Below are positions 1-64,000 of a stretch of 64,000 bases of DNA, in pieces. The position numbers were made by a program, and so were the translations under genes. How positions within the stretch are numbered: position 1 is the stretch's first letter; every line of letters starts with the position of its first letter. The stretch is taken from NCBI GenBank assembly GCA_963701855.1, contig CAVPBK010000006.1, positions 32,001 through 96,000 of the forward strand, written 5' to 3'. The notes beneath the pieces are model-generated. The model saw only the letters and a list, made by a program, of their open reading frames with translations, had not been told where the DNA came from and did not search any database. This stretch comes from Nitrospirota bacterium (GTDB taxonomy: Bacteria; Nitrospirota; Nitrospiria; Nitrospirales; Nitrospiraceae).

Positions 1-2
1 CC

Positions 3-524
3 AAACTTCTGAAGCCTCAGAATGTCACAAATCTCGTGGTGGATCCGGTCATGATCTCAAAGACCGGCCATGCGCTGCTCAAACCGGAGGCGATCGACGC
101 CATGAAGACACAGCTCTTCCCCCTGGCACTGCTCGTCACGCCGAACATCCATGAGGCCCAGCAACTGTCCGGTATTGAGATCAAGACACTCGCGGACGCA
201 CGCCGCGCCGCCAAAATCATTCACGGATTTGGCTGCAAGCATGTGTTGATCAAGGGCGGTCATTTGGCGGCAGAGCGAGCCACCGATCTGCTCTATGACG
301 GCCGGTTCTTTAACGTGTTCAAGGGAGAGTTCATCGATACTCCTCATACGCATGGCACCGGCTGCACGTTCGCCTCGGCCATCGCGGCCCATCTTGCACG
401 AGGCAAATCCATGAACGACGCCGTTCAGGCCGGCAAGACCTATCTTACCGAGGCTATTCGCCATAGCCTTGCGATCGGTCACGGAACTGGACCGACGAAT
501 CATTTCTACTTTCTCCATACATAG
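3..524 (+). CDS. thiD: Hydroxymethylpyrimidine/phosphomethylpyrimidine kinase (5'-truncated by window edge)
   Basis: VDPVM, TPNxxEA, LIKGGH and THGTGCT motifs of ThiD (ribokinase family). Confidence 0.93.
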   Translation, partial: KLLKPQNVTNLVVDPVMISKTGHALLKPEAIDAMKTQLFPLALLVTPNIHEAQQLSGIEIKTLADARRAAKIIHGFGCKHVLIKGGHLAAERATDLLYDGRFFNVFKGEFIDTPHTHGTGCTFASAIAAHLARGKSMNDAVQAGKTYLTEAIRHSLAIGHGTGPTNHFYFLHT

Positions 525-526
525 AT

Positions 527-718
527 CAGGATGCTGAAAAAGTCCGCCAGCAGCGTTCTCGACTCATCGAAATCCTCAACGGGGACCCGGCCGCCTCACC
601 GACTCGGCGGCGCGCACAGACGTGGTGCTCCTTATTCGTCGCACCGTGCGCCCCAGAGGGTACGCCTCCGGTTTCGACTCGCCTGCGGCCTTGCTGAACG
701 GACTTTTTGAGCATCCTG
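527..718. repeat. Palindromic MITE-like element, family A copy A1, with an internal cargo module
   Basis: Ends CAGGATGCTGAAAAAGTCCG / CGGACTTTTTGAGCATCCTG (20-bp inverted repeat, 1 mismatch); core CTCAACG..GGTACGCCTC..GCGGCCTTGCTG; starts 2 nt after the thiD stop. Confidence 0.9.
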
Positions 719-738
719 TTTGACTGAAAGACCATCCC

Positions 739-1521
739 ATGGAAGAAGCGCTGTTATTTCACGATCACCATGGCCACGGCATCGCTGCGATTCTGAGCAC
801 ACCTGACGGACCAACGACGCGTCTCGCCGTGTTGTGCCATGGATTTCTCTCCAGCAAAAATAGCACGACCAATAAGACCTTAACCCGCCTCCTCAATGCA
901 CAGGGCCTGGCGACCTTTCGGTTCGACTTTTTCGGTCAAGGAGACAGTGACGGACCGTTTGAAGAAATCACGACAACCCTGGCCGTGCAGCAAACCCAAT
1001 CCGTACTGGATCTGGTGGCCGCCAGAGGCTATGACCGAATCGGAATCGTCGGCTCAAGCTTTGGAGGGCTCGTCGCCATTCTCACGGCAGCCCAACGTCG
1101 TGATATCGCCTGTTTGGCTCTCAAATGTCCTGTCGTGGACTTTGCAGAAGAGCTTCGCTTAACTTTCGAACCAGAAGAGTTGGCGCGGTGGCAAGCCACG
1201 GACACAATTCAGAACATTATGGGAGGGCCGGATCGGGTCCGTTTGCGGTATGCCTTTTACGAAGACTGCCTCAGACAGATCGCCTATGAGCCGGCTGAAC
1301 GAATCACCATACCCACACTGATTGTCCAGGGTGAAAAGGATGAATGTGTCCCTCTTCATCAAAGCCGTCGATTACATGATGCGCTGAGAGGACCAAAGAG
1401 GTTGGATCTTCTGCCAGGCGCCGATCACCAATTCACTCGTGGGGAAGATTTTCACCAGATGACGACATCGATCAGTGATTGGCTCTTCACCCATCTCACA
1501 GCAAAACCTAGCGGCGACTGA
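739..1521 (+). CDS. Alpha/beta-fold hydrolase
   Basis: CHGF oxyanion motif, GSSFGG nucleophile elbow, Asp (GEKDE) and His (GADH); stop codon lies inside repeat A2. Confidence 0.88.
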   Translation: MEEALLFHDHHGHGIAAILSTPDGPTTRLAVLCHGFLSSKNSTTNKTLTRLLNAQGLATFRFDFFGQGDSDGPFEEITTTLAVQQTQSVLDLVAARGYDRIGIVGSSFGGLVAILTAAQRRDIACLALKCPVVDFAEELRLTFEPEELARWQATDTIQNIMGGPDRVRLRYAFYEDCLRQIAYEPAERITIPTLIVQGEKDECVPLHQSRRLHDALRGPKRLDLLPGADHQFTRGEDFHQMTTSISDWLFTHLTAKPSGD

Positions 1522-1634
1522 AACTGCCTTCCAACTTCGTTCTCAGTCGTGCGTCTCCTTGAGACGTACCCCAAGGGTACGCCTCAGTCGCCTCACTCCC
1601 TGCGGCCTTGCTGGAAGGCAGTTTGAGCCGCCGC
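1511..1634. repeat. Family A copy A2 (short form)
   Basis: Ends GCGGCGACTGAAACTGCCTTCCA / TGGAAGGCAGTTTGAGCCGCCGC; core GACGTACCCCAAGGGTACGCCTC..CTGCGGCCTTGCTG. Confidence 0.85.
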
Positions 1635-1639
1635 TTTGC

Positions 1640-1805
1640 CCACACCCAGCCTCGGCGCCGAGACGCGCCTTTCTCCATACGGCCTTCTCGCATCGCTCTC
1701 AAGAGCCGTGAGAGGTAAAACGTGTGACTGCCGAATGCTCTTTCTCCGAAACGTTTCACGATTCACGTCTTACGGATCGCTGAACGGTCTTGTTGAGCAT
1801 CCTGC
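1640..1805. repeat. Partial family A element A3 (left end missing)
   Basis: GCGCCGAGACGCGCCTTT module matches the reverse complement of about 7095-7150; right end TTGAGCATCCTGC; the right part resembles 53290-53375. Confidence 0.7.
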
Positions 1806-2007
1806 CGTACCCTACTCCTCTCATAATTCTGATCACCTGCAGTTTCCTCACATTCGAACTTTTCAGGATGCGAGTCTGTTTCCCGCTCACCGTTGCACGC
1901 TATTATGAGGTATTCGGCGAAGGAGAAAAAATTGATATTTTCCTGGCGCAACAGGCACCTCCGAGACACAATGCAACGGAGCCACAGACAACTGAGTTCT
2001 ATAAGAC

Positions 2008-3033
2008 TTGCCACGAATGATTCCCGCGACAAACATCGTGCCCCCCCGGCTCCAGCTTGCAGCCCTTGCGGCAATACTCTGCCAGAGCCTGCATCCTGTA
2101 GCGATGTCCACAATCGTCTCAGCGGCAGAACAAGAGCCGCCATCCCGTCATAGCTTGATTCACCGTTCAGCTGCTGAATCTGCCGCTCCACCTGCCACGA
2201 CTCATGGAACCATACTTCAGCCATCCAGCACTGAGTCCACTCACATCACGAGCCCGATCGAACCGCACCAGCCATCGATATCGGTATCACCAGTACCTGT
2301 CCCAGCGCCACATCATCGGACATTGACCAAGCGTCCGGCCATTGCCACGATAACCGCTCCTGCGATTTCATCCCAGACTCCCCCTGCAGCATCGGTATCA
2401 AGCATCGCAGATGGAAAGGCCACACAAGCGACAGTCGATACCGCCAAGAGCGCAACCCCCACGGCAACGGCGCCCATTATAAAGGCAACGGCTGCGACTC
2501 TTCTTGGAACAGCCCCGGCTGCCTCTGCTACGGTGGCTCCGACCGGTTCCTCTCCGCTGGCAGGAGCTACAGGCGTTCATTCTGCAGCCTCAGCGGGTAG
2601 CGGCTCAACTCCTATGTCTGGCGGTTCGAGATCGGCAGCGAACGTGCTCAAGAACTCTGCGATCACGCGCCTGTTGCAACCCGCGACTCCTGTTGTCACA
2701 GCAGCTCCGCCATCGACTCCACCCTCACCTCCGCCTTCGACTCCGCCGTCAACCCCACCACCATCTCCGCCTCCTGCTAGCCCATCGACAGGGAACGTGA
2801 CACTTACATGGTCGGCGAATGTAGAGCCTGATCTGGCCGGTTACAAAATTTACGTCGGTACGAATTCCGGCATGTACAGTTTCCCTGGATCTCCCTTCGT
2901 GACAGGAAAAGTCACGAGCTATACGATCTCCAATCTCCCCAAGGGCCAGACCTACTACTTTGCGATCTCTGCTTACGATAGTGCCGGCAACGAAAGTGTG
3001 ATGTCGTCCGAAGTCAGCAAGAGCCTCTACTAG
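2008..3033 (+). CDS. Pro/Ser/Thr/Ala-rich protein with C-terminal fibronectin type III domain
   Basis: Low-complexity linker, then VTLTW..DLAGYKIY..YYFAISAYDSAGNES (FN3 pattern); start uncertain. Confidence 0.8.
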   Translation: MPRMIPATNIVPPRLQLAALAAILCQSLHPVAMSTIVSAAEQEPPSRHSLIHRSAAESAAPPATTHGTILQPSSTESTHITSPIEPHQPSISVSPVPVPAPHHRTLTKRPAIATITAPAISSQTPPAASVSSIADGKATQATVDTAKSATPTATAPIIKATAATLLGTAPAASATVAPTGSSPLAGATGVHSAASAGSGSTPMSGGSRSAANVLKNSAITRLLQPATPVVTAAPPSTPPSPPPSTPPSTPPPSPPPASPSTGNVTLTWSANVEPDLAGYKIYVGTNSGMYSFPGSPFVTGKVTSYTISNLPKGQTYYFAISAYDSAGNESVMSSEVSKSLY

Positions 3034-3220
3034 CGGCTGCTGAAAAATGGAGCAGGGGAGCGGCCAGGTGCCCTTCTTGCTCGCAGAACGCGCACGATGA
3101 AACTGTGCTCGTTCGATGCGCGCAGTAAAGGGCAGCCTTGGCCACTCCCCTTAAGAGAGGGTATAAGGAATCGGACGGCCCTCCCTGTGGCCTCGTTGGA
3201 AACCAGTTTGAGCAGCCGCT
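3032..3220. repeat. Family A shell A4 containing a family B hairpin (3054-3151)
   Basis: Ends AGCGGCTGCTGAAA / TTTGAGCAGCCGCT; left end overlaps the TAG of the FN3 gene; internal TTGCTCGCAGAACGCGCACGAT..GTTCGATGCGCGCAGT core. Confidence 0.85.
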
Positions 3221-3255
3221 TATGAATACGAAAACGATGAAGCGTGCTCTCTGTA

Positions 3256-3424
3256 GCAGGATGCTCAAATAGACGATCCAACAAGGCCGCAGGGAGTCCG
3301 GCGACTGAGGCGTACATTTCTCACCCACCCACCCCGAGCTGCCAAGACAGCTCTTTCACCAGTGGGTACGTCGCAAGGAGACGGGCGACTGAGAACAAAA
3401 CTGGAATACAGCTAGAGCCGCCGC
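3256..3424. repeat. Family A copy A5 (opposite orientation, mismatched ends, loop insertion)
   Basis: GCAGGATGCTCAAA..CAAGGCCGCAG..GAGGCGTAC[insert]GGGTACGTCG..GAGAAC..GAGCCGCCGC. Confidence 0.75.
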
Positions 3425-3470
3425 TTTGATGAGGCAAGTTGTATGGGGTCATTGTGCTAAAGAAATCCCG

Positions 3471-3597
3471 GCAGGATGCTCAAAACGGTCATCCAGCAAG
3501 GCCGCAGGAGAGAAATAACCGGAGGCGTACCCTCTGGGGTACGTTGAGGATTATTTCGACCCGAGAACGACGCTGGGGACTGTTTTCAGCATCCTGC
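3471..3597. repeat. Family A copy A6 (short form)
   Basis: GCAGGATGCTCAAAACGGTC / GACTGTTTTCAGCATCCTGC; core GAGGCGTACCCTCTGGGGTACGTTGAGG; abuts the stop of the FGE-domain gene. Confidence 0.9.
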
Positions 3598-4466
3598 TAA
3601 GATTTGGCGCAGCGGAAGCCCGTATAGCTATTGCGCGTCTCGGGTGAGAGCTTGAAGCGGCCATAGGTGAGGAGATACTTCGGCAGGTCTGACCAAGATC
3701 CACCGCGCAGCACTTTGAATTGCCCCTGTTCTGGTCCCTGCGGATTTTGTTCCGGCGAGACTTCGTAATAGTTCGCGGCATACCAATCCTGCACCCACTC
3801 CCAGACATTCCCAGCCATTTGATAGAGCCCGTATGGACTCTTGCCTTGCTCATAGGACTGCACGGGCATCAAGACCTGGCTGTAGCTGAAGCGCGCACCC
3901 AACCCGAAATTCGCCAGATCTTTACTTGGAACCCAATTGCCCCAGGGATATAATTTTCCGTCTGTTCCCCTGGCCGACTTCTCCCATTCCGCTTCGGTGG
4001 GAAGCCGCTTTCCCATCCACTGACAATAGGCATCAGCGTCCGACCAGTCCACTCCAATCACCGGCCGATCACTATGCTGCGACAGATCGACCATGTCCCA
4101 TTGCCAGGGCGCAGGGCGGTTTGTCGCAGTAAAAAACGAAGCGTACTGTCCTGTCGTGACCTCGTAGAGATCGATAAAGAAAGCAGGCAGCCAGATCTGA
4201 TGTTTTGGCCGCTCATCCTCTAAGGCCTGCATCCCATCCATTCCCATTCTAAACTCACCGGCTTGAATCTCGGCCATAGGAGTTCCAGCAACAGCCATCG
4301 TGTCCAAAGCCTTGGACTTCCTGAGCCGGTCAAGCTGAGCGGTTGCATTAGTATCGGGCACAAGAAGGAGAAGGATAGTCAAAACGATCAATGCTCTCAC
4401 GCACCCAACCCCGGCGGCTATTCCACCCTCCCGCCCTGAGGCTACCAAGATAGCCTCTTTGCCCAT
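3597..4466 (-). CDS. Formylglycine-generating enzyme (FGE-sulfatase/SUMF1) domain protein
   Basis: RLPTEAEWEKSARG, MAGNVWEW, RGGSW and GFRCA motifs; the ORF-track extension to 4775 is repeat-derived. Confidence 0.9.
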   Translation of the reverse strand: MGKEAILVASGREGGIAAGVGCVRALIVLTILLLLVPDTNATAQLDRLRKSKALDTMAVAGTPMAEIQAGEFRMGMDGMQALEDERPKHQIWLPAFFIDLYEVTTGQYASFFTATNRPAPWQWDMVDLSQHSDRPVIGVDWSDADAYCQWMGKRLPTEAEWEKSARGTDGKLYPWGNWVPSKDLANFGLGARFSYSQVLMPVQSYEQGKSPYGLYQMAGNVWEWVQDWYAANYYEVSPEQNPQGPEQGQFKVLRGGSWSDLPKYLLTYGRFKLSPETRNSYTGFRCAKS

Positions 4467-4524
4467 GGGCGCGCCTTTCACCTTACAAGGCCGCAGGAAG
4501 TTTGAACGCCGAGGTGTACGCGGA

Positions 4525-4735
4525 AGGATGCTCAAAAAGGTCATCCAACGTGGCCGCAGGCGAGAGAAAACAGGAAACGTAATATTCTCACCCGCCCGCT
4601 CCGAGCCGGACGAACAGCTCTTATCCGATGGGCTATGTTGAGAATTTTGTCGAGCCGAAAACCAACCCTGGGTCAGGCGCGTCCCGGCGCGCCGGGGTTG
4701 GGCGGGTGAGAAGATGACCTTTTTCAGCATCCTGC
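4525..4735. repeat. Family A copy A7 with two internal modules
   Basis: AGGATGCTCAAAAAGGTCATC / GATGACCTTTTTCAGCATCCT; contains GGCGCGTCCCGGCGCGCCGGGGTTGGGCGGGTGAGAA, also seen in A9; a core fragment precedes it at about 4487-4522. Confidence 0.85.
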
Positions 4736-4737
4736 TG

Positions 4738-5397
4738 TCAATGGAGGATTCCACTGACCACCCAATGCCGATCATCGATGACGTCGATGAGCAGGCGGCT
4801 GAGGTTCAGTTCGGCTAACTGCGCCGCTACTTCATCTTCGGTGAACGCCGCCAACAGCGAATTATAAAAATCACGCCGCAACACCTCTGGCTCCTTTGCC
4901 GCGTAACGATCCACGATGGCCTGCGCCTCTTCGGGCGAATCCGGTCTGAGCAGATCCATCACGAGCACAGAGGAGCCTGGCTTCACCAGTTGCCGCAGCC
5001 GATACCAGAACTGCAAGGGATTGGGCACATGATGCAACAGGCTGTTGGAGACTGCGGCATCGGCCGGTTCAACCAGCGAAACCGCTTGAAAACGCTCGCA
5101 GCGAAAGGTAATCCGGTCGGCCAGACCTGCCAGCGTCACAGACGCGCCAGCGAGGCCAATCATCGGCTCCGACGCATCGACCGCGGTGATGCGACAAGCG
5201 GGATAGGCCTGAGCGAAGCGGATAGGAATATCGCCGGGACCACAACCCAGGTCGAGCAGATGCCCCTCGGAAAAATCGGGAAAGTATTCACGGAAACGAT
5301 CGACGAAACCTTGATTCTCTTTTTCAAAATCCGCCTTTGCATAGACAAGCGCCTGCTCAGGATCGTCCATGAGTTCTGGTTCAAGGGTACGGTTCAT
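4738..5397 (-). CDS. Class I SAM-dependent methyltransferase
   Basis: LDLGCGPG motif I, SNSLLHH. Confidence 0.88.
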   Translation of the reverse strand: MNRTLEPELMDDPEQALVYAKADFEKENQGFVDRFREYFPDFSEGHLLDLGCGPGDIPIRFAQAYPACRITAVDASEPMIGLAGASVTLAGLADRITFRCERFQAVSLVEPADAAVSNSLLHHVPNPLQFWYRLRQLVKPGSSVLVMDLLRPDSPEEAQAIVDRYAAKEPEVLRRDFYNSLLAAFTEDEVAAQLAELNLSRLLIDVIDDRHWVVSGILH

Positions 5398-5414
5398 GGC
5401 TTTCCTCGCGTAGA

Positions 5415-5470
5415 CTGAGGCTGAGGTTAAGGCTAAGTTCGATCAAACGTGACCTCAGCCTTGACCTTAG
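5415..5470. repeat. Inverted arrays of degenerate hexamers (AGGYTR)n / (YARCCT)n
   Basis: CTGAGGCTGAGGTTAAGGCTAAG ... TGACCTCAGCCTTGACCTTAG; same design at 37112-37197. Confidence 0.7.
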
Positions 5471-5955
5471 TCTGCTTCTACTATGACTTCGTCGCCCGGT
5501 CTCACCACGCCCTCACGCAGCACTCTCGCATAGAGCCGACTCCATCCTGGGTTCAATTTCTGAGACACGCGTTTGTAGTCTCTGTCCCGGAACCACTGTG
5601 CATTTTTATCGCAGGGACTCGTATAACTCATGATCTCTATCTGCACCTCTGGCCCGACTTGGAGCCTGTCCCCTGGTTTCAGCTTTTCCCACTCAAGCCC
5701 GGCGAGCGTCAGGTTCTCTCCGGAAAAGCCGGCCTCGATTGAATGGCCCTCGTCCTGCAACCGCTCGATCAGCTCTTGCGAATACAGACAAACCGCACGA
5801 TCGGGTCCGCCATGGAATTTGAGGTTCTGTTGCCGGTCGCCCTCGACTCCGGTTTTTGAGATAACGGCCTCCAGCACCGGATGTTTCGGCACACCTCCAT
5901 CCGACACATTAATCTGGTACACGTGGGAATAGGGTGGCCATCCATTCTCAGTCAT
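5467..5955 (-). CDS. MOSC domain-containing protein
   Basis: GGVPK, HGGPDRAVCLY, GENL, PC and GWSRLYARVL motifs (YiiM-like). Confidence 0.88.
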   Translation of the reverse strand: MTENGWPPYSHVYQINVSDGGVPKHPVLEAVISKTGVEGDRQQNLKFHGGPDRAVCLYSQELIERLQDEGHSIEAGFSGENLTLAGLEWEKLKPGDRLQVGPEVQIEIMSYTSPCDKNAQWFRDRDYKRVSQKLNPGWSRLYARVLREGVVRPGDEVIVEAD

Positions 5956-6839
5956 CAGCTCACTCCTTCACAGGATTCCGCCACTAGCAACTCCAACGCC
6001 ACCCAGCCCTCTTGTTCACGCCGCTGAACCAACAGGGCGCCGACCTTGGAGAATGCCTCGATAATCTCTTGTTCTTGATCAAGCAGAATGCCGGACAGTA
6101 AGAGCTTCGCACCGTGGCTTACGTACTGCGCCAATTCATCGCGCAGCAGGAGCAGCGTCTGGCGATCGAGATTGGCGAGCACCAGATCTGGCCGCAGCTC
6201 GCCATGCGGGTCAACATCTTCCAGAGTTCCGCACCGGAATTCGAGATGGCCCCCAAACCCGTTCTCTGTGGCATAGTCTCGCGCGCAATTTACCGCAACA
6301 GGATCGCACTCCACTCCGATGGCGGAGGCTGCCCCGAGCCGCAGCGCAGCCATCGCCAGAATGCCGCTCCCCGCCCCCACATCCAGCACGGATTCACCAC
6401 CGTGAACGAGGTCTTCAAGCCATTCCAACAACATCCGTGTCGTCGCATGATGACCCGTGCCGAATGCCTGCTTCGGATCGAGTACGATCTCAATGTCCCG
6501 TGTCTGCAACGCCACCGGTTCCCAACTCGGCCTGACCACAATCCGCTTACCGATCCGAATCGGTCTGACCGACTGAGCCCACTGCCGATTCCAATCCTGA
6601 TCGGGCAATTCCTCAACACGGATATCGCTCTCGGACGAAACGTCCGGATCGAGTTCCTGCAGAGTCCTGCTCAGGCGAGCACGTGCCTCCATGCTCCACT
6701 GTGGTTTCGGCCAATAGAGATGGACCACCCCGTCCTCATCCCATCCGCCTTGAATCGAGGGATCAGACAGCATGCCGAGCAACTCTGCCGCATCGACCAC
6801 GGTCCGAATCTGGACATCGATCCACCCCTCTGAGTTCAT
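5955..6839 (-). CDS. prmA: Ribosomal protein L11 methyltransferase
   Basis: DWNRQW, PSW, DPKQAFGTGHHATT, LDVGAGSGILA, LLLSGIL. Confidence 0.92.
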   Translation of the reverse strand: MNSEGWIDVQIRTVVDAAELLGMLSDPSIQGGWDEDGVVHLYWPKPQWSMEARARLSRTLQELDPDVSSESDIRVEELPDQDWNRQWAQSVRPIRIGKRIVVRPSWEPVALQTRDIEIVLDPKQAFGTGHHATTRMLLEWLEDLVHGGESVLDVGAGSGILAMAALRLGAASAIGVECDPVAVNCARDYATENGFGGHLEFRCGTLEDVDPHGELRPDLVLANLDRQTLLLLRDELAQYVSHGAKLLLSGILLDQEQEIIEAFSKVGALLVQRREQEGWVALELLVAESCEGVS

Positions 6840-6924
6840 AATGGCCTAGGAGCCTGCGGAAAACTCTCAAGGCACGCCGAAGTTTCATTTTTCAGCACGC
6901 TTGGAATACCGATGGTGCACCACA

Positions 6925-7182
6925 CAGGATGCTCAAAATGGCCGCCAGCGAAGCCGCAACGAGCAAAAAGGCGAAGGAGGTACGTACCGCACTTCGTGTG
7001 GGCCGTTCGCCCGTCGAATGAATCTTGGCGAACGGAAAAGCCCCTCCAGTAATTCCGACATCCGAGAGGCTCTGTTCGGTATGTTGAGCTTCTGAGCGAT
7101 GCGAGAACAAAGCATGGGAAAAGGCGCGTCTCGGCGCGCTGGGGTTGGGCGGGTGAGAAGGGTGACTTTTTCAGCATCCTGC
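6925..7182. repeat. Family A copy A9 (long form, two internal modules)
   Basis: CAGGATGCTCAAAA / TTTTTCAGCATCCTGC followed by TAG; a large insert between CGTAC and GTATGTTGAG. Confidence 0.85.
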
Positions 7183-7223
7183 TAGAGTTGACGCACTCTT
7201 CCCCATCCAGTAAGGTCGGCGCT

Positions 7224-9083
7224 ATGCTCCAAGACCAACCTGTCACGCCCATGACGAAAGCCCATACACTGACACGCCTGGTGGCGAAACTCGACCGTGT
7301 AATCGCCTTGGCCACCGCATCGAGTTCCGCACTCACCCGTTGGCGTCTCATCCTGTTCATCGTCGGAGCGATCTGCACGGTAGCCCTGTACAAAATGGGA
7401 TGGTATCAAGCCGGCAATGGGGCGCTTCTCATCTTCGTCGCCCTGTTTTTAACTGTGGCCGCCTATCATAACAGGCTCGAAAGTCGCTTGCACCGCCTTC
7501 GCCTCTGGAAGCAGATCAAGCTCGTGCACTTGGCACGTCTCCGGCTGGATTGGCCTCATATTCCCACTCGTCCGTCGAGCGCTCCCGAGCACCATCCCTA
7601 TGCCAAAGACTTGGACCTGGTCGGCCCCCACTCGCTCCTTCATCTGCTCGACACCACGGTCTCCTCACACGGACAGGCGCGGCTGGCGTCGTGGCTGCTT
7701 GAGCAACCGCCGAAACCGGACCAGTGGCTCAAGCGTCGCCGCCTGGTGCAGGAACTCATTCCGCGATCGCTGTTTCGGGATCGGCTGGGGCTTGAAGCTC
7801 AGCTCATCGGCGAACAGGAAATCAACGGGCGACGACTGGAAGCCGTTCTTCAGCATACAGTTGGATTCCCTCGCCTCACGACGATCTTAGCGATTCAAAC
7901 CCTGCTGGCCGCCGCCACCATCGGACTCGGCTTGAGTGCGCTACTTGACTGGCTGCCGAATTATTGGATGTGGTCCTTTGCACCCTATGCCTTGATCTAT
8001 TTCTGGACCGATCAGGGCGAAGAGCTATTGGAACATGCGGTGGGCGTGCACTTCGAACTGGAGAAGCTGGGAGCCGTACTGGGGTTTGTCGAACGACATG
8101 CACGGCCTAGCCACACGACGCTCACCGACTTGTGGGCACCGCTGCTTACGCCGGGGATGAATCCGCCTAAGCTCGTCCGGCAAGCGGCCCGCACCCTGCA
8201 TGCGATCAGCGTCAAAGCCCATCCGCTCATCCATCTGGCCGCCAACGCGTTCTGCCCATGGGATCTGTGGTTCACCTACCGGCTCCAACAGATTCAGGCT
8301 CAGGTAGCCGACCACCTGCCGACCTGGCTGGATCGACTGGCCGAGGTCGAGGCCGCCTCGGCACTCGCCACCTTTGCCGCGCTCCATCCATCGTATCGCT
8401 GGCCGGATCCATTTACCGCCGATCCGCAGCGTAACGGAGCGCAGGCCAGGCTGTCGGCCAAAAGCCTCGCCCATCCGCTGATTCCTGAGACTCACCGGGT
8501 CTCAAACGATCTTGCCCTCGAAACAGGGGGAACCGTACTCCTGATGACCGGGTCCAACATGTCGGGGAAGAGCACCTTCTTACGAACCCTGGGCATCAAT
8601 CTCTGCCTCGCTCAGGCAGGCGCCCCGGTCTGCGCCGATCTTTTCGAATGGACCTGGGCGCGCCTCGCCACCTGTATCCGCGTGGACGACTCGCTCGAAG
8701 CGGGCTTGTCTTTTTTCTATGCCGAGGTGAAACGCCTCAAGAGCCTGCTCGACGCGACGGCCGATCGATCCAGCGTACCGGTGGTATTCCTGATCGACGA
8801 GATATTCAAAGGCACCAACAATCGTGAACGGTTGATTGGGAGCCGTTCCTTCATTACCGCTCTCTCGCAAGGCAATGGATTTGGCTTAGTGACCACCCAT
8901 GATCTGGAATTGACCGATCTCGACAAGACGGTGCCAGGATTGCGGAACGCCCACTTTCAGGAAACCGTGGCAGCCGGCGCGCTGCAATTCGACTACAAGC
9001 TCAGACCCGGTCCCTGCGCCACAACCAACGCTCTGCGAATTATGGAACTGGAAGGGTTGCCGGTGCCTTCGCCTCAGGCCTGA
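7224..9083 (+). CDS. Membrane-anchored MutS-related ATPase (MutS domain V only)
   Basis: N-terminal hydrophobic helices; TGSNMSGKSTFLR Walker A, SFFYAEV, IDEIFKGTN, TTHDLEL. Confidence 0.88.
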   Translation: MLQDQPVTPMTKAHTLTRLVAKLDRVIALATASSSALTRWRLILFIVGAICTVALYKMGWYQAGNGALLIFVALFLTVAAYHNRLESRLHRLRLWKQIKLVHLARLRLDWPHIPTRPSSAPEHHPYAKDLDLVGPHSLLHLLDTTVSSHGQARLASWLLEQPPKPDQWLKRRRLVQELIPRSLFRDRLGLEAQLIGEQEINGRRLEAVLQHTVGFPRLTTILAIQTLLAAATIGLGLSALLDWLPNYWMWSFAPYALIYFWTDQGEELLEHAVGVHFELEKLGAVLGFVERHARPSHTTLTDLWAPLLTPGMNPPKLVRQAARTLHAISVKAHPLIHLAANAFCPWDLWFTYRLQQIQAQVADHLPTWLDRLAEVEAASALATFAALHPSYRWPDPFTADPQRNGAQARLSAKSLAHPLIPETHRVSNDLALETGGTVLLMTGSNMSGKSTFLRTLGINLCLAQAGAPVCADLFEWTWARLATCIRVDDSLEAGLSFFYAEVKRLKSLLDATADRSSVPVVFLIDEIFKGTNNRERLIGSRSFITALSQGNGFGLVTTHDLELTDLDKTVPGLRNAHFQETVAAGALQFDYKLRPGPCATTNALRIMELEGLPVPSPQA

Positions 9084-9164
9084 CCGTTGCCACCTTTTTA
9101 TTCCGTCCCTGCTGTGCTAAGACTCCGGCACGATTCGGGCGCATTCACCTGCTTGAGAGGCGCC

Positions 9165-11366
9165 ATGACCATCCAACCCTGGATCACCTGCCTGCAAAGC
9201 GGGATACTCATCCATCATCTCGAAGCTCGCTACCCTGAAGAGGCATCGAAAGTCGATCTCCAGCGGGTTATGGGAGCAGCCGAATCGTTCCAAGAGATTC
9301 AGGATGCCCGTGCGTTCCTCACCGATACAAGCAATTGGATTCCCCATTCGGTCTTTCGTGAATTGATCAAGACCTGTGAGCTGGCATCCGGCGAGAAAGA
9401 CTTCACCTATCTGGCCGCCCTGGCCTATTACGAAACCGTCAAGACACAGACCCCGACACTAATTGAAACAATTGCGATCCTCCTCAACGACGTCGAATCG
9501 GTCTTTCGTTCTGTCGGCAACTGGGCCTCAGCCTATACGAACTATCTTCAGCTTCAGTCGTTCGTCTGTCCGGATGAACCACGGACCTTGCACATTCTGT
9601 CCCGAAACTTACCGCCGGTCGATCCTGGATTGGGAAATATGCGTCTGGTGCAGGGCAATCTCGAAGGCACTGCGAAACTGGATCCCTCCGTCGAAACTGC
9701 TGCCTGCGAAGAAGCCTACTCACAACTCCGCTTAGAAACCCTGGTCAATGAGTTTGGCGACGCCTACGACATGACCACGAAGAACGATCGGATCACTGTG
9801 GCCCGCCGATCGACGGGCGACGTCGTGATCACAGGACGAACGATTCGTCTCATTCAGACGCTGATCCCCATCAAAACCGATCGCATTCCCGCTCCGCATG
9901 GTTCAGACGCACAACTTGTCGCCGCACTTGAAGGGCAGGACCATCTCTCGGTCTGGACAGCTGAAGAGCCGGTTCGAAGATCCAAGACACACCTCCCCAA
10001 GCAGGACGATCATTGCACCGCTCTCCGCATCGAGCGCGGCGGCACCCTCTCGACTGGATCACTCAGTACCACGATCAAAGCCGGCTCGATCTACAACGCG
10101 CCGTATACTCATTATCGCCTGCATTGGGCGATCCGCTCTCCACACGCAAGCAACGCCGCTGCCGCCGCCCGCTCGCAACACGTGACGGACCGGCGCGCCT
10201 TCGCCTATCAGCTCTTTACCCATTTGAAAAACCTACAGGCGACGCATCGACACATGCTCACCATGTTCCTTCGCAATGTGGAGCTGGCGCAGGAGAATAT
10301 CCAACTGAAGCAGGAGCTGTCTGCGCAGCAAAAAACCGGCGGCATTATCGGCAAGAGCGCTCTCCTTCAAGATCTTCTTTCCCTGGTTAGAACCATCGCT
10401 CCTTCGGACACAACCGTTTTAGTGACCGGAGAAACAGGGACGGGGAAAGAACTCGCCGCCCGTTTAATCCATCAACTCAGCCGACGCAAGGACCGCCGTT
10501 TTGTCGCCGTGAATTGTGGAGCACTGCCTGAAACACTCTTGGAAAGCGAGCTGTTCGGTCACGAGAAAGGGTCGTTCACCGGCGCGATAGCCCAGAAGAA
10601 AGGGAAATTCGAGCTCGCCGAGGGAGGCACACTGTTTCTCGACGAGATCGGCGACATTTCGCCCGCGGTGCAGGTGAAATTGCTACGAGTGCTTCAAGAA
10701 CGAGAGTTTCAGCGCGTCGGAGGAACGAGTGATCTTAAAGCGAATATCCGGCTGATCGCTGCCACGAATCGAGACCTCCTGGCAATGATGGAGCAGAACC
10801 AGTTTCGACAAGACCTGTTCTATCGTTTGAATGTCATCCAGCTCTATGTCCCGGCCTTGCGAGAACGTCCAGAGGATATTGCTGAACTCGCCCAGCATTT
10901 CGTCCAGCGATTCGCCGAGAAAACCGGAAAATCCATCGCTGGCTTGACGCCGGACGCACTGAAGCTCTGCCTGGCTTACAAATGGCCCGGTAACATCCGC
11001 GAGCTGGAGAATGTCATGGAGCGCGCCGTGACGTTGGCGCCGGAAGGCAAGAAATGGATTGCTCCTGACCTGCTCCCGAGCAATCTACGTTCGACGACGG
11101 AATCGGCACCCTCGCTCGATCTTGCCGAGTTGGTGGACCATGTTGACTGGAGTGCGCTGCTTAAAACCCTAGAGACACGAGGATCGCTCACCGGACTCTT
11201 GAACTACCTCGAATGGACCATCACGCGCCGCGCCGTCGCCGAATATGGCGGCAACAAGAGCCGCGCCGCGAAAGTCCTCGGGCGCACCTATCGCTGGTTG
11301 CGAAAACTCGAGACGGAAATGACTCATCGAGAGACTCCACCCCCCAATCCCGACTCACATTCCTGA
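9165..11366 (+). CDS. Sigma54-dependent transcriptional activator (bEBP) with a large uncharacterised N-terminal domain
   Basis: [41 protein letters not shown]-terminal Fis-type HTH; no recognisable receiver domain. Confidence 0.92.
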
Positions 11367-11724
11367 TTCCCCGATCATCTTGCCAGCACTCGGTTCCACC
11401 CCCAAGGATGAACGCCGGCTCCGCCCTATGAATAACAATTCATAGTTCAGCCCGCTGAGCTCATCTTTGGATAGCAACGACAGGGAGGCATTGGTGATCC
11501 TTTTGACCTAGCTTGTCACTCAAGCAATTGTTCTATGATTTGAACTGACTAGTCTCTACAAAGAAAAGATGCCTTGTGCTTCCTTCATAGACTGCCCCTT
11601 GACCAGATTTCGCATCCCATCTGATTCAGCCTTGAATCGAATTTGATACACAGAGTAGGGCTGCCTCGTATGAACTGACTGCGTAACATTCCATCCAGCC
11701 CAACAATTGATTTCATTCTCTATC

Positions 11725-11740
11725 TGGCATTGCGATTGCA
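11725..11740 (+). promoter_or_regulatory. Sigma54 (-24/-12) promoter
   Basis: TGGCATTGCGATTGCA matches TGGCAC-N5-TTGCW with exact spacing, 36 nt before the ATG at 11777 and just downstream of a bEBP gene. Confidence 0.75.
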
Positions 11741-11776
11741 CAAACCTGATCAGGACACCGGGCAAGGAGCCGCACA

Positions 11777-12478
11777 ATGATGCGTACAGTTCATCAATTT
11801 TTCGTTCAACATCTAAGAAGTGTTGTTTGTATCGCAATTACGGCGACCCTCGTATCATGCGCCTCAACGACCGGGACAAAAACCACTCTTACATCCGCAG
11901 ACCTTTCGAAGATCACAAAAACGGGTATCATCGTCGAATCCAAACACTCCCTCTCGGTTCGTGTTGCCCGAGAGCAGATGACAAATACGGGGGCTGTTCT
12001 CTTTGGCTTGATTGGCGCTGCTGTGGAGGCAGGATATAAGTCTTCAAAAGACTCTGGTCATGAGGAAGAGATTGGTCGCGTCCTTGGCGACTTCGATCCG
12101 GCGAAAGACAGCGCTGCCGCGTTTCGCGAAAAGTTCCTAGCAGGAAAAGTATTTCCTATTGTCGAGGTCGTTCAAACAGAAAATGCCCGTGGCCTGAAAG
12201 AGCAGGGGTTCGATGCCGTGTTTAAAGAAACGATCGAAGAATGGGGGTTACGGCTGTGTTCGGGAGAGGAAAATGTACAAGTGGGATTTGACATACATGC
12301 GCAGCTTGTCTCGCTCCAGAATGATAGGACGATTTGGGAACGCGATGAGTTGTTTATGGAAGGCCCCTGTCGTCCCTTGAGAGATTTTCGGAGTGATCGA
12401 GAATTGCTTCGAGCCAGCCTTAAGCAAGCATCCGAGACCATAGCGGGAAGAATCGCGAACGAGATTGCCTTTCCGTAA
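11777..12478 (+). CDS. Putative lipoprotein
   Basis: Hydrophobic signal with LVSC lipobox; LFGLIGAAV glycine-rich helix. Confidence 0.75.
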   Translation: MMRTVHQFFVQHLRSVVCIAITATLVSCASTTGTKTTLTSADLSKITKTGIIVESKHSLSVRVAREQMTNTGAVLFGLIGAAVEAGYKSSKDSGHEEEIGRVLGDFDPAKDSAAAFREKFLAGKVFPIVEVVQTENARGLKEQGFDAVFKETIEEWGLRLCSGEENVQVGFDIHAQLVSLQNDRTIWERDELFMEGPCRPLRDFRSDRELLRASLKQASETIAGRIANEIAFP

Positions 12479-12495
12479 ATACAGTGGAGGCTTTT

Positions 12496-13137
12496 ATGAA
12501 TACACACTGGCATAAGCTCGCAGTCCTATCACTTCTCTTCTCTGTCGCTCTACCTGGATGCGCGCTAACGGACGCTCACGTGAATCCAGGGTTCACACCG
12601 GAGCCTGGGAAGAAAAGTCCGTTAAGTACAATAAACTCTCTAGCAATCTCAATTCAGGTCGAGGATCAGCGGAATCCAGCCGAGCAGGACAGAGTGGGCG
12701 ATAAGAAAAATGGCTTCGGTTCAGTGACAGCAAAAGTGTTGTCGGACAAGGTGCCCACAACCATTCTTTACGACGCTCTGAAGGCTGAGTTTGAGAACAA
12801 TGCGCACAAGATTGTTCAGGCAGAAGATCGTAAGGCTGATGCACTGATCAAGATCGGGCTCAAGAGATACTGGAGTGACTTCGCTATCCACTTCTTCGAT
12901 ATTGAGATGAAAGGGACGTTGGATGCCAATATCGCGATTTCGAACGGGATCGATCAAAACCGATTAGCGTCCAAGCCACTCAATAGTACATTTCGTGAGA
13001 GTCGACAGATTGCTCTCGAGGGGGCCTTCGAAAGCGCCTTAAATGGAGCTCTTTTCGAGTTTATACGGAGCTTTTCTCGTGATCCCATCGTCTTGGATGC
13101 CCTTAGAATAGTCGCTTTACAGAAAGAAAAAAGATAA
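12496..13137 (+). CDS. Putative lipoprotein, YajG-like
   Basis: GGAGG RBS, LPGC lipobox, VEDQR motif reminiscent of the YajG family. Confidence 0.7.
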   Translation: MNTHWHKLAVLSLLFSVALPGCALTDAHVNPGFTPEPGKKSPLSTINSLAISIQVEDQRNPAEQDRVGDKKNGFGSVTAKVLSDKVPTTILYDALKAEFENNAHKIVQAEDRKADALIKIGLKRYWSDFAIHFFDIEMKGTLDANIAISNGIDQNRLASKPLNSTFRESRQIALEGAFESALNGALFEFIRSFSRDPIVLDALRIVALQKEKR

Positions 13138-13874
13138 CAGCTGCCAGTTCGATTCCCTCCAAGGTTCAATAGCTTGAGTCCCTTCAGGCGACAGCCGGTC
13201 GGGCGGAACAGCCCCCGTTTCAGTAACACGAGGAACTAGAGTTACATACACGAGTAGTCTATTAATCTTTCCAACGAGGGCGTCGCCGCCACTGCCGTCC
13301 AAGACTAACTCGAAAATAACTTATCAGGTACAAGAGTGTAACAATTCTGCTTCCCCATCAAATGCTCGTGATCATGATTTGGAATTCGACTCGTCTTCAT
13401 TGAGAACTCCCGTTCAGGTGCTCTGAACCGCCGTTCATAGTCCGGGCTTGATGATCCCGCCACCCTGGTTGCCTTCCGATCCGGCCAATCGCGCAAAGTC
13501 CTGCCCACCAAGCACTGCGACGAAATCACCAAGCCTGACCATTCTCGGCGTGCTCCTTGCTCATGCGACAGAGTGAACCTGAACTGAGCGCTCTCAAGGA
13601 GGTGCCTCATGCTCGGACGTTGGCGAGACTCGGAGTTGTTCACATCCATTGAAACACGTTCCAAAGATTTCACGTCACGAACTTCCCACAGATACTGCCC
13701 CTTGCTCACTCTAGATTCGACAGTTACTGGTCGAGCTCAAGAGGCAGGCTGGAGTTTTAGTCCTCCCAGCTTCTATATGGTTCGGTGTCAATCTGGCAGG
13801 CAACTTTGGACACATGCATCAGGGCATAGATTTGGCCATTTACATGACAGAAAGAAGTAAAAAGGAGGCTTATC

Positions 13875-14666
13875 ATGAAAAGCAACGGTATGAAGAATGT
13901 TGTATTACTTGGCGCCATCGTCCTGGGAATCATTCCGCTGTCAGGCTGTGGACACTACACGACACAGCGGACAAGTAACGTTCTGACCTATCTCAATCCA
14001 GGCGACATGCAGCCTATGGAAGTCTCCAAGGATATCGCCAAGACTTCTCTGCCTAATATCCCGGTTCCCATAACACTCGGTATTGCGTTTGTGCCTGAGT
14101 CCAGAACAATTACGGGCGGACGGGACATCAAGATTGAGCCATTGACCGAGAAGGTCAAAATGGAAATGATGCAAGAATTGACCGCGCAGCTTCGCCAGTA
14201 TTCAATCTTTGCAAAAATCGAAGAGATCCCTTCGACCTATCTGAAGATCGGGGGCGGCTTTGCGAACTTAGATCAGATTCACACGATGACGGGAGTCGAT
14301 GTCATTGGTCTTGTGTCCTATGACCAAGTCCAGTTCACCGATAGAGGGCTCGTCTCGCTGCTGTATTGGACCGGAATTGGGTGGTACTTCGTGCCTGGAG
14401 AAAAAAACGATACGAACACGATGATCGATGCGGCCCTGTATCACATTCCCACTCGGAAACCCCTGCTGCGAGCCACGGGTCAAAGCGGGGTATACCATTA
14501 CTCCACCCCGATGAATCAAAGCCAGAATTTGAGAGATGACAGTGAACATGGGTTCAAAGACGCGCTCCATATGCTGGCCGCAAACTTCAAAGAGCAGCTG
14601 AACCTTCTCACGCCCAAGTTAGTCCACGCAGCAACTGGTAGCCCGAGCGCTGGCTCAGGCAAATGA
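13875..14666 (+). CDS. Lipoprotein resembling the rhombotarget lipoprotein family
   Basis: AGGAGG RBS, LSGC lipobox; GIAFVP, GGGFANLDQ, VSYDQVQF, LLYWT, VPGEKNDTNT motifs (family recalled, not searched). Confidence 0.7.
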   Translation: MKSNGMKNVVLLGAIVLGIIPLSGCGHYTTQRTSNVLTYLNPGDMQPMEVSKDIAKTSLPNIPVPITLGIAFVPESRTITGGRDIKIEPLTEKVKMEMMQELTAQLRQYSIFAKIEEIPSTYLKIGGGFANLDQIHTMTGVDVIGLVSYDQVQFTDRGLVSLLYWTGIGWYFVPGEKNDTNTMIDAALYHIPTRKPLLRATGQSGVYHYSTPMNQSQNLRDDSEHGFKDALHMLAANFKEQLNLLTPKLVHAATGSPSAGSGK

Positions 14667-14725
14667 CGGAAGCTACTCTCCCCCTGTATGGTTTGCGAAC
14701 CTCTCTAGCAGAAAGGGGTGGAAAC

Positions 14726-15208
14726 GTGACGGCCAAGACGTGGATAACAGCCTTAGTAGCAGCCTATGTCCTTGCCGCCAATACAGGCTGCGCCGTGTAT
14801 CTGGCAGGAAAGGGACAGCCAGGAACAAATCTTGAGGCGCTTGGAGTCGGAACCTCGGAACAAGAAGTTGAACGCCAGCTCGGAACTCCTTCTAGTATTG
14901 AACCGGTGGGCGCAGGCAAGCGACTCTCTAGATATCGCATTGAACTTGCAAAGCAGCCAAATTACGCACGATCAGCGGTTCACATCCTTCTTGATCTCGT
15001 AACCTATGGTATCTGGGAGTTGCCGGGAAGCATATATGAACTGAGGAGCGAGCACAGAAAGGGAGAAGTGGGATTTGTGTTTGGACCCGACGACCATGTC
15101 CTTGAGGTACAAGACTACCAGGCTAGACGAGTACAACCTCCGAGTACCGATGAACTGCAGACGCCAAATGAGCAAGTAACGGCGTTCTGGAATGCTATGA
15201 ACAAATAA
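14726..15208 (+). CDS. Putative lipoprotein
   Basis: GTG start after AAAGGGG, NTGC lipobox, SmpA/BamE-like GTSEQEVERQLGTP. Confidence 0.65.
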   Translation: MTAKTWITALVAAYVLAANTGCAVYLAGKGQPGTNLEALGVGTSEQEVERQLGTPSSIEPVGAGKRLSRYRIELAKQPNYARSAVHILLDLVTYGIWELPGSIYELRSEHRKGEVGFVFGPDDHVLEVQDYQARRVQPPSTDELQTPNEQVTAFWNAMNK

Positions 15209-15528
15209 AAGCTTCAGCCTGTCGAGAAAGTGTGTGCCGTGCTCATGCTCATCATGTGTTGTGGTGGCTGGTCTCATACGAGCATTCAGACGCAGTCATT
15301 CTTACTTCCATTGCCTCGGAGCGTCAAAGCTGGCTCTGGTCCGTCGCATGACCTCGCCCAAAGAGTCGGTCTTTGAATTCAACCCGATCATCCCGCTGTA
15401 CCAGTACCGACATGAGACGGAGAGGGGAACCTCCTGGGATCTCTTCAAGAGGGCCGGTGGGAATGGACAAAGCCAAGCAACAGACTCGTATCAAGCTGTT
15501 CTGGCTGTCTCTGTGAAGACACGTCGTT

Positions 15529-18500
15529 GTGCGATTCATACAAACTGCAGGGAAGGAAACATTTGCCTCCGACTCCAAACACTGGCACACTGCAGCCGAT
15601 ACGAGGCCTTTTCTGGTGGACAGTCTTCAGCACAAACCTTCAGATATCAGCCCTATTTCGCATCCCCTTCGCGGCCTTCTCATTGCGCAATTCTTCGGCG
15701 CGTTCAACGACAACGCCTGGAAGCTCATGGTGGCCTTGCTGGCCATCCGGCAAGCGACCGCAGGGATGGCACCAGGCCCTGAGCTGGAAACTGCGGCACA
15801 GACGCAAACCGCGCTCACCTATATTATCTTCACCTTGCCGCTGGTATTGCTGTCGTTAATCGGCGGCACCTTGGCCGATCGCCTGAGCAAGCGCACAGTC
15901 ATCATCGCAATCAAAGTCGTCGAGGTGCTCCTCATGAGCGCCGGCGCCGTGGCGCTCTGGCTAAACCCCGCCGGTGGCATTCTGCCCTTGATCGTCTTAT
16001 GCGGGATGGGCGCGCACAGCGCGCTCTTCGGCCCATCAAAATATGGCATTCTCCCCGAATTGATTCCGCATGAACGTCTCGCCGCCGGCAACGGCCTGTT
16101 GGAGATGTGGACCTTTGCCGCCATCCTGGCAGGCACGGCAGCCGGAGGCTTTCTCTTGCAGACCGCCGGCGACTTGCTTTGGATGGCCCCGCTCACCTTG
16201 GCCGCCTTGTCGGTCGCGGGTCTGGTTGCAGCCTTCACCGTTCCCCACGTCTCGCCTGCGCGCGCGACCGGCGGCGTAGGCTCAACGATCCTCGTCGCCT
16301 GGGCTGCCATTCAGACAGAACGCCTGTTGCGCCTTGCCATTCCAGGAGAGATCTTTTTCTGGACGATTGCGAGCCTCTTCGCTCAAAACATACTCGTCTA
16401 TGCCAAAACTGTTCTGCATCTCTCTGATGCAATGTCGGGACTCCCGCTCACGTTGTTGTCCGTCGGTATCGGCGTCGGCGCCATGCTGGTCGGGCGACTG
16501 TCTCAAAACCGGATTGAGTACGGACTAGTCCCCCTGGGAGCCATGGGCGCGTCCATCGCACTGTCCTTGCTCGGCGCTCTGACACCACCATTGTTTGGAA
16601 CATTCCTGGTGTTGGGTCTCCTCGGAGTCTGTTGCTCCTTCATCTTCGTACCCCTGAATGCCATTCTCCAGTGGAGATCGCCACCCGATCGGCGCGGCGC
16701 CGTCATCTCGTTTTCCAACACCTGCGTCTTCACCGGAATTCTATTGGGCTCGCTCGCCGGTGGCTCGCTCGCCAATGCCGGTTTTTCGACGAGCAACATT
16801 TTCCTCGTCACCGCCGGAGTGACCATAGGCGGTACGCTGTGGGCCCTCCGGCTGATGCCGGATGTATTTCTACGGCTCGTGCTCGTCATCTTGACGAACA
16901 CGTTCTATCGCCTCCGCATTGTCGGCCAGCAGCATGTTCCCCAATCCGGCGGGGCACTGCTCGTCCCAAACCATATGTCGTTCGTCGATGGCTTCATACT
17001 CATGGCCAGCGTCGATCGATCCATACGATTCGTTGTGGATGCCGCCTATGCCACACACCCGCTGTTCAAATGGCTGATGACCACCATGAAGGTCATTCCG
17101 ATTACGTCTGCAGGCGACACCCGCATGATCCTCCGGGCGCTGCGCAGCGCGGGGCAAGCCCTCGACGACGGAGAGATCGTCTGCATCTTCCCTGAAGGGC
17201 AGATTACCCGTACTGGCACGCTGTTGCCATTCCGTCGCGGCTTCGAACGGATTGTGAAGGGGCGGCAGGTGCCGGTCATCCCCGTACACTTGGATCGCCT
17301 GTGGGGCAGCATCTTCAGTTTTGAAGGCGGTCGTTTCCTCCGGAAATGGCCTGAGCGGATTCCCTATCCATTGACGGTGTCCTTCGGTGCGCCGCTGCCA
17401 TCGGATACGCCGGCGCACAAGCTTCGCGACGCGGTCTGCACACTCGGAGAGGAGGCCTGGCGTCTTCGCAAATCCTATCGCCGCCCGCTGCACCGTGAAT
17501 TCATCCACGCCATGAGGCGGCATCCCTTCCGTTTCGCCATGGCGGACCAGAAGCGCCCACGTGTGACATCGCTCCAAGCCCTGATCGGATCCATCGTCCT
17601 CGCCAGAGTGCTTCGGCCACATTGGGAAGGTCAGCGTCATATCGGCATCCTCCTTCCGCCGACCGTCGCCGGCGCATTAGTCAACGTGGCCGCTCCACTC
17701 TGTGGGAAAACCAGCGTGAATCTAAACTACACAGTCGGCAAATCCGGTCTCGAAGCAGCCGTGCGACTCGCCGGCCTTCGCACAATCGTCACCAGCCGAG
17801 TCTTCGTCGAGAAGGCCAAGTTGGAGTTGCCTGATGGGCCGTCGATCGTATGGCTGGAGGACGTGGCCCGTACCATCGGCACAGGACAGAAGCTCGCCGC
17901 GAGTCTCCTCGCCCTCTGCGCCCCTGCGCGCCTGATCGAACAGGCCTGCGGACAGGACACCCCCCTGACAATGGATGACCTGGCCACCATCATCTTCAGC
18001 AGCGGCAGCACCGGTGAACCGAAGGGCGTGATGCTCTCTCACTTCAACATCGACGCCAATGCGCAGGGGGCCAACCAAGTTCTCCATCTCTACCGGGACG
18101 AACGAGTGCTTGGCATCCTTCCATTTTTCCATTCGTTCGGCTATCTCGTCTTCTGGTTGGCCATTTTCAAGAATGTGGGCATAGTCTTTCATCCCTCCCC
18201 GCTCGACGTCACCGCCATCGGCGAACTCGTGCATCGCTACCGCGTCACGTTCCTCGTCACCACACCAACCTTTCTCCAGCTATATCTGCGCCGTTGTACA
18301 CCGGAACAATTCAGCTCGTTGCGCGTGGTCTTGACCGGCGCTGAGAAGCTTCAGCCCAGGCTCGCGCAGGCCTTTGAAGATCGGTTCGGAATCGGACCGA
18401 TTGAGGGCTACGGCGTTACCGAATGCGCTCCCGTCGTCGCCGTCAATTGTCCGGACTTCCGAGCAGCCGGATACTTCCAACCGGCCTCACGACGTGGCAC

Positions 18501-19068
18501 TGTTGGTCAACCGCTACCCGGCGTATCTGTGCAGATCGTCGATCCCGACAACTTCGCCTCATTGCCCCCCGACACTCCAGGCATGTTGCTGGTCAAGGGT
18601 CCCAACGTCATGAGTGGGTACCTAGGACGTGAAGATCTAACGGCCAACGCCCTGCACGATGGCTGGTACATTACGGGCGACATCGCGAAGTTGGACGAAG
18701 ACGGGTTCCTGACGATCACCGACCGACTTTCGCGCTTCTCCAAAATTGGCGGAGAAATGGTCCCGCATGGCCGCGTAGAAGAGGCGCTGCAGCAAGCCGC
18801 CGGCGCCGATACGCAAGTCTTCGCTGTCACAGGCATTCCAGACGAACGTAAGGGTGAGCAACTCGCGGTCCTTCATACCCTGGATGAGTCACAGATTCCA
18901 GGCATCGTAAGCAAGCTCGCAGCAAACGGCCTGCCGAACCTCTATATTCCACCACGCCCGAATTTCATTAAAGTCGATGCCCTCCCGATGTTGGGCACTG
19001 GGAAAATGGATCTACGGAGCCTGAAACGGATTGCGATGGAACGGCTCGCCCAGATCAATGAGGGCTGA
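15529..19068 (+). CDS. aas: MFS (LplT-like) + acyltransferase + acyl-ACP synthetase fusion
   Basis: AQFFGAFNDN MFS start, PNHMSFVD and FPEG (PlsC), FSSGSTGEPKG, EGYGVTE, TGD (AMP-binding); true start probably downstream. Confidence 0.9.
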   Translation: MRFIQTAGKETFASDSKHWHTAADTRPFLVDSLQHKPSDISPISHPLRGLLIAQFFGAFNDNAWKLMVALLAIRQATAGMAPGPELETAAQTQTALTYIIFTLPLVLLSLIGGTLADRLSKRTVIIAIKVVEVLLMSAGAVALWLNPAGGILPLIVLCGMGAHSALFGPSKYGILPELIPHERLAAGNGLLEMWTFAAILAGTAAGGFLLQTAGDLLWMAPLTLAALSVAGLVAAFTVPHVSPARATGGVGSTILVAWAAIQTERLLRLAIPGEIFFWTIASLFAQNILVYAKTVLHLSDAMSGLPLTLLSVGIGVGAMLVGRLSQNRIEYGLVPLGAMGASIALSLLGALTPPLFGTFLVLGLLGVCCSFIFVPLNAILQWRSPPDRRGAVISFSNTCVFTGILLGSLAGGSLANAGFSTSNIFLVTAGVTIGGTLWALRLMPDVFLRLVLVILTNTFYRLRIVGQQHVPQSGGALLVPNHMSFVDGFILMASVDRSIRFVVDAAYATHPLFKWLMTTMKVIPITSAGDTRMILRALRSAGQALDDGEIVCIFPEGQITRTGTLLPFRRGFERIVKGRQVPVIPVHLDRLWGSIFSFEGGRFLRKWPERIPYPLTVSFGAPLPSDTPAHKLRDAVCTLGEEAWRLRKSYRRPLHREFIHAMRRHPFRFAMADQKRPRVTSLQALIGSIVLARVLRPHWEGQRHIGILLPPTVAGALVNVAAPLCGKTSVNLNYTVGKSGLEAAVRLAGLRTIVTSRVFVEKAKLELPDGPSIVWLEDVARTIGTGQKLAASLLALCAPARLIEQACGQDTPLTMDDLATIIFSSGSTGEPKGVMLSHFNIDANAQGANQVLHLYRDERVLGILPFFHSFGYLVFWLAIFKNVGIVFHPSPLDVTAIGELVHRYRVTFLVTTPTFLQLYLRRCTPEQFSSLRVVLTGAEKLQPRLAQAFEDRFGIGPIEGYGVTECAPVVAVNCPDFRAAGYFQPASRRGTVGQPLPGVSVQIVDPDNFASLPPDTPGMLLVKGPNVMSGYLGREDLTANALHDGWYITGDIAKLDEDGFLTITDRLSRFSKIGGEMVPHGRVEEALQQAAGADTQVFAVTGIPDERKGEQLAVLHTLDESQIPGIVSKLAANGLPNLYIPPRPNFIKVDALPMLGTGKMDLRSLKRIAMERLAQINEG

Positions 19069-19706
19069 TGACATCTCCCATCGCTGAACGCCGAGTGCTG
19101 CTCACCGCCATAGTCATTGGACTTGTCCTATCAGGGATTAGCCCCAGAGACCGCCTGACTTGGTTCCTGGAAGCCGCACCAGTACTGATCGGGATTCCCA
19201 TCCTCGTGGCAACCCACACCCGGTTCCCTCTTACGCCATTGATATACCGGCTGTTTGTCGTGCATGCAGTCATCCTCATGGTCGGCGCACATTACACCTA
19301 TGCCGAAGTCCCCCTGGGTCGTTGGGTCCAAGACGCCTTCGGCCTCGCCCGAAACCACTACGATCGCCTCGGCCATTTTGCCCAAGGCTTCGTGCCGGCA
19401 ATGCTGGCGCGGGAGCTCCTTCTACGAACGTCTTCGTTGCAACAGGGACGCTGGCTCTTCTTCCTTGTTACCTCAGTGTGTCTCGCGTTCAGCGCAAGCT
19501 ATGAACTCTTCGAATGGGGAACTGCGCGTACGCTCGGTCAATCCGCCACCGCCTTTCTCGGTACCCAAGGCGATGAATGGGACACTCAGTGGGATATGTT
19601 TCTCGCACTCCTCGGTTCAGTCATCGCTCAGATATGTTTATCCAGCACACATGATCGCCAATTAGAGGCTCTGCATCTCCGCCCTTTGCAGAGAGGCCGC
19701 TTGTGA
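19068..19706 (+). CDS. DUF2238 (YjdF-like) membrane protein
   Basis: TWFLE, HYTYAEVP, RNHYDRLGHF, FLGTQGDEWDTQWDM. Confidence 0.85.
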   Translation: MTSPIAERRVLLTAIVIGLVLSGISPRDRLTWFLEAAPVLIGIPILVATHTRFPLTPLIYRLFVVHAVILMVGAHYTYAEVPLGRWVQDAFGLARNHYDRLGHFAQGFVPAMLARELLLRTSSLQQGRWLFFLVTSVCLAFSASYELFEWGTARTLGQSATAFLGTQGDEWDTQWDMFLALLGSVIAQICLSSTHDRQLEALHLRPLQRGRL

Positions 19707-20683
19707 AAGAGGCAGCTAAGAAAATTCTGATCGACTGCCATGTCCACCTGGCCGCTCTGCCGGACGGCGACAACGGCTGCTACATCTCCCCGAAGATGCT
19801 ACGAAGCCCGCTGTTTCGCTATCTCCTATGGAAACACCAACTGTCTCCGGCAAACCCACGGGAAGCGAACCGGAAATATCTCGACGATCTGCTCACCGAA
19901 TTGCGCGCCTCCCTCCATGTTCAACGAGCCGTACTCCTTGGTATGGACGGCGTGTACGACCAAAACGGCCGCCTCAACCAGGCGCACACAGACTTTCTCA
20001 TCAGCAACAACTATGTACTCAACATTGCAAGGGCCTACCCGAATGAGTTCCTCGCCGGCGTCTCGATCAATCCTCAACGACGTGACGCCGTCGAAGAGGT
20101 CCATCGTTGCGCCGATGCCGACGCCGCATTGGTGAAGGTCCTCCCGAACGCGCAGCAGTTCAACCCGGCCGATCTGCGCTACAAAGCGTTCTACCGAGCA
20201 CTCGCAGAACGGAAGCTGCCGTTCCTGAGTCACGTCGGGTATGAATTCAGCCTCATCGGAAAGGACCAGTCCGTCGGAGACCCGAATCGCCTCAGGCCGG
20301 CGCTGGAAGAAGGCGCTACCGTGATTGCCGCGCATGCCTGCAGTTACGGATTGATCATCTATGAAAAGTTTCTTCCGACTCTGCGCGACTTCGTACAACG
20401 GTACCCGAATTTTTATGCGGACATCTCCGCCCTCACGCTGCCCACGCGGGTCCAGATGCTGCTCCACCTACGTCGCTACCCCGAAATTCATGACCGCCTG
20501 CTCTTCGGGACCGACTATCCCCTGTCCGTCTTTCATCTGGCAGCCTGGGGGCGCGTCTCGCTCGCCACACTCTACGACATCCTTCGAACGAAGAATCGTT
20601 TCGATCGGCAAGTGTCAGTCTGTCGTGGATTAGGGCTCGGCTTTCGATCGCTGGGCGACATTGTGGCCCAGCATACGTTGTAA
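19703..20683 (+). CDS. Amidohydrolase family 2 protein
   Basis: IDCHVH, IAAH, YADISA, LFGTDYP. Confidence 0.85.
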   Translation: MKEAAKKILIDCHVHLAALPDGDNGCYISPKMLRSPLFRYLLWKHQLSPANPREANRKYLDDLLTELRASLHVQRAVLLGMDGVYDQNGRLNQAHTDFLISNNYVLNIARAYPNEFLAGVSINPQRRDAVEEVHRCADADAALVKVLPNAQQFNPADLRYKAFYRALAERKLPFLSHVGYEFSLIGKDQSVGDPNRLRPALEEGATVIAAHACSYGLIIYEKFLPTLRDFVQRYPNFYADISALTLPTRVQMLLHLRRYPEIHDRLLFGTDYPLSVFHLAAWGRVSLATLYDILRTKNRFDRQVSVCRGLGLGFRSLGDIVAQHTL

Positions 20684-20697
20684 CATCCCGCGACACT

Positions 20698-21195
20698 ATG
20701 AACCGAGACCAGATACTGACCAGCCTCAGAGAAAGGATTCTCGCCTTCGCGACATTACGAGTATCGAGGGCACAGGCCGAGGATTTGGCTCAAGAGGTGC
20801 TGGCGGTCCTCCATGAGAAGTATGCGTGCGTCACAGAACTGACCGAGCTGGTTCCCCTGGCCTTTCAAGTCCTGCGATTCAAGATGCTGGATACCCATCG
20901 CAAGTCGCTCAGACGAGGTGAGTATAATCAGGCATCGGTCGATGACCTCCCGCTCGCCGATCCCAACGACGACCCGGCGACGCAACTCGACCAGAGACAG
21001 CGGGTAGACCGGTTACTGGCTGCCATGGCTCAGCTCGGCGAACGCTGCCGCGAACTCTTCAAGTGGAAGTTGGAAGGGAACAGCTTTCCAGAAATCCAGA
21101 AGCTCATGGGACAAACCTCGATCAATACGATCTACACCTGGGACCTACGCTGCCGAAAGCAGCTATTAGCCCTCATGGGCGGATCATGGGAATGA
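20698..21195 (+). CDS. ECF-type RNA polymerase sigma factor
   Basis: AEDLAQE region 2 and LGERCRELF..SFPEI region 4; 165 aa. Confidence 0.85.
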   Translation: MNRDQILTSLRERILAFATLRVSRAQAEDLAQEVLAVLHEKYACVTELTELVPLAFQVLRFKMLDTHRKSLRRGEYNQASVDDLPLADPNDDPATQLDQRQRVDRLLAAMAQLGERCRELFKWKLEGNSFPEIQKLMGQTSINTIYTWDLRCRKQLLALMGGSWE

Positions 21196-21199
21196 AGTG

Positions 21200-21297
21200 G
21201 GGAGCGACAGGCAGACTGGCCCTTTGCTCGCAGAACGCGCACGATAAGACTGTGCTCGTTCGATGCGCGCAGTAGGCCCAATCTGCCTGCCGCTCCC
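21200..21297. repeat. Family B hairpin element
   Basis: Stem GGGAGCGACAGGCAGACTGGCCCT / AGGCCCAATCTGCCTGCCGCTCCC around the conserved core TTGCTCGCAGAACGCGCACGATAAGACTGTGCTCGTTCGATGCGCGCAGT. Confidence 0.88.
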
Positions 21298-21326
21298 GGG
21301 TGGAAGGGTACAAACGTAGAAGAACG

Positions 21327-22739
21327 ATGTCTGAACACGATCTCGAAAAACTACTGGGTGGATTCGCAGCCAATACGCTGACACCGGAGGAGAAACAGAC
21401 GCTCTATATCGCCGCGCTGCAAGACCAACAACTGTTCAATACGCTGGCAGATGAGCAGGCGTTGAAAGAGTTGCTCTCCGATCCAGACGTGCGTCGCAAA
21501 CTCCTGGCTTCATTGGAACAGAAGAGCGCCTCAGGCGCCGGCAGTTCTCTATCATGGCTGGATTGGTTCCGCCGTCCAGCAGGCCTGGCCCTCGCCGGAG
21601 GGCTTTCGGCAGCTGCCCTCGCAGTAGTGCTGGGCGTCAGAATTTATCAGGACAGCCTGAGATATGCGGCAGAATCGACCGCAACCGAAGACACAGAGCC
21701 CGCGCCTCCATCAGCTCCGATGCCTCAAGCCGTTGAGCCACAAGCGAAAACGAAAGAGAGCCTCGCTCCAGCGATCAACCGCCAGAAGAAGGACACGTTG
21801 ATCGACAAGCCAGCCCTACAGGAACAATCCATGCCGCCTCCTTCAAAGAACGAACGAGTTTCCGATGTTGCCCGAGACAGTCTGAAACAGCGAAGCCGGC
21901 AAGAAGAGGTCCGCAGCCAAGCCGAAACGCCCGTGGCTGCGCTCAGCAGGTCCGCGGAAGGAGTGACATCGTCTGCAGATCAAAAACCCGCAGCAAGCGC
22001 TGCACTACCAGCCACCACACCGGAGCCCGAGCAGATACAAACACCGGCCGCTGGGCGAGTCGCTGCCACCTTCACACCTGCGCTCGGCGCGCGGGCCCTG
22101 TTCTATGGAAAAGAACCAGGCCGAGCCGACACGCGCTCGATGGCCAAAGAGCAAGAGCAGGCCATCAAACCCCTGGCCGAGTCTGCGCCACAAGCGAACC
22201 AGCCCGAACGAAAACCGGAAAGGCTTTCACATCTGGGCAAAGCAGCGGGCACGATCGCTCAACTCAAACCTCTAGGACTCCGCTACAGCTTTGTGGTTCG
22301 GGAAATAGATGGGCAGGAGCGAGAAGTGGATACGGCGACGGCGTCGAAGAGTACACATCCGGTATTTCTCACAGCGGAAGCCAATCAGAACGCCCATCTG
22401 CAAGTTTGGAAAACGGTTGGCTCCTCAACGCCGCAACTGCTCTGGCCTGGGAAAGAAACTGGTCAAATCTCCCTGAAGCTGACCGCTGGTCAGCGTGAAC
22501 AGATTCCTCTGCAGAGGGAGGACGGACCCATCACCCTGACGGCTCGTCTCTCCCTAGTCCCGTTCGAACCAACCATGAAGCACGAAACCGCCATGTTCGA
22601 CCGGCTCTCTCCTAACCAACTCCAAGAATCTATCACCGCAAGCAATCGAACCGGCACACAAGAACACGCCACCTACGTCGTCAACCAAGATACTTCCAGC
22701 GGCGCACAGGTCACCATCAACATTACCCTCGGTCAGTAG
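21327..22739 (+). CDS. Putative anti-sigma factor-like membrane protein
   Basis: Directly after the ECF sigma; short cytoplasmic helical domain, one TM helix, low-complexity linker, C-terminal beta domain. Confidence 0.65.
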   Translation: MSEHDLEKLLGGFAANTLTPEEKQTLYIAALQDQQLFNTLADEQALKELLSDPDVRRKLLASLEQKSASGAGSSLSWLDWFRRPAGLALAGGLSAAALAVVLGVRIYQDSLRYAAESTATEDTEPAPPSAPMPQAVEPQAKTKESLAPAINRQKKDTLIDKPALQEQSMPPPSKNERVSDVARDSLKQRSRQEEVRSQAETPVAALSRSAEGVTSSADQKPAASAALPATTPEPEQIQTPAAGRVAATFTPALGARALFYGKEPGRADTRSMAKEQEQAIKPLAESAPQANQPERKPERLSHLGKAAGTIAQLKPLGLRYSFVVREIDGQEREVDTATASKSTHPVFLTAEANQNAHLQVWKTVGSSTPQLLWPGKETGQISLKLTAGQREQIPLQREDGPITLTARLSLVPFEPTMKHETAMFDRLSPNQLQESITASNRTGTQEHATYVVNQDTSSGAQVTINITLGQ

Positions 22740-22760
22740 CCTCAAGCGTCAGGCAGGCTC

Positions 22761-23063
22761 CTAGCCTGGTAGCTTTGCCGCGAGGACATCGACTTTCTCG
22801 ATGGACGGCGGTTTAGCCAACAGCTCACCGGCCTTTGCCATAAGCGCCGCTGCAACCCGGCCCGTCAGATGGGCCTGACGGCCCGCCTCATCAGGGAAAG
22901 CGTCAAAGATGCCGAACGTGGATGGCCCCAAGCGGATCCCAAACCACGCCGTGGTGGCCGGCTCTGCCTGTACGATTGGAAGACCGGATAAAAGAAAATT
23001 TTCTACATCTTTCTCTTTCCCGGGCTTTGCTTCTAGACGAACGAACAACGCGACCTTGACCAT
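22761..23063 (-). CDS. Antibiotic biosynthesis monooxygenase (ABM) family protein
   Basis: LEAKPGKE..EPATTAW..FGIFDAF..GRQAHL; GGAGG RBS. Confidence 0.85.
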   Translation of the reverse strand: MVKVALFVRLEAKPGKEKDVENFLLSGLPIVQAEPATTAWFGIRLGPSTFGIFDAFPDEAGRQAHLTGRVAAALMAKAGELLAKPPSIEKVDVLAAKLPG

Positions 23064-23207
23064 GAGGTGCCTCCCCTTTACGCGGGACTTGCGAAAAACG
23101 CGCGACGGGTCGGAAGTTTCATCTCCTCGAGTCACGCCTGTCGCGCACGTTTAGCTTGTCTCGCTCATGAATAATTCTGGCTGGGCTTCCATATTTCTGC
23201 TCGCAAT

Positions 23208-23444
23208 TTACTCTCCACAGGCTTTTAGCTTCCGTTCTTCTATTGCCGCGAGTGACTCCTTTCGAATTTTCACATCCGACGCTTTCTCACCCTCAGGAGA
23301 GTGCACGTCCGTGTCGACTGCTTCTGCGTATAAACGGGCGGCCTCAACACATGCCTTACTGGGAGGCGATTTTGAGTCACATGCCGCAATAAAGATTGTG
23401 CAAGCGAGAGCAGCGGTAATAGGTATGACAAAACGTGTGGTCAT
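23208..23444 (-). CDS. Small putative lipoprotein
   Basis: GGAGG RBS, hydrophobic signal with IAAC lipobox. Confidence 0.6.
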   Translation of the reverse strand: MTTRFVIPITAALACTIFIAACDSKSPPSKACVEAARLYAEAVDTDVHSPEGEKASDVKIRKESLAAIEERKLKACGE

Positions 23445-23648
23445 TGTGTACATCCTCCAAATATTAGGCACCCAACCACTGCGTATACCGACCGCAATAG
23501 TACGCAAAGTAGGGTGAAAAATTCCACTGTGATTGTCGTGCCGATTCAAAGGCCCCTCAACACTATCCACACAGCCGGTTTGGCGTGCGATACGGGTCGG
23601 TGTACCGCTTTAAATTGAGGAGGGTATTCTGAATTCACGTCGACAGCC

Positions 23649-23857
23649 AGCCTGCATTACTCATGCAGGTTGGTCGCCCCCCACCCCATCCCTCCCCATA
23701 ATATGGGGAGGGATGAAGGAGGGGAGCGAGACGGGAACCCGGAACCGTAAAGCCCTGAGGCATACTCGTGCAGTATGTCGAAGGGCTGAACGGCGAGACT
23801 GCCCGTCGCAGCCGCGTATCCACGCTTGTAGCAGAAGCTTCACGAATATTGCGGGCT
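23649..23857. repeat. Family C palindromic element C1
   Basis: Ends AGCCTGCATTACTCATG / CACGAATATTGCGGGCT; core GAGGCATAC-N-GTATGTCGA; internal hairpin CATCCCTCCCCATA-AT-ATGGGGAGGGATG. Confidence 0.75.
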
Positions 23858-23885
23858 AAAGCCCTCACGACCACCTCGCACAGCC

Positions 23886-24200
23886 CTATCGATCTTGGAT
23901 CCGTCCAATTTTACTTTCGATCGCCCGTTGTAGTTTGTCTGCGGCTTCAGTCACGGCGATCTCGATGGTCGCTGCCTCATGGCTCACCGCGAAAGGCTGG
24001 AGACCGGCCAGTCTGGCTTCGAGCAAACACCGTTTGTCGTCACCCTTTGATTTGTGACTGTTAGTGTCACTGAGGTGAGCCTCCACGCGGGTAATCCGGT
24101 CTCCAAACCGGCCAACAGCCCCCTCTACAGTGGACTGGACGAGGCTCACGACATCTTCACGCCCTGTAATGTTGTTGTCTGTATGAACCTGAATCTGCAT
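23886..24200 (-). CDS. HPF/RaiA-family ribosome-associated protein
   Basis: MQIQVHTD, ITRVEAHLSD, DKRCLLEARL. Confidence 0.85.
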   Translation of the reverse strand: MQIQVHTDNNITGREDVVSLVQSTVEGAVGRFGDRITRVEAHLSDTNSHKSKGDDKRCLLEARLAGLQPFAVSHEAATIEIAVTEAADKLQRAIESKIGRIQDR

Positions 24201-24365
24201 CAATCCACCCTCCTCGTAGCGACCATTCACTCTATAGACCGGAACCTAACGACAAGCCTGAGAAATGTCAATCGGATGAACGCAGAGGGTCCAGACTCCG
24301 ATGTTTCCTTCCATGGCTATGGCTTTTGCGCCTATAGTTCAAATGGCACTACCAGTCGGCTGTCA

Positions 24366-24968
24366 TCACTTAGTCTTCTTAGCTACAAGATAGACATGAT
24401 TCTCCGGGTATTGATCATATTCAACATGTTGAATGGCGCAGCCAAAACGCCAGAGGAGCTGGACAAAATCTGGAACCCCTAGCGAGCTATATTCAAATCG
24501 CTTTCCGCCAAATTCGCCTTGAACTCTCCCCCGTTCTTCACCGCCACCACAGGAAAACAGGATCACCCCGTTCTTGGACAGCCCGTCACATAACTTCAGC
24601 AGGACCGGTTCATGACTTTCCAGTGGAAGGTGGAACGTGCTGTCCCAGGCCGTGATCAAATCGTACTTGCGTGGAAGCTGCCATGTGCACATATCGCCCA
24701 CCAAAAAATCAGCGTCTGGATATCGTGTACTCGCTAAGGCGACCATCGCATCCGAGATATCCAGCCCGGTGCAGTGGAACCCGCGCTCCTGAAGAATTCT
24801 TATAAATCGCCCTTCACACCCACAGCCAACATCCAGTGCATGACGGCGGTTCTCCACAAATGTGAGCGCGCGCTCAAGAGCCGCGACTCCGTACGTCGAC
24901 TCCTTCATTTGCTCGAGCCACCACGACGCCATCGCATCGTAGTTCTTTCCGGTTTCTTCTGGATTCAT
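24366..24968 (-). CDS. Class I SAM-dependent methyltransferase
   Basis: ALDVGCGCEG, GLDIS, AWDSTFHLP. Confidence 0.85.
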   Translation of the reverse strand: MNPEETGKNYDAMASWWLEQMKESTYGVAALERALTFVENRRHALDVGCGCEGRFIRILQERGFHCTGLDISDAMVALASTRYPDADFLVGDMCTWQLPRKYDLITAWDSTFHLPLESHEPVLLKLCDGLSKNGVILFSCGGGEERGRVQGEFGGKRFEYSSLGVPDFVQLLWRFGCAIQHVEYDQYPENHVYLVAKKTK

Positions 24969-25061
24969 CTATCTATCGTATTGAATCAAACGAGGTAGTC
25001 CGCAAAGAAACAATTAAAAGGGTCTAAGAAAGCCTTTTTCTCTCCCTTATTTGCAGAATCG

Positions 25062-25358
25062 TCAATTACGGTTCTTCCACATGTCAGGTTCTCGGTGCAG
25101 ATGCAGAACAGCCAGAACGTTGATGTCCTCCGACGTTGCGAGGAAATACACGCCATAAGGAAAATGGCGAAGGAGGGCTCGGTGAATGTCTCCTTCCACA
25201 CGCGGGAATTGTCGAGGATTGTCCGTGATACGTTGAAACACCACATCGAGTTCGTCAAGGAACCGCGAACCTAAGCCGGACCGCTGATCCTCATACCACA
25301 CGGTGGCTGCTTGGATGTCGAGGTCAGACTGAGGGAGGACAACGAGTTGCCATGCCAT
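25062..25358 (-). CDS. RelE/ParE-family type II toxin
   Basis: WYEDQRSGLGSRF, HFPYGVYF, LAVLHLHREP; downstream of an addiction-module antitoxin. Confidence 0.88.
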   Translation of the reverse strand: MAWQLVVLPQSDLDIQAATVWYEDQRSGLGSRFLDELDVVFQRITDNPRQFPRVEGDIHRALLRHFPYGVYFLATSEDINVLAVLHLHREPDMWKNRN

Positions 25359-25366
25359 TCGTCAGA

Positions 25367-25606
25367 TCAACGATCTCGCAACTTGCGCTCGATGTCTGTG
25401 CGGACATCTGTCCAGAGTCGGCCGGCGCTGGGGTTCGCATTGTATGCCGCCAAGCGCTCGCGAATGATCTGTCGGTGCCACTCGGGCACAGGAACTTGCT
25501 CAGCGGTCGCCGCAATCCGGTCCCAGAGAGATTGCACGAAGTCGATCTGCTCATCGACTGAGAGATCGTCGAACCCTGGAGGAGGAATGGGGACCATCTT
25601 GGACAT
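25367..25606 (-). CDS. Putative addiction module antitoxin
   Basis: LSVDEQIDFVQSLWDRI..VPEWH..RLAAY..W pattern, paired with the ParE-like gene. Confidence 0.85.
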   Translation of the reverse strand: MSKMVPIPPPGFDDLSVDEQIDFVQSLWDRIAATAEQVPVPEWHRQIIRERLAAYNANPSAGRLWTDVRTDIERKLRDR

Positions 25607-25897
25607 GGAGAGAACTCCTACGATCGGAAGTATATCGTAAACGGACGGTTAAGAAAACCTGACAAAGTCAGCCCCGATAGTGGCAATCAATAGTTTCTGG
25701 AACCTTTTTCGGCTCGATTCATCTGATGATCTCAATTCCGCTGCGGGCCGGACGCCTTACATGTCAGAAAAACCAGAATGTCCCCGTTTTTTCGTCCAAC
25801 GTTCCTTCTACGCTTGCTCCTTACCGCCTAGCACGGGAAGCTGCTCAGTCTCCCACTGCGCTTGTTTGGCAAGACTCAACTCTTTCACCTGCACTCA

Positions 25898-25993
25898 GCG
25901 AGGTGGCTGGTGTGGTCTCCACTGCGCGCATCGAGCGACCACCGCTTTATCGTGGGGGCTCTGCGAGCAAAGAGACCATACCAGCCACCTCGC
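25898..25993. repeat. Family B hairpin element (divergent, reverse orientation)
   Basis: Stem GCGAGGTGGCTGGTGTGGTCTC / GAGACCATACCAGCCACCTCGC; core ACTGCGCGCATCGAGC..TCTGCGAGCAA. Confidence 0.8.
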
Positions 25994-26070
25994 CACCCTC
26001 TTCCCAGACCGCGCGTTGCACGAGCACAGGAAACTACCAGCTTGCTTTATCGATCCCATCCACCTCTCCT

Positions 26071-26168
26071 AGGGGAGTGGGCAGATTGTCCTTCACTGCG
26101 CGCATTGGACGAGCACAGTTTCATCGTGCGCGTTCTGCGAGCAAGAAGGACGGCCTGCCCACTCCCCT
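26071..26168. repeat. Family B hairpin element (reverse orientation)
   Basis: Stem AGGGGAGTGGGCAGATTGTCCTTC / GAAGGACGGCCTGCCCACTCCCCT with the conserved core. Confidence 0.88.
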
Positions 26169-26184
26169 CATCGCTGAAACGACA

Positions 26185-26217
26185 ACGGCGAGGCGTGGGA
26201 TACCCACGCCTCGCCGT
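26185..26217. terminator. Perfect 15-bp hairpin, possible terminator for the minus-strand gene ending at 26464
   Basis: ACGGCGAGGCGTGGG-ATA-CCCACGCCTCGCCGT; only a weak U tract. Confidence 0.5.
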
Positions 26218-26261
26218 ATCTACACTCGACGCCAGCCAGGCGGCTGACGCTGTTGCCCTAA

Positions 26262-26385
26262 CAGGGTGCTGAAAAAGTCCGCCAGCGGCGTTCTCGCATC
26301 GTTCAGACCCTCAACGTACCTCAGAGGGTACGCCTCGGCCCTTCACTCGTTGCAGCCTTGCTGGACGGCCATTTTGAGCGCCCTG
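26262..26385. repeat. Family A copy A11 (short form)
   Basis: CAGGGTGCTGAAAA / TTTTGAGCGCCCTG; internal sequence nearly identical to 47134-47257. Confidence 0.9.
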
Positions 26386-26463
26386 CAAAAACGCTCTTCT
26401 GCTTTGCTAACCATGCAGGCTATTGAAGTTCTGACATCCGTAATTGTTTTTCCCCGCTGCCTG

Positions 26464-27456
26464 CTAACTTCGGATTGAAAGAGATATCGACGTCTGGCTC
26501 AACGCCTGATACGCAAAAGCCACGTTGGTGCTCATAGTCGCCGGTGCCTGCACCTGGGTTGCGGGCTGATCCTGATCGTGCTCCCGCTCACCTTGCAATT
26601 CCTTCCCCAGATCCTCTCGGAGCTTCTCAAAGAAGTCCGGCAGATACTTCTGAACCTTGTGCAACGCCACCTTTGATTCCTTTAGCGCATCCAACACTTG
26701 CTGAACTAGCGACGCAGGCCGCTGCATCTCCTGCGCAGGGGCACTGAGGTGTGTGATGTCAGCTGAACTCGCAACAGGCCCTGCGGACGATAACGGGGTG
26801 GGCGCCGTGGTACCAGTGGACGGTTGCGGGATCGCCGCAGCCGCCGAAGGCGCCCCACCCGGGGTAGCTGTTTGAGATGTCGTGGCAGAAGTCTGTGGCT
26901 GTTGGCTCGCCGGCAACATGGGAGGACCGGTCAACTCAGAGGCAACCTGTGCAGCGAGAACCGTGACGGACTGTTCCACATCCACACTGAGGTTCAGGTC
27001 TGAGAGAGATGCCAGCGGTCCAAACCGCTCGGCCAGCTTCGCAGTCTTGGCCAGAGCCGCGTCATCCTGTCCGTTCAAGTACTTCTGGAAGATGTTGGCG
27101 ATTTTCCTGAACAGCTTCGCCAGATCCTTAACCTCTTCTTCGTTCAGATCGCCTTCGACCGTCACGCCGAACTCTTGTTTCAGTGAATACTCGGCATACT
27201 TCGCTTCAACATCCACCGTCTTGCCATCGCCTTCGACATGGGACTTGTAGTTCACGGCGCGGAAATCGGATTCAAGATCCGCCGAGAGGGTGATGGTATC
27301 CCCTTCCGCCGTCGTCACACTCAATCGACCGGAGAAGTCGTTGGAGACTGCGACCCCGCTGACCTTGGTATCCAATCGCTGGATTCCCGTGCCATTCGTA
27401 GAGGGCAGGTTAAAGAATTGCTTGGGATCGACTTGAGTCAGACTTTGGACGGACAT
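26464..27456 (-). CDS. Hypothetical protein, probably in the sigma28 (flagellar) regulon
   Basis: Long ORF with GAGGA RBS; TTAEGDTITLS and VEGDLNEEE motifs; sigma28 promoter upstream. Confidence 0.7.
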   Translation of the reverse strand: MSVQSLTQVDPKQFFNLPSTNGTGIQRLDTKVSGVAVSNDFSGRLSVTTAEGDTITLSADLESDFRAVNYKSHVEGDGKTVDVEAKYAEYSLKQEFGVTVEGDLNEEEVKDLAKLFRKIANIFQKYLNGQDDAALAKTAKLAERFGPLASLSDLNLSVDVEQSVTVLAAQVASELTGPPMLPASQQPQTSATTSQTATPGGAPSAAAAIPQPSTGTTAPTPLSSAGPVASSADITHLSAPAQEMQRPASLVQQVLDALKESKVALHKVQKYLPDFFEKLREDLGKELQGEREHDQDQPATQVQAPATMSTNVAFAYQALSQTSISLSIRS

Positions 27457-27506
27457 GAGGTGTTTCCTCAATTATTAGGCTTGTTGCAACGTACCGCGTA
27501 GCTCTC

Positions 27507-27533
27507 CTATCGGCACACATTTGGCTGAACTTA
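27507..27533 (-). promoter_or_regulatory. Sigma28 (FliA)-type promoter
   Basis: Minus strand TAAG-N15-GCCGATAG versus consensus TAAA-N15-GCCGATAA, 50 nt upstream of the ATG at 27456. Confidence 0.75.
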
Positions 27534-27797
27534 AACCCGCATTATTCACGAGGGTTCGTGACGAAACCGCCAAGACGCCAAGCGAGATGGGCGCGCGGAG
27601 CCGTGAGGGAGGGAGGCATACTTGAAACAGTATGTTGACCGACCGAGCGGCGAGCCCGCCCGCCGTCAGGTGCGTCGCCACCGCGCTTGCGAGGTCGAGC
27701 GCCCTTTGTATGATCCTGGCGCGAAGAAAGAATACTGCAATGAATTCTGATTTTCGTATCGGCGGTTGCAGTAGAAGCCTTCGTGAATGATGCGGGT
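27534..27797. repeat. Family C palindromic element C2
   Basis: Ends AACCCGCATTATTCACGAGGGTTC / GAAGCCTTCGTGAATGATGCGGGT; core GAGGCATACTTGAAACAGTATGTTGA. Confidence 0.8.
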
Positions 27798-27868
27798 GAG
27801 TACGGTTGTGATATAGTGGAGCCACCGATGAAGGAAGCCGTTCCCTTCCACACCGAGGAGGTACATAA

Positions 27869-28276
27869 ATGAAACAAGTCTCTGTTTGGACCATATTACC
27901 GGCGCTCCTGTTATTGGCGTCAGGCTGCACACTCAAGGCCACGATCAAAGAGACCACGGATACCACCTCCAACGTGACAGGCACGACCTCCGGCCGCACC
28001 TGGTTCACCGAAGACGGTCTTTTGCAACCCGACTTCAAAGTCACGGCCTTCGTCGCATTGAATGCGGAGAATCTCCGCCATGACATGGCCAGGGGGCAAG
28101 GTGAATATCTCTCCTCTGTCGGCAGTTTGCTGAACGTGCCGGCAAATCGGCAACCCGAGTTCTTCGCCTTGATTCAAGCACGCTACCCAGCGTTCGCCGC
28201 CATGGACTTCACGGCAACACAGCAAGTCGTCGCTACTCTGCGCGACGTATCCACCCCCTTGGCGTCTGAACAATAG
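27869..28276 (+). CDS. DUF3015-like putative lipoprotein
   Basis: GGAGG RBS, ASGC lipobox, L..DMARGQGEYLSS motif. Confidence 0.75.
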   Translation: MKQVSVWTILPALLLLASGCTLKATIKETTDTTSNVTGTTSGRTWFTEDGLLQPDFKVTAFVALNAENLRHDMARGQGEYLSSVGSLLNVPANRQPEFFALIQARYPAFAAMDFTATQQVVATLRDVSTPLASEQ

Positions 28277-28280
28277 CCGC

Positions 28281-31200
28281 CTATTTCGAACGAGCCACGG
28301 CGGGGAGGTTGGCACGAAGGTCACCCTCCCCGCTTCTCGAATCCCGTCCGATCATAGACCGCACCACCGCCCCATCGCGAAACACCACGAAATTCGACGG
28401 CACCGCAGGCACGCGCGGACCCGGCAAGATGACTCCTGCGAGATTCAACGGATCGCTGGCAGACAGTTTGATGTCGTGAGAGGCAGCACCCAACGCGTTC
28501 CGTTTTCTCGCCGCCCGTAATGATTCGACGGCTTCCGGCAACGCGAATTGCTCCCCTGTAAAGCCGCTCACAAACCTCCCCCCACGGATCTCACCTTGCA
28601 ACTCCATCCGACGATACTGCACCAGCAGATCGCGCCAGGACTGAACCAGAGACTCACGTGCCAGCAGATCACGGAAGACGACTCCGTAACGACGCAACAA
28701 TTGGCGCGCGACGGGCTCAGCAGGGAAGTGCTGAGTACTGAGTGCTGAGAGCGGACGGTCAATGACATTTCGGAGCAGCGACCAACGGCCGGCGGCATGG
28801 CGAGGCCGGCGCGACCGCTCTCGTCCTTCCGCACGGCGGCGACGCGGGTCCATGAGGGCACGGAGATTGTCGAAACCGTCGGCCGTAACCAAGCCGGCGG
28901 CCACGAGTTCCCAGAGTCCTTCTTCTACTTCTGTCGGAAGATGGCTGGTCATCCGCACGAGGTCGGCAAAGAAGCTCGCACCTCGCTCGTGTAAGGCACG
29001 ACGCAGGTCTTGCGCCACGGAACTCAACTGGGCAAACGGGTCAGGCCCATGCGGTGTTGCGTCATCGTGGAAAACAGCCCTCAACCATTCGCTCTCTTCT
29101 CGTGGAAAGATACTAATTGGGGCCACACTCGTCGGGATAATCCGGCGTCGTTCAAGCTCGCCACCGTGCGCAAGCCGTGGATGAGGAGACAGCCTGCCCC
29201 AGCTGACTGCCCCGCTCAGACAGAGTCGGTCCAAAAACTCCGGTTCATACTTTGCCAGCCTCGCCCGGAGCAGATGCGGCTCCCAGGCCGAGGCGGCCGC
29301 TTCAAAACCGGCCAGTTGCGCGACGACGTCCAAGAGACCGGCCTCGCCATGCAGACGCGACCCAGGTGAAACATGTTGCCATTGAAATAAAAATTGCATG
29401 AACTCGGCCGCAGTCACCGGCTCAACGTCTTTTCGCAGTCTGCCAATGGTCAGGCGATGAATCCGCGCCAGCAGTCGACGGTGGCAAAATTCGGGCGCTC
29501 CAGCGCCCGACAGTGCTGAGTGCTGAGTTCTGAGTGCTGAGTTAGGTCGAAAACTGGCCACGGAGGATTTGACCTGATGCTTCGAGGCGAATTAATGATT
29601 GATCAATCGCCTGAGTCGGACAATGCAATCGCGTCGCGAGTTCGATCGCCGTCGTCGGCCCGATGCTTTCCATCCAGCCAAGCACAACGGCATCGAGCGT
29701 CGTATCATCGCCAGACACAAACATCGATTGAATTTGGACCCGATGCTCCGTCGCCACCCATCCTCGTACTTCTTGCGCCTCACCTCTCACGTTGAGTTCA
29801 ACCGCACGCCCCTCCTCGATCAAGGGCGGCAGGTGGATCGCCCAGTCCTGTACTTCCTCGACCGGCAGCCAGAGCAACGTCAGCAAGGCATCGTGCAATT
29901 CATCCGGATCGCGCACGACGGGCCAGGACTCCCTCAGCACTTCCTCAATCGCTGCTGGGTCCAGCGCCCCGACCTCGCCGGCCAATTGAGCCGGAAGCGT
30001 ACGCCGCATCTCCACCGCCCGCGCCCGCCGCTCTTCCAACGGCGCATCGTCGAGAAACGCATAGGGGTTGGCATTCAAGATCTCGTGCGAGAACGGAGAC
30101 GGCATCGGCGTATCGACCGCCACACAGCTGATGGCCCCAGCTTCAATCCGCTTGAGGAGCGCGGTCAGCCCATCGAGATCCATCGCCTCGGTGAAACAGT
30201 CCCTCAACGTCTCATTCACGAGCGGATGATCCGGAATCTGGCGAGTCCGTTCGCCGACAATATTGTCCTGACAGGCCATCGCGTCAGGGAAGACGGCGCC
30301 AAGCAGATCCTCCGCCTTCATCCGTTGAATCTGTGGGGGAACCTTTTTGCCATGAGAGAATCGCAGCAAGACCAACGAACGGCTGACATTCCAGCGCCAG
30401 CGCGTCATAAACATCGGGGCCTGGAGCACGGCGGGAAGCAAGACCTCACGAAGCGTATGGCTGTGCAAGAACCCGAACACCGAATCGAGCGGGAAACTGT
30501 GCTTCTCGCCCAGCGAAATCACGATCCCGTTGTCGGTCGCCGCAGCCTGCAGTTCGAAATCGAAGGTCACGCAGAACCTCTTCCGCAAGGCGAGGCCCCA
30601 GGCCCGGTTGATCCGCCCCCCGAACGGCGTATGCAAGACCAGTTGCATCCCGCCGCTTTCATCGAAGAACCGTTCTGCGACGATTGTCTCCTGCGTCGGC
30701 AGGGTTCCCAGAACCGCGATACCGGCGGCGATGTAGGCGACAGCTTGCTCCGCGCCACGTTGATCCAGCGCGCATTCACTTTTGAGCCAGCTGATCGCTG
30801 ATCGCTGATGGCTGATAGACGGATCAGAAGAAGATAACCGCTCGGCAATCGCTTGCCGCAATGTTGCCACCTCCAGAGAGAGTTCCGCCGTGCGCGACGG
30901 AGCTTCGCCACGCCAGAAGGGAATGTTGGGTGGTGCGCCATGAGCGTCTTCCACCCGCACCTTGCCCATCTCTACGCCCTTAATCCGCCAGGAAGTATTC
31001 CCCAGCAACATGATGTCGCCGGCCAGACTCTCTACCGCAAAGTCTTCGTCGACCGATCCCACGACCGTGCCTTCAGGCTCTGCGACCACGGCATAGTTCG
31101 CTGTGTCTGGGATGGCCCCACCGGACGTGATCGCCGCCAGTCGCGCCCCTCGCCGACCTTTGATCCGACGATTGATCCGATCGTGATGCAGATAGGCCAG

Positions 31201-32679
31201 ACCCCGCCCGCGATTGGTCGCAATTCCATCCGCCAACATCCGCACCACCTGATCGAACTCAGAACGAGCCAAGGCCCGATAGGGATCGGCCCGGCGGCAG
31301 AGATCGAACAGGTCGTCTTCCTGCCAGGTCTGCGTCGCTGCCGCTGCTACCAATTGCTGCGCCAAAATATCGAGCGGCGCCGACGGCACGGCAATGCGGT
31401 CCAAGACTCCTGTTCGAATCGCGCGCATCAGCGCCGCACATTCGAGCAGGTCATCCCTCGTCATTGCGAAGAGACGGCCCTTGGGAATGGCTTTGATCCA
31501 GTGACCGGCCCGGCCAACCCGCTGCAGACAGGTGGCAATCGCGCGAGGTGAACCGATCTGACAAACGAGATCCACGGCGCCGATATCGATGCCGAGTTCC
31601 AGCGAGGCCGTGGCGACAACGACGCGCGTCTTGCCGCTCTTGAGCCGTTCTTCCGCCGACAGGCGAATCTGGCGCGAAAGGCTGCCATGGTGCGCCGCGA
31701 CGGCATCGAAGCCTAAGTCCCGCAGCCGCTCTTCCAGGGAGTGCGATACTCGCTCAGCAAGACGCCTCGTATTGACGAAGACCAAGGTCGAGCGATGCTG
31801 CCGGACCAGTTCGGCGACGCGATCATAGACATCAGCCCAAATGGCGTTCGTGGCCACGGCACTGAGTTCGTCTTTCGGTACTTCCACGGCCAGATCCATC
31901 TCACGCTTATGGCCCACGTCGATGATGGTGCAAGGGGTAGAGCTGCTAGCCAACGGAAAGTGCTGAGTGCTGAGTGCTGAGCTAAGGACGCTTGCCGGTT
32001 GAGGGTTGACGGTTGACGAGGTCTGATTCCCGACGAGGAACCGCGCGATGGTTTCGATTGGCCGTTGGGTCGCAGAGAGCCCGATGCGTTGAGGTTTCGT
32101 GAGCGTCAGCGCTTCCAATCGCTCCAGCGACAGAGCCAGATGGGCGCCGCGTTTATTCGGCGCAACGGCGTGGATTTCATCGACGATAACGGTCCGGACC
32201 GTCTGCAGTAACCGGCGGCTTTTTTCTGCCGTCAATAAAATAAAGAGCGACTCCGGCGTCGTGACGAGAATATGGGGCGGCCGCTTGAGCATCTGCTGGC
32301 GCTCCGTCATCGGCGTGTCGCCGGTGCGGACCAGCACACGGAGTTCCGGCATCAAGAGCCCGGCAGACAGAGCTGCGGTACCGATTTCAGCCAGCGGCTG
32401 CTGGAGGTTTTTCTGGATGTCGTTGCTGAGCGCTTTCAGCGGCGAGACGTAGAGCACCTGCGTATGGTCGTCGAGTTCGCGCGCAAGGGCTTGTTTGAAA
32501 AGACGATCGATGCAAGAGAGAAAGGCGGCAAACGTCTTCCCGGAGCCGGTCGGCGCCGCAATCAGAACATCAGCCCCAGATTGAATGACTGGCCAAGCCT
32601 GAACCTGTACGTCGGTGGGCTGGCCAACCTGCTGGTGAAACCATTCGGCAATGAGAGGATGGAATCGAGAGAGGGGCAT
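28281..32679 (-). CDS. lhr: Lhr-family DEAD/DEAH helicase, split by one +1 frameshift at 29550-29553
   Basis: APTGSGKT, SPLKAL, TTPESL, DEIH, SAT, HHGSL, SLELGID, QRVGRAGH; the C-terminal ORF 28281-29561 continues in frame if one A is removed from AAAA. Confidence 0.9.
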
Positions 32680-32720
32680 GGCACGTGATCGTACCACGCT
32701 GCCAGAGGAAGCTCTACCGG

Positions 32721-34307
32721 TTAAGGCATCGCGCGGACATAGATCTGATTTCCGCCAACCGCACCGAGATTCGTCGACACCGAAGAAAAGACCACAAACC
32801 CACCATTGACGCTGACCGATGGAGTATTACTCAATCCGTCTCCTGGCACTGGGAGAGAGCTATTATCCTTTGAAACAAGGCTCGTGCCGTTTCCAACTGT
32901 GTCCCTGAGGAAGATCTGCGACGGGGCTGAGCTCAGATCCCCCGTTAGATTACTAGACGCCGAGGTGAAGGCCACGAACTGACCGTCGTCACTGATAGTG
33001 GGTTGGCTGCTGGCTCCATCACCGACCGCTACACCCACGCCGGTGGCCTGCGAGACCAACGTGGTGATATTTAACTGCGTGTCCCTGAGAAAGATCTGCG
33101 ACGGGGCTGAGCTCAGATCCCCCGTTAGATTACTAGACGCCGAGGTGAAGGCCACGAACTGACCGTGCTCACTGACAGTGGATTGGCTGCTGGCTCCACC
33201 ACCGACCGTCACGCCCACGCCGGTGGCCTGCGAGACCAACGTGGTGATATTTAAATGCGTGTCCCTGAGAAAGATCTGCGACGGGGCTGAGCTCAGATCC
33301 CCTGTTAGAGTGCTAGCAGCCGAAGTGAAGGCTACGAACTGACCGTCGCCGCTGATGGTGGGTTGACTGCTGGCTCCATTGCCGACCGCTACGCCCACGC
33401 CGGTGGCCTGCGAGACCAACATGGTGATATTTAACTGCGTATCCCGGAGAAAGATCTGAGACGGGCCTGGGTCTAGATCCCCCGTTAGATTGCTAGCAGC
33501 CGAGGTGAAGGCCACGAACTGACCGTGCTCACTGATGGTGGGTTGGCTGCTGGCTCCACCACCGACCGCTACGCCCACGCCGGTGGCCTGCGAGACCAAC
33601 GTGGTGATATTTAACTGCGTGTCCCGGAGAAAGATCTGAGACGGGCCTGGATCCGGATCCCCCGTTAGATTGCTAGCAGCCGAGGTGAAGGCGACAAAGC
33701 GGCCATCAGCACTGATGGTGGGTTGGCTGCTGGCTCCATTGCCGGCATTGCCGACCGCGTCCTGCGACACGAGGGACGTTTGATTCGTCTGCCAGTCATG
33801 AATATAAATTTGCGACCCGAAGACGCCGGGGATAAGAGTGGCCGATGAGGCAAATGCCACAAAGCGACCGTCGTTGCTGATCGACGGACTGCTGCTGCTC
33901 CCCCCCGGGACTGGAGGAGTGCTATTATCGACGGAGACCACATCCGTCCTCGGATGGATGGCAAACAGCACTGAGCCAGTCGCGGTCTGACCTGTGTTGT
34001 CCGTCACAGTGAATGTCGCTGTGAAGTTGCCTGCTGCGGTCGGGGTACCACTTACGACACCCGTGCCGGCATTGAGAGATAGCCCATTTGGCAAGACTCC
34101 ACCGAATAGTGTCCAGGTGAACGGAGCCATTCCCCCTGTAGACGCGAGATTCGAAATATAGGGCGTGTTGACCACACCGAAATTGGCCGCTGTCGTCGAC
34201 ACCACAATGGTTGAGGTACTGCTGCCCCCACCGCCACCGCCTCCTGAACAGCTTAAGAGTCCGAATCCAAGGGCAATGACCGACAACAGAGACACAATGG
34301 ATTTCAT
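32721..34307 (-). CDS. Surface lipoprotein with a putative Ig domain and TolB-like beta-propeller repeats
   Basis: LLSC lipobox + poly-Gly, LPNGLSLNAGTGVVSGTPT (He_PIG-like), repeated PTISxDGRFVAFTS..QIFLRD. Confidence 0.82.
   Translation of the reverse strand: MKSIVSLLSVIALGFGLLSCSGGGGGGGSSTSTIVVSTTAANFGVVNTPYISNLASTGGMAPFTWTLFGGVLPNGLSLNAGTGVVSGTPTAAGNFTATFTVTDNTGQTATGSVLFAIHPRTDVVSVDNSTPPVPGGSSSSPSISNDGRFVAFASSATLIPGVFGSQIYIHDWQTNQTSLVSQDAVGNAGNGASSQPTISADGRFVAFTSAASNLTGDPDPGPSQIFLRDTQLNITTLVSQATGVGVAVGGGASSQPTISEHGQFVAFTSAASNLTGDLDPGPSQIFLRDTQLNITMLVSQATGVGVAVGNGASSQPTISGDGQFVAFTSAASTLTGDLSSAPSQIFLRDTHLNITTLVSQATGVGVTVGGGASSQSTVSEHGQFVAFTSASSNLTGDLSSAPSQIFLRDTQLNITTLVSQATGVGVAVGDGASSQPTISDDGQFVAFTSASSNLTGDLSSAPSQIFLRDTVGNGTSLVSKDNSSLPVPGDGLSNTPSVSVNGGFVVFSSVSTNLGAVGGNQIYVRAMP
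32899..33742. repeat. Intragenic tandem repeat, 180-bp (60-aa) unit, about 4.7 copies
   Basis: CCYGTTAGA recurs at 32941, 33121, 33301, 33481 and 33661 with near-identical units. Confidence 0.95.
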
Positions 34308-34404
34308 ATGAGGCATTCTCCTACGGATTCCTCTATGAGGCAACAGTTGTACCATATTACGCAACTGTGGAAAGATGGGCTAGTCTTACGATGGGGGGTA
34401 TCGA

Positions 34405-35295
34405 GTGACGCGACAGATGACATCACCGCTCGTTGTGCTGGGATCTGGCTACACAGGACGTGTGTTGCACAGAACGGGAACCTCGCAGGGGTGGACTGTC
34501 CATGCCACCAGCAGGAATCCCATGAGCAATCTCGCAGACATTCCTTCGGAACAGCGCCTCGAGTTCGACCTAGAACAGCCTTCGACCTGGCCGAATATTC
34601 CTGCGGGCGCTAATCTCATCTGGTGTTTTCCCGCCACGCCGATTTCCCAGGTCCAGGCCTTCGCACGCACACTCGACGCGCCTCCTCGGCGCATTGTCAT
34701 CTTAGGGAGCACGTCCGCCTACGAGGCGTCCGATCATTCCGTCGAATATCCTCCATCTTGGATTGACGAATCAGCCCCGATCGATCTGACCAAGTCGCGT
34801 GTCCAGGGCGAGGAATATCTGCGCAAACACCATGGCGCCATCGTTCTCCGCGTGGCAGGCATCTACGGACCTGGGCGGAACCCGCTGGATTGGATCAGGC
34901 AAGGCCGCATCGGCCCATCGCGCAAGTGTGTGAACCTGATTCACGTGGAAGACTTGGCGGCAATTTGTCTGGCAGCAATCGAGAAAGGGAAACCCGGCGA
35001 GGCCTACAACGTCAGCGATGGCACGCCTTATCTTTGGAGTGATATCTGCGCAACTGCGCAGCAGCGGTGGAGTGTGGCCGTGACAGCGGCAAACGAAGAC
35101 CGCTCATCGGGAAAACGAATCAGCAACGCCAAGCTTCGGTCTGAGCTAGGCTACACTCTAAAACACCCAGACTTATACGAGGCGCTAGCAATGATCGAAT
35201 CAGGGAACGGGGTAGAAGCGCAGGATGGTCAAAATGGCTTCCAGCAAGGCCCGAGGCGAGACGGAACCGGAGGCGTACCCTCGGGAGAGAACTGA
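34405..35295 (+). CDS. NAD-dependent epimerase/dehydratase-like (atypical SDR) protein
   Basis: GSGYTG, LRVAGIYGPGR, IHVEDLA, YNVSD, KRISNAK; C-terminal tail read from repeat A12. Confidence 0.85.
   Translation: MTRQMTSPLVVLGSGYTGRVLHRTGTSQGWTVHATSRNPMSNLADIPSEQRLEFDLEQPSTWPNIPAGANLIWCFPATPISQVQAFARTLDAPPRRIVILGSTSAYEASDHSVEYPPSWIDESAPIDLTKSRVQGEEYLRKHHGAIVLRVAGIYGPGRNPLDWIRQGRIGPSRKCVNLIHVEDLAAICLAAIEKGKPGEAYNVSDGTPYLWSDICATAQQRWSVAVTAANEDRSSGKRISNAKLRSELGYTLKHPDLYEALAMIESGNGVEAQDGQNGFQQGPRRDGTGGVPSGEN
35221..35284. repeat. Half copy of family A (A12), inside the 3' end of a CDS
   Basis: CAGGATGGTCAAAATGGCTTCCAGCAAGGCCCGAGGCGAGACGGAACCGGAGGCGTACCCTCGG. Confidence 0.8.
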
Positions 35296-35351
35296 AAGTA
35301 GATATTATTCCCGCCAATACTAATATGGCACCAGCCCTCGTTTTCTCTTTG

Positions 35352-35474
35352 CGGATGGTCAAACTGGTTCTCCAACTAGGCCGCAGACGAGAACAAACCG
35401 GAGACGTACCCTCTGGGGTACGTTGAGGATTTGGGTGAGTTGAGAACGACGTTGGAAGCCAGTTTCACCGTCCG
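35352..35474. repeat. Family A copy A13 (short form)
   Basis: CGGATGGTCAAACTGGTTCTCCAAC / GTTGGAAGCCAGTTTCACCGTCCG; core GACGTACCCTCTGGGGTACGTTGAGG; ends just before the stop at 35476. Confidence 0.88.
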
Positions 35475-35475
35475 A

Positions 35476-36975
35476 TTAGCGGAGGAGGGCCATCACTGCT
35501 AAGCACACCAGCAAATTGTTGATCGCATGGGCCAGAATACCCGGCAGGAGGCTCCCGGTCTTTTCATAAATCCAAGCCCAGAGCACGCCGCTCCAACAGA
35601 CACTCAATAACCCCACCAATCCATAGCCATGCGCGATGCCGAAGATACCGGCGCTGATCAATGCAGCCGGTAGAAAGCGGAACTTGCGGCGGAGAATCGC
35701 GAACAGCAATCCACGAAACGCAAGTTCTTCAAACAGCGGCGCAAAGACCACATATTCGACTAAACTAATGGCCGTCAGAGAAGGCGTAGCCCAGATGAGA
35801 TCTGCGTCGAACCATTCAGCCCAGTGACTCGTGAGATGGAATGGTTCCGACAACCGATCCATGACCCACCCGCCCCACAAACCTGCGGCCACCACCGCCA
35901 AGACCGCGGCCACCAGACGTCCGGCATTGGCCCATCCGATTTCCAGCCCAAAACCGGCATCGAATGTCATGCCGGACGGCCTGAAGAGATGATGGTAGGC
36001 CAAGAGAAGTAACGGCACATTCGTCAGCGGAATGGCCAGCGCCCGCAGTGAGGCATTGTCGGGCGGCGCGTAGAGTAAAAACACCGCCGTGATCATGGCG
36101 CCAATCGCGCCCCCGCGCAGCAACACCGCCGCGCCAATGCCGCCAGGCCACGGCGGCGGCACGCCCGGTTCATGCAGGCGAATGAAACTAGCCGGCTCAT
36201 TTCGTCTGATCCAGAGCAGCACGCACACCACAGTGCCGACGGCCATCGCGCCGAGTTCGACGAACGTCAAGCGATGCGACCGGACAAACTGGCGATCGAC
36301 ACGCACTGCGGCCTGTTCCTGAACCCTGGCCAAGAGCGCGGCATCGTTGGCACGCCGTGCCAGGCGTTCAGCCAGACGGTCGTAAAACCAGCCGGCAGGC
36401 ATCATCTCTGCCAGCTCTGCCTGCCACAAGACATACTGGTCCGCGTCATGCACCGGTCCTTCGCCATAGGCAGCCGTCACCAGATCGGCGAACTGAGGAA
36501 GCGGGTCTTCTGCTTTGGCCCACTCATGCGCGGAGAGGAGTGCCTGCGAGATATGGCCGGCCTCGGCTTGGAGAATCGCCAACTGAAGAGGGACCAACGG
36601 GTCTTCGGAAGTCTTCGCCAGTTCTTGATACCATTCAATCTCGTGCGCCCGTTCAGCCTCGTCGCCGCTGGAGGCCCAAGCCAAGAGCTGTTGTTCCCAC
36701 TGAGGCGCACGCTTGAGCCCCTCCTCCACATCCCTAGTCCGACTGACCATCAGGCTGAGTGCTTGCTCAGGTGACTCGATCTGATCCAGTTTAGATCCCG
36801 ATGTCGACAGCCCCACCACCGACCCCAGAGCCACCGTGAGAAAAAGCGCAGACAATAGCGTAACCGTGGGCGAGAACCGCCCAAAATAGACCCCGACCGT
36901 CGGCGGCACGTCTGTGGCTCGCCACCAAGACTTTGATGGCTGCGGATCGTTGAGAGCGAGCGTGGCAGGTTCCAT
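35476..36975 (-). CDS. CPBP (Abi/CAAX) family intramembrane metalloprotease
   Basis: APLFEELAFRG, FGIAH, HAINN. Confidence 0.88.
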   Translation of the reverse strand: MEPATLALNDPQPSKSWWRATDVPPTVGVYFGRFSPTVTLLSALFLTVALGSVVGLSTSGSKLDQIESPEQALSLMVSRTRDVEEGLKRAPQWEQQLLAWASSGDEAERAHEIEWYQELAKTSEDPLVPLQLAILQAEAGHISQALLSAHEWAKAEDPLPQFADLVTAAYGEGPVHDADQYVLWQAELAEMMPAGWFYDRLAERLARRANDAALLARVQEQAAVRVDRQFVRSHRLTFVELGAMAVGTVVCVLLWIRRNEPASFIRLHEPGVPPPWPGGIGAAVLLRGGAIGAMITAVFLLYAPPDNASLRALAIPLTNVPLLLLAYHHLFRPSGMTFDAGFGLEIGWANAGRLVAAVLAVVAAGLWGGWVMDRLSEPFHLTSHWAEWFDADLIWATPSLTAISLVEYVVFAPLFEELAFRGLLFAILRRKFRFLPAALISAGIFGIAHGYGLVGLLSVCWSGVLWAWIYEKTGSLLPGILAHAINNLLVCLAVMALLR

Positions 36976-37111
36976 AATCCTAGAGACTATAACATGCTGT
37001 TTTTCTGGCTCGAAACCCCCTCGAAATGACTAGGCGACGAAGGAAACCGCTCAGAATACCCGTGGCCGAACGCGACCCAACTCCGCTATACTGAGAAGCA
37101 TTTCTAGCAAA

Positions 37112-37197
37112 CTAGGCTAAGGTCGAGGCCAAGGCTGAGTGAAGATCTGACGTTCCTTATCTATCTTAGCCTCAACCTTAGCCTGAACCTCAACCTT
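37112..37197. repeat. Inverted arrays of degenerate hexamers
   Basis: CTAGGCTAAGGTCGAGGCCAAGGCTGAG ... CTTAGCCTCAACCTTAGCCTGAACCTCAACCTT. Confidence 0.7.
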
Positions 37198-37216
37198 CTT
37201 TCTGCTTCGGAGTGCA

Positions 37217-38404
37217 ATGTCAGTTCGGAACTTTATTCCCCCACGCCGGTTGCTCCTTGGCCCAGGGCCGAGCATGGTGCATCCGCGAGTCCTGCGTGCC
37301 CTCTCGACTCCTCTCCTCGGCCATTTAGACCCGGCCTTTCTTGCACTCATGGACGACATCCAAGTCCTGTTGCGCCTCGTCTTTCAGACCGAAAATCGCT
37401 TCACCATTGCAGTCTCCGGGACCGGCTCAGCCGGGATGGAGGCTTCGATCGTGAATATCGTTGAGCCCGGCGATGCGGTCATTGTCGGAATCAATGGTGT
37501 CTTCGGCACACGCCTCGCCGCAATGGTTGAACGCTGCGGGGGCAAAGCCATCCGGATTGAAGCCCCCTGGGGACAGATCATCGAACCAGAAGCCATAGAG
37601 ACGGCATTGCGCCGATCCGGCCCGGTCAAAGCTGTGGCCATCGTCCATGCTGAAACCTCAACCGGCGCCTGGCAGCCGCTTGAGACGATCGCCCGCCTTT
37701 GCCGCGACCATGATGCGCTCTTCGTCGTCGATGCCGTGACCTCCCTGGGAGGCGCACCGGTCGAGGTCGATCGTTGGGGCATCGATGTCTGCTATAGCGC
37801 CACCCAGAAATGTTTGAGCTGTCCACCCGGATTGTCTCCCTTCACCCTCAGCGACCGTGCGTTCGCCGCCATCAGAGCTCGCCGCACCCCCTGCCAGAGT
37901 TGGTATTTGGATATGACCTTGATCGCGGACTACTGGGCCGAAGGCGCCAGGGCCTACCATCACACAGCTCCAATCTCCATGCTCTATGCCCTGCGGGAAG
38001 CGTTACGACTCGTCGAAGAAGAGGGATTACCCGCCCGATTCACTCGCCATCAACTCAATAGCGAGGCCTTGATCGCAGGCTTGACCGAACTCGGGCTCAT
38101 TTCCCTTCCCCCGGCGGGACATCGGCTACCGATGTTGACTTGTGTCACAGTCCCCGCTCCTATTCCTGAAACCGAGGTACGAATGAACTTGCTCTCGACT
38201 TATGGCATTGAAATCGGTGGCGGGATCGGCCCCCTCAAAGGGAAGGTCTGGCGCATCGGCTTGATGGGTGAATCATCGACCGAAGCTCATGTCTTGACCC
38301 TGCTCAATGCACTGGAAGAACTGTTTATCCGCGGCGGCGGGCTTTCTACTCCCGGAGTCGCACTCCAAGCGGCCGCACGAGTCTACAGCCGTAGAGCATC
38401 GTGA
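37217..38404 (+). CDS. Alanine-glyoxylate / serine-pyruvate aminotransferase family (class V PLP enzyme)
   Basis: LLLGPGPS, HAETSTG, VDAVTSLGG, SATQKCL, WRIGLMG. Confidence 0.92.
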   Translation: MSVRNFIPPRRLLLGPGPSMVHPRVLRALSTPLLGHLDPAFLALMDDIQVLLRLVFQTENRFTIAVSGTGSAGMEASIVNIVEPGDAVIVGINGVFGTRLAAMVERCGGKAIRIEAPWGQIIEPEAIETALRRSGPVKAVAIVHAETSTGAWQPLETIARLCRDHDALFVVDAVTSLGGAPVEVDRWGIDVCYSATQKCLSCPPGLSPFTLSDRAFAAIRARRTPCQSWYLDMTLIADYWAEGARAYHHTAPISMLYALREALRLVEEEGLPARFTRHQLNSEALIAGLTELGLISLPPAGHRLPMLTCVTVPAPIPETEVRMNLLSTYGIEIGGGIGPLKGKVWRIGLMGESSTEAHVLTLLNALEELFIRGGGLSTPGVALQAAARVYSRRAS

Positions 38405-38424
38405 CAGCAGAGGACATCGCTCGC

Positions 38425-38580
38425 ATGAAGAGTAAACCATCTCTCTGGATGCTCGCAGCCGGAGCCTTTGCTTTTATCGCTATCATCGCCTACTTAATCT
38501 TCGCTCTGACGCTGGCGGAGCACATGGAGCCGTATCCCGTTCCTGAGGACAAGGCTGCGGCCACAAAGTCGGGGGTATAA
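38425..38580 (+). CDS. Small membrane protein (51 aa, not in the ORF track)
   Basis: MKSKPSLWMLAAGAFAFIAIIAYLIFALTLAEH..; GAGGA upstream; fills the intergenic gap. Confidence 0.55.
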   Translation: MKSKPSLWMLAAGAFAFIAIIAYLIFALTLAEHMEPYPVPEDKAAATKSGV

Positions 38581-38614
38581 TCGGCCACATCATCATCCAT
38601 CGCCTCGATACACC

Positions 38615-39831
38615 ATGATGAAAGCCATTGCCATTCGCTCAGTGCGTGTCATCGACGGGACCGGTCGGACGATCGAGCGAGCCACGGTGATCGTTCGCGG
38701 AACCAAGATTGCCGCGGTCGGATCGGATCGAGACCTCTCCATCCCACATGGTGCGACCAAGATCGATGGCCGAGGACTCACGCTATTACCGGGCTTGATC
38801 GACTGTCATGTGCATCTCTGCCTCGGAGCTGAACCGGATGTCGTCGAGGCGATCGCCAAAGAGACGCCCACACTGACATTACTGAAATCAAGCCAGGCTG
38901 CGCGACAGACCCTGGAGGCAGGCTTCACCACTGTGCGTGACGTGGGGTCGCGAGACCACTCCATCTTTACATTGCAACGGGCTATCGATACAGGTCTCGT
39001 TCCCGGACCTCGCATTGTCGCGAGCAGGCCTGGCGATTTGCATGATCGGCGGCCACGCCCGGTTTATCGGTCAGGAAGTGGAAGGAGACAGAACAAGTCC
39101 GTTCCGTCGTGCGCGCGCAAATCTCCGCCGGGGCCACCGTCATTAAAGTCATTGCATCGGGTGGTGTCCTCACGCCCGGTACCTCGCCGGACCAGGCGCA
39201 AATGACCGTGGAGGAACTCCAGGCCGCCGTGGATGAAGCGCAGCAAGCCGGGAGGAAAGTCGCAGCCCATGCCCATGGATCGTCGGGGATGAAGAATGCT
39301 ATCCGCGCCGGAGTCCATTCGATCGAGCATGCCACGCTCATGGACACAGAAGCCGCGGCCATGATGAAACGGCAGGGTGTCTTCATGGTGCCGACACTCT
39401 CTGCGCTCGCTACCACTGCCGCCTGCCGACTCGGATGCGGCATTCCCGAAAGCGCCTTGGACAAAGCCAAATCCATGACGAAGCGCCATCAAGTAAGCTT
39501 CAAGAACGCTCTGCGGGACGGTATCCAGATTGCGATGGGCACGGATGCGGGGACGCCCTTTAACTTTCACGGCGAGAACGCTCAGGAGCTCGAGCGGATG
39601 GTCGCCTTCGGGATGAGCCCGATGCAGGCGATTCTCGCCTCGACCTCCGCTGCCGCACAGTTGATCGGGATTCAGGACCAGGTGGGAACGATCGAGAAGG
39701 GGAAACTGGCGGATCTCCTCTTATTCAAAGGCAATCCGCTTCGTCGCATCGACCTGCTACGCGATCGCAGCAGGATTATGGGCGTGATGCAGGCGGGCAA
39801 GTTTGTCGCAGGGCCTCTTTCAAGGACGTGA
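38615..39831 (+). CDS. Metal-dependent amidohydrolase (Xaa-Pro dipeptidase-like), two +1 frameshifts near 39021 and 39087
   Basis: PGLIDCHVH, GFTTVRDVG, GGH (middle frame), VAAHAHG, SIEHA, MGTDAG, GKLADL spread over three frames. Confidence 0.85.
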
Positions 39832-40298
39832 AACGTTACATGTATTAATCGGTACTTAATCGGACAGACAAGGTCAGATGAATTCGGGCCTCGAAGGACC
39901 GCTCCCGGCCACTTTGCGACAGTCGCTACGGCAAGCTCCACGCCGGAAAGGTGCCGTTCATTAGAGATGGTGCTCGCTTCGCGCTACGCTTGGCTGGATT
40001 GGGTCTGAGTCTGCTGGGGGAGGGTCGTCCGTTGGCTAATACGCGTGTCGGTGTCCACAAAACCTGCCCAAATGTCTTCCCGTACGTTCTCGAACTCATG
40101 TGACCTAGAACTCGACTCGAACCGTCCAGAAATCAGGAGATTGAGGACAGGTTTAGTCGCAGGACAAGCGGTTTAGGAAAGCGTTGTCACCACCCTACTC
40201 CAGCCTACTCAGACTCACTCAGGCCTACTGCAGCCAAGGTGGTCTTTCCCTGATTTTGTGGACACCTTCCGTGCATAATCAGCGAAGGGAGGTGCCTC

Positions 40299-40580
40299 AT
40301 GGGCCAGCAGCGACGGAGTTTCACGCCAGAGTTTAAGCAGGAAGCCGTGGACTTGTGCCGACGCAGTGGGAAGAGCGAGTGCCAGGTGGCGCGGGAGTTG
40401 GGCATTCCCCAACCGACGTTCAATCGATGGATGCGGCAAGCGGCGGGGGCGCCCCAAGGATCCCACAGCTTTCTGGCGACCGAGGAACTCAAGGTCTTGC
40501 GGCGAGAAGTCGAGCAACTCCGCATGGAGCGCGACATCCTAAAAAAAGCCGTGGCCTTCTTTGCCAAGGAGTCGGGATGA
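40299..40580 (+). CDS. IS3 transposase OrfA (HTH)
   Basis: FTPEFKQEAV..VARELGI..ERDILKKA; A7G slippery site at 40541-40548. Confidence 0.92.
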   Translation: MGQQRRSFTPEFKQEAVDLCRRSGKSECQVARELGIPQPTFNRWMRQAAGAPQGSHSFLATEELKVLRREVEQLRMERDILKKAVAFFAKESG

Positions 40581-41467
40581 GGTATCGCTTCATCCAGGCG
40601 GAGAAGGCCGCGTATCCCGTGGAGGTCTTGTGTCGCGTCCTCAGCGTGGCCCGGAGCGGCTATTACGCCTGGTGCCGTCGTCCGCTCGGTGCACGCGCGC
40701 AGCAGAATCAATGGCTGGTCACGCATATTCGGACCTGTTACCAGGCGTCGCGCGGCCGCTATGGGAGTCCGCGGATTCATCAGGATCTGCGCGCCCACGG
40801 GTTGCGGGTCGGCCGCCATCGCGTGGCTCGGCTCATGCGGCTGCATGGGCTCCGCAGTGTTCGACGGCGGAGCTGGCGCCCACCGGCCAGCGCGCTTCCC
40901 GCGGTGGTGCGGGCGAACGTCTTGCGACGAGCCTTCACCGCCACACGGCCGAATGAGAAGTGGGCCGCCGACATCACCTACGTGCCCACACGCCAGGGTT
41001 GGCTCTATCTCGCCGTGGTGATCGATTTGTACTCGCGGCGGGTGGTCGGCTGGGCCATGGATGCACAGCAGACGATCGCGCTGACGCTGACGGCTTTAGA
41101 GATGGCGCTGCACCAACGGCCTGTGTTGGCCGGGCTCCTGCACCATTCGGATCGAGGCAGCCAGTATGGCGCGGTGGCCTATCAGCACCGGTTAGTCAGC
41201 TGCGGAATCCGGGGCTCGATGAGCCGCCCCGGCAATTGCTGGGACAATGCCGTCGTGGAGAGCTTCTTTGCTACGTTGAAGACCGAGCTGATTCACCGAC
41301 GGCAGTATGCGACTCGCCAAGAAGCCCGCGCCGACATCTTTGAGTACGTAGAGGGCTTCTATAATCGAAGCCGACGCCATTCGCGTTTGGGGTATCGGAG
41401 CCCGATGGACTTTGAGCATCAATACCCATACCATCAATCGGGGGCGTCTACCGTATGGACGCCGTGA
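40577..41467 (+). CDS. IS3 transposase OrfB (DDE integrase core)
   Basis: WAADITY, DLYSRRVVGW, HSDRGSQY, DNAVVESFFATLKTE; -1 frame relative to OrfA. Confidence 0.93.
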   Translation: MRYRFIQAEKAAYPVEVLCRVLSVARSGYYAWCRRPLGARAQQNQWLVTHIRTCYQASRGRYGSPRIHQDLRAHGLRVGRHRVARLMRLHGLRSVRRRSWRPPASALPAVVRANVLRRAFTATRPNEKWAADITYVPTRQGWLYLAVVIDLYSRRVVGWAMDAQQTIALTLTALEMALHQRPVLAGLLHHSDRGSQYGAVAYQHRLVSCGIRGSMSRPGNCWDNAVVESFFATLKTELIHRRQYATRQEARADIFEYVEGFYNRSRRHSRLGYRSPMDFEHQYPYHQSGASTVWTP

Positions 41468-41788
41468 TGATCGTCGATCCTGGATCAATGGTGTGCGTCG
41501 ATTTTGCGGCGCGCACGCATGAGATCGCGGTTGGCTTCACATGGAGATGGTCCACACAGAAACCAGTGTCTATAAAATCGGGGGAAGATCAAGGTTTGCG
41601 CTGAACTCGAACTTGGCTGGAGTAGGCTGGAATGAGCTGGAGTGAGTTGGAGTTGAGCACAAAATGAGCACAATTACGATGCCACAACGTAGCGCACGAC
41701 TAACTTCTGCACCCATCTGATTAAGCCCCTTGTCCACAATTTAAGCGGGGCAAAACACGGAATTAATCAAAGGGGTCTTCCCCCCTTC

Positions 41789-42265
41789 TTAACTTTTCCT
41801 TGGCATCACTGGAGCAATCATTTCGGTCGAATCTTCAAGACTGAAGCTCTCTCTAGCCTTGCAATTCAACCCAGAAGTCGCATCGCACTCCAGGTGGAGG
41901 GCCACATAGGTGCCAATCATTCTATAAAGGCTAGCGTGCCAAGCCCCGATCTTCCCGTCAGGTAAACTGAAGCACACACTCCATTTATAGACTCTATGAG
42001 CGCCGATGAACTGTACGAGCTTCAGCTTGTAGACCGGGTCAAAGTGGAATATTCCTTCTTCCGTTGTCCGAGTATCGAGGACCGGGTCATCACAGGTACC
42101 CCCCAGTGATAATGTGACCATCGTGCTCTTCATCGGCTGCCCCTGCTGAATCAGAGTCCCGATTAATTCTGGGGAATATGGGTCTGGGTAAGGAATCGGG
42201 ATACAGCCAGCCACGAGGGAAGAAAACAGGAGAAGAAGAACCCCAATAGTCAACCTGGTTTGCAT
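41789..42265 (-). CDS. Putative lipoprotein
   Basis: Hydrophobic signal with VAGC lipobox; AT-richer region. Confidence 0.6.
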   Translation of the reverse strand: MQTRLTIGVLLLLFSSLVAGCIPIPYPDPYSPELIGTLIQQGQPMKSTMVTLSLGGTCDDPVLDTRTTEEGIFHFDPVYKLKLVQFIGAHRVYKWSVCFSLPDGKIGAWHASLYRMIGTYVALHLECDATSGLNCKARESFSLEDSTEMIAPVMPRKS

Positions 42266-42604
42266 AAGGATTGAATGGCGCTGCCTTGAATTTCGTTTCT
42301 GAAGGGACACACAATTCTTTCTGAACCTATCACAGGAGTAAACGCTCGCCTACGAAATGCACCGCTTTTGACGCAAAATTAGAGTTCTCGTGCCAAACTC
42401 GAATCTTCGAGCCCTAGCTTTTCATACCGTTATTCCAAACAAAATGAAGAATCGCAAAGCATTTGCTGACAAAGACGGCTGGCTTGGGGGTGTCAAAAAC
42501 ATTGTGAAGAACTAGACGCTATCCTTCGGGTTACGTTGAAGATTCATGGTAGCTGTTGAAGAGGTCAAAAAGAACTGATTTTGATCCTGCTGTTTCTCGT
42601 TTGC

Positions 42605-43072
42605 TCAGCTGACACGCGGACTCGACACCATACTGCTTGTGCTCGTTAACCCAGCCCATATCAAATAAATGTTGAAAACGACAAACGTGGCAGCCACACC
42701 CTGTGCACCTGGCCACCCAAAGGGTGTCTCACGAAATATCTCCAGATAGAGTACGCCTATAGGTGTAAGTGGAGCGAGAACATACGTCCATGGAAGGCAT
42801 AATACTAAGCCTAGCAATCCATAAATCAGACCATGCCACAGCATCACGCGTGGCAGAATAGCACCTTCCCTCATCTTCACATATACGATCCCGTAGAAAG
42901 CAATCATCGATAAATTAGGACCAAATCTCCAGGCAACATCAAAGATTCCGCGTACCATCCCTAAAGCATTTCTATACTCTGGAGAACTCAGTGCTAGGAC
43001 GAAATCAAGAGCGGCGAATGCACCCAGACATGCGAACCCAACCCGCACACAACCGATCTTTAGCTTACTCAT
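42605..43072 (-). CDS. Hypothetical multi-pass membrane protein
   Basis: 155-aa ORF with about 4 hydrophobic segments; AT-richer region. Confidence 0.55.
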   Translation of the reverse strand: MSKLKIGCVRVGFACLGAFAALDFVLALSSPEYRNALGMVRGIFDVAWRFGPNLSMIAFYGIVYVKMREGAILPRVMLWHGLIYGLLGLVLCLPWTYVLAPLTPIGVLYLEIFRETPFGWPGAQGVAATFVVFNIYLIWAGLTSTSSMVSSPRVS

Positions 43073-43488
43073 CTACATCTTCCCCAACAGAGATTTGAGT
43101 AGGTGCACTGCCTCACGTAACTCCAGAAGCCTCCTACGGTAACCATTGGAATAACGATTATTCCCAACACATGTGTTTTCAAGCCTACCACAAGGCCTGA
43201 AACACGCTGGAGGGAATTGTCTTATTCCGCCTTATGACGTAGGAAGGATGACAGTGGAACTTGAAAGCACTGGTTGAAAGAAATGAAGAGGATTGAAGGT
43301 CAATTTCATTTGTTTTTGGACCAGCATCAGCATAAGTCAAATTCCTTGAGAAATCGACCAACTTTGGGCTGGCATTTTAGATGGGGATTTTGACAAGGGG
43401 GTATTTGGGATTTTCGGGAAGTTGACACCCCGTGGGATCCCGATGGTGCCGTCATTCGATTGAACCACCTGATAGCCGTCGGTCGTGT

Positions 43489-43517
43489 ACTTCTGCTTTG
43501 GGTCGAAAGCGGTCATT
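43489..43517. other. Putative site-specific recombination site 1 (11-6-11)
   Basis: ACTTCTGCTTT-GGGTCG-AAAGCGGTCATT. Confidence 0.5.
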
Positions 43518-43644
43518 GCCTCGGTGACCGGCACGGAAACGGATCCGCAGGGTTATTCGCGGCAGGTGAAAACGCGGCGTGCCGCTGGCGTGCTCGTGGC
43601 GGCGGCCAGGCTCGCCGCGCAAGCCGTCGGTGCGCCACCGGCGT

Positions 43645-44367
43645 TCAGTCTTCGACGCCCACGCCTCTCACGATGAGCACCGCATAGTCCTGCTTCGTGC
43701 AGCCCTCGACCGGAGGCATCGCTCCCCCTGACGCAACTGGAAACGCCGTCTTCTGCGCGTTTGCCGGCGAGCACGAACCACCAACCGCCGCCGGTGTATA
43801 ACGCGCTGAGCGGCAGGCCAAGTGCGTCACATCGTAGAGCGTCGCGCCTTTATCAAGCTCCCAGCGCCTATCACCATTCTTGTCGGCGGGATGAATGGTC
43901 AGCACAGCCGTCACCTCGCGGTTACCCGTGACCAAGTATTTGCCAGGAGGGAGCGGAAAGGTCGGCTGCTCCATAATCAAGCCGTGTTCCTCCAGCCACC
44001 AGTCCGTGCCGTCAAATTTCCAGCGCGCCGGAGCGACGCCACCTGCATCCTTCAACCGTTGATAGTGGTTCAGCTCGACGCCCCGAGGACCCGGGTCCAG
44101 AGGCCACAGACCCCACGATTGCGCGCCGCTCCCGGAGGTCGCACCTGGATCGCCCAACGCCGCGATGAACTGCGTTGATATGCGCTGGAACTTCGTTTGA
44201 CCTCCGCCTTCGGCGTGAACCGGCTGAGCCACGGCGGCTATCGTTACCAGCAAAGCCGTCGCAAGGCATGCGCGGCGAATGAGGCGCTGCGTTCTCCTCG
44301 TGAGCGCCAACACGGCACCTCGCTGTACATGGGTTCGCACCCCGATCGTTCTGAGTTCTGAAATCAT
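43645..44367 (-). CDS. Hypothetical exported protein (cassette-like gene)
   Basis: Signal-peptide-like segment ending PVHA; GC-rich relative to the left flank. Confidence 0.75.
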   Translation of the reverse strand: MISELRTIGVRTHVQRGAVLALTRRTQRLIRRACLATALLVTIAAVAQPVHAEGGGQTKFQRISTQFIAALGDPGATSGSGAQSWGLWPLDPGPRGVELNHYQRLKDAGGVAPARWKFDGTDWWLEEHGLIMEQPTFPLPPGKYLVTGNREVTAVLTIHPADKNGDRRWELDKGATLYDVTHLACRSARYTPAAVGGSCSPANAQKTAFPVASGGAMPPVEGCTKQDYAVLIVRGVGVED

Positions 44368-44447
44368 CTCTCGACTTTCCTTTCAGGACGGGTAAGCAAC
44401 AACTCGATCACCACAGTGTCCCCAATGGACCGCAAATCTACACCGCG

Positions 44448-44475
44448 AATGACCGTTTGGGTCGATAGCTGACAC
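44448..44475. other. Putative site-specific recombination site 2 (11-6-11)
   Basis: AATGACCGTTT-GGGTCG-ATAGCTGACAC, same spacer and orientation as site 1. Confidence 0.5.
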
Positions 44476-44570
44476 TGACTGCCGGCTCGAATCTGAACTA
44501 ATACACGTTAAACGTGAGACGTGTAAGGATTTCCGAGTTCAACACTGCACGTTTCACTTTCTTTTTACGT

Positions 44571-45213
44571 TTACCGCCTCTCGTAGAACAACTCCAGTGC
44601 GGCTGCAAAGCCCTTTAGTACGTCCTTTGCGAAACACGTCCTCAAGCTGTCCGCGTAGCGATCTGACGCCTCCCTCATCGTCTCGTTTGACCACGCCTTG
44701 GGACAATAGCATCTCCGTCGCCACTTCGAGGAGCCGCTGTTTGCGCCCCTCCATCTCAGCCGTGACCAGCTCTTCCATGACCTCCGATGCCCGCTCCTGA
44801 ATTATCTCTTCTTTAAACGTGTCGTACCCTTGATCCGCCACGGTCCGCTCATGAATCACGGCGAGTTCGGCTTTGATCCGCGTCACATTTTTCATCAAGA
44901 CCGCGAATATTTCCTTGCGCCCTTCATCGAAGAGCTTCTTCTCCATCTCGTCGAGGATGACGGCTGGATCTGGCGCTTCATCCCGCGCTGTTTCTTCTCC
45001 CCAATTGAGCCGGTCATAGCTCAGGCGCTTGCCCGGATCGCCGACGACTTCATAGGCGGCATTGATATCACGGATCTTGGCTTCGGCCTGCGTGCTATCG
45101 GGATTGCGGTCAGGATGGTGCTGAAAGACCAGCTTCCTGTAAGCCTTCTTGATCGCATCATCGGACGCGTCGCGCGAAACCCCCAACACTCGGTAGAAGT
45201 CAATTCGTGCCAT
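44571..45213 (-). CDS. DnaJ (J-domain) protein, +1 frameshift near 44611
   Basis: DFYRVLGV..AYRKL..HHPDRN; removing one base gives the ending KGFAAALELFYERR*; lacks the zinc finger, so not canonical dnaJ. Confidence 0.82.
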
Positions 45214-45259
45214 AGCTGGCGAACTATAGCATGGGGCTTCAGCAGGCTTCACCTTGACT

Positions 45260-46400
45260 CCCTGGCAGAAGCTCCCCAGCCTGTCGCCATCCATTTATTG
45301 TCAGCGAGCAGGCCATCTACGGCGGAACAAATCGGCTGGTACGCGGGATCATCTTTTCAATTTTTCTCATCGGCTAGGCCATCGGCGGAATCACATTCGG
45401 CATCCAGGCCGACCGCTTCGGTCGGACTAAGGTCTTGATCGCGACCATCATCTATGCCGTCTTCATCGGAGCCGCTGCATTATCGGAGACATGGTGGCAC
45501 CTCGCCATCTATCGATTCTTTTCGGCGCTTGGCATCGGGGGTAATGGGCGGCCGGCGTAGCGATCGTCGAGGAAACCTGGCCGGAAAAACGGGCAAAGGC
45601 CGCAGAGATTTTCCAATCCGCCTGAGCTGTCGGGTTCTTTCTGGCCGCCACATTCAACCTTACGCTTAAAGAAACGTACGGATGGCGGGGGCTCTTTCTC
45701 GCCGGCATCCTGCCCGCATTTGTAGCCCTATTTCGTTCGATGGTGGGTAAAGGAACCAGAACGTTGGACTCACGCACAGGAACAACAGACCATCTCTCTC
45801 ACAGCAGTTTTTGAGGGTAACTTACGACGAGGAACCTTGGTGGGTTCGGCCTTAGCCTTCGTGGCTGTAGTTGGCCTCTGGGGTTCGACGAACTGGGCTC
45901 CGACACTCACCCGCGAGCTGCCCGACCTGAAGGGACAGGATCCCGCTATCCTGACAAAATACGTGAGCTACGCCATTATGGCTCTGAACGCGGGAGCGAT
46001 TTTCGGCTATCTGGGCTTCGGCCGCGGCCTGTCTTCTCCTTCATGTGCGTGGGCAGTTTCGTGATGCTCCCGATTACCTTTCTCGTTCCATCCAGCTACA
46101 GTGGTGTGCTTATGCTGCTGCCGATCCTCGGATTCTTTAACAACGGCATCTTTAGCGGGCTTCCCATTTATCTGCCCGAACTCTATCCGACCGGACTTCG
46201 TGCCACCGGCGCCGGATTTTGCTTCACAGCGGGACGTATCCTGGCTTCCGCCTAGCCATTCCTGACAGATTGGCTTGTCACAACTTTCGACACCTTTGGG
46301 CGAGCCACCAGCACTGTGGCATTGATCTATCCGGCAGGATTTGCGGTCTTAATCTTTGCACCGGGGACAGGGGCAAACTACTGCCGGAATAACTGATTCT
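45260..46400 (+). pseudogene. Decayed MFS transporter
   Basis: Fragments ETWPEK, YGWRGLFLAG, GFFNNGIFSG..YLPELYPT.LRATGAGFCF scattered over several frames with stops. Confidence 0.8.
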
Positions 46401-46460
46401 GAGTCAGCGTCAAACGTATCGGTCCTTGACATCCCATTAAAGAGGCTTATTAGCTATAGC

Positions 46461-47132
46461 ATGATTAACACACAACCACCAAAAGCTTTGACCCACGACG
46501 AGAAGAAAGCCGCCGAAGCAGCCTTCGCGGGCCACCCCTTCAATGAAGCATGGTCTGCTGCAGCTCGAGCGGTCTACGACGGTATTGTGAAAGCCTTACC
46601 TCACACAGACATCGCGATCCCCGCTCCTTCCAACATAGAAGAATCACCGGAGGTTCTTTCCTCGAAGCGCGAGCCTCTACAGGCTCAAGAGCCTCTCGCA
46701 CTAGCCCACGCAGGTGAGCAGGAGTTGGTGGAGGGGACTACGATGCTTCCAGCTTTTCGCGACAGGGAGGCGGCGATTCAGGCCGGAGTCTTGATCGACG
46801 TGACGCCGACCGCTCTACAACTCGGCATCACGTTCCCCGTCACGATCACCCGACCGCTCTGGGAAATAGGCATTGTTACTGATCAATCGCTCCCCGAAGA
46901 AGATCAAACCAGCCGGTTGCGCGACATTCTGATGGCTTTTCGTCTGCGCCTTGCCAGCCTGACGACAGTATCCCCTCTGCTCGACTTTCCGGTTCTGCTA
47001 GCCTTGCCGCCGGGCAAAGTACCTCAGCCGGTGCCATTGTTCGCCCTCATTCAACCGGACCCCACGCACCAGGCAAACGTGACGCTCTTGCTGCCGAATG
47101 AGGTGTCCTTGTCCATCACCTCGCTGAATTAA
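46461..47132 (+). CDS. Hypothetical protein
   Basis: 223-aa ORF; LTHDEKKAAEAAF N-terminal motif and DREAAIQAGVLIDVT motif. Confidence 0.7.
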   Translation: MINTQPPKALTHDEKKAAEAAFAGHPFNEAWSAAARAVYDGIVKALPHTDIAIPAPSNIEESPEVLSSKREPLQAQEPLALAHAGEQELVEGTTMLPAFRDREAAIQAGVLIDVTPTALQLGITFPVTITRPLWEIGIVTDQSLPEEDQTSRLRDILMAFRLRLASLTTVSPLLDFPVLLALPPGKVPQPVPLFALIQPDPTHQANVTLLLPNEVSLSITSLN

Positions 47133-47133
47133 T

Positions 47134-47257
47134 CGGCAGCTGAAAAAGTCCGCCAGCAGCGTTCTCGCATCGTTCAGACCCTCAACGTACCCCAGAGGGT
47201 ACGCCTTCGGCCCTTCACTCGCTGCGGCCTTGCTGAACAGTCTTTTTGAGCAGCCTG
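47134..47257. repeat. Family A copy A14, overlapping the 3' end of the CCA-enzyme gene
   Basis: GCTGAAAAAGTCCGCCAGC..CTCAACGTACCCCAGAGGGTACGCC..TTTTTGAGCAGCCTG. Confidence 0.9.
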
Positions 47258-48564
47258 TGGGCTAGGGCGCGTTCCTCCGCCTCGGTTGTGACCATTCCAT
47301 CAATGCGCGCATCCAACAGTTTTCCCAGGATGGTCTTGTACTCTGGCCCAGGCTCTAAACCCATCGCCTGAAGATCCCGCCCTGTCAGTAGCGTCTTCAT
47401 TGTCCTGTTCTTCATATAGGCCACAAGTTGTCGTTTCAGCAGACTCACGCGCACGCCGTGCTGCGCGCTTACCTCCTTCACTAGAAACAGCACAAGGGCC
47501 TCGTCCGAGAAACCTGCCAAGAGGCGATACACCTGCGATGGCCGTACTGTCTCTTTATTGGTAAGACGCTTCAGAGCGCGATCAACCCAACGTCCTACTG
47601 CACTCACCTTCTTGGCCTGCTCCCGTGAAAGCGCTAACCGCCGAATCAGCGCGGCCACCACGACCGCGCTGGACTCGTTCGACAACGCCATGAGGCAGAC
47701 GATCGGCCGGTCGATCACAGAAGCCGGGAATCGACGCGCCCACCAGGCGAGCGCCTTGGGAACGGCAGCGACCATTCGCTTCACGTTTTTCGTGTAGCAC
47801 AAACGTCGGTGGAGGAAGCGAAGCAACTTCAACTGCGCAAGCCGCGCAATCACGCACGCCGGATCGCGCTCGGAAAACAGCAACAAGATTTCGTTCTGCA
47901 ATCGAGGACCGGAGAGTTGCCGGATCAGATTCGTGGAGGCCGCTTGCGCGAGCAGGCGCACTGTGGTGCGCTCAAGGCGGAAACCAAACCGTTGTTCAAA
48001 CCGGATCGCTCTAAAGATGCGCGTGGGATCGTCTTGAAAACTGCCCGCATGCAGTACACGGATCGCGCGCGCCTGAAGATCGCGCCGCCCTCCATAGGGA
48101 TCGAGCAAACGACCGAACTGTCGCGGATTCAGTTGTACCGCTATGGCATTGATCGTGAAGTCCCGCCGGGAAAGATCCTCTTCGATCGACGCCGGCTGAA
48201 CCGTCGGCAGAACAGCGGGCTGCGCGTAGGACTCTCGTCTGGTCGTCGCAATATCCATCTTGAGTCCGTCCGGGAATGTGAGCCGCGCCGTCGAAAACCG
48301 TTCAAACACCGCCAGCCCTGCCCCATACCGGTCGGCCACCAACTGCGCGAAGGCGACCCCATCCCCCTCTACCGTGAAATCGAGATCCCAGATCTCTCGC
48401 TTCAGCAAGAGATCGCGGACGACTCCGCCGACAAGGTACAAGCGCTCCCCACTCTCATCCGCAAGGTTCCCAAGCTCACGAAGCAGAGCAAGTCGCTCCC
48501 GAGGGAGACGACGCAACAGATCGTTTTGAGTCATACGATGCTTCACGGCACGCCATTGTAGCAA
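47215..48564 (-). CDS. CCA tRNA nucleotidyltransferase / poly(A) polymerase family
   Basis: YLVGGVVRDLL, DLDF, DLSRRDFTINA, DDPTRIFRAIRF. Confidence 0.92.
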   Translation of the reverse strand: MLQWRAVKHRMTQNDLLRRLPRERLALLRELGNLADESGERLYLVGGVVRDLLLKREIWDLDFTVEGDGVAFAQLVADRYGAGLAVFERFSTARLTFPDGLKMDIATTRRESYAQPAVLPTVQPASIEEDLSRRDFTINAIAVQLNPRQFGRLLDPYGGRRDLQARAIRVLHAGSFQDDPTRIFRAIRFEQRFGFRLERTTVRLLAQAASTNLIRQLSGPRLQNEILLLFSERDPACVIARLAQLKLLRFLHRRLCYTKNVKRMVAAVPKALAWWARRFPASVIDRPIVCLMALSNESSAVVVAALIRRLALSREQAKKVSAVGRWVDRALKRLTNKETVRPSQVYRLLAGFSDEALVLFLVKEVSAQHGVRVSLLKRQLVAYMKNRTMKTLLTGRDLQAMGLEPGPEYKTILGKLLDARIDGMVTTEAEERALAHRLLKKTVQQGRSE

Positions 48565-48679
48565 TCTCCTTCTCGATGAGGAACAATCTTCCTCATCAAC
48601 AAGACGGGGCGCTCAGGATACGATCCTGGGCGCCTCGTTGGGTCCCCACGTAGTTTCAAATTACCGGTGCCGCTTCCCC

Positions 48680-49230
48680 TGGCGGTCGTGCTTCTCGCAG
48701 GCAATATGGCGCGCGGCTCGCTCACAATGCAGGTGAAAAATTTTGGATGGAGAAACGTCTTCAGCAGCGAGATCCTTCCAACACTTACTCCAACTGATCG
48801 GCGCCGCGAATCTGCCGATACTACTCTCGATCCAACATATCCAGGCTCACCGAGATGACGACCGGCAACCGACTCAATCACTCAAGTAGTTGAGGTGTGA
48901 CCTTCGTCCCGTTTGTAATCAGTGTGAGGTGACCGCCGATCCTAAGAGGTCTTCGCGGATCTCCGGAATATCGCGCCGCAACAACGGCTCGCCTCCCTGC
49001 ACCAGCCAAACCGCACACCGTCACGATAGAGATGGGAGAAGACACCCTGAATTTCTTCGCGTGCCATCTCCTACCGCCCGACATTGAGCGGCAGATCGCA
49101 GTGGCCGCAGGCAGGATTGCATCCGAGATTTACCCGAAACGTGGCCAATACCGGCCGGCCCGTTATGAGGTTGGTGAAAGGCTTGGGCGCTTGATCAGGA
49201 CCGTGAAGAGGACTGCCGTCATCTATCCTC
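48680..49230 (-). pseudogene. Decayed radical SAM gene (not in the ORF track)
   Basis: Manual translation gives FRVNLGCNPACGHCDLP (CxxxCxxC), a stop at 49071-73, then VQGGEPLLRRDI, LITNGT and VISVSLD, with further stops and frameshifts. Confidence 0.8.
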
Positions 49231-49359
49231 GCATCGATAGATATGGCCATATTTGGACAGGCTTATGCCGTTTTTTTCTCGTTTCTTCGGAGATCAAAGA
49301 CCTTTTCTCGCCAACTCCTCTAACCTACGAACTTTCTTGATCAATCTCGCTCTAGGCTC

Positions 49360-49375
49360 CGGCACATACCTTGCT
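49360..49375 (+). promoter_or_regulatory. Sigma54 (-24/-12) promoter
   Basis: CGGCACATACCTTGCT with exact GG-N10-GC spacing, 45 nt before the ATG at 49421. Confidence 0.65.
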
Positions 49376-49420
49376 GATGGGTTCTAGGTTGAAATTGACT
49401 CTCACCCTGCAAGGAGGTCC

Positions 49421-49816
49421 ATGATGCAGAAGGCAAAAAAGAAAATTCTCCCGGTGCTCGTGATCACCCTGGCCATTGTGGCGTTAGCGATGACCCCGGC
49501 GCTGGCCAAAGACTCAAAAAACAAGAAGCCTAGCCATTCATCTGCAAAAGCGCCGGCAGAGGCAGCCAGCCACGTCCCTGAAGAAAACAATGCGCCCAAA
49601 GCCGGCCATCACGATGAGAAACCAGGACCAGCCTGGATGACGCTCGGCGGCACAGTCAAAAAGATCGAGGGCAACGCGTATACCGTGGAAGATTACGAAG
49701 GCAACCGCGTCAAGCTTTACGTCGGCCAGGGCACGAAACAGATCAAGCAAAAGAAGGTCGGGGACACCGTCCGCGCGGAAATTACGCGAGGCGGCTTCGC
49801 CAATTCCATTCAGTAA
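49421..49816 (+). CDS. Small exported protein, OB-fold-like C-terminus
   Basis: AGGAGG RBS, signal peptide ending PALA, GTVKKIEG..VGDTVRAEI. Confidence 0.75.
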   Translation: MMQKAKKKILPVLVITLAIVALAMTPALAKDSKNKKPSHSSAKAPAEAASHVPEENNAPKAGHHDEKPGPAWMTLGGTVKKIEGNAYTVEDYEGNRVKLYVGQGTKQIKQKKVGDTVRAEITRGGFANSIQ

Positions 49817-49862
49817 CCCCTATTTCGAATCCGCGCACCCACCTCACGCGCAGTGGTGCCCT

Positions 49863-49897
49863 TGAACGGGCCGGCCCTGAACAGGCCGGCCCGTTCA
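49863..49897. terminator. Hairpin between convergent genes, probable bidirectional terminator
   Basis: 14-bp perfect stem TGAACGGGCCGGCC / GGCCGGCCCGTTCA. Confidence 0.7.
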
Positions 49898-49922
49898 TTA
49901 TGAGCCACTATGCGGCATAGGG

Positions 49923-50687
49923 TCATCGAGCCAACGTCTTCATCGATTTCTGAAACACAATGTCGCCGTAATAGGCCGTGACCTGTTCTTTGGTATTATC
50001 AGTATCGCTCATGATCGCGACGCCATTGATCATCGGTGGCTCCTCCCCGAACGCCTTCTTGTAGTCTTCGTAAATATTTCGCTCTTCGTCGATCCATATG
50101 CCCACATTCTGAGTTCCGCTCTCAACGATCACCATCTTGGCAAAATCGGTATAGGCATTCTCGACGATCGTGCCGACCGGTGTCTTTGTTTCCCATATAT
50201 AGTTCAAGGCAGCGATTGGAATATCGCCGAACAGAGCCTGCCCGGCTTTGAACTTGAGCTTCTTGCTAAAGCTGACTTTTTCGGGATCGTATTCAAAGGT
50301 AATGTAGAGCCGGGCCGGAAAGTCGTCGCCCTCTTTGAATGCCACGTCGCTACGCTGGAGCACGTTGTCGATTTTCCATCGCCACCTGACGATCGGGAAT
50401 TCTTTTGGATCGATCAACACCTGCTTGATCAGGCCAGAGGCCGAGGCTTCGCTCACAGCCTTCACGATCGTCACACCTCCATCTTTCACCACTTCATAGA
50501 AGGTATGTTTTGGTATCTTCTTAAAAGTGAGCGGTTTCCACCCATCTGGCAACACGGTACCGACCTGACTGGCTGAAAATTTTCCCACCTCAAGCACTGT
50601 TCCGCTCTGTGCCCAGAGGCATGTCGGAGCTAACAAGAGCCCCACGCTCATGAGCAACATTCTATGTAACGTTCGGCCCTGTGTCAT
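49923..50687 (-). CDS. DUF3047 domain exported protein
   Basis: WRWKI, GDDFPARLY, LNYIW, ERNIYEDYKKAFG, MSDTDNT. Confidence 0.85.
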   Translation of the reverse strand: MTQGRTLHRMLLMSVGLLLAPTCLWAQSGTVLEVGKFSASQVGTVLPDGWKPLTFKKIPKHTFYEVVKDGGVTIVKAVSEASASGLIKQVLIDPKEFPIVRWRWKIDNVLQRSDVAFKEGDDFPARLYITFEYDPEKVSFSKKLKFKAGQALFGDIPIAALNYIWETKTPVGTIVENAYTDFAKMVIVESGTQNVGIWIDEERNIYEDYKKAFGEEPPMINGVAIMSDTDNTKEQVTAYYGDIVFQKSMKTLAR

Positions 50688-50700
50688 ACGCTGTGAATCG

Positions 50701-52290
50701 CTACCGTCGCATCCATGCAAACAATTTCATCAGCAAGGCCTTCGTGCGTGGGGTAAAGTGCGCCTTGCGCCAAAGATTCACGACCTTCTTATTCACCTCG
50801 GCTTGCGTCGGATAGGGATGAATCGTACCGGCGATCGTCTTCGCTCCGGCGCCGGCTTTCATCGCAACTGAGAACTCACCGATCATCTCACCGGCGTGGA
50901 CCGCCACAATAGTCGCGCCGAGAATCTTGTCGGAGCCTTTCTGGATGTGCACTCGCGCGAACCCTTCGTCTTCGCCGTCGAGAATCGCGCGATCGACCTC
51001 ATCGAGCTTATAGGTGTAAGTTTCAACTTCGATGCCTTTCTCCTTTGCTTCCTTCTCATACATCCCAACATGCGCGACTTCCGGCACCGTGAAGGTACAC
51101 CAGGGCATGATCAACGATTCGACGCTGGCATAGCCCACGCCGAAAGGATGTGGGAATAGGGCGTTCTGAATGACCAGCTGCGCCATGGCATCGGCCGCAT
51201 GGGTGAATTTGTAGCGTGAACAAATGTCGCCGGCCGCAAAGATCCTGGGGTTCGTCGTCTGCAGCCGCGCATTCACCTTGACCCCGTTCTTGTCGTACTC
51301 AACACCAACCGTTTCCAGCCCGATGCCTTCGACATTCGGGGTACGGCCGACACCGACCAGAATCTCGTCAACCGTCACATCGTACTGCTGGCCATGTGAA
51401 TCGACAGTGAGCCGCTTGCCGGCATCCGTTTTCTGTACCTTTAAATCTTTCCCGCAACAGAGCAGCTTCACTCCGTCGCGCAACATCTGCTGTTCGACAA
51501 TTTCAGCTGCGTCTCGGTCTTCGTTCGGCAGGATGCCGTGTACCGCTTCAATGAGGCAGACCTGGCTCCCAAAGCGTGCAAACGACTGCGCCAACTCGCA
51601 ACCGATGGGACCGGCGCCGATTACCCCGATGCGTTGCGGCAGTTCCGTCAGCGAGAACACCGTTTCATTGGTGAGATAGCCCGCCTCTTTCAATCCGGGC
51701 GTCGGAGGCACCGACGCCCTTGCTCCTGTGCAGACAGCCGCCTTCGCAAAGTTCAGCGTGCGATGGCCGGCCGGCCCTTCAACTTGAATGGTGTCGGGGC
51801 CGGTAAAGCGCCCGCTGCCGATATAGACATCCACACCCAATTTCGTATAGCGATGAACCGAATCGTTGTGACTGATCCGCGCCCGCAGTTTTCTCATGCG
51901 CTCCATCGCTGCTCCAAAGTCGTATTTGACCCCTGGAGGAATATGCAGGCCGAACTCCTCGGCATTCCGTACATCGGCCCAAGCCCTTGCCGCACGTATG
52001 ATGCCTTTCGAGGGCACACAGCCGACATTCAAGCAGTCGCCACCCATCAAATGTTTTTCAATTAAGGCCACTTTGGCCCCCAGACTTGCAGCCACGACCG
52101 CCGTGATCAATCCCGCAGTCCCGGCTCCGACGACCACAATATTGTAGCGACCAGCCGGTTCGGGATTGACCCAGTTCGAAGGATGCACGTTGCTGACGAG
52201 CGTTCGGTTATGCTCATCGTTCGGCAGCATGAGGTTCTCTTCATGCTTATTCATCACAACGTTCCACTCTTCTGCCGGCTGCAAAACCAT
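50701..52290 (-). CDS. Mercuric-reductase-like pyridine nucleotide-disulfide oxidoreductase
   Basis: GAGTAG, GGDCLNVGCVPSK, GAGPIG, IHPYPTQAE; lacks the C-terminal Cys pair of true MerA. Confidence 0.9.
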   Translation of the reverse strand: MVLQPAEEWNVVMNKHEENLMLPNDEHNRTLVSNVHPSNWVNPEPAGRYNIVVVGAGTAGLITAVVAASLGAKVALIEKHLMGGDCLNVGCVPSKGIIRAARAWADVRNAEEFGLHIPPGVKYDFGAAMERMRKLRARISHNDSVHRYTKLGVDVYIGSGRFTGPDTIQVEGPAGHRTLNFAKAAVCTGARASVPPTPGLKEAGYLTNETVFSLTELPQRIGVIGAGPIGCELAQSFARFGSQVCLIEAVHGILPNEDRDAAEIVEQQMLRDGVKLLCCGKDLKVQKTDAGKRLTVDSHGQQYDVTVDEILVGVGRTPNVEGIGLETVGVEYDKNGVKVNARLQTTNPRIFAAGDICSRYKFTHAADAMAQLVIQNALFPHPFGVGYASVESLIMPWCTFTVPEVAHVGMYEKEAKEKGIEVETYTYKLDEVDRAILDGEDEGFARVHIQKGSDKILGATIVAVHAGEMIGEFSVAMKAGAGAKTIAGTIHPYPTQAEVNKKVVNLWRKAHFTPRTKALLMKLFAWMRR

Positions 52291-52356
52291 CGTGTTGCTC
52301 CCTCATTTCGCCTACGCTTCACGTTTCACGCCTCACGTTTTTTATGGCGATTGCGG

Positions 52357-53094
52357 TCACGCCGGTTTCCCAGACCATTTCTTATATAGGCTTGGCACAA
52401 GGGCCAGAAGCCCTAGCAATACAAATGCTCCAATCACTCCAGGGGAAGCAATGTCTTTCAACGAATTGATCGTACCGAGTTGCCGGCCCGCGTAGGCATA
52501 GACGAAGGAACCGGGGATAATCCCGATCGCCGTCGCCGCCACATAGGTGCCGACATTCATGCGAGTCAGGCCGGATACCAGATTCACCACAAAAAACGGA
52601 AAGAGGGGAATCAGCCGGAGGGTCATGAGATAGCTGAACGCATTATTCGCAAAGCCTTGTTGAACCGGACCCAGCCACTTGCCAAACTTCCGTTCCACCC
52701 AATCGCGCAGCAAGTAGCGGGATGCAAGAAACGCGAGCGTCGCGCCTGTCGTCGCCCCTAGGTTTACGAATCGTGTGCCCCACACAAACCCGAAGAGAAA
52801 TCCGCCTGCCAGTGTCAGAATCACGGCGCCGGGAAGCGAAAGCCCCGTCACGGCCACATAAACCAAGACGAACAACGCGGCGGCGACGGCAGCATGTGCT
52901 TCGGTAAACGACAATAGATAATCACGATTCTCTTTGAGCGCATCCAAGGAGAGGAAGCGACCCAGATCGAAGTAGAAAAATGCAGCCACTGCAACTCCGA
53001 TCGCAAGGACCACGGCAATTTTCCCGACACTCAGCCCACTCTTTGCTTCAGAAGATGGGATATCGTTCGTCATGACGGTTTGTCCGCTTATCAT
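52357..53094 (-). CDS. TVP38/TMEM64 (DedA-superfamily) membrane protein
   Basis: SLPGA..LAGGFLFG, GATLAF, LRLIPLFPFFVVN. Confidence 0.9.
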   Translation of the reverse strand: MISGQTVMTNDIPSSEAKSGLSVGKIAVVLAIGVAVAAFFYFDLGRFLSLDALKENRDYLLSFTEAHAAVAAALFVLVYVAVTGLSLPGAVILTLAGGFLFGFVWGTRFVNLGATTGATLAFLASRYLLRDWVERKFGKWLGPVQQGFANNAFSYLMTLRLIPLFPFFVVNLVSGLTRMNVGTYVAATAIGIIPGSFVYAYAGRQLGTINSLKDIASPGVIGAFVLLGLLALVPSLYKKWSGKPA

Positions 53095-53204
53095 GGGGAC
53101 TCCTATTCTGGCTGTCAATGTGGACAAGTACCTCTCAGTCGTCTGAAATCCCGTGGTCTTACAGTGGCCATTCTCTGCCACACACAAGCGCTTAGCTGCT
53201 AGAG

Positions 53205-53375
53205 CAGGATACGGGGAAAGTCGCCCGCAAGAACCGTGAAAGGTCCCTCGGCTTGGCTCAGGACGGTGAGCTGTCGAACCGTAAGACGGAAAAGGTGAGA
53301 GGTAAGACTAGCGAGTGCTCTTCCTCCAAAACGTTTGACGCCTCACGGATCGCTGACAGACTTTTGAGCAGCCTG
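53205..53375. repeat. Composite family A-related element A15
   Basis: Right end CTTTTGAGCAGCCTG followed by CTAG; CACGGATCGCTGA segment shared with about 1770-1785; degenerate left end CAGGATACGGGGAAAGTC. Confidence 0.65.
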
Positions 53376-53427
53376 CTAGAGGTCTACGAAACGAGACGGC
53401 GATTGGATGTTGAGGCAGCAGAGCCAG

Positions 53428-54036
53428 CTATCGTGGCCGGCGATCATGAAGATCGCGATCCATATCGAGCCGGCCGAACGTCCGTTCAACTGGGTCGATC
53501 GTTCCATCCTGGTTGCGGTCGAGTTCTTGGAAATGGTCGTGGGTCAATTCAGGATTGTGCGGGTCTGGAACTCCTGCACCAAGATGATTCCGGCGAGGAT
53601 CGTAGCGCTGGGGGCTCTCTAGCATGCCGTGGTACATAAGATCGGTTCTTGGCTGCACGACGGCTTTCGGCACCCTTCTCCTATGAACTTTCATACGTCG
53701 AGGGCTCTTCGGACTTGTCGACTTAAGCTCAGCCTGTGCCGGCTTGGCCTGCTTCTGAATCGCCTCCGGTAGACGCTCCGTGGCAACGGATGTGGGGTTC
53801 TTCTTGGCATGCTGGATCGACGGGTTTTGCCCTCGTTCAAATTGTTGCTTGGCAGGCTTATCTGCGACAATAGCAGGAGCCGGCTCTCTTGTTTTTTTGG
53901 CAGCCGCGAACGCATCTCCTGCGGCAGCCCCTGAGAAAGCCAGCAAACAGGCATAGACCAATCCCCTCACACTGGAACCCACTCGCGTCATACCCCTCCT
54001 ATCTAAGAACCCATACAAGTGTAGCAGGTCACACAT
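53428..54036 (-). CDS. Hypothetical exported protein with an EF-hand-like motif
   Basis: Signal-like segment; DRNQDGTID loop near the C-terminus; start uncertain. Confidence 0.65.
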   Translation of the reverse strand: MCDLLHLYGFLDRRGMTRVGSSVRGLVYACLLAFSGAAAGDAFAAAKKTREPAPAIVADKPAKQQFERGQNPSIQHAKKNPTSVATERLPEAIQKQAKPAQAELKSTSPKSPRRMKVHRRRVPKAVVQPRTDLMYHGMLESPQRYDPRRNHLGAGVPDPHNPELTHDHFQELDRNQDGTIDPVERTFGRLDMDRDLHDRRPR

Positions 54037-54255
54037 GCGATCCTAAAACCAAGAAACTCAATGAATTAGAGCCTATGTCATCTTGAGGGGGAAGATAATC
54101 CCGCATTATTCATGACGCTTCCGCTGCAAACGCGGATTCGCCGCGCTTGCGCATGAAGCGCAAGCGCCGTGTACTGGTCCCTCGCTTCACGCGATACACT
54201 TCAATAGAACACGCGTTTGAATAGTTTTTCGACGAACCGGCATGAACCATGTGGG

Positions 54256-54960
54256 CTAAAATGGGAAGTAGAGTTCCACCCCGCCGTAGGCACCATTCTG
54301 AAATGTTTGCGTGTATTGATAGCCTCCTTTGAGCGTCAGATAAAAGCGCTCGACCGGCACTTGAACCAGCGGGCCTGTTTGGACCGCATAGAATTGATTG
54401 TTCCCCATGCCTGCGAGGTCCCACCCAAGGTAGGTGGAGCAACAGCCCTGTTCGCTCTTGTGGACCAACCTGGTAGCTCTGAGGCGGCTCCACACGAAAC
54501 TGTCCAAGTCCGTGTAAGACACGATGCCATGAAATGTTCCCTTTTCATGCCAATAGAAAGCCTCCCCTTGAAGGTACAGGCCGACATCAGTCTCGTCTGA
54601 TCTGCCGCCAGTTTGGCGATCCTCCTGTTTCCATCGAAACTGAGGACCGGCGAACCCGATGAAGTTCCATGGGCCCTGAATAAATTTGATTCCCAACGAT
54701 GGGGACGCAAACTGAACCTCGGCCTTACGATTTACGCCGTTATCTTTAAATGTGTACCCGAGCCCGGCTCCCATGACTTGAATAAACGGTTGGAGATTTG
54801 ACTCTCCCGATGTGAGCGGCGTCCGAACGCCCAAATACGTGAAGTATTCGCCCTGATTGTCGATTTGGTAACCCGTAAAGACGTCTCCGGCTATCCCGGC
54901 ACCGGGCCACAACAGCGCCGCACACAGTGCTACGCAGCAAGTGACGTGAGTTCTCGCCAT
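54256..54960 (-). CDS. Outer-membrane beta-barrel-like protein, BcsS-like
   Basis: Signal peptide, alternating aromatic beta strands, terminal F (GVELYFPF); overlaps the end of the bcsA-like gene. Confidence 0.6.
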   Translation of the reverse strand: MARTHVTCCVALCAALLWPGAGIAGDVFTGYQIDNQGEYFTYLGVRTPLTSGESNLQPFIQVMGAGLGYTFKDNGVNRKAEVQFASPSLGIKFIQGPWNFIGFAGPQFRWKQEDRQTGGRSDETDVGLYLQGEAFYWHEKGTFHGIVSYTDLDSFVWSRLRATRLVHKSEQGCCSTYLGWDLAGMGNNQFYAVQTGPLVQVPVERFYLTLKGGYQYTQTFQNGAYGGVELYFPF

Positions 54961-57204
54961 TGGTCCGCTCCCTTCTCCACCTGCTCGATCGCAAAGCCTG
55001 CCAAGACCGCTCCTTCGGCCTGCATCGCCCAACGCCGGCGGACTTTCAGTGCAACGGACTCCACATACAGGATCCCATTCTCGCCGACAAGATCAACCGT
55101 TCCAGGGATGTTTACCGAAAGACCGGTCGCTGAAATCTGCTCGACTGTACCTTCCAGGGTACGGTCTGCCGATACCAGGCGACAGTTCCCTTGATATGCA
55201 AGGCGAAGGTCACTCCGATGTGACTTTCTCAATGGCTTGATGACTTTTCCGAACACGCGCAGTAGGGACCATAAGCTCCGAAATACTCCCGGCTCGGCTT
55301 CGGGTTGATTCCATGCACGGGAATCGGAAAACACGGCGGCGATCAATGAATCGCCGGTCTCGTCGTCCAGATCGATAAATTTCAGTCCGATCTCTATGGA
55401 ATCCGATGACACCCGCTCCTGGCGACACATTCGACTTTCGATGGTGAGACAGTCACCTGCTAGGTTAGCGACGCTGAAGAGCAGATGGTCGTTTACTTCC
55501 AGCAGTGGCCTATTCACGTGAATAAGAGCACCAGTTTCATTCATGTCTTCCACCGTGCCGCTGAACCGTTTCCCTGCTGCGATCAATTCACAGGGCAGTC
55601 GGTGCCTGATGCGAAATGTTTTGCGCCACTCCGGCAGCTCCGCGGCAGCCAAAATGACCACACCAATCAAAATGAGATTGACCAACCCCCAGAAGAGGCT
55701 GACCTCCAATCCCGGGAGAGGAACGTTTGCCATCCACAGGCGAATGCCCGTCACCAGTCCTGCAATGAGCAACCCCATGATAATGAGGTGGGGCAGGATA
55801 TAGGAGAATCGTGAGACCCTGCGCCGCTCCTCTTGAACCACTCCCTTTGGGGTGATGACGAATGGGCGTTTCTTCCAAGGCCGTATCGCGGTCTTGAGCG
55901 ACGGTCCAACTCAGTGCGAGGCTACCCGCCGTTTCGTAGATGTCAGACCAGAAAGCATTTCGCGTGCCCCGGCTGACGGTTCTCAGCATCACGAGCGTCG
56001 CCAGATAATAGGATCCGAAAAAGTTGACGAGCGATGGGACATCAGCCGTGACAGGAATGATTCCGAACAGCAGGGCAATCAACGGGGCGACGAGGCAGAC
56101 GACCCGAGGAATTCCATGAAGAAAGTAGAAGATGGATGCAAAGTATCCGAGTCGTTGGGGCATCGTGAGACCGAGCATGGTGAACGGATTTGTCTGAAAG
56201 AAGATTTGCACATGGCCCGTAGCCCATCGTATCCGCTGTCTCATTGAACTTTCGAAACTTTCCGGCATAAGACCGGCTGCCAGCACCTTATTAAGATAGC
56301 ATGAGCGATAGCCCTTCGCATGGATCACCATGCTCGTGTGGACGTCTTCGGTCACGGTCTCGGTGCGGAATCCGCCGATCTCAACCAGCACACGACGGCG
56401 GAACAACCCGCAGCTTCCCGCGAAGAACGCGCTATTATGGCGATCGCGTCCGGATTGAAGCACACGATAGAACAAGGCTTGCTCATTCTTGAGGATTCCC
56501 TCGAGTTGCAGGTTTTTCTGAAATACGTCGGAATTGTAAAAATGATGCGGCGTCTGGACGAAGGCGACTTGTTCGTCCTGGAAAAACCCTACCGTATCTT
56601 TCAAGAAACTGCTGGTCGGAACGTGATCGACGTCGAAAATCGCAATGATTTCTCCCGATGTTTCATGCAAGGCATGATTCAGGTTTCCAGCTTTCGCATG
56701 TTGTCGATCCGCCCGGCGGATGTATCCACAGTTCAACGATGAAGCTAATACCCTAACCTCGTCTCGTTGACCATCGTCAAGCACATACACCCGGTAGCGG
56801 TCGTTGGGATAGTCCTGGTTGACACAGCCGATCAGCGTGCGGCGAAGAATGCTCAGAGGCTCATCGACAACCGTGACAAAGATATCCACGATCGGATAGC
56901 GGCGCAATGGCACCGGTTGACGTTCGAGCGGCGACCAGGCGTGGTAAGCAAATAATAGGATTTGCACAAAGGCATAGGCTTCCGCCATATAAACCGTCCA
57001 ACTCACTAGGAGGCTTGCCCAGTCGCCGGTGTTCAGGGTATAGAGGCCTCTCCACAACAGGTACCGTGCATACAAGAACAGGGTCAGGGCCAGGATGACC
57101 TGATGCCCCCGTTTCTTCCAGCTGAGGAGGCTGATGACAGCCAGGACAACGAGCGACAGCGGTATGGCCACCGAGGAGTTATAGAATTGATTGAGCCATG
57201 TCAT
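54930..57204 (-). CDS. bcsA: Cellulose synthase catalytic subunit-like GT2 with PilZ domain(s); +1 frameshift near 55900
   Basis: DDG, HAKAGNLN, FDVDH, VQTPH, FFAGS, TED, QRIRW; gating loop FVITPK restored by removing one base; RxxxR and DxxxxG PilZ motifs. Confidence 0.85.
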
Positions 57205-57499
57205 AGGTATTTCCTTTATACGGCTCCCTCTTCTGAGTCGTCTCCCTCACGTACTCGCTTCAATTCACGAGACAACCGCATCAACCGATCACCGTGATTA
57301 CTGCTCCTAATCGAAATGCCGCACCATTGACCGGTGATTCCCTATCTTGCCCTGACCAGGATTTCTGGGTTGCTTTCATTTCGCCGCGTGCATGACCACC
57401 TTAGAATGGGATGCCTTTTCTGCCTATACCGAGGACGGAGGGAGAACAGCTATACAGGCGGGGTACTTTCTATGGGGTAGAAATGCCGCACGCGATGCT

Positions 57500-57552
57500 A
57501 ACCCGCAGTATTCACGAGAGTTCGCGACGAACCGTCATGGATAATGCAGGCT
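57500..57552. repeat. Minimal family C element (ends only)
   Basis: AACCCGCAGTATTCACGAGAGTTCGCGACGAACCGTCATGGATAATGCAGGCT; left part matches the left end of C2. Confidence 0.7.
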
Positions 57553-57616
57553 GTCCTGCTTTTCCTGCTTGTAAGCTCTCCCTCTCCTGTCCTACTCTGT
57601 ACACGGAGGCCGGAAT

Positions 57617-58261
57617 ATGGATGAATCTAGTCGTCTAACCAAGACGAAAGAACAGTGGGCGAAGGCTCGGCGTGGCGGTGAAGAACGGGAAGTGTTTTAC
57701 GAAGGAGATGCCCGCCTGCCACCGGGGCAGCATCTCGTCGAGACCTGGCCTGTGCTCGATCTCGGTCAAAAGCCTGACATTCCGCTCTCGGAATGGAAGC
57801 TCACCATCGGCGGATTCGTGACAACACCCGTCACCTGGACCTGGGAAGACTTTCTCGCCCAGCCCCAGTTCAAAGACGTCTCAGACTTCCACTGCGTGAC
57901 GAGCTGGAGCCGGTTCGACAATGAGTGGGAAGGGGTCAGTTTCAAACACATTCTGTCCGTGGTGAAGCCGTTGCCCTCGGCGAAGTTCGTCCTCTTCAAA
58001 TCGTTCGACGACTACACCACCAATTTGCCACTTGACGCCTGCAACGATAAAGACGTGCTGCTGACATACAGATGGAATGGCAGACCCCTCACAAAGGAAC
58101 ATGGAGGCCCGGTTCGTGTGATTGTCCCGAAGCGCTATGCCTGGAAAGGCGCCAAGTGGGTGAAGGAGATTACCTTTTCGGATAAAGATGAAAAGGGGTT
58201 CTGGGAAGTGCGGGGCTACTCGAACAGTGCGTTCCCCTGGGAGAACGATCGATATGGGTGA
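57617..58261 (+). CDS. Sulfite-oxidase-like molybdopterin-dependent oxidoreductase
   Basis: RLPPGQ, DFHCVTSWS, EHGGPVR, YAWKGAKW, GFWEVRGY. Confidence 0.9.
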   Translation: MDESSRLTKTKEQWAKARRGGEEREVFYEGDARLPPGQHLVETWPVLDLGQKPDIPLSEWKLTIGGFVTTPVTWTWEDFLAQPQFKDVSDFHCVTSWSRFDNEWEGVSFKHILSVVKPLPSAKFVLFKSFDDYTTNLPLDACNDKDVLLTYRWNGRPLTKEHGGPVRVIVPKRYAWKGAKWVKEITFSDKDEKGFWEVRGYSNSAFPWENDRYG

Positions 58262-58289
58262 GCCATTCCAGCCAGCGGAGTGGCGCACG

Positions 58290-58424
58290 GCAAGCGCGAA
58301 GAACAAGACTCGCGCGACGTGTGAGCCCTATCCCTGCAGTCGCGCTTTTCCCGCCAGACTTGCCCGTTTCGCTTGAGACAGACATCGACGATTGCAGCAG
58401 AAGCCTTCCTAAATAGTGCGGGCT
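58290..58424. repeat. Partial family C element (right end)
   Basis: TTGCAGCAGAAGCCTTCCTAAATAGTGCGGGCT matches the right ends of C1 and C2. Confidence 0.55.
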
Positions 58425-58447
58425 AAAGACAGGGCCCTTTCTTTCCA

Positions 58448-59554
58448 ATGCGCGACATGTCGAGCACCATACGCAAGGTGGAATTCTGGCCAGTGGATGT
58501 GCCCATCACGGACCCTTTCGTCGTCGCCACCGGCGCGCGAACAATTGCGGAAAATGTCTTTCTGCGCGTTACTCTGTCCAATGATGCACAGGGCTATGGC
58601 GAAGCAGCGCCGTTTCCTGAAGTTGGGGGAGAAACTCGTAAGAGCTGCCTTCTCGCACTCCACCAACTCGGCAAGACCGTCCTTGGTCGTTCAGCCGCAG
58701 GCTATACGGAAGTTGGGTGCTTGCTGTTTGAGCAGGCCCCCGCTTATCCAGCAGCACGTTGTGGACTTGAAACCGCCATCATTGATGCCTATTGCCATGT
58801 GGCGAATATCCCGATGTGGCAGCTTTGGGGGGGAGCGGATGTGCGAGCGCGTGAGACGGACATCACCATTCCCATCGCCGACCTCGACAAAACCGTCGCC
58901 CTCGCGCGCGGATGGTATGCGAAGGGGTTCCGCCTCTTCAAAATGAAGGTCGGCAAGGATGTCGAGAGTGATGTCCGGCGTCTGGAAGTCGTGCATCGCG
59001 CACTCCCCGGCATCTCGTTCATCGGCGATGGCAACCAAGGCTTCTCGCGCGAGGACTGTCTGACCTTTGCACAAGGGGTGAAGAACTTTGGCGGGACGAT
59101 GGTGCTGCTTGAACAGCCGGTGGTGCGGGATGACCTCGATAGCATGGAGGCGATTCGTCGAGAGACCGGCATTCCCGTTGCGGCGGATGAATCGGTCCGC
59201 TCGCTCGCAGATGCGCAAGAGGTCGTCGCCCGAAACGCGGCTGACTACATTAATATCAAGATCATGAAGACCGGCGTCGCCGAAGCAGTGGAGATCGCGT
59301 CCTTCACTAAAACATCCGGCCTCAAGTTGATGATCGGCGGGATGGTCGAAACACGCGTGGCAATGGGCTGCTCCTTCAGCCTGGTCCTGGGGCTCGGAGG
59401 CTTCGAGGTGCTTGACCTCGATACCCCGCTCTTGCTGGCCGGTGATCCTGTGACAGGTGGCTACCGATATGACGGTTCACGCCTCCAACCTTGGTCAAGA
59501 CCAGGCCTCGACATGACAACTGCCCTTTCTCCGAACGTCACCACCATCGAATAG
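58448..59554 (+). CDS. Dipeptide epimerase (L-Ala-D/L-Glu epimerase-like, enolase superfamily)
   Basis: GYGEAAP, KMKVG, DGNQG, EQP, ADES, NIKIMKTG, DLD. Confidence 0.9.
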   Translation: MRDMSSTIRKVEFWPVDVPITDPFVVATGARTIAENVFLRVTLSNDAQGYGEAAPFPEVGGETRKSCLLALHQLGKTVLGRSAAGYTEVGCLLFEQAPAYPAARCGLETAIIDAYCHVANIPMWQLWGGADVRARETDITIPIADLDKTVALARGWYAKGFRLFKMKVGKDVESDVRRLEVVHRALPGISFIGDGNQGFSREDCLTFAQGVKNFGGTMVLLEQPVVRDDLDSMEAIRRETGIPVAADESVRSLADAQEVVARNAADYINIKIMKTGVAEAVEIASFTKTSGLKLMIGGMVETRVAMGCSFSLVLGLGGFEVLDLDTPLLLAGDPVTGGYRYDGSRLQPWSRPGLDMTTALSPNVTTIE

Positions 59555-59555
59555 A

Positions 59556-59756
59556 TCACGTTGTAGCTTCGTCACACTTCTTACAGTTCAACGTCTCTCC
59601 GAGATGCTGGCTCCGGCCCTTCTCTGTCAAAACCCAGAGGCGATTTGTCATCGGTGGCTGATGGCGTACATGCTGACCATGGCCACAGTGCAGATCGGCC
59701 ACCCAATCGCCATATTCATCCATATGATAACCAACAATGGGTTGCTGCACGCACAA
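59556..59756 (-). CDS. DUF3565-like small protein
   Basis: DWVADLHCGHGQHVRHQPP..LNCKKC. Confidence 0.8.
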   Translation of the reverse strand: MCVQQPIVGYHMDEYGDWVADLHCGHGQHVRHQPPMTNRLWVLTEKGRSQHLGETLNCKKCDEATT

Positions 59757-59839
59757 GCCTCCTTCGCGTCCCCGTTATCGATTCCATAGAGGTATGCTAC
59801 ACTTGCGCGCATGTTAGCACGAACGAAGGAGCACAAGTG

Positions 59840-60736
59840 ATGGGGCAGCCTGATTCAAGAATCGGCTTCGTGGGAGTGGGACGGATGGGGGCCAACATGG
59901 CCCGACGTTTGAAGGATCGAGAGGAAACGATCGTCGCCGTATACGATCGAGATCAAGCCCTTGCCACCGGCCTTGCGACCGAGCTTGGGTGTGAGGCGGC
60001 TGCATCCGCTGCCAGGGTTGCGGAACTTGCAGGCATCATTTTCACGGTCGTGTCCGATGACTCTGCGATGCGCGAAATCTTTTCCACGACCAGCGCAGAG
60101 AATCTGCTCTTCCACTCCAAGAACCGACTCTTCATAAATTGCGCCACCCTCTCGCCGGCTGTGCACATCGAGGTCGAAACTCTCGTGATACAACACGGTG
60201 GCCAGAGCCTTGAAGCCTGCATGGCCAGCAGCATCACACAGGCACGCCAAGGCACCCTCTACCTCATGTGCGGCGGATGTCCGGATGTGTTTGAATCGGC
60301 GAAGCCGCTCTTGGAAAAACTGAGTGCGCAACTCCGCTATATCGGATCGGCAGGAGAAGCCGCAAAGGTCAAAGCCCTGGTGAACATGGTGATGAACTGC
60401 AATACGGCCGCACTCGCAGAAGGGCTTGGGCTTGGCGCATCACTTGGCTTCGATCTGACGATGTTGCGGGACATCTTCGCCCAAACAGGGGCTGCATCGC
60501 GCGTGTTAGAGACAGATGGCGAGGACATGCAGAACCGCGCCCACGACTGCTACTTTTCGGCTGCGCATGCAGCCAAGGACTCAGGCATCGCCCTGGCATT
60601 AGCGAAAACCGCCGGGCTCGCGGTCCCGTTGACTCAAGCGACACACGATCAATACCGGCGGCTAGTTGCCCTCGGCAAAGGTGAGATGGACAAGTCCGCT
60701 GTCTCTGAGCTGACGTTTAAAGATCGAAGCTCCTAG
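59840..60736 (+). CDS. NAD(P)-dependent oxidoreductase (3-hydroxyisobutyrate / 6-phosphogluconate dehydrogenase family)
   Basis: IGFVGVGRMGANMA, KVKALVN, AAKD. Confidence 0.88.
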   Translation: MGQPDSRIGFVGVGRMGANMARRLKDREETIVAVYDRDQALATGLATELGCEAAASAARVAELAGIIFTVVSDDSAMREIFSTTSAENLLFHSKNRLFINCATLSPAVHIEVETLVIQHGGQSLEACMASSITQARQGTLYLMCGGCPDVFESAKPLLEKLSAQLRYIGSAGEAAKVKALVNMVMNCNTAALAEGLGLGASLGFDLTMLRDIFAQTGAASRVLETDGEDMQNRAHDCYFSAAHAAKDSGIALALAKTAGLAVPLTQATHDQYRRLVALGKGEMDKSAVSELTFKDRSS

Positions 60737-60772
60737 CTCGTATGGTTCACGACAGTCCGTCATTCCCCGCCC

Positions 60773-61228
60773 TCACCGTTTCTCAAATGGCAGTTCAGAT
60801 CGCTGACTGGCCGGAAAGTAGGTCCAGACCTTCTGCTCATTCTCATCGAAGCTGCCAATGAAGGTCACGAAGCGATCGAGTGTGCGAAACTCAGCCAGTG
60901 TAATAGTACAGTGCGGTACATCGATGACACGAGCATCGAATTGCCCCACCACATAGAGCACACCAGCTCCCGCTTGGTAAAGATTCCGTCGGCTCGCATA
61001 CCCAGTATTGGGGAAGAGCTCAACCTCAAGGGAGCAGCTGCCAGGTCCCCTGAATACGAGATGAAGATCGTGCCGGGAGAGGAATGGATTGGTGGCGGTT
61101 CTGGTGATCGTCAGGCGCACCTGATCTGCCGAGAAGTCTACAGAGGCAGGCACCGGCACATCGTTGTTGCAGGCCGTCAGCAGCAAGAGGAGAGCAGTCA
61201 AGTATCTTGCTGGATTGGCCCCCGTCAC
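60773..61228 (-). CDS. Putative lipoprotein
   Basis: LLLLLTAC lipobox; overlaps the stop of the upstream gene. Confidence 0.7.
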   Translation of the reverse strand: MTGANPARYLTALLLLLTACNNDVPVPASVDFSADQVRLTITRTATNPFLSRHDLHLVFRGPGSCSLEVELFPNTGYASRRNLYQAGAGVLYVVGQFDARVIDVPHCTITLAEFRTLDRFVTFIGSFDENEQKVWTYFPASQRSELPFEKR

Positions 61229-61776
61229 TTGCTTGCCGGAACTTTCGAGACAGCGCCAATCGCATCAAGCCCTGCTTGAGCACAGACATCGTCGAGATGT
61301 GCCCCTGGCGCCCCACCGACGCCAATCCCTCCGACAACCTCACCTCCGATCTCGATCGGGAGTCCGCCCCCCAGCATCAGCACCTGATCGTTCATATCGC
61401 GAAGCGCTTGCAAGGTCGGCACCTTATTAATCAGCTCAGCCAGTTCAGTAGTAGGACGGCGGAGGCTGGCAGCAGTATAGGCCTTCTTCCTGCTACTATC
61501 GAGTGTATGAGACCCTGCCCCATCGGCTCGGGCCATGGCACGAAGCACGCCGGCCCGATCCACGACCGACACGCTCACTCGATAGCCATCCTTGTTGCAG
61601 ACATCCAACGATGCCTGAATTGCCTTGCCGGCCAGCGAGAGCGGCAATACCGATTCTTTCGGCAATTCATCAGAAGCCGACACCGTATAAGACATCAACA
61701 TTACGAACGCCGTTGCAATCATGAGCTGATACGCCATAGGAACAAAACGTTTACGACGCAGTTGAACGCATGCCAT
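61225..61776 (-). CDS. GlcG/HbpS-family heme-binding protein
   Basis: VSVVDRAG, KKAYTA, GGGLPI, GGIGVGGAPG..DD. Confidence 0.9.
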   Translation of the reverse strand: MACVQLRRKRFVPMAYQLMIATAFVMLMSYTVSASDELPKESVLPLSLAGKAIQASLDVCNKDGYRVSVSVVDRAGVLRAMARADGAGSHTLDSSRKKAYTAASLRRPTTELAELINKVPTLQALRDMNDQVLMLGGGLPIEIGGEVVGGIGVGGAPGAHLDDVCAQAGLDAIGAVSKVPASK

Positions 61777-61895
61777 CGGTGTGTCTCCTGATTTAGAATA
61801 GAAATAGATATAGCGTGAGGAGCCTACGAAGGAGCGAGAGAACTGTCAAGAGGACAACTTTGGACTGGGGACTATGGGAGTGGAGAGTGCGGTCG

Positions 61896-62117
61896 TCAGC
61901 TCCAGACGACGCGTTCTTGATTGAGGAGGTAATCGATCACTTCGATGCTATTACGCATCTGAATCTGCGCCTTTTCTGACATGGGGAGGACGGCACCGAC
62001 CAGCTTGCCTGACTCGACGTCATCGAGCGACGGAATTCCGTCAGGCCCACGCTTTTCCAGCTCTTGTCGGTAACTTGCCACCGTCGCCTCCTGTTTCTCT
62101 GACAGTTGGATCAGCAA
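61896..62117 (-). CDS. Hypothetical small protein
   Basis: 73-aa ORF with TAAGGA upstream; no recognisable motif. Confidence 0.45.
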   Translation of the reverse strand: MLIQLSEKQEATVASYRQELEKRGPDGIPSLDDVESGKLVGAVLPMSEKAQIQMRNSIEVIDYLLNQERVVWS

Positions 62118-62219
62118 TCCTTACGCCAGAGACTCATCATCTATCTGATACGGCGTACTGGTAGCATAGCACATGGAGATCAGTGCCCTGGGTAAAATGC
62201 CTATCATATTGATTGAAGG

Positions 62220-63275
62220 CTACTTTTCAGTCGATCGACGTGCGGAGGTCGAGGCAGGTGCGAGGGCGCCGAGGTATGGGAACTGACCAATTTTTAGAAG
62301 CGGCGTATCAAAACGTAGGCGAAAATCGTCATGCCCTGGGTCAACAAAGTAGGGGTCCCCGGTAATATCTGACTGGGCCTTGAGTTCCGGGGCCGGTTGG
62401 TTCGGATTACCCACCCGAAGATAATCACCATCTCTGTTGTAGAACGCATTGAAAGAGGTGGTAGTCTGACTGGATGGGGCGATCACAAACCCTACTCGAT
62501 TCAGCCCAACCACGTTGCCGGTGACGTTGCTCTCAGATTGCCCGAGGAACGCCGCGCCACCGCCATTTTTGACCAAGGTATTGCTTACGAGCACGGCTTG
62601 GGCACGATCGCTGACTACGACTGCTTCAAACAGACTGCGGGTAATCACGTTTCGCTCCAGCCGCACATTCGACTTGCCGGCAATCGAGACGCCATGATCG
62701 TTGTCATGGATAAAATTTCCGATGAGGACGGCTTCTGAATCGGCAAATTGAACGCCGGTCGTCTCACTTCCCCCGATAACACAATCTTCTATCCGCACAT
62801 CGTGGACTTGCTGACTGAACAATAGGCCATTGATCTTAATCCGGCGGAGAACAATCCCTTGCCCATTGAAGAGACCGACGGCGTGCCCCCCTCGGTCATT
62901 AATCGTCATGTCACTGATTTCAATGTCCGTCGCTCCATAGGGCCACTTGCCCACATGGAGAGCGCCTACCACAATATCGCGCCCCAAAATCGTCACCTGA
63001 TCCACCCCAGCCCCGACGAACTTGATCTTCTCTTTGCTGTGAATGGTCACGTCCTGAGGATAGTGGCCCGCCTTGACGAAGACGGTGTCGCCTTTCTTAG
63101 CGGCATCGACCGCTTCCTGAAGAGAGACGTAGTCCCCGCTTCCATCAAGCGAGACCACAATGGTCCGTGGGCCAAGTGCCGGCCCCTCATCGGCCCATAC
63201 CAGGCCGAAGCCCCAGAATCCAAGCGCCGCGATGAAACCTAAGATCATCACTTGTTTCATCATGCTCGAACTCAT
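62220..63275 (-). CDS. Exported right-handed parallel beta-helix (pectin lyase-like) protein
   Basis: DGSGDYVSLQEAVDAA..GDTVFVKAGHY start, Asn/Ile beta-helix repeats, DPYFVD..DFRL end. Confidence 0.85.
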   Translation of the reverse strand: MSSSMMKQVMILGFIAALGFWGFGLVWADEGPALGPRTIVVSLDGSGDYVSLQEAVDAAKKGDTVFVKAGHYPQDVTIHSKEKIKFVGAGVDQVTILGRDIVVGALHVGKWPYGATDIEISDMTINDRGGHAVGLFNGQGIVLRRIKINGLLFSQQVHDVRIEDCVIGGSETTGVQFADSEAVLIGNFIHDNDHGVSIAGKSNVRLERNVITRSLFEAVVVSDRAQAVLVSNTLVKNGGGAAFLGQSESNVTGNVVGLNRVGFVIAPSSQTTTSFNAFYNRDGDYLRVGNPNQPAPELKAQSDITGDPYFVDPGHDDFRLRFDTPLLKIGQFPYLGALAPASTSARRSTEK

Positions 63276-63346
63276 ACAAGCCTAAGCAGTTAGAAGTCAA
63301 TCGGGGTTGATTGTGAGGCAAGAGTTCGCATGATATCCTCCACGCC

Positions 63347-63949
63347 ATGATTCTAGTCGGCCTCACAGGCGGCATCGCCACCGGGAAAAGTACCGTTGCC
63401 AAGATGTTCAAGCAATGCGGCGCGGTCGTCATCGATGCCGACGAATTGACCCGTGATATTGTGTTGCCGGATAAACCTGCCTGGCGTCAGATCGTGAAAA
63501 CATTCGGTAAGACCGTCCTCCATCTTGACCACACCCTCAATCGCCGTGAGCTGGGAATCGTTGCTTTCGGAAACCGGACCAAGTTGCACCGACTTGAACA
63601 AATCATCCACCCCCGTGTAGCACGCGAACAAACCAGGCTAACGAGGCAAGCTGCACGAAATGACCCTCAAGCCGTAGTAATCTACGACGTGCCGCTCCTC
63701 TTCGAAGCCGGTGTAGACAAGCGCGTGGATAAAGTCATCGTCGTCACCGCCGACCGAGAAACACAAATCGCCCGTCTCAAGCAAAGAAACGGCCTCTCCC
63801 GCGCTGAAGCCATCCGCCGCATCCGCAGCCAAATGCCCTTGGCAAAGAAGATTCAGCGAGCGGACCATGTGCTAAGTGGAACCCTCCCTCGCCCCTCACT
63901 CCGCCGGCACGTCGGCCAGCTCCTGAAGCAACTTCGACTCCTCGCATAA
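63347..63949 (+). CDS. coaE: Dephospho-CoA kinase
   Basis: VGLTGGIATGKSTV, IDAD, LEQIIHP, DVPLLFE, RIRSQMP. Confidence 0.95.
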   Translation: MILVGLTGGIATGKSTVAKMFKQCGAVVIDADELTRDIVLPDKPAWRQIVKTFGKTVLHLDHTLNRRELGIVAFGNRTKLHRLEQIIHPRVAREQTRLTRQAARNDPQAVVIYDVPLLFEAGVDKRVDKVIVVTADRETQIARLKQRNGLSRAEAIRRIRSQMPLAKKIQRADHVLSGTLPRPSLRRHVGQLLKQLRLLA

Positions 63950-64000
63950 GACCCAACCCTCTGCCGTGCATTCCCTCAACCCCTTGTGTTAAATTTTTGC

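Follow-up and report, generated by a model that had tools for sequence, protein, structure and literature searches.

A probable non-autonomous element with IS5-type ends, a third repeat and a covarying hairpin in a Nitrospirota genome

The hairpins of REP/REPIN-RAYT systems and of IS200/IS605 elements flank a Y1 HUH transposase, and no target duplication is formed. MITEs that have their ends in common with an insertion sequence (IS), such as Nezha (ISNpu3) and RUP (IS630), are described as non-coding and intergenic with empty and filled sites, and for Nezha the partner IS was reported from relatives, not as an intact copy of the host itself (PMC3184786, PMC2229807). MITE-like units with long stems are also bcr1 of the Bacillus cereus group, for which compensatory changes were reported (PMC3184786), as well as ERIC and Correia, for which effects on the RNA level were reported (PMC10969869, PMC2229807). 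Abundant oriented hairpins with fixed motifs and nested copies are common to REP/REPIN-RAYT and Ssn/SRM (PMC11893778). A further candidate relative are the '24 predicted short RNA elements' Gmet_R1001-R1024 of Geobacter metallireducens (PMC2700814, Figure S1), intergenic units of ~113 nt with the central palindrome GRCGTAGCGCTGCTACGCC; the part of that paper describing them makes no mention of mobility, target duplication or a third repeat. In the literature searched, no description of the element family in Nitrospira or of a three-repeat IS5 MITE was found, although it may be included in the MITE catalogue that supplements bioRxiv 10.1101/2024.01.18.576219.

The window analysed comprises 64,000 nucleotides of a Nitrospirota bacterium (GCA_963701855.1, contig CAVPBK010000006.1, positions 32,001 to 96,000). 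A preliminary description had counted at least 13 copies of a palindromic family (family A), and all 13 coordinates hold full or partial copies. The unit described at that time makes up the inner ~125 nt of an element that measures ~200 nt. Its TCAAA and TGAAA arms had been taken for the two termini; the TCAAA arm turned out to be internal, and a third repeat (T3), located 75-78 nt outside this arm, is the real outer end on that side. T3 was present within 200 nt of 54 of the 191 TCAAA arms (37 at 75-79 nt). The corresponding counts were 13 for the 236 TGAAA arms and 14 for 300 random sites. T3 or the spacer was recognisable at about 70-76 of the 191 internal arms, 49 by T3 and 23-27 more by the spacer profile; for the remaining internal arms we assume that third repeat and spacer have decayed. 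Terminal inverted repeats at both true ends, that is T3 and the TGAAA arm, were recognised in 22 of 98 cores, and in the other cores they have decayed or were deleted. At position 5, the internal arm equals the outer arm in 21 of these 22 copies, T3 equals the outer arm in three. The covarying stem joins one end to an internal copy of the end, not end to end. The same layout with a ~26-nt spacer was observed in deltaproteobacteria, Binatia, NC10, Acidobacteria and Omnitrophota. T3 was present in 19 of 27 of these copies and the mismatch in 26 of 27, in a scan whose pattern forced TCAAAA and TTTTCA, so that their invariance is by construction; of the 80 loci listed, five were dropped for lack of an arm at fitting distance and 20 were chance matches.

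Complete three-repeat elements are located at 6850..7181 and 26262..26463. The former, on the forward strand, has T3 at 6850 and, past the spacer, its internal TCAAA arm at 6925; the outer TGAAA arm ends at 7181, and two nested modules lie between internal and outer arm. It is flanked by an exact 4-bp duplication, CTAG, at 6846-6849 and 7182-7185, and the relative L080 holds the empty orthologous site with a single CTAG. The latter lies on the reverse strand with T3 at 26463, the internal arm at 26385 and the outer TGAAA arm at 26262, and is framed by CTAA at 26258-26261 and 26464-26467. Inverted-repeat arm pairs were recovered at 527-546/699-718, 1510-1533/1612-1635, 3032-3045/3207-3220, 4525-4545/4713-4733 and 3463-3490/3578-3605. 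The hairpin part at 527..718 (reverse strand) carries a module nested at its tip and lies directly past the thiD stop codon; spacer and T3 are missing here and kept in many relatives, and L046 presents the empty site. The hairpin at 1510..1634 (reverse strand) has heavily altered, yet complementary arms. It was probably introduced by recombination from a neighbouring site, since it closely resembles the copy at the 3032 site in the relative L087. Modules and the TCAAA arm of an older resident element of this site follow at 1636..1804 on the same strand. At 3032..3220 (reverse strand), arms with a different interior module lie at the stop codon of an fn3-domain gene. A partial copy at 3257..3400 (forward strand) has the TCAAA arm and an interior with a nested module, without an outer arm. 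The standard hairpin core at 3472..3596 (forward strand) adjoins with its TGAAA arm the stop of an FGE-sulfatase gene, and a hairpin with two nested modules occupies 4524..4734 (forward strand). Further on the forward strand, a half copy (35221..35284) lies within the 3' end of an epimerase-like ORF, and a hairpin core (35351..35474) has altered, complementary arms. At 47134..47257 (reverse strand) a hairpin core has its spacer deleted; the three-repeat form of this site is present in L287, L288, L303 and L306. The degenerate copy at 53205..53375 (reverse strand), whose TCAAA arm adjoins CTAG, is most likely a spacer deletion, because in the relative L274 this site has the three-repeat form; L261, L265 and L272 are empty there.

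The comparison of filled with empty orthologous sites, proposed in the preliminary description, yielded empty sites and a duplicated 4-bp sequence YTAR outside the outer repeats (L046; L080; L261, L265 and L272 against L274). Insertion took place at YTAR, frequently at stop codons, and duplicated these 4 bp. A 4-bp flank common to TCAAA and TGAAA arms was observed in none of 98 cores and in none of 27 copies of other phyla; the YTAR flank is present at only one hairpin arm because the third repeat forms the other end. Among the 22 copies with both ends, the outer flanks were identical in five and at most one base apart in 14. Exact duplications are thus scarce, as in other phyla (3 of 19), and there is no sign of recent movement. 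The genome-wide collection of copies gave 202 matches, 95 of full length, and none in the reversed genome, with a profile seeded on five copies of the window; a motif scan of the genome detected 295 arms against none in the control. Within the order, 123 of 151 genomes had matches. On C6, no replication-strand bias was evident (27 versus 23), and the L135 copy had no match in the plasmid collection.

Most insertions are old. Core identity was 82 %, spacer identity 55 % (47 % shuffled), with r = -0.12; the spacer decays at about neutral rate, as measured on 12 non-independent pairs, and was often deleted between the two direct repeats. Interiors are replaced in place: between L087 and L090 the spacer side is 100 % identical, the interior only 78 %, and chimeric arms occur. 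Some sites are empty in close relatives, and interiors are interchangeable.

Insertion sequences with matching ends were found in relatives. For 14 of 30 loci the IS ends could be resolved; 13 of them show a YTAR duplication. In L065, L066, L068 and L069 both IS ends equal the T3 consensus, and the IS end of L064 is within two bases of the TGAAA arm. The transposases of L066 (283 bits) and L064 (245 bits) pass the NF033581 cut-off of 140, while L051, of the clade of this genome's own IS copy, remained below the IS5 and IS1182 cut-offs. Judged by sequence, the element has the outer ends of insertion sequences of the IS5 family (NF033581 type). A related transposase occurs in 29 of 151 genomes of the family. 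The present genome holds a single related IS copy with an internal stop, and an intact matching transposase was not found in it; in the copy at C9:407775 both outer ends are within one base of this IS end. Ends identical to the repeats of a known IS in this genome had been named beforehand as the mark of an ordinary MITE: this was nearly the case, in that the exact IS exists in relatives, but the genome itself has only the related copy. In this respect the element resembles Nezha. Long arm pairs enclosing ORFs, considered as an autonomous element, held ordinary genes between separate copies.

With NF033581-type IS5 elements (Pfam DUF772 and DDE_Tnp_1) the element shares identical terminal repeats and the 4-bp target duplication, and with MITEs that have ends in common with an IS the existence of empty beside filled sites as well as the non-coding, intergenic nature. 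It differs from both by three repeats instead of two, by the long stem between one end and an internal copy, by a spacer and interior absent from the IS, and by interiors that are exchangeable modules. Neither hairpin nor spacer was detected inside the IS ends of the 30 IS loci, so a simple internal deletion of such an IS does not account for the element. The preliminary description had favoured a folded RNA or single-stranded DNA substrate over a DDE-type MITE; YTAR duplications and outer repeats that match IS5-family termini point instead to a DDE-type MITE and not to an HUH/REP substrate. The likeness to ERIC and RPE did not hold either: TA termini with mutually pairing ends (table in PMC2229807) contrast, by description, with the YTAR duplication and the internal-copy stem, and bcr1, ERIC and Correia, compared in the same manner, differ from the element in TA termini or 5-bp duplications and in ends that pair mutually.

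We consider it likely that a ~200-nt non-autonomous MITE with IS5-type ends is present, composed of T3, spacer, internal TCAAA arm, hairpin interior and outer TGAAA arm, with the following history as part of the same judgement. An IS5-family DDE transposase would have moved the MITE in trans and made its cuts at T3 and at the TGAAA arm. The internal copy would have stayed uncut because a C, where 28 of 28 examined IS ends have G, replaces the IS-end base and the TA flank is absent. Ectopic recombination among hundreds of copies may replace interiors, and arm-to-arm copying may mirror new mutations. As a MITE, the element is ordinary, though abundant and rewriting gene ends. The puzzle is a parasite that keeps a disabled third end paired with a real end via a fixed mismatch, in lineages as distant from each other as Nitrospira, NC10 and Acidobacteria.

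That the stems co-vary between copies was confirmed. For 19 arm pairs in 98 distinct cores, 113 compensatory double changes were counted, while 29 doubles were non-complementary and 207 changes were single. Shuffling gave a mean of 20.8 and a maximum of 38 compensatory doubles, and partners taken from the nearest interior neighbours gave means of 18-22. The strongest covarying column pairs are on the hairpin diagonal. At orthologous sites the arms change jointly: 111 mismatches were counted, and shuffling within sites gave no fewer than 131. The observed count is inflated by rows mispaired in the automatic choice of the partner arm. The strand-asymmetric mismatch of TCAAA and TGAAA, C·C in the fold, was likewise found fixed, in 88 of 98 cores; four have a C-G pair and six other mismatches. 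The TCAAA-arm-first strand folds better in 84 (RNA) or 87 (DNA) of the 98 cores. The chances that the fold between internal copy and outer arm, mismatch included, is under selection appear about balanced. The selected form would most likely be the hairpin of the TCAAA-first strand, read by a protein or setting the fate of a transcript. MutS recognises C·C poorly. An explanation in which repair passes over C·C in extruded hairpins was rated low: MutS is present, but G·T pairs are also retained.

The same MITE may carry a functionless hairpin, in which template switching mirrors the arms and frequent ectopic gene conversion from other copies restores mismatch and loop motifs; we regard this as rather unlikely. 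Template switching has been reported to create and maintain hairpins (PMC8794818), and the interiors swapped in place, the chimeric arms and the 3032 site, where each arm mirrors a one-base deletion of the other, are in line with it, as is the loss of the mismatch with mirrored arms in 4 of 98 cores and in L305 and L271. In the absence of selection, the mismatch could be reset by ectopic conversion. Against it, copies at the 1510 and 3032 sites keep the mismatch although the sequence to either side of it has changed in a locus-specific way, and across phyla loop motifs and G·U/G-C interchange persist while stems are rewritten. Simple neutral arm copying is off by a factor of at least 10, with a predicted mismatch loss of 41-82 % versus the 4 of 98 observed, in a model that omits ectopic conversion and in which two of three input sets are rough discounts. 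The hundreds of copies at orthologous sites offer a good natural test of MITE hairpins kept by selection versus template switching or gene conversion.

By analogy to Correia and ERIC, the host might use the hairpin as an RNA element for 3' end processing, stabilisation or termination, with transposition as delivery only. The outer arm adjoins the stop of a long ORF in 69 of 236 cases; for T3 the count is 5 of 49, for the internal arm 6 of 191. Of the 98 cores, 79 are located a short way downstream of a gene, and copies no longer resembling IS ends remain paired; effects of RNase III and RNase E were reported for other MITEs (PMC10969869). This use seems unlikely in view of the empty sites in some close relatives and the interchangeable interiors. 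Furthermore, where the stop of a gene adjoins the outer arm, read-through runs along the strand opposite to the better-folding, wobble-tolerant one, which is antisense to most upstream genes. Promoter and terminator scans of 400-7300 gave no site on copies. The Rfam search that had been suggested gave no match either: with Rfam 15 at the gathering score there were no hits in the window, and in seven loci nothing but two miRNA matches below threshold, which lie outside the element.

Equally doubtful is a reading in which the ~125-nt hairpin would be an old structure, selected in its own right, with fixed loop motifs and a C·C mismatch that a protein reads. It would ride on at least two MITE families and the Geobacter repeats in several phyla, its uncleavable internal repeat competing with T3 as a switch. 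Such a switch of family A would govern excision, protect single-stranded or transcribed copies, or drive the in-place exchange of modules. On the reverse strand, the Gmet elements have, by eye and unscored, the motif order CAAGGC, GAGGCGTA, TACGCCGCA, AACGC of the deltaproteobacterial copies. The alignment printed in that paper is without the CAGG...TCAAAA/TGAAAA arms; the interior is alike by eye, the ends differ.

A nuclease acting on single strands, HUH or another (REP/RAYT, IS200/IS605 or Ssn-like), might instead move a structure-recognised element that lacks fixed terminal repeats. This reading would agree with the strand asymmetry, with the fixed mismatch, with a YTAR flank at one arm only and with a copy ~150 nt upstream of this genome's small GIY-YIG gene, but is very improbable and largely refuted. 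The third repeat accounts for the one-sided flank, and the element has IS5 ends and 4-bp duplications. None of the four Y1/HUH loci of the genome, inspected as had been recommended, has a copy within 1.5 kb; a copy lies within this distance in only 3 of 30 GIY-YIG loci of the order and 1 of 20 in five genomes of other phyla, and hairpin cores on both sides were seen for no gene. The element also differs from Ssn/SRM in its motif. The single upstream copy at L309 is a weak observation given the copy density.

Full or partial copies of the palindromic family A were present at all 13 positions listed for the window in the preliminary description. A profile built on five of these copies matched the 4.3-Mb source genome 202 times, 95 times over its full length, and the reversed genome not once; a search of Rfam gave no match for the family. 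Among 98 distinct cores, the inner ~125 nt from the TCAAA arm to the TGAAA arm, the top covarying columns lay on the hairpin diagonal. Double changes in the arm pairs were compensatory in 113 cases and non-complementary in 29, and a further 207 changes were single; compensatory doubles had a shuffle mean of 20.8 (maximum 38) and numbered 18-22 with the partner arm drawn from nearest interior neighbours. For the inner stem the values were 110 and, after shuffling, 29.8. The covariation of stems between copies noticed initially was thus confirmed, as was the fixed, strand-asymmetric mismatch, a C·C present in 88 of the 98 cores. Family A is a genuine feature of the sequence.

The two arms had been taken as the element's ends, which holds for the TGAAA arm only. 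Beside it the target motif YTAR occurred as CTAG, TTAG or CTAA in 111 of 236 cases; the TCAAA arm lacked such a flank, with CTAG or TTAG in only 10 of 191. A repeat-like site followed within 200 nt outward of 54 of the 191 TCAAA arms, 37 times at 75-79 nt; the corresponding counts were 13 for the 236 TGAAA arms and 14 for 300 sites picked at random. This third repeat was retained in 22 of the 98 cores and in none on the control side. Of the 22 three-repeat cores, 5 had identical outer flanks and 14 had outer flanks no more than one base apart, and among the cores examined the flank of the TCAAA arm never repeated the other flank; this arm is therefore internal. A spacer profile recovered 23-27 more of the other 142 TCAAA arms, the spacer and third repeat being visible in less than half of the copies. 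Orthologous loci, to which the preliminary description had looked for empty sites and target duplications, provided empty sites at 527 (one of 29 relatives, with a single CTAG), 6850 (L080, L083, L085 and L090) and 53205 (several relatives). At 527, many of the filled sites close with the spacer, the third repeat and YTAG. At 53205, relative L274 shows three repeats bounded by ATAG on either side, and at 47134 three-repeat and spacer-deleted forms stand side by side among relatives. Since empty, three-repeat and spacer-deleted forms share orthologous sites, two-arm copies are best read as deletions between the two direct repeats.

The source genome holds one 1.37-kb insertion sequence (IS; L005:578-1954, contig C15), IS5/IS1182-like, bounded by a CTAG duplication and with perfect, related ends. 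One in-frame TGA breaks its transposase; intact frames of 405 aa exist in several relatives, and homologues in 29 of 151 family genomes. IS ends were resolved at 14 of 30 loci, 13 of these with a YTAR duplication. In four IS both ends equalled the third-repeat consensus, and one further IS departed from the TGAAA arm by at most two bases. The transposases of L066 and L064 scored above the IS5 cut-off NF033581, while the clade of the source-genome copy falls between IS5 and IS1182. Position 10 was G in all 28 of 28 IS ends and C in the internal arm of family A, and none of the 30 IS loci contained its hairpin or spacer. All MITE features that could be tested were found in family A, which is very probably an IS5-type MITE. 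The YTAR duplications of 4 bp and the IS5-family ends contradict the earlier preference for an RNA or ssDNA substrate over a DDE MITE. The anticipated counter-evidence, ends identical to a known IS of the same genome, appeared in part: an IS with related ends is present, but the exact third-repeat match lies in IS of relatives. At C9:407775-407909 of the source genome, a copy flanked by an exact CTAG duplication differs at each outer end by no more than one base from the IS end of that genome. New about family A is the internal third repeat together with the hairpin spread across phyla; the literature searches, which did not extend to ISfinder and the supplements of bioRxiv 10.1101/2024.01.18.576219, turned up no account of family A or of any IS5 MITE with three repeats.

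The same base stood at position 5 of the internal and outer arms in 21 of the 22 copies, and the two true ends agreed there in only 3 of 22, so the stem is independent of end-to-end identity. Identity among copies was 82 % in cores and 55 % in spacers (47 % shuffled), the two being uncorrelated. At orthologous sites the spacer side had diverged about as far as the most variable codon position (0.77 versus 0.75; 12 non-independent pairs), and interiors had diverged less (0.86); one pair had identical spacer sides and 78 % identity in the interior. Standard cores, microsatellite-like interiors and other modules were interchanged between the same arms. The arms also changed together in place, with 111 mismatches in 78 pairs from six sites and a shuffle minimum of 131, partner picking being noisy. 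The initial reading that structure rather than terminal sequence is conserved stood, at orthologous sites too.

Matches to family A occurred in 123 of 151 genomes of the order, and near-identical cores in records titled Nitrospira. A pattern scan of species genomes returned at least 127 stretches; 55 of the 80 listed were palindromic, and 23 of these, among the matches listed, were of a diverged type from records titled Deltaproteobacteria, Thermodesulfobacteriota, Desulfovibrionaceae, Binatia, NC10, Sulfotelmatobacter and Omnitrophota. Among the same listed matches, a third repeat accompanied 13 of the 23 (10 at 25-29 nt; none on the control side), and 9 of 32 Nitrospira-type stretches had it at 75-79 nt. 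Five diverged-type genomes had at least 10-55 matches apiece, and 27 copies from them showed the third repeat in 19, the mismatch in 26 and the inner duplication in none. In a 40-sequence alignment 97 % of cells were paired, a value reached by 0 of 500 shuffles (slid controls 36-50 %), with part of the arm preset by the search pattern and relatedness between sequences still included. NC10 and Acidobacteria genomes (G315, G317, G318) have a common 160-nt short-spacer form, with identity up to 92 % and 680 first-look candidates in G317; this likeness suggests horizontal spread. On visual comparison, the interior of family A looks like that of 24 elements of G. metallireducens described as 'predicted short RNA elements' (PMC2700814), whose ends as printed differ.

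A model of arm-to-arm copying alone, which mirrors changes, would predict 41-82 % of copies without the old mismatch; the observed loss was 4 of 98. Selection on stem and mismatch is favoured by this modelled comparison without being demonstrated, because ectopic conversion, able to reset the mismatch, was left out. We give selection on a folded form, keeping stem and mismatch, about an even chance; maintenance of both by neutral copying plus conversion is possible but rather unlikely. Compensatory change in MITE-like repeats has been reported for bcr1 (PMC3184786); Correia and ERIC repeats reportedly act at the RNA level (PMC10969869, PMC2229807). Host use of the hairpin RNA, as part of selection on the folded form, appears unlikely. 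The TCAAA-first strand folded better in 84 of 98 cores and accepts G·U at positions with G-C in other phyla. The TGAAA arm abutted stop codons in 69 of 236 cases, versus 5 of 49 for the third repeat and 6 of 191 for the internal TCAAA arm, so that predicted read-through transcripts would mostly be of the opposite strand. Within the window, a poly(A) polymerase-family ORF (47215-48564, minus strand) and an epimerase-like ORF (34405-35295, plus strand) each terminate within an element copy that provides their last residues and stop codon. It is doubtful that the hairpin is an old structure, independently selected across phyla, with a protein-read C·C and an internal repeat competing with the third repeat as a switch. 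A single-strand nuclease system is very improbable, as neither Y1 nor GIY-YIG genes were associated with family-A copies. A small GIY-YIG gene has one copy about 150 nt upstream of it, at L309:1187-1348; both arms of this copy carry TCAAA and its interior is microsatellite-like.

A second MITE family (~188 nt; window 27536-27678, source-genome C4:72551, C12:82001 and others) has terminal repeats unlike those of family A, shares its central hairpin motif and is flanked by YTAR. It gave 54 matches in the source genome, 23 longer than 150 nt, and occupies the 6850 target site in five relatives (L082, L084, L088, L094, L095). The window further contains an IS3-type transposase ORF by domain content (rve and HTH_21; 40355-41467), an amidohydrolase in two overlapping frames (38615-39831) and an Lhr helicase divided into two ORFs (28281-32697). 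More intergenic palindromes lie at 25898-25993, 26071-26168, 26185-26217, 37114-37184 and 5423-5470, and similar modules recur elsewhere beside or within family-A arms.

Follow-up and report, generated by a model that had tools for sequence, protein, structure and literature searches.

A 64,000-nt stretch of a Nitrospirota genome (the window) carries several copies of a long, imperfect hairpin with a conserved core and divergent outer stems, raising the question of whether such repeats act as structured RNAs or as recombination sites in single-stranded DNA (ssDNA). A sequence-only reading, which named them family B, had proposed both options and suggested that the repeats might form an undescribed class. 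Here we ask how abundant and widespread family B is, what its structure and placement have in common with known repeats, and which of the two options fits better.

A hairpin family confined to one bacterial lineage

The four family B copies proposed from the sequence alone were all recovered in place (Table 1). A 50-nt core pattern matched three times with no mismatch (0.00 expected from shuffles) and the 22-nt 5′ core with three free positions matched four times (0.04 expected). A scan of the window with R1, a covariance model of the hairpin that was used for copy placement and genome counts, gave no top-strand copy beyond the known ones. These four copies are only a sample of the genome, as the genome's own assembly (4.3 Mb) contains at least 146 R1 matches.

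Within the bacterial family f1, R1 detected the element in 111 of 120 other genomes, a tally that takes in the unpublished G036, G082 and G105 (108 of 117 without them), and, with the window's own genome counted, in 36 of 39 genera. Outside f1, R1 had no match in the 132 genomes searched, which represent 21 further families of the phylum; family B is therefore restricted to one bacterial family within this phylum sample. The element carries no gene of its own, and 109 of 114 full-length copies fall outside open reading frames (ORFs) that are 150 codons or longer. Copies are dispersed, alone or in clusters of repeats, and do not form arrays of ORF plus site.

The family B unit consists of a purine-rich lead, a 98-nt imperfect hairpin and a tail of 10–30 nt that often ends in GGAAGG; the short lead and 3′ tail, present in most copies, were absent from the sequence-only reading. 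Also missed was the setting of two window copies that are themselves real. Copy 1 lies within the frame of a second repeat family, F, and the TAG that ends the upstream ORF overlaps the 5′ arm of this frame. Copy 3 is flanked by both halves of a B-type copy, and is thus nested in the loop of a degenerate sister copy.

Table 1. Family B copies in the window and the repeat features associated with them.
Feature	Position	Strand	Evidence
5′ arm of the F frame around copy 1	3032..3047	+	Inverted repeat with 3205-3219
Copy 1, 98-nt hairpin, A-type core	3053..3150	+	R1 108.1 bits, model positions 1-98
Putative 3′ tail of copy 1 (as part of the mobile unit), ending in GGACGG, a variant of the family's GGAAGG-like end	3151..3178	+	Sequence reading
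3′ part of the F-type frame around copy 1	3179..3220	+	Aligns to 3′ part of intact F at the orthologous G013 site
Copy 2, hairpin	21200..21295	+	R1 90.1 bits
Putative short 3′ tail of copy 2 (as part of the unit), ending in GGAAGG	21298..21307	+	Sequence reading
Possible degenerate 3′ remnant of the hairpin hosting copy 3	25838..25863	-	GCGCAGT-type core end, then partial complement of host 5′ outer stem
Copy 3, hairpin, GAGC/GCTC and CCCCAC/GTGGTC variant	25898..25995	-	R1 94.5 bits
5′ half of the degenerate B-type host hairpin, interrupted in its apical loop by copy 3	26000..26042	-	Sequence of a B-type 5′ arm and core as far as the loop
Putative 3′ tail of copy 4	26045..26071	-	Resembles A-type tail consensus
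Copy 4, hairpin, A-type core	26072..26169	-	R1 98.7 bits

Covarying stems around invariant unpaired bases

Each of the four window copies folds into a single extended, imperfect hairpin; z-scores range from −6.8 to −7.9 on the strand given in Table 1 (−62.7 kcal/mol, z −6.8 for copy 1; −64.6 kcal/mol, z −7.9 for copy 4) and −8.2 to −10.3 on the complement. The core does fold on itself with fixed mismatches and a bulge, as had been proposed: all 25 aligned copies share the unpaired T/C mismatch, the T of a C/T mismatch and the A of a GA bulge. Outer stems described as divergent yet pairing are indeed so, with all 10 outermost pairs changing on both sides; the stems do vary, but they group into subfamilies and are not unique to each copy.

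Across the 25 copies, 87.2% of pair cells are paired, compared with 75.2% in shuffles, and 25 of 34 pairs change on both sides. Pairing persists as further copies are added, the stems of 54 distinct copies still covarying (90.0% of cells paired versus 71.2% in shuffles; 26 of 34 pairs changing on both sides), and control alignments with the partners slid by 1–3 columns leave merely 34–49% paired. The inner change from GAAC/GTTC to GAGC/GCTC noted in the window is real and recurs across the family, this pair being A–U in 42, G–C in 8 and C–G in 2 of the 54 distinct copies. Similarly, the orthologues of copy 2 in two relatives (G015 and G004) carry a compensatory change of GAGCG/CGCTC to GAGTG/CACTC that keeps the pairing. 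Folding favours the complementary strand in 83 of 114 copies under RNA parameters and in 110 of 114 under DNA parameters, and this strand also has more G–T wobbles (210 versus 131), which speaks against the top strand as the active one.

Sequence preferences also extend beyond the hairpin. On the left of A-type copies, a GAAGG-like motif occurs in 32 of 50 cases, compared with 9 of 50 control windows, and a GGAAGG-like motif stands at the tail end in 24 of 50 (2 of 50 control windows), the flank motifs being missing in a third to a half of copies. GAAGG at the left flank and tail end could be read as a site-specific 5-bp duplication, as left by a classical miniature inverted-repeat transposable element (MITE) that a DDE transposase moves, in which case the hairpin would amount to a short core between long terminal inverted repeats. 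In favour of this, family B is a multi-copy, intergenic palindrome that carries no gene, the ends of the enclosing F family lie at CTAG on stop codons, and the genome contains DDE transposases. We nevertheless consider this origin quite improbable: the would-be terminal repeats vary most and the centre is conserved, opposite to the layout of a MITE; the bare hairpins of the window have no flanking duplication; DDE elements would not be expected to retain fixed mismatches and a bulge; and the orientation bias described below is left unexplained.

Turnover and orientation of the copies

A comparison with G015 (mean identity of 93.5% over 340 kb) revealed indels in almost all intergenic spacers. 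In one spacer the two compared genomes carry different repeat families, one orthologous copy has gained a 48-nt module within its 3′ arm, and another is chimeric with F. G015 has a 175-nt composite that G000 lacks, and a composite of F frame and hairpin is gained or lost as one unit. Copy 1 is kept at the orthologous site of G015; at the corresponding site of G013, the F frame encloses an intact F interior in place of the hairpin. The copy 2 site is occupied by unrelated sequence in six other relatives. Genome-wide, nesting is common, with many copies occupying a sister copy's loop and others lying inside F (129 nt), and copies are found nested, truncated, chimeric or present/absent between close relatives. 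Among pairs of filled and empty sites, no clean case with exact ends was recovered.

Copy orientation is biased. Of the 108 copies located where GC skew is clear, 81 have their top strand in the leading-sequence strand (the lagging-strand template) and 27 have it in the other, and by cluster the split is 60 to 21 in the same direction. The F family in the same genome divides 48 to 59. The complete genome G145, from another genus, gives 26 to 10 (2 copies excluded), and G053 shows no clear signal. The bias is confounded with transcription and differs between replication arms: on contig C6 one arm gives 23 to 4, the other 7 to 6. Convergent spacers split 18 to 9 and divergent spacers 9 to 10. 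Genes were taken from crude ORF calls; in logistic fits, both the replication term (p from 5e-6 to 2e-3) and the transcription term (p from 2e-4 to 3e-3) are significant. Orientation follows both replication and transcription, each of which places the top strand as exposed ssDNA.

The transcription term could also reflect a structured RNA in 3′ untranslated regions, acting as a transcript stabiliser, a U-less terminator or a protein-binding site, in which case the covariation would stem from selection on an RNA fold. The hairpin is very stable as well as covarying, 50 copies in co-directional spacers lie along the gene direction and 12 against it, and 16 of 22 copies in convergent spacers follow the nearer gene. 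Moreover, copies 1 and 2 begin less than 20 nt from a stop codon, copy 2 starting 5 nt past the TGA of ORF 20698-21195. However, the replication term is still significant after accounting for transcription, and in spacers with genes on the lagging strand just 5 of 14 copies follow the genes. Copies 3 and 4 both stand behind a terminator-like hairpin upstream of copy 4 (26217-26185). Nor does any Rfam family match: a search of the 64-kb window at gathering scores gave 0 matches, and searching the copies in E-value mode returned eukaryotic microRNA-precursor models at no more than 27 bits (gathering scores 64–268), with a few equally weak matches of other kinds. Of the two options originally proposed, an ssDNA site fits better than a structured RNA because orientation depends on replication as well as transcription, because copies are polymorphic, chimeric, truncated and nested between close relatives, and because the better-folding, wobble-richer strand is antisense to most neighbouring genes. 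A role as RNA therefore appears distinctly unlikely.

Known relatives, candidate enzymes and a possible mechanism

A literature search found no description of the family B repeat. To call it an undescribed class overstates the case; it is an undescribed family within the broad REP/BIME/MITE kind, and we read it, tentatively, as mobile or recombining DNA that is non-autonomous and of the REP/REPIN or IS200/IS605-MITE type. ERIC, Correia/NEMIS, RUP and BOX are bacterial repeats of 100–150 bp that resemble it in size, hairpin shape, intergenic position, modular insertions and orientation-dependent effects; where the mechanism is known, these repeats show target duplications and conservation of their terminal repeats, whereas family B has variable termini and a fixed core. 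Like REP, BIME and REPIN sequences, family B comprises high-copy, intergenic imperfect palindromes that cluster and form mosaics, is restricted to a lineage and long-lived, and has conserved non-complementary bases in its stem; the REP transposase of Escherichia coli needs the stem mismatch of its REP, according to excerpts of PMC3333891. Family B differs in hairpin length (98 nt versus 30–40 nt for REP), in its conserved centre and variable outer stem, and in having no conserved GTAG 5′ of the foot. The absence of a GTAG signature had been claimed before and holds, as the first 20 nt contain the motif in only 8 of 114 copies when the top strand is read and in 1 of 114 when the bottom strand is read.

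IS200/IS605 elements also have hairpins with irregularities that are read in ssDNA, and gene-less derivatives of them are known as palindrome-associated transposable elements (PATEs). Family B shares with them an orientation that makes one strand the lagging-strand template, and its copy orientation follows transcription as well; there are also hints of a fixed short target and a similar right-end sequence. Passages of PMC5027513 describe IS200/IS605 elements as excising from and inserting into the lagging-strand template, and IS608 insertions as also gathering in highly transcribed genes. Unlike these elements, family B forms one long hairpin with a tail and no separate left-end and right-end hairpins, and it is unlike the end hairpins of the resident IS200-type element (550 bp, 3 copies), which are 20 nt long and unrelated to it.

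A further likeness is to integron attC sites, which are folded single strands with extrahelical bases, a sequence-variable stem and a similar length and which, in the parts of PMC5371416 that bear on this, obey orientation rules relative to replication. We rejected an attC identity; that an integron-type tyrosine recombinase recombines these copies as attC sites or close analogues of them is extremely improbable. As had been claimed, the attC signatures are missing: the R″ and R′ boxes (RYYYAAC and GTTRRRY) occur together in 0 of 114 copies on either strand. The best integron integrase match (TIGR02249) reaches 80.8 bits against a cut-off of 265, the copies form no cassette arrays, and the conserved part is central, where attC is variable.

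The sequence-only reading had suggested looking for a tyrosine recombinase or Y1 HUH transposase gene beside clusters of copies. Neither was found there: the 83 ORFs flanking five dense clusters and the 15 ORFs between inverted pairs contained neither a recombinase nor an HUH enzyme. Across f1, the distribution of Y1 genes does not follow that of the element either, as the Y1_Tnp domain (PF01797) was detected in 69 of 120 genomes and not found in 51, many of them element-rich; it was not found in the near-complete, element-rich G001, G098, G135, G041, G056 and G062, which have 10 to 34 or more scored family B copies. The genome contains no REPtron. Its sole RAYT-like gene scores 73.6 bits (cut-off 80) and is flanked by its own 25-nt inverted repeats, unrelated to family B. 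This gene occurs in 61 of 120 f1 genomes without relation to element presence, being present in the element-free G106, G088, G064 and G109 and not found in the element-rich G001, G098 and G135.

The many element-rich genomes in which no Y1 gene was found would suit a spread that needs no dedicated enzyme, through slippage and template switching when quasi-palindromes are replicated, through gene conversion among scattered copies and by hitch-hiking in mobile repeats such as F, with compensatory changes as templated corrections. Apical parts are replaced and not simply inserted, as in the swap of F interior and hairpin and in the A-type/F chimera at orthologous sites; the composite with the F frame behaves as one unit; copy C1:51310 has a deletion between short direct repeats of its two arms; and the orientation bias fits hairpin formation at replication forks. 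Yet templated correction should remove mismatches, and four unpaired bases are invariant. Conservation of the core across 36 genera implies a reader of the sequence, the recurrent flank motifs suggest that sites are chosen, and the first copy at any new locus would still require an insertion step. Overall, we think it unlikely that family B spreads in this way.

The reading that we favour, tentatively and with somewhat less than even confidence, is that family B is a REP/REPIN-like non-autonomous element that acts as an ssDNA hairpin with a partner enzyme not found here. From the patterns above we infer a single-stranded intermediate, a target motif and a dedicated enzyme. The top strand would fold once exposed as ssDNA, either as the lagging-strand template or as the non-transcribed strand, and a protein supplied in trans would recognise the fixed mismatches and bulge of the core. 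The unit would then be cut and joined into purine-rich (GAAGG-like) single-stranded spots, in very many cases the apical loops of other hairpin repeats. Insertion into hairpin loops would produce the nested and chimeric copies, with outer stems that look exchanged. A bolder extension, which we regard as doubtful, is that these hairpins are the substrate of an undescribed ssDNA recombination system conserved in f1. Its enzyme, neither a Y1 HUH protein nor an integron integrase, would read the extrahelical bases of the core and swap or insert hairpin modules into loops wherever replication or transcription exposes the top strand.

Conserved core, covarying stems and phyletic range

Family B is an imperfect hairpin repeat of about 98 nt. 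The four copies that a sequence-only reading had placed in the window were confirmed by sequence inspection and by R1, a covariance model built from 25 copies (these four and 21 from one relative), which found no further copy in the window on the top strand, the strand on which the hairpin was first described. The 50-nt core proposed in that reading matches exactly in three of the four copies (0.00 matches in shuffled sequence), and all four fit a 22-nt 5′ core in which three positions are free (0.04 in shuffled sequence). Every window copy folds as one long imperfect hairpin, with z-scores of −6.8 to −7.9 on the strand listed in the table and −8.2 to −10.3 on its complement.

In a MAFFT alignment of 25 copies, 87.2% of the cells of a 34-pair structure are paired, whereas shuffles give 75.2% and none of 500 reached the observed value; 25 of the 34 pairs show two-sided changes, and sliding the 3′ partners by 1–3 columns leaves 34–47% paired. 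An alignment in which 55 copies (54 distinct) were fitted to the model, and which favours the structure by construction, gave 90.0% against 71.2%, two-sided changes in 26 of 34 pairs and, for the 54 distinct copies, 35–49% paired after slides; an alignment containing reverse-strand shadow matches was left out of the counting. As first described, the outer stems differ yet pair, all 10 outermost pairs varying on both sides, and the inner change from GAAC/GTTC to GAGC/GCTC recurs throughout the family (A-U in 42, G-C in 8 and C-G in 2 of 54). Invariant columns include both bases of a T/C mismatch, the T of a C/T mismatch and the A of a GA bulge. The fixed unpaired columns and the covariation of pairs therefore bear out the anatomy originally proposed, a conserved core with fixed mismatches and a bulge on stems of variable sequence. 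Two relatives have copy 2 at the orthologous position, there with a two-sided change (GAGCG/CGCTC to GAGTG/CACTC), and the family has two main core types, A and B, which differ in the apical helix and several compensated pairs.

The family is abundant in the window's own genome (G000; 4.30 Mb, 15 contigs), where fuzzy matching of the 5′ core gave 84 copies, a profile search 171 matches (114 full length) and R1 at least 146 matches, a lower bound because 150 of 1,566 candidates were scored. Within f1, the bacterial family that holds this genome in the tool's taxonomy, R1 was positive in 111 of 120 other genomes (108 of 117 without the unpublished, R1-positive G036, G082 and G105) and, once the window's own genome is included, in 36 of 39 genera; copy numbers per genome saturate because at most 34 candidates were scored in each. 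A phylum-wide draw gave 16 positives among 18 f1 genomes and none among 132 genomes from 21 other families.

Known classes and the search for a partner enzyme

Rfam returned no match over the whole window at gathering thresholds, and two 700-nt stretches searched in its E-value mode gave nothing beyond generic hairpin matches. The copies lack attC R boxes and GTAG signatures, as the sequence-only reading had stated, and the portions of the literature on Nitrospira REP-type or MITE-type repeats available to us contain no description of family B. Closest in mode of working are REP/REPIN sequences together with IS200/IS605-type substrates, hairpins whose irregularities are conserved and which are processed in single-stranded form at the replication fork (PMC5027513, PMC3333891). 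Family B differs from REP/REPIN in lacking GTAG and a cognate RAYT, from IS200/IS605 in lacking matching IS ends and a Y1 gene that tracks it, and from integrons in lacking attC boxes and an integrase; no integron integrase was found in G000.

The tyrosine recombinase or Y1 HUH transposase sought beside clusters of copies did not appear: the neighbours at five dense clusters (83 ORFs) are ordinary genes, the only transposase among them being one DDE_3. The 15 ORFs between inverted copy pairs are likewise ordinary, with no transposase or recombinase; a 588-aa protein without a Pfam match that is encoded there has, by eye, a signal-peptide-like N terminus. Two candidates elsewhere in G000 were rejected. 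A 550-bp IS200-type element in three copies about 99% identical (loci L001, L002 and L003 on contigs C5, C12 and C1) encodes a 149-aa transposase, and the 20-nt hairpins at both its ends are unrelated to family B. The single RAYT-like gene (229 aa; 73.6 bits against a cut-off of 80) has its own, unrelated 25-nt inverted repeats, carried twice by a 204-nt tandem duplication on one side, and the 14-nt core of this repeat occurs seven times in the genome; gene and repeats look like a small separate REP–RAYT system.

Nor does the presence of these genes follow that of the family. RAYT-like proteins occur in 61 of the 120 f1 genomes, four of them without family B, and were not found in several f1 genomes rich in it; any Y1_Tnp domain occurs in 69 of 120 and was not found in the near-complete, family-B-rich G001, G098, G135, G041, G056 and G062 (58 and 66 of 117 without the three unpublished genomes, all positive for both). 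Beside these searches stands an enzyme-free account, in which family B spreads by template switching and hitch-hiking; we consider it unlikely. The reading that we favour, tentatively, is a non-autonomous element that acts as single-stranded DNA.

Orientation relative to replication and transcription

Both replication and transcription bear on how copies are oriented. On the 1.63-Mb contig C6 of G000, GC skew changes sign near 0.85–1.1 Mb, outside the window, and gene strand bias flips too, as at a replication origin. Among the 108 copies of G000 in regions of clear skew, the top strand lies on the leading-sequence strand, the template of the lagging strand, in 81 and the opposite way in 27; counted by cluster, the bias is 60 to 21 with one tie. 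It is uneven on C6, where one arm has 23 to 4 and the second arm 7 to 6. In G145, a complete genome from another genus with a sampled-skew origin at 2.7–3.1 Mb, the count is 26 to 10 (2 excluded). G053, also complete, gives 24 to 7 by halves and was rejected as uninformative: its skew is clearly signed only at 0.8–1.8 and 3.0–3.5 Mb (ten 20-kb samples; 5 to 4 and 1 to 0), and a single 90-kb cluster accounts for 10 of its 31 copies.

By crude ORF-based gene calls, 109 of the 114 full-length copies in G000 fall outside ORFs of 150 codons or more: 62 copies in co-directional spacers, 26 in convergent and 21 in divergent ones. Split by spacer type, the replication bias is 54 to 8 (co-directional), 18 to 9 (convergent) and 9 to 10 (divergent). 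In co-directional spacers, copies follow the genes 50 to 12 by the same calls (45 same and 3 opposite for leading-strand genes; 5 and 9 for lagging-strand genes). Logistic fits with both terms gave coefficients of 0.8–1.0 for replication and 1.0–1.4 for transcription, and dropping each term gave P values of 5e-6 to 2e-3 and 2e-4 to 3e-3, respectively. It is to the transcription term that a reading of family B as an RNA element of 3′ untranslated regions would appeal; the replication term is retained beside it, and we judge that reading quite improbable. A run search gave two metatranscriptome runs, each containing 8% of the sampled words. Under RNA parameters the complement folds better than the top strand in 83 of 114 copies, under DNA parameters in 110 of 114, and arm-to-arm transition mismatches form G-T wobbles 210 times on the complement and 131 times on the top strand, counts that are non-independent because mismatches are common to subfamilies. 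Since the top strand is more often exposed, the more-exposed strand is thus the poorer folder.

Unit ends, companion families and turnover

The unit probably extends beyond the bare hairpin. A GAAGG-like motif lies directly upstream of A-type copies in 32 of 50 cases (9 of 50 control windows), and a purine-rich tail with a GGAAGG-like end is present on 24 of 50 (2 of 50). A classical MITE is a very doubtful reading; family B lacks the conserved termini of such elements. Nesting is frequent: A-type units commonly sit within the apical loop of a B-type hairpin, the apical helix of an A-type hairpin can give way to a B-type unit, and copy 3 lies within the loop of a degenerate B-type copy.

Family-B hairpins are often framed by a second family, F (129 nt; 184 matches in G000, 120 full length), with an outer stem of CAGGATGCTCAAAA / TTTTCAGCATCCTG and one end, CTGCTAG, in frequent overlap with TAG stop codons. 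Replication bias is absent from F (48 to 59 in G000), and the window holds five further weaker or partial matches. Copy 1 is enclosed by an F frame, and at the orthologous site a relative, G013, has this frame as part of an intact F element. A third component, the G module (48–52 nt), is a short GC hairpin followed by GGGCGGGTGAGAA, a G-rich run; its motif occurs 58 times in G000. The module occupies a constant position within the 3′ arm of family-B and F elements and can nest in its own loop. Separately, a terminator-like hairpin (window 26185–26217, minus strand; 15 pairs, 12 of them G-C, then a T-rich tail) separates an F element from copy 4 and is located downstream of ORF 26464–27471.

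Coordinates of hairpins, companion elements and RAYT-associated repeats
Feature	Position	Strand	Location	Source
Family B, copy 1	3053-3150	+	window	R1
Family B, copy 2	21200-21295	+	window	R1
Family B, copy 3	25898-25995	-	window	R1
Family B, copy 4	26072-26169	-	window	R1
F copy	525-718	-	window	
F copy	3471-3599	+	window	
F copy	26259-26386	-	window	
F copy	35353-35474	+	window	
F copy	47133-47257	-	window	
G module	3330	-	window	
G module	4597	-	window	
G module	4700	+	window	
G module	7147	+	window	
25-nt inverted repeats of RAYT-like gene	977-1001, 1181-1203, 1910-1934		L004 (G000 C11, ~85.8-89.2 kb)	

We compared 367 kb of G015, the closest relative found, with G000 (mean identity 93.5% over 340 kb aligned). 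Many intergenic spacers carry indels, with at least 73 collinear breaks. One orthologous hairpin has gained a 48-nt G module in G015 (locus L034, near 11988–12085) that is absent from G000; another has its 3′ half swapped for F sequence; a single spacer contains a family-B hairpin in one of the genomes and, in its relative, an F element; and a 175-nt composite of F frame and hairpin is present in only one of the two. For all these indels, the comparison of the 367 kb recovered no bare hairpin with an exactly matching empty site, and in six relatives the spacers orthologous to that of copy 2 have diverged too far for unit ends to be defined. Relatives without copy 2 (spacers orthologous to window 21196–21326; L008–L014) have tandem 7-nt-type repeats instead, in TTCTGAG-like and CTTCACG/CCCTTAC-like runs. 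A 444-nt insertion in G000 (C6:1350141–1350586, against G015 contig C12 near 167.25 kb) is a complex event, comprising nested repeats and non-repeat sequence with an imperfect, flank-derived direct repeat of about 22 nt (TATGGATGC...CGCCAAT) on both sides.

New here are the f1-wide range, the lack of a tracking Y1 gene, the exchange of modules at orthologous sites and the dual bias in orientation. Family B unites a core that is probably read through its fixed unpaired bases, copy orientation in step with replication as well as transcription, and no tracking HUH or integron enzyme. A dedicated enzyme, if there is one, would handle folded single-stranded DNA in a new way; if there is none, family B would show clearly, in nature, how hairpin repeats spread by replication errors and hitch-hiking. 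Together with its nested companions, family B occupies much of the intergenic DNA of environmentally important nitrifiers and is the fastest-changing DNA between close relatives. These repeats therefore shape the ends of operons and fragment metagenome assemblies, and they may be mis-called as small genes.

Follow-up and report, generated by a model that had tools for sequence, protein, structure and literature searches.

A 0.95-kb segment of the Nitrospirota DNA analysed here (positions 43506-44458 plus one GGGTCG, in a window comprising the whole stretch of 64,000 nt) is a real insertion, and in the genus Nitrospira the same GGGTCG core serves as a joint between varying combinations of blocks. 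A sequence-only reading had taken the segment for a gene cassette bounded by recombination sites and mobilised in trans, an interpretation which genome comparison supports in part. The insertion, its empty counterpart, the position and orientation of the joint and its reuse with other blocks were all observed, and it is to the mode of movement that doubt attaches.

The two sites have the 11-6-11 arrangement and the positions originally described. Site 1 (43489..43517, plus strand) consists of ACTTCTGCTTT (43489-43499), GGGTCG (43500-43505) and AAAGCGGTCATT (43506-43517), and is a hybrid of target arm, core and cassette arm. Site 2 (44448..44475, plus strand), composed of AATGACCGTTT (44448-44458), GGGTCG (44459-44464) and ATAGCTGACAC (44465-44475), is a hybrid of cassette arm, core and target arm; both assignments draw on the sequence, a repeat search and comparison with a paralogous locus. 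The repeat search recovered a 25-nt direct repeat (43497-43521 and 44456-44480) with 80% identity, its initial 10 nt exact and a spacing of 959, as well as the inverted arms 43507-43517 and 44448-44458 (11 nt, 91%). The inner arms are, as had been noticed, reverse complements bar one base, a single inserted G separating them, and exactly one gene lies between the sites, the sole long ORF there being 43645-44367 on the minus strand (240 aa). The GC content of the cassette is 62-68%, against 44-49% on its left side and 50-53% on its right. A comparable pair, defined as any two identical 6-mers separated by 300-2000 bp and having inner 11-mers as complementary as those observed, arose in one of 300 dinucleotide shuffles of 42800-45200, the real region containing one pair.

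Other readings of these letters fared less well. The possible third site suggested at 43466-43480 lacks the GGGTCG core, although its position is the left edge of a conserved 38-nt module. Arm-like third and fourth copies at 43550-43561 (inside the cassette) and 43449-43460 were rejected, their frequency not being above background. Considered as RNA, the site gave zero Rfam matches in the window region and five related loci, and a tRNA search covering the window and 19 viral loci was negative. Finally, site 1 has the minus-strand sequence MTAFDPKQKYTTDGYQ, and a small ORF was rejected as a conserved feature explaining the site; variation in the 38-nt module is spread over the three phases as 24/35/13 (25 distinct copies) with codon periodicity absent, the frame and start codon of the ORF vary between contexts, and the paralog in the same genome carries a frameshift.

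The cassette stands at the right end of a variable island (39838..44562, no strand assigned) which comparison with relatives places between an amidohydrolase gene and a DnaJ-domain gene. Three relatives (G015, G001 and G017) have both flanking genes adjacent, with 26-48 bp between homology blocks, and another (G011) has the 240-aa gene alone at the island position. That the cassette is an insertion, as had been supposed, follows from an empty site in the same genome (C6:424227-424460), in which the left and right flanks are contiguous across one GGGTCG(A), the window having GGGTCGA at both ends. The left part of the interrupted target element (43307..43505, plus strand) is 92.6% identical to G000:C6:424227-424429, the match spanning window positions 43307 to about 43510. 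The right part (44465..44500, plus strand) belongs to a match between window 44459-44500 and G000:C6:424419-424460 (90.5% identity), which has 11 bp in common with the left-flank match, at the one core of the paralog. The left target part is also present in G014:C32, where it is uninterrupted, and in G023:C33, where it has diverged right of the core. The genome itself holds this cassette and one empty site, and nothing further.

Inverted termini, a flanking direct repeat of 6-10 bp and a matching empty site would be left by a cargo-carrying miniature transposon whose 11-12-bp inverted ends a DDE transposase binds in trans, GGGTCG(A) representing a sequence-specific target duplication. We consider this highly improbable. 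The flanking hexamer is invariant, asymmetric and fixed in orientation relative to the cargo, identical at all insertions, whereas MITEs are characterized by variable duplications, many copies and both orientations; the cassette is single-copy in its own genome, where no transposase-bearing element has matching ends; and blocks without these ends also use the joint.

The cargo gene (43645..44367, minus strand) encodes a 240-aa protein without a Pfam or NCBIfam family, for which 4306 homologs were retrieved at E<=1e-5; the gene is present in 52 of 85 genus genomes. The protein is putatively exported, judging from the name given by one source to a relative ("conserved exported hypothetical protein") and from the N-terminus as read. 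An AlphaFold2 model built from a 20-sequence alignment was unusable (mean pLDDT 41.7). Homology with relatives indicates that a leader from the gene start to site 2 (44368..44447, minus strand) travels with the gene, and this upstream homology reaches about 44412 in distant copies and 44454-44469 in close copies. No sigma-70-like promoter was found in 43250-44650. At the opposite end lies the left-end module of the cassette (43506..43612, plus strand), of which the first ~83 nt are conserved and whose minus strand terminates in ATG ACC GCT TTC GAC CC. It occurs at 27 places in 24 of the 85 genus genomes, mostly beside the 240-aa gene, and twice in G065:C261, adjoining other cargo. The 38-nt module (43469..43506, plus strand) ends in the core and is the commonest left partner of the joint; its borders are sharp, and the sequence on either side varies across 27 distinct copies, distinctness being judged with 30-nt flanks among the fetched loci. 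Between species, the cassette exceeds the adjacent DnaJ gene in similarity by 5-9 points (92.5 vs 87.9, 93.6 vs 84.7 and 90.8 vs 85.2% identity).

In other species of the genus, GGGTCG joins the 240-aa gene to at least nine distinct left flanks and seven distinct right flanks. The left junctions have the form X-GGGTCG-AAAGCGGTCAT, with X represented by the window and its 38-nt module, by G010, G023, G065:C96, G083, G094 and G093, and twice by G065:C261, while the right junctions take the form GCGAATGACCGTTTT-GGGTCG-Y with seven kinds of Y. Orientation of the gene relative to the asymmetric core is constant in every junction examined, which fits recombination through an asymmetric overlap and is not expected of a transposon with inverted ends. 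Homology between contexts ends in or at the spacer, as had been anticipated, the common stretch being 7-13 nt at most joints. For instance, G065:C96 and G086:C84 have a common left block through CCGCTTTGGGTCG and diverge beyond it, and G086:C84 and G047:C16 have a right block that is 99% identical from the core over at least 1.5 kb, with unrelated left flanks. Many of the compared genomes are metagenome bins; the common stretch (about 10-20 nt) is shorter than usual assembly word sizes, and chimeric joins are thus unlikely. Allowing at most one mismatch, TTGGGTCGRAAGCRGNCRTT was found at 38 places in 30 of the 85 genus genomes, as opposed to one for a reversed control.

The expectation that other blocks would be bounded by the same sites was also borne out, by a two-component system (a LuxR response regulator with a histidine kinase) and by a toxin-antitoxin block, namely a 2.75-kb block between sites in G065:C261 which carries a Tn3 transposase fragment, a Gp49-type toxin and an HTH protein. 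Long arrays of single-gene cassettes beside a dedicated recombinase, on the other hand, did not materialize, there being one to three sites per genome in the 30 of 85 genus genomes with the motif. Of 30 copies of the gene within the genus, 13 have lost the right-end site, and more distant Nitrospira homologs lack the flanks and both sites, homology extending to site 2 in 22 of 80 loci. A unit of ~1085 bp (96%) common to G003, G092 and G089 overruns the site by 113 nt upstream and extends 147 nt beyond the stop codon; its borders are not at the site, and the gene has therefore moved by other routes too.

The borders of this unit in G003 and G092 could also be cited in favor of an explanation without any dedicated enzyme, according to which homologous or microhomology-mediated exchange shuffled the gene and its surrounding blocks, using copies of a palindromic element (a conserved leader or regulatory sequence) as substrate, and joints fall at the core because it is the only stretch that all copies have in common. 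Promoter-like modules, recognized by eye, lie right of the core and read towards it in two contexts, the one termed "R-A" containing TACAAT and the one termed "R-E" TTGACA-N17-TAAGGAT; the 38-nt module stands upstream of same-orientation genes in G065:C261; and the islands are mosaics of short repeats. Nevertheless, the 7-13 nt in common at most joints are too few for RecA-type exchange, reciprocal homologous exchange does not yield a precise insertion with a duplicated core, and one point has been used in at least nine left and seven right contexts in a single orientation. We find this explanation unlikely.

Instead, we infer that an enzyme acting in trans mobilises this integrase-less cassette, recombining it site-specifically across a core of 6-7 bp, a mechanism to which we would give an even chance of being correct. 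The segment would constitute a small non-autonomous integrative cassette of one gene, without a recombinase gene of its own, that entered a pre-existing target by conservative site-specific recombination. One partner would be AATGACCG(T)TTT-GGGTCG-AAAGCGGTCATT, the near-palindromic site of the circularized cassette, and the other a similar target site, ACTTCNGCTNN-GGGTCG-ANAGCTGACAC; strand exchange within the asymmetric 6-7-bp core may then have produced the two hybrid sites in direct orientation. The enzyme, its gene lying elsewhere, would most likely belong to the tyrosine recombinases or integrases. Such a near-palindromic junction had been predicted from the two inner arms, and it exists as a natural site in relatives. 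Complete palindromes, GACCGTTTTGGGTCGAAAGCGGTC, are found at the upstream end of the gene in G072, G089 (twice) and G092, others having 1-2 mismatches, and the site in G082 extends to a palindrome of ~17-6-17 with a fold of -12.2 kcal/mol that was reached by none of 200 shuffles.

Palindromes of this kind also invite a single-stranded explanation. An HUH/Y1 enzyme, whether TnpA of IS200/IS605, a relative associated with REPs or one of the rolling-circle type, could nick the GGGTCG loop of the folded hairpin, release what lies between two directly repeated loops as a single-stranded circle with a perfect hairpin and insert it into the loop of another hairpin. Complete sites fold well (-6.9 and -12.2 kcal/mol; z -2.0 and -3.4), excision would bring the cassette's inner arms together as a pairing stem, 28 of 34 viral matches complete the palindrome outside the searched pattern, and four Y1 transposases are encoded in the same genome. 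Some empty targets pair despite two-sided changes, mostly as GCTTT/AAAGC and, in the paralog of the same genome, as GCTCA/AGAGC; roughly half, however, pair poorly, and the arms are conserved at the sequence level, beyond pairing. As single-stranded DNA, site 1 (-3.4 kcal/mol, z -0.4) folds no better than its shuffles, and site 2 gives -2.9 kcal/mol (z +0.2). IS200/IS605 elements are not known to have an identical core at both ends or inverted termini, Y1 genes are absent near all sites examined, and the site is not high-copy, such that we rate the hairpin route as rather improbable. A further candidate acting in trans is an IS110/IS1111-type (DEDD) recombinase, which would insert a circle at a hairpin target. 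Elements of this family insert site-specifically, often into palindromic repeats, via circular forms, and the genome has 11 IS110-family matches. None of the sites examined adjoins an IS110 gene, the cassette is without IS110-like content and no homology to an IS110 element was seen; there is very little chance, in our view, that this family is responsible.

Preference for a tyrosine recombinase in the site-specific scheme rests on the geometry of the site and on the motif lying beside integrase genes elsewhere; of the assignment made from the sequence, this much stands, while no recombinase gene was tied to the site. The window indeed contains no tyrosine recombinase, as had been stated: all 22 Phage_integrase matches of the genome (22/22) fall outside it, the nearest on the contig at C6:6250-6678, and the single transposase found within it belongs to the IS3 family. 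No autonomous element, or cognate integrative element with the same att site, was found in the genome. G003 and G092 have integrase genes at a distance of 1.3-1.8 kb from the site, and the genome analysed here encodes a homolog of the G003 integrase at C6:1143389-1144495, together with an integrase at C6:417469-418518, close to its empty site. The products of the G003 and G092 genes are ~29% identical to one another and each ~23-24% identical to viral integrases, and against TIGR02249 the site-near integrases gave 42.7 bits and no match, relative to a cut-off of 265. Among IMG/VR contigs, the motif occurs ~80-200 nt beyond the integrase 3' end in three of 34 records (L200, L213 and L216), although the L200 and L216 integrases are 88% identical and are thus not independent cases. 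A second copy lies within 1.1-2.3 kb in six of the 34 viral loci, where we estimate an expectation of ~0.004 per locus. In these unrelated proviruses the paired motifs enclose small gene blocks, and the palindrome is extended to completion beyond the pattern searched in 28/34. That the motif is simply the att site at both provirus ends is not supported, no second copy having been found at the integrase end of two proviruses with the motif at one end.

Several known systems resemble this arrangement. The closest parallels include cis-mobilizable elements (CIMEs) and tandem accretion at one att site, known from ICESt1 and ICESt3 of Streptococcus thermophilus, in which an integrase-less cargo block has directly repeated hybrid att sites and an empty site, the integrase acts in trans and several blocks can stand side by side. 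The present cassette likewise has directly repeated hybrid sites, an empty site and no recombinase gene inside; it differs in measuring 0.95 kb with one gene only, and in that a short palindrome around a 6-bp core forms its site, whereas that of a CIME is the end of a tRNA or protein gene. Integron cassettes and CALINs are comparable as promoter-less single-gene units with variable cargo, one folded or palindromic site once circular, hybrid sites between neighbours and mobilisation in trans. An attC site, though, has two boxes, R'' (RYYYAAC) and R' (GTTRRRY), the latter containing the cassette boundary, while the site here spans 28-40 bp, has its exchange point centrally in GGGTCG and, on inspection, lacks both boxes; integron integrases and long arrays are absent as well. 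In the IntegronFinder 2.0 report, Nitrospirota are represented by two CALINs only, both from Ca. Nitrospira inopinata (PMC9024848).

By inspection, the site is no more dif than attC, in agreement with what had been stated from the sequence. It has in common with dif/pdif (XerC/XerD) sites the 11-6-11 geometry, small gene modules between sites and a recombinase encoded elsewhere, but no arm in common with the best canonical dif-like site of the genome, GGGTCCGATAATATATATTATGTTAACT at C11:48053, which itself has six mismatches to E. coli dif. Modules of pdif are bounded by sites in opposite or alternating orientation; here the cores are direct, both window cores, and all those in G065:C261, pointing the same way. 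REP/BIME sequences with RAYTs and cargo-carrying IS200/IS605 derivatives also place short imperfect palindromes at block borders and may be recognized as single-stranded hairpins. In contrast to REPs and REPINs, which number tens to hundreds per genome, the present site is rare in its genome (a single cassette plus a single empty site) and lacks a GTAG-type conserved end, and a REP-like high-copy repeat was rejected, the one loose palindrome match genome-wide being unrelated. The 11-mer arm AAAGCGGTCAT has six exact copies in the genome, which we estimate to be about chance level. Across the phylum, a CCGCTTT-N5-8-AAAGCGG hairpin occurs in 33 of 301 genomes, approximately as often as a reversed-pattern control, and these are mostly unrelated terminator-like hairpins.

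In Nitrospira, key nitrifiers which are difficult to grow in culture, the movement of accessory genes is poorly understood. The locus offers a testable recombination joint in the form of a 28-40-bp site, present in a single genome both occupied and empty, for which the catalogue of natural hybrid sites narrows the exchange point to 6-7 bp. The responsible enzyme, if found, would account for part of the mosaicism of Nitrospira islands, and site and enzyme might together serve as a compact genetic tool. Given that unrelated proviruses and megaplasmids carry the motif next to integrase genes and flanking small gene blocks, the finding may indicate that cassettes are exchanged at short sites more widely, in a class of systems distinct from integrons. 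We tentatively extend this to a proposal which is more speculative and which we would not expect to hold: the palindrome (G)NCNGCTTT-GGGTCG-AAAGCNGNC may be the site of an integron-independent cassette-exchange system that spans several phyla and is undescribed in the literature searchable here. Small promoter-less gene blocks, the smallest with a single gene, would leave as circles and be reinserted at any copy of the site by exchange in the asymmetric 6-bp loop, the agent being a tyrosine integrase family of genomic islands and prophages; with this system Nitrospira would transfer regulatory modules, and the gene of a conserved exported protein, from one chromosomal hot spot to another. Literature searches with the arms, the motif and their translations as strings returned nothing relevant, and those combining Nitrospira, gene cassettes and tyrosine recombinases returned integron papers only. 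Translations of similar palindromes presumably appear as spurious ORFs in proteobacterial annotations, and the site ATGGTCCGCTTT-GTGCCA-AAAGCGGACATT on a Pantoea plasmid fits this pattern.

Two sites with an 11-6-11 layout, site 1 at 43489-43517 (ACTTCTGCTTT-GGGTCG-AAAGCGGTCATT) and site 2 at 44448-44475 (AATGACCGTTT-GGGTCG-ATAGCTGACAC), flank a single long minus-strand open reading frame (43645-44367) encoding a protein of 240 aa. The sequence-only reading had placed both exactly. A repeat search found them as a direct repeat of 25 nt (80% identity, with the first 10 nt matching exactly; spacing 959) with inverted inner arms of 11 nt, and the geometry of the pair recurred once in 300 dinucleotide shuffles of 42800-45200. 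These results confirm the observation. The GC content of the cassette segment is 62-68%, against 44-49% on its left side and 50-53% on its right. Within the window's own Nitrospira genome (G000, 4.3 Mb in 15 contigs, the window being C6:32001-96000), a genome-wide search returned no further sites beyond these two and one empty copy of the target.

The cassette segment is an insertion into pre-existing sequence. When 41401-46400 was compared with the whole of G000 by BLAST, the left flank (43307-43510) matched C6:424227-424429 at 92.6% and the right flank (44459-44500) matched C6:424419-424460 at 90.5%. These matches overlap by 11 bp, and the flanks are therefore contiguous at the empty copy, which reads ACTTCGGCTCA-GGGTCG-AGAGCTGACAC with one core only; the window thus carries approximately 953 bp of extra DNA and a second GGGTCG(A). 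The interrupted target is also found, uninterrupted, in the related genome G014 (contig C32), as well as in G023 (C33), where it has diverged right of the core. The empty copy sits in an apparent integrated element (C6:404000-432000) featuring a tyrosine integrase at C6:417469-418518, identified by domain match, as well as 904-aa primase-like and formylglycine-generating-enzyme-like ORFs, as read from ORF starts only. The chromosomal place of the cassette, in turn, is a hot spot. Amidohydrolase and DnaJ-domain genes are adjacent in G015 (flanks 96% identical), G001, and G017, which identifies window 39838-44562 as an island, while in G011 the 240-aa gene stands alone between the two.

Right joints were surveyed in the 30 genus loci containing the entire gene, the window counted among them. 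The site is kept at the position of site 2 in 17 and gone in 13, several of which lost it via deletions fusing the leader to the DnaJ flank. Right partners at the 17 retained sites are AAAGCGGTCGTTTGATG ('R-A', seven loci), AAAGCAGACGTTGAG ('R-B', five), ATAGCTGACAC as in the window (three, including the window itself), and other sequences (two). G084 and G082, the latter with ~17-nt arms at its site, add further partners. The palindrome which the sequence-only reading had predicted for an excised circle exists naturally, as the R-A and R-B junctions, and exact matches to GACCGTTTTGGGTCGAAAGCGGTC occur in G072, G089 (twice), and G092. Left joints take the form X-GGGTCG-AAAGCGGTCAT with at least nine distinct X flanks, several with arms resembling the cassette's right arm (GAATGTCGCAATT, GGAATGACTGGATC, AACGTCCGCTTT), as would follow from another block ending at that point. 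At each junction examined, context-specific sequence begins or ends at the hexamer and the orientation of the gene relative to it is constant.

Recurrence of the motif at block borders in other genomes, an earlier suggested check, was found around other cargo, both in G065:C261 and at the loci of a right partner termed R-E. In G065:C261, the 83-nt left-end module (the conserved start of the cassette) and core occur twice, bounding a block of 2.75 kb that carries part of a Tn3 transposase, a Gp49-type toxin, and an HTH protein; the 38-nt module ending in the core (43469-43506 in the window) then appears three times in the same orientation, with a different gene after each. R-E, which starts GAAGCAGCCGTTCAGAAC, is found at the core in seven loci. 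Its copies in G047:C16 and G086:C84, encoding a LuxR response regulator plus a histidine kinase, share 99% identity from the core onwards for at least 1.5 kb; their left flanks are unrelated, and the one in G086:C84 recurs to the left of the 240-aa cassette in G065:C96. Both block switches fall at CCGCTTTGGGTCG in a three-way alignment. Allowing at most one mismatch, TTGGGTCGRAAGCRGNCRTT occurs at 38 places in 30 of the 85 genus genomes; the reversed control gave a single place.

After the 38-nt module, relatives share a conserved ~210-bp element in which CTTAYGCSGATCSGCRTAAG appears as two inverted copies; the element ends at a small palindrome, GCCTAA-ACATTG-TTAGG, beyond which sequences diverge. 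It was seen at 3314, 5886, and 7410 of G065:C261 (loci L165 and L171) and in loci L158, L159, L161, L162, and L011; G000 holds one partial match of 44 nt only. The block after one 38-nt copy in G065 (L165 3516-5042) pairs a DUF1353 lipoprotein with a reverse transcriptase of 509 aa (RVT_1, with a YRDD motif), which may be of the defence type.

Several identities for the site were rejected. Boxes of attC are absent, integrases near the site are not integron integrases, and likeness to dif is lacking, which upholds the initial claim that it is neither attC nor dif; a canonical dif-like site, probably the chromosomal one, sits at C11:48053-48080 of G000 (GGGTCCGATAATATATATTATGTTAACT). The site matches neither a tRNA nor a known RNA family and is not a high-copy REP, and the 38-nt module is without coding constraint.

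Searching viral contigs for exact matches to TTTGGGTCGRAAGCRGNC yielded 34 records, approximately the chance number by rough estimate; in 28, however, GC directly precedes the pattern and completes the palindrome. A second copy lies within 1.1-2.3 kb in six of the 34 loci (four inverted, two direct), against an estimated chance expectation of ~0.004 per locus, although two of the six (L196 and L212) are separate records of one element and the L200 case, weakly palindromic and inside an ORF, may be due to chance. In L202, the direct pair brackets a response regulator along with part of a transporter. In L200, L216, and L213 the motif lies ~80-200 nt beyond the 3' end of tyrosine-integrase genes, those of L200 and L216 representing one lineage given their 88% identity. 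An integrase-family search of 29 other viral records detected integrases in 14, most of them kilobases from the motif, and a second copy at the integrase end was absent in the two proviruses examined. The same arms with other loops form palindromes in Pantoea and Sinorhizobium megaplasmids. Within the genus, G003 and G092 carry integrase genes 1.3-1.8 kb from the site. Two small ribbon-helix-helix-like ORFs, recognized from DNA reading only, adjoin the integrase gene of G003:C1 and face each other across AT-rich repeats (L168 8612-9075); facing small ORFs beside an integrase are typical of integrative-element regulatory switches.

We consider it an even call that the cassette was inserted by conservative site-specific recombination via a 6-7-bp overlap, in the style of tyrosine recombinases. 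Such a process fits the precise insertion and its doubled, asymmetric core, the hybrid sites combining one 'element' arm with one 'target' arm, the unchanging orientation, the use of a single exchange point by many partners, and the proximity of the motif to integrase genes elsewhere. As the cassette lacks a recombinase gene, the enzyme would have to act in trans; all 22 Phage_integrase matches in G000 lie beyond the window, in keeping with the recombinase's reported absence there. An enzyme that nicks the hairpin loop in single-stranded DNA accounts for the geometry nearly as well, and G000 contains four Y1 transposase matches. Folding as single-stranded DNA gives -6.9 and -12.2 kcal/mol for complete sites (z -2.0 and -3.4), and the hybrid sites of the window are no more stable than shuffles. 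The segment is a small cassette that lacks an integrase and sits at a short palindromic recombination joint, its activity and enzyme being putative, and as such a new form among the cassette and att-site systems already known.

The 240-aa protein has no family in Pfam or NCBIfam, and its structure model was of too low a quality for use. It has 4306 homologs at E<=1e-5, those with names being Nitrospira 'hypothetical' or 'conserved exported hypothetical' proteins. The gene occurs in 52 of the 85 genus genomes, with at most three matching places per genome, and in Nitrospira beyond this set, including N. moscoviensis. That homology should stop at the spacers held for every junction examined, but not for distant homologs: of 80 loci in a wider collection, 22 show homology to the window that extends as far as site 2, and in the remainder it ends by ~44430, mostly at ~44403-44414 or within the gene, so the gene family predates its link to the sites. 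A common unit of ~1085 bp (96% identical) in G003, G092, and G089 (two copies) takes in 113 nt of R-A sequence on the upstream side of the site plus 147 nt after the stop codon, so the gene has also moved with other borders. The islands of these genomes are mosaics of 60-300-bp repeats, and enzyme-free shuffling at a common regulatory palindrome may offer another explanation for the joints.

The window and related islands hold other features. An IS3-family element (~40100-41590) has the usual frameshift layout, orfA (HTH_Tnp_1) and overlapping orfB (rve) at 40299-41467, and its final 191 bp (41401-41591) match C6:789308-789498 at 100% identity. A ~67-bp repeat at 41604-41680, built of GAGCTGGAGT-like units, recurs at least 10 more times across six contigs of G000 (80-94% identity), and the larger block 41604-42581, which contains a 173-aa ORF, has a second copy at C6:408125-409111 (93%). 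In G012:C23 (L177, ~760-935), a ~180-bp insert with 17-bp inverted ends (CCCACATTATTCATGAA / TTCATGAATAATGTGGG) breaks the 74-bp left edge of the island and looks like a miniature inverted-repeat element. The amidohydrolase gene (38615-39831), a single 387-aa ORF in G093, is read here as two overlapping ORFs (38615-39205 and 39109-39831), a possible frameshift or pseudogene. The Lhr-type helicase at 28281-32697 is likewise possibly split or frameshifted, its two ORFs (29542-32697 and 28281-29561) overlapping by 20 nt.
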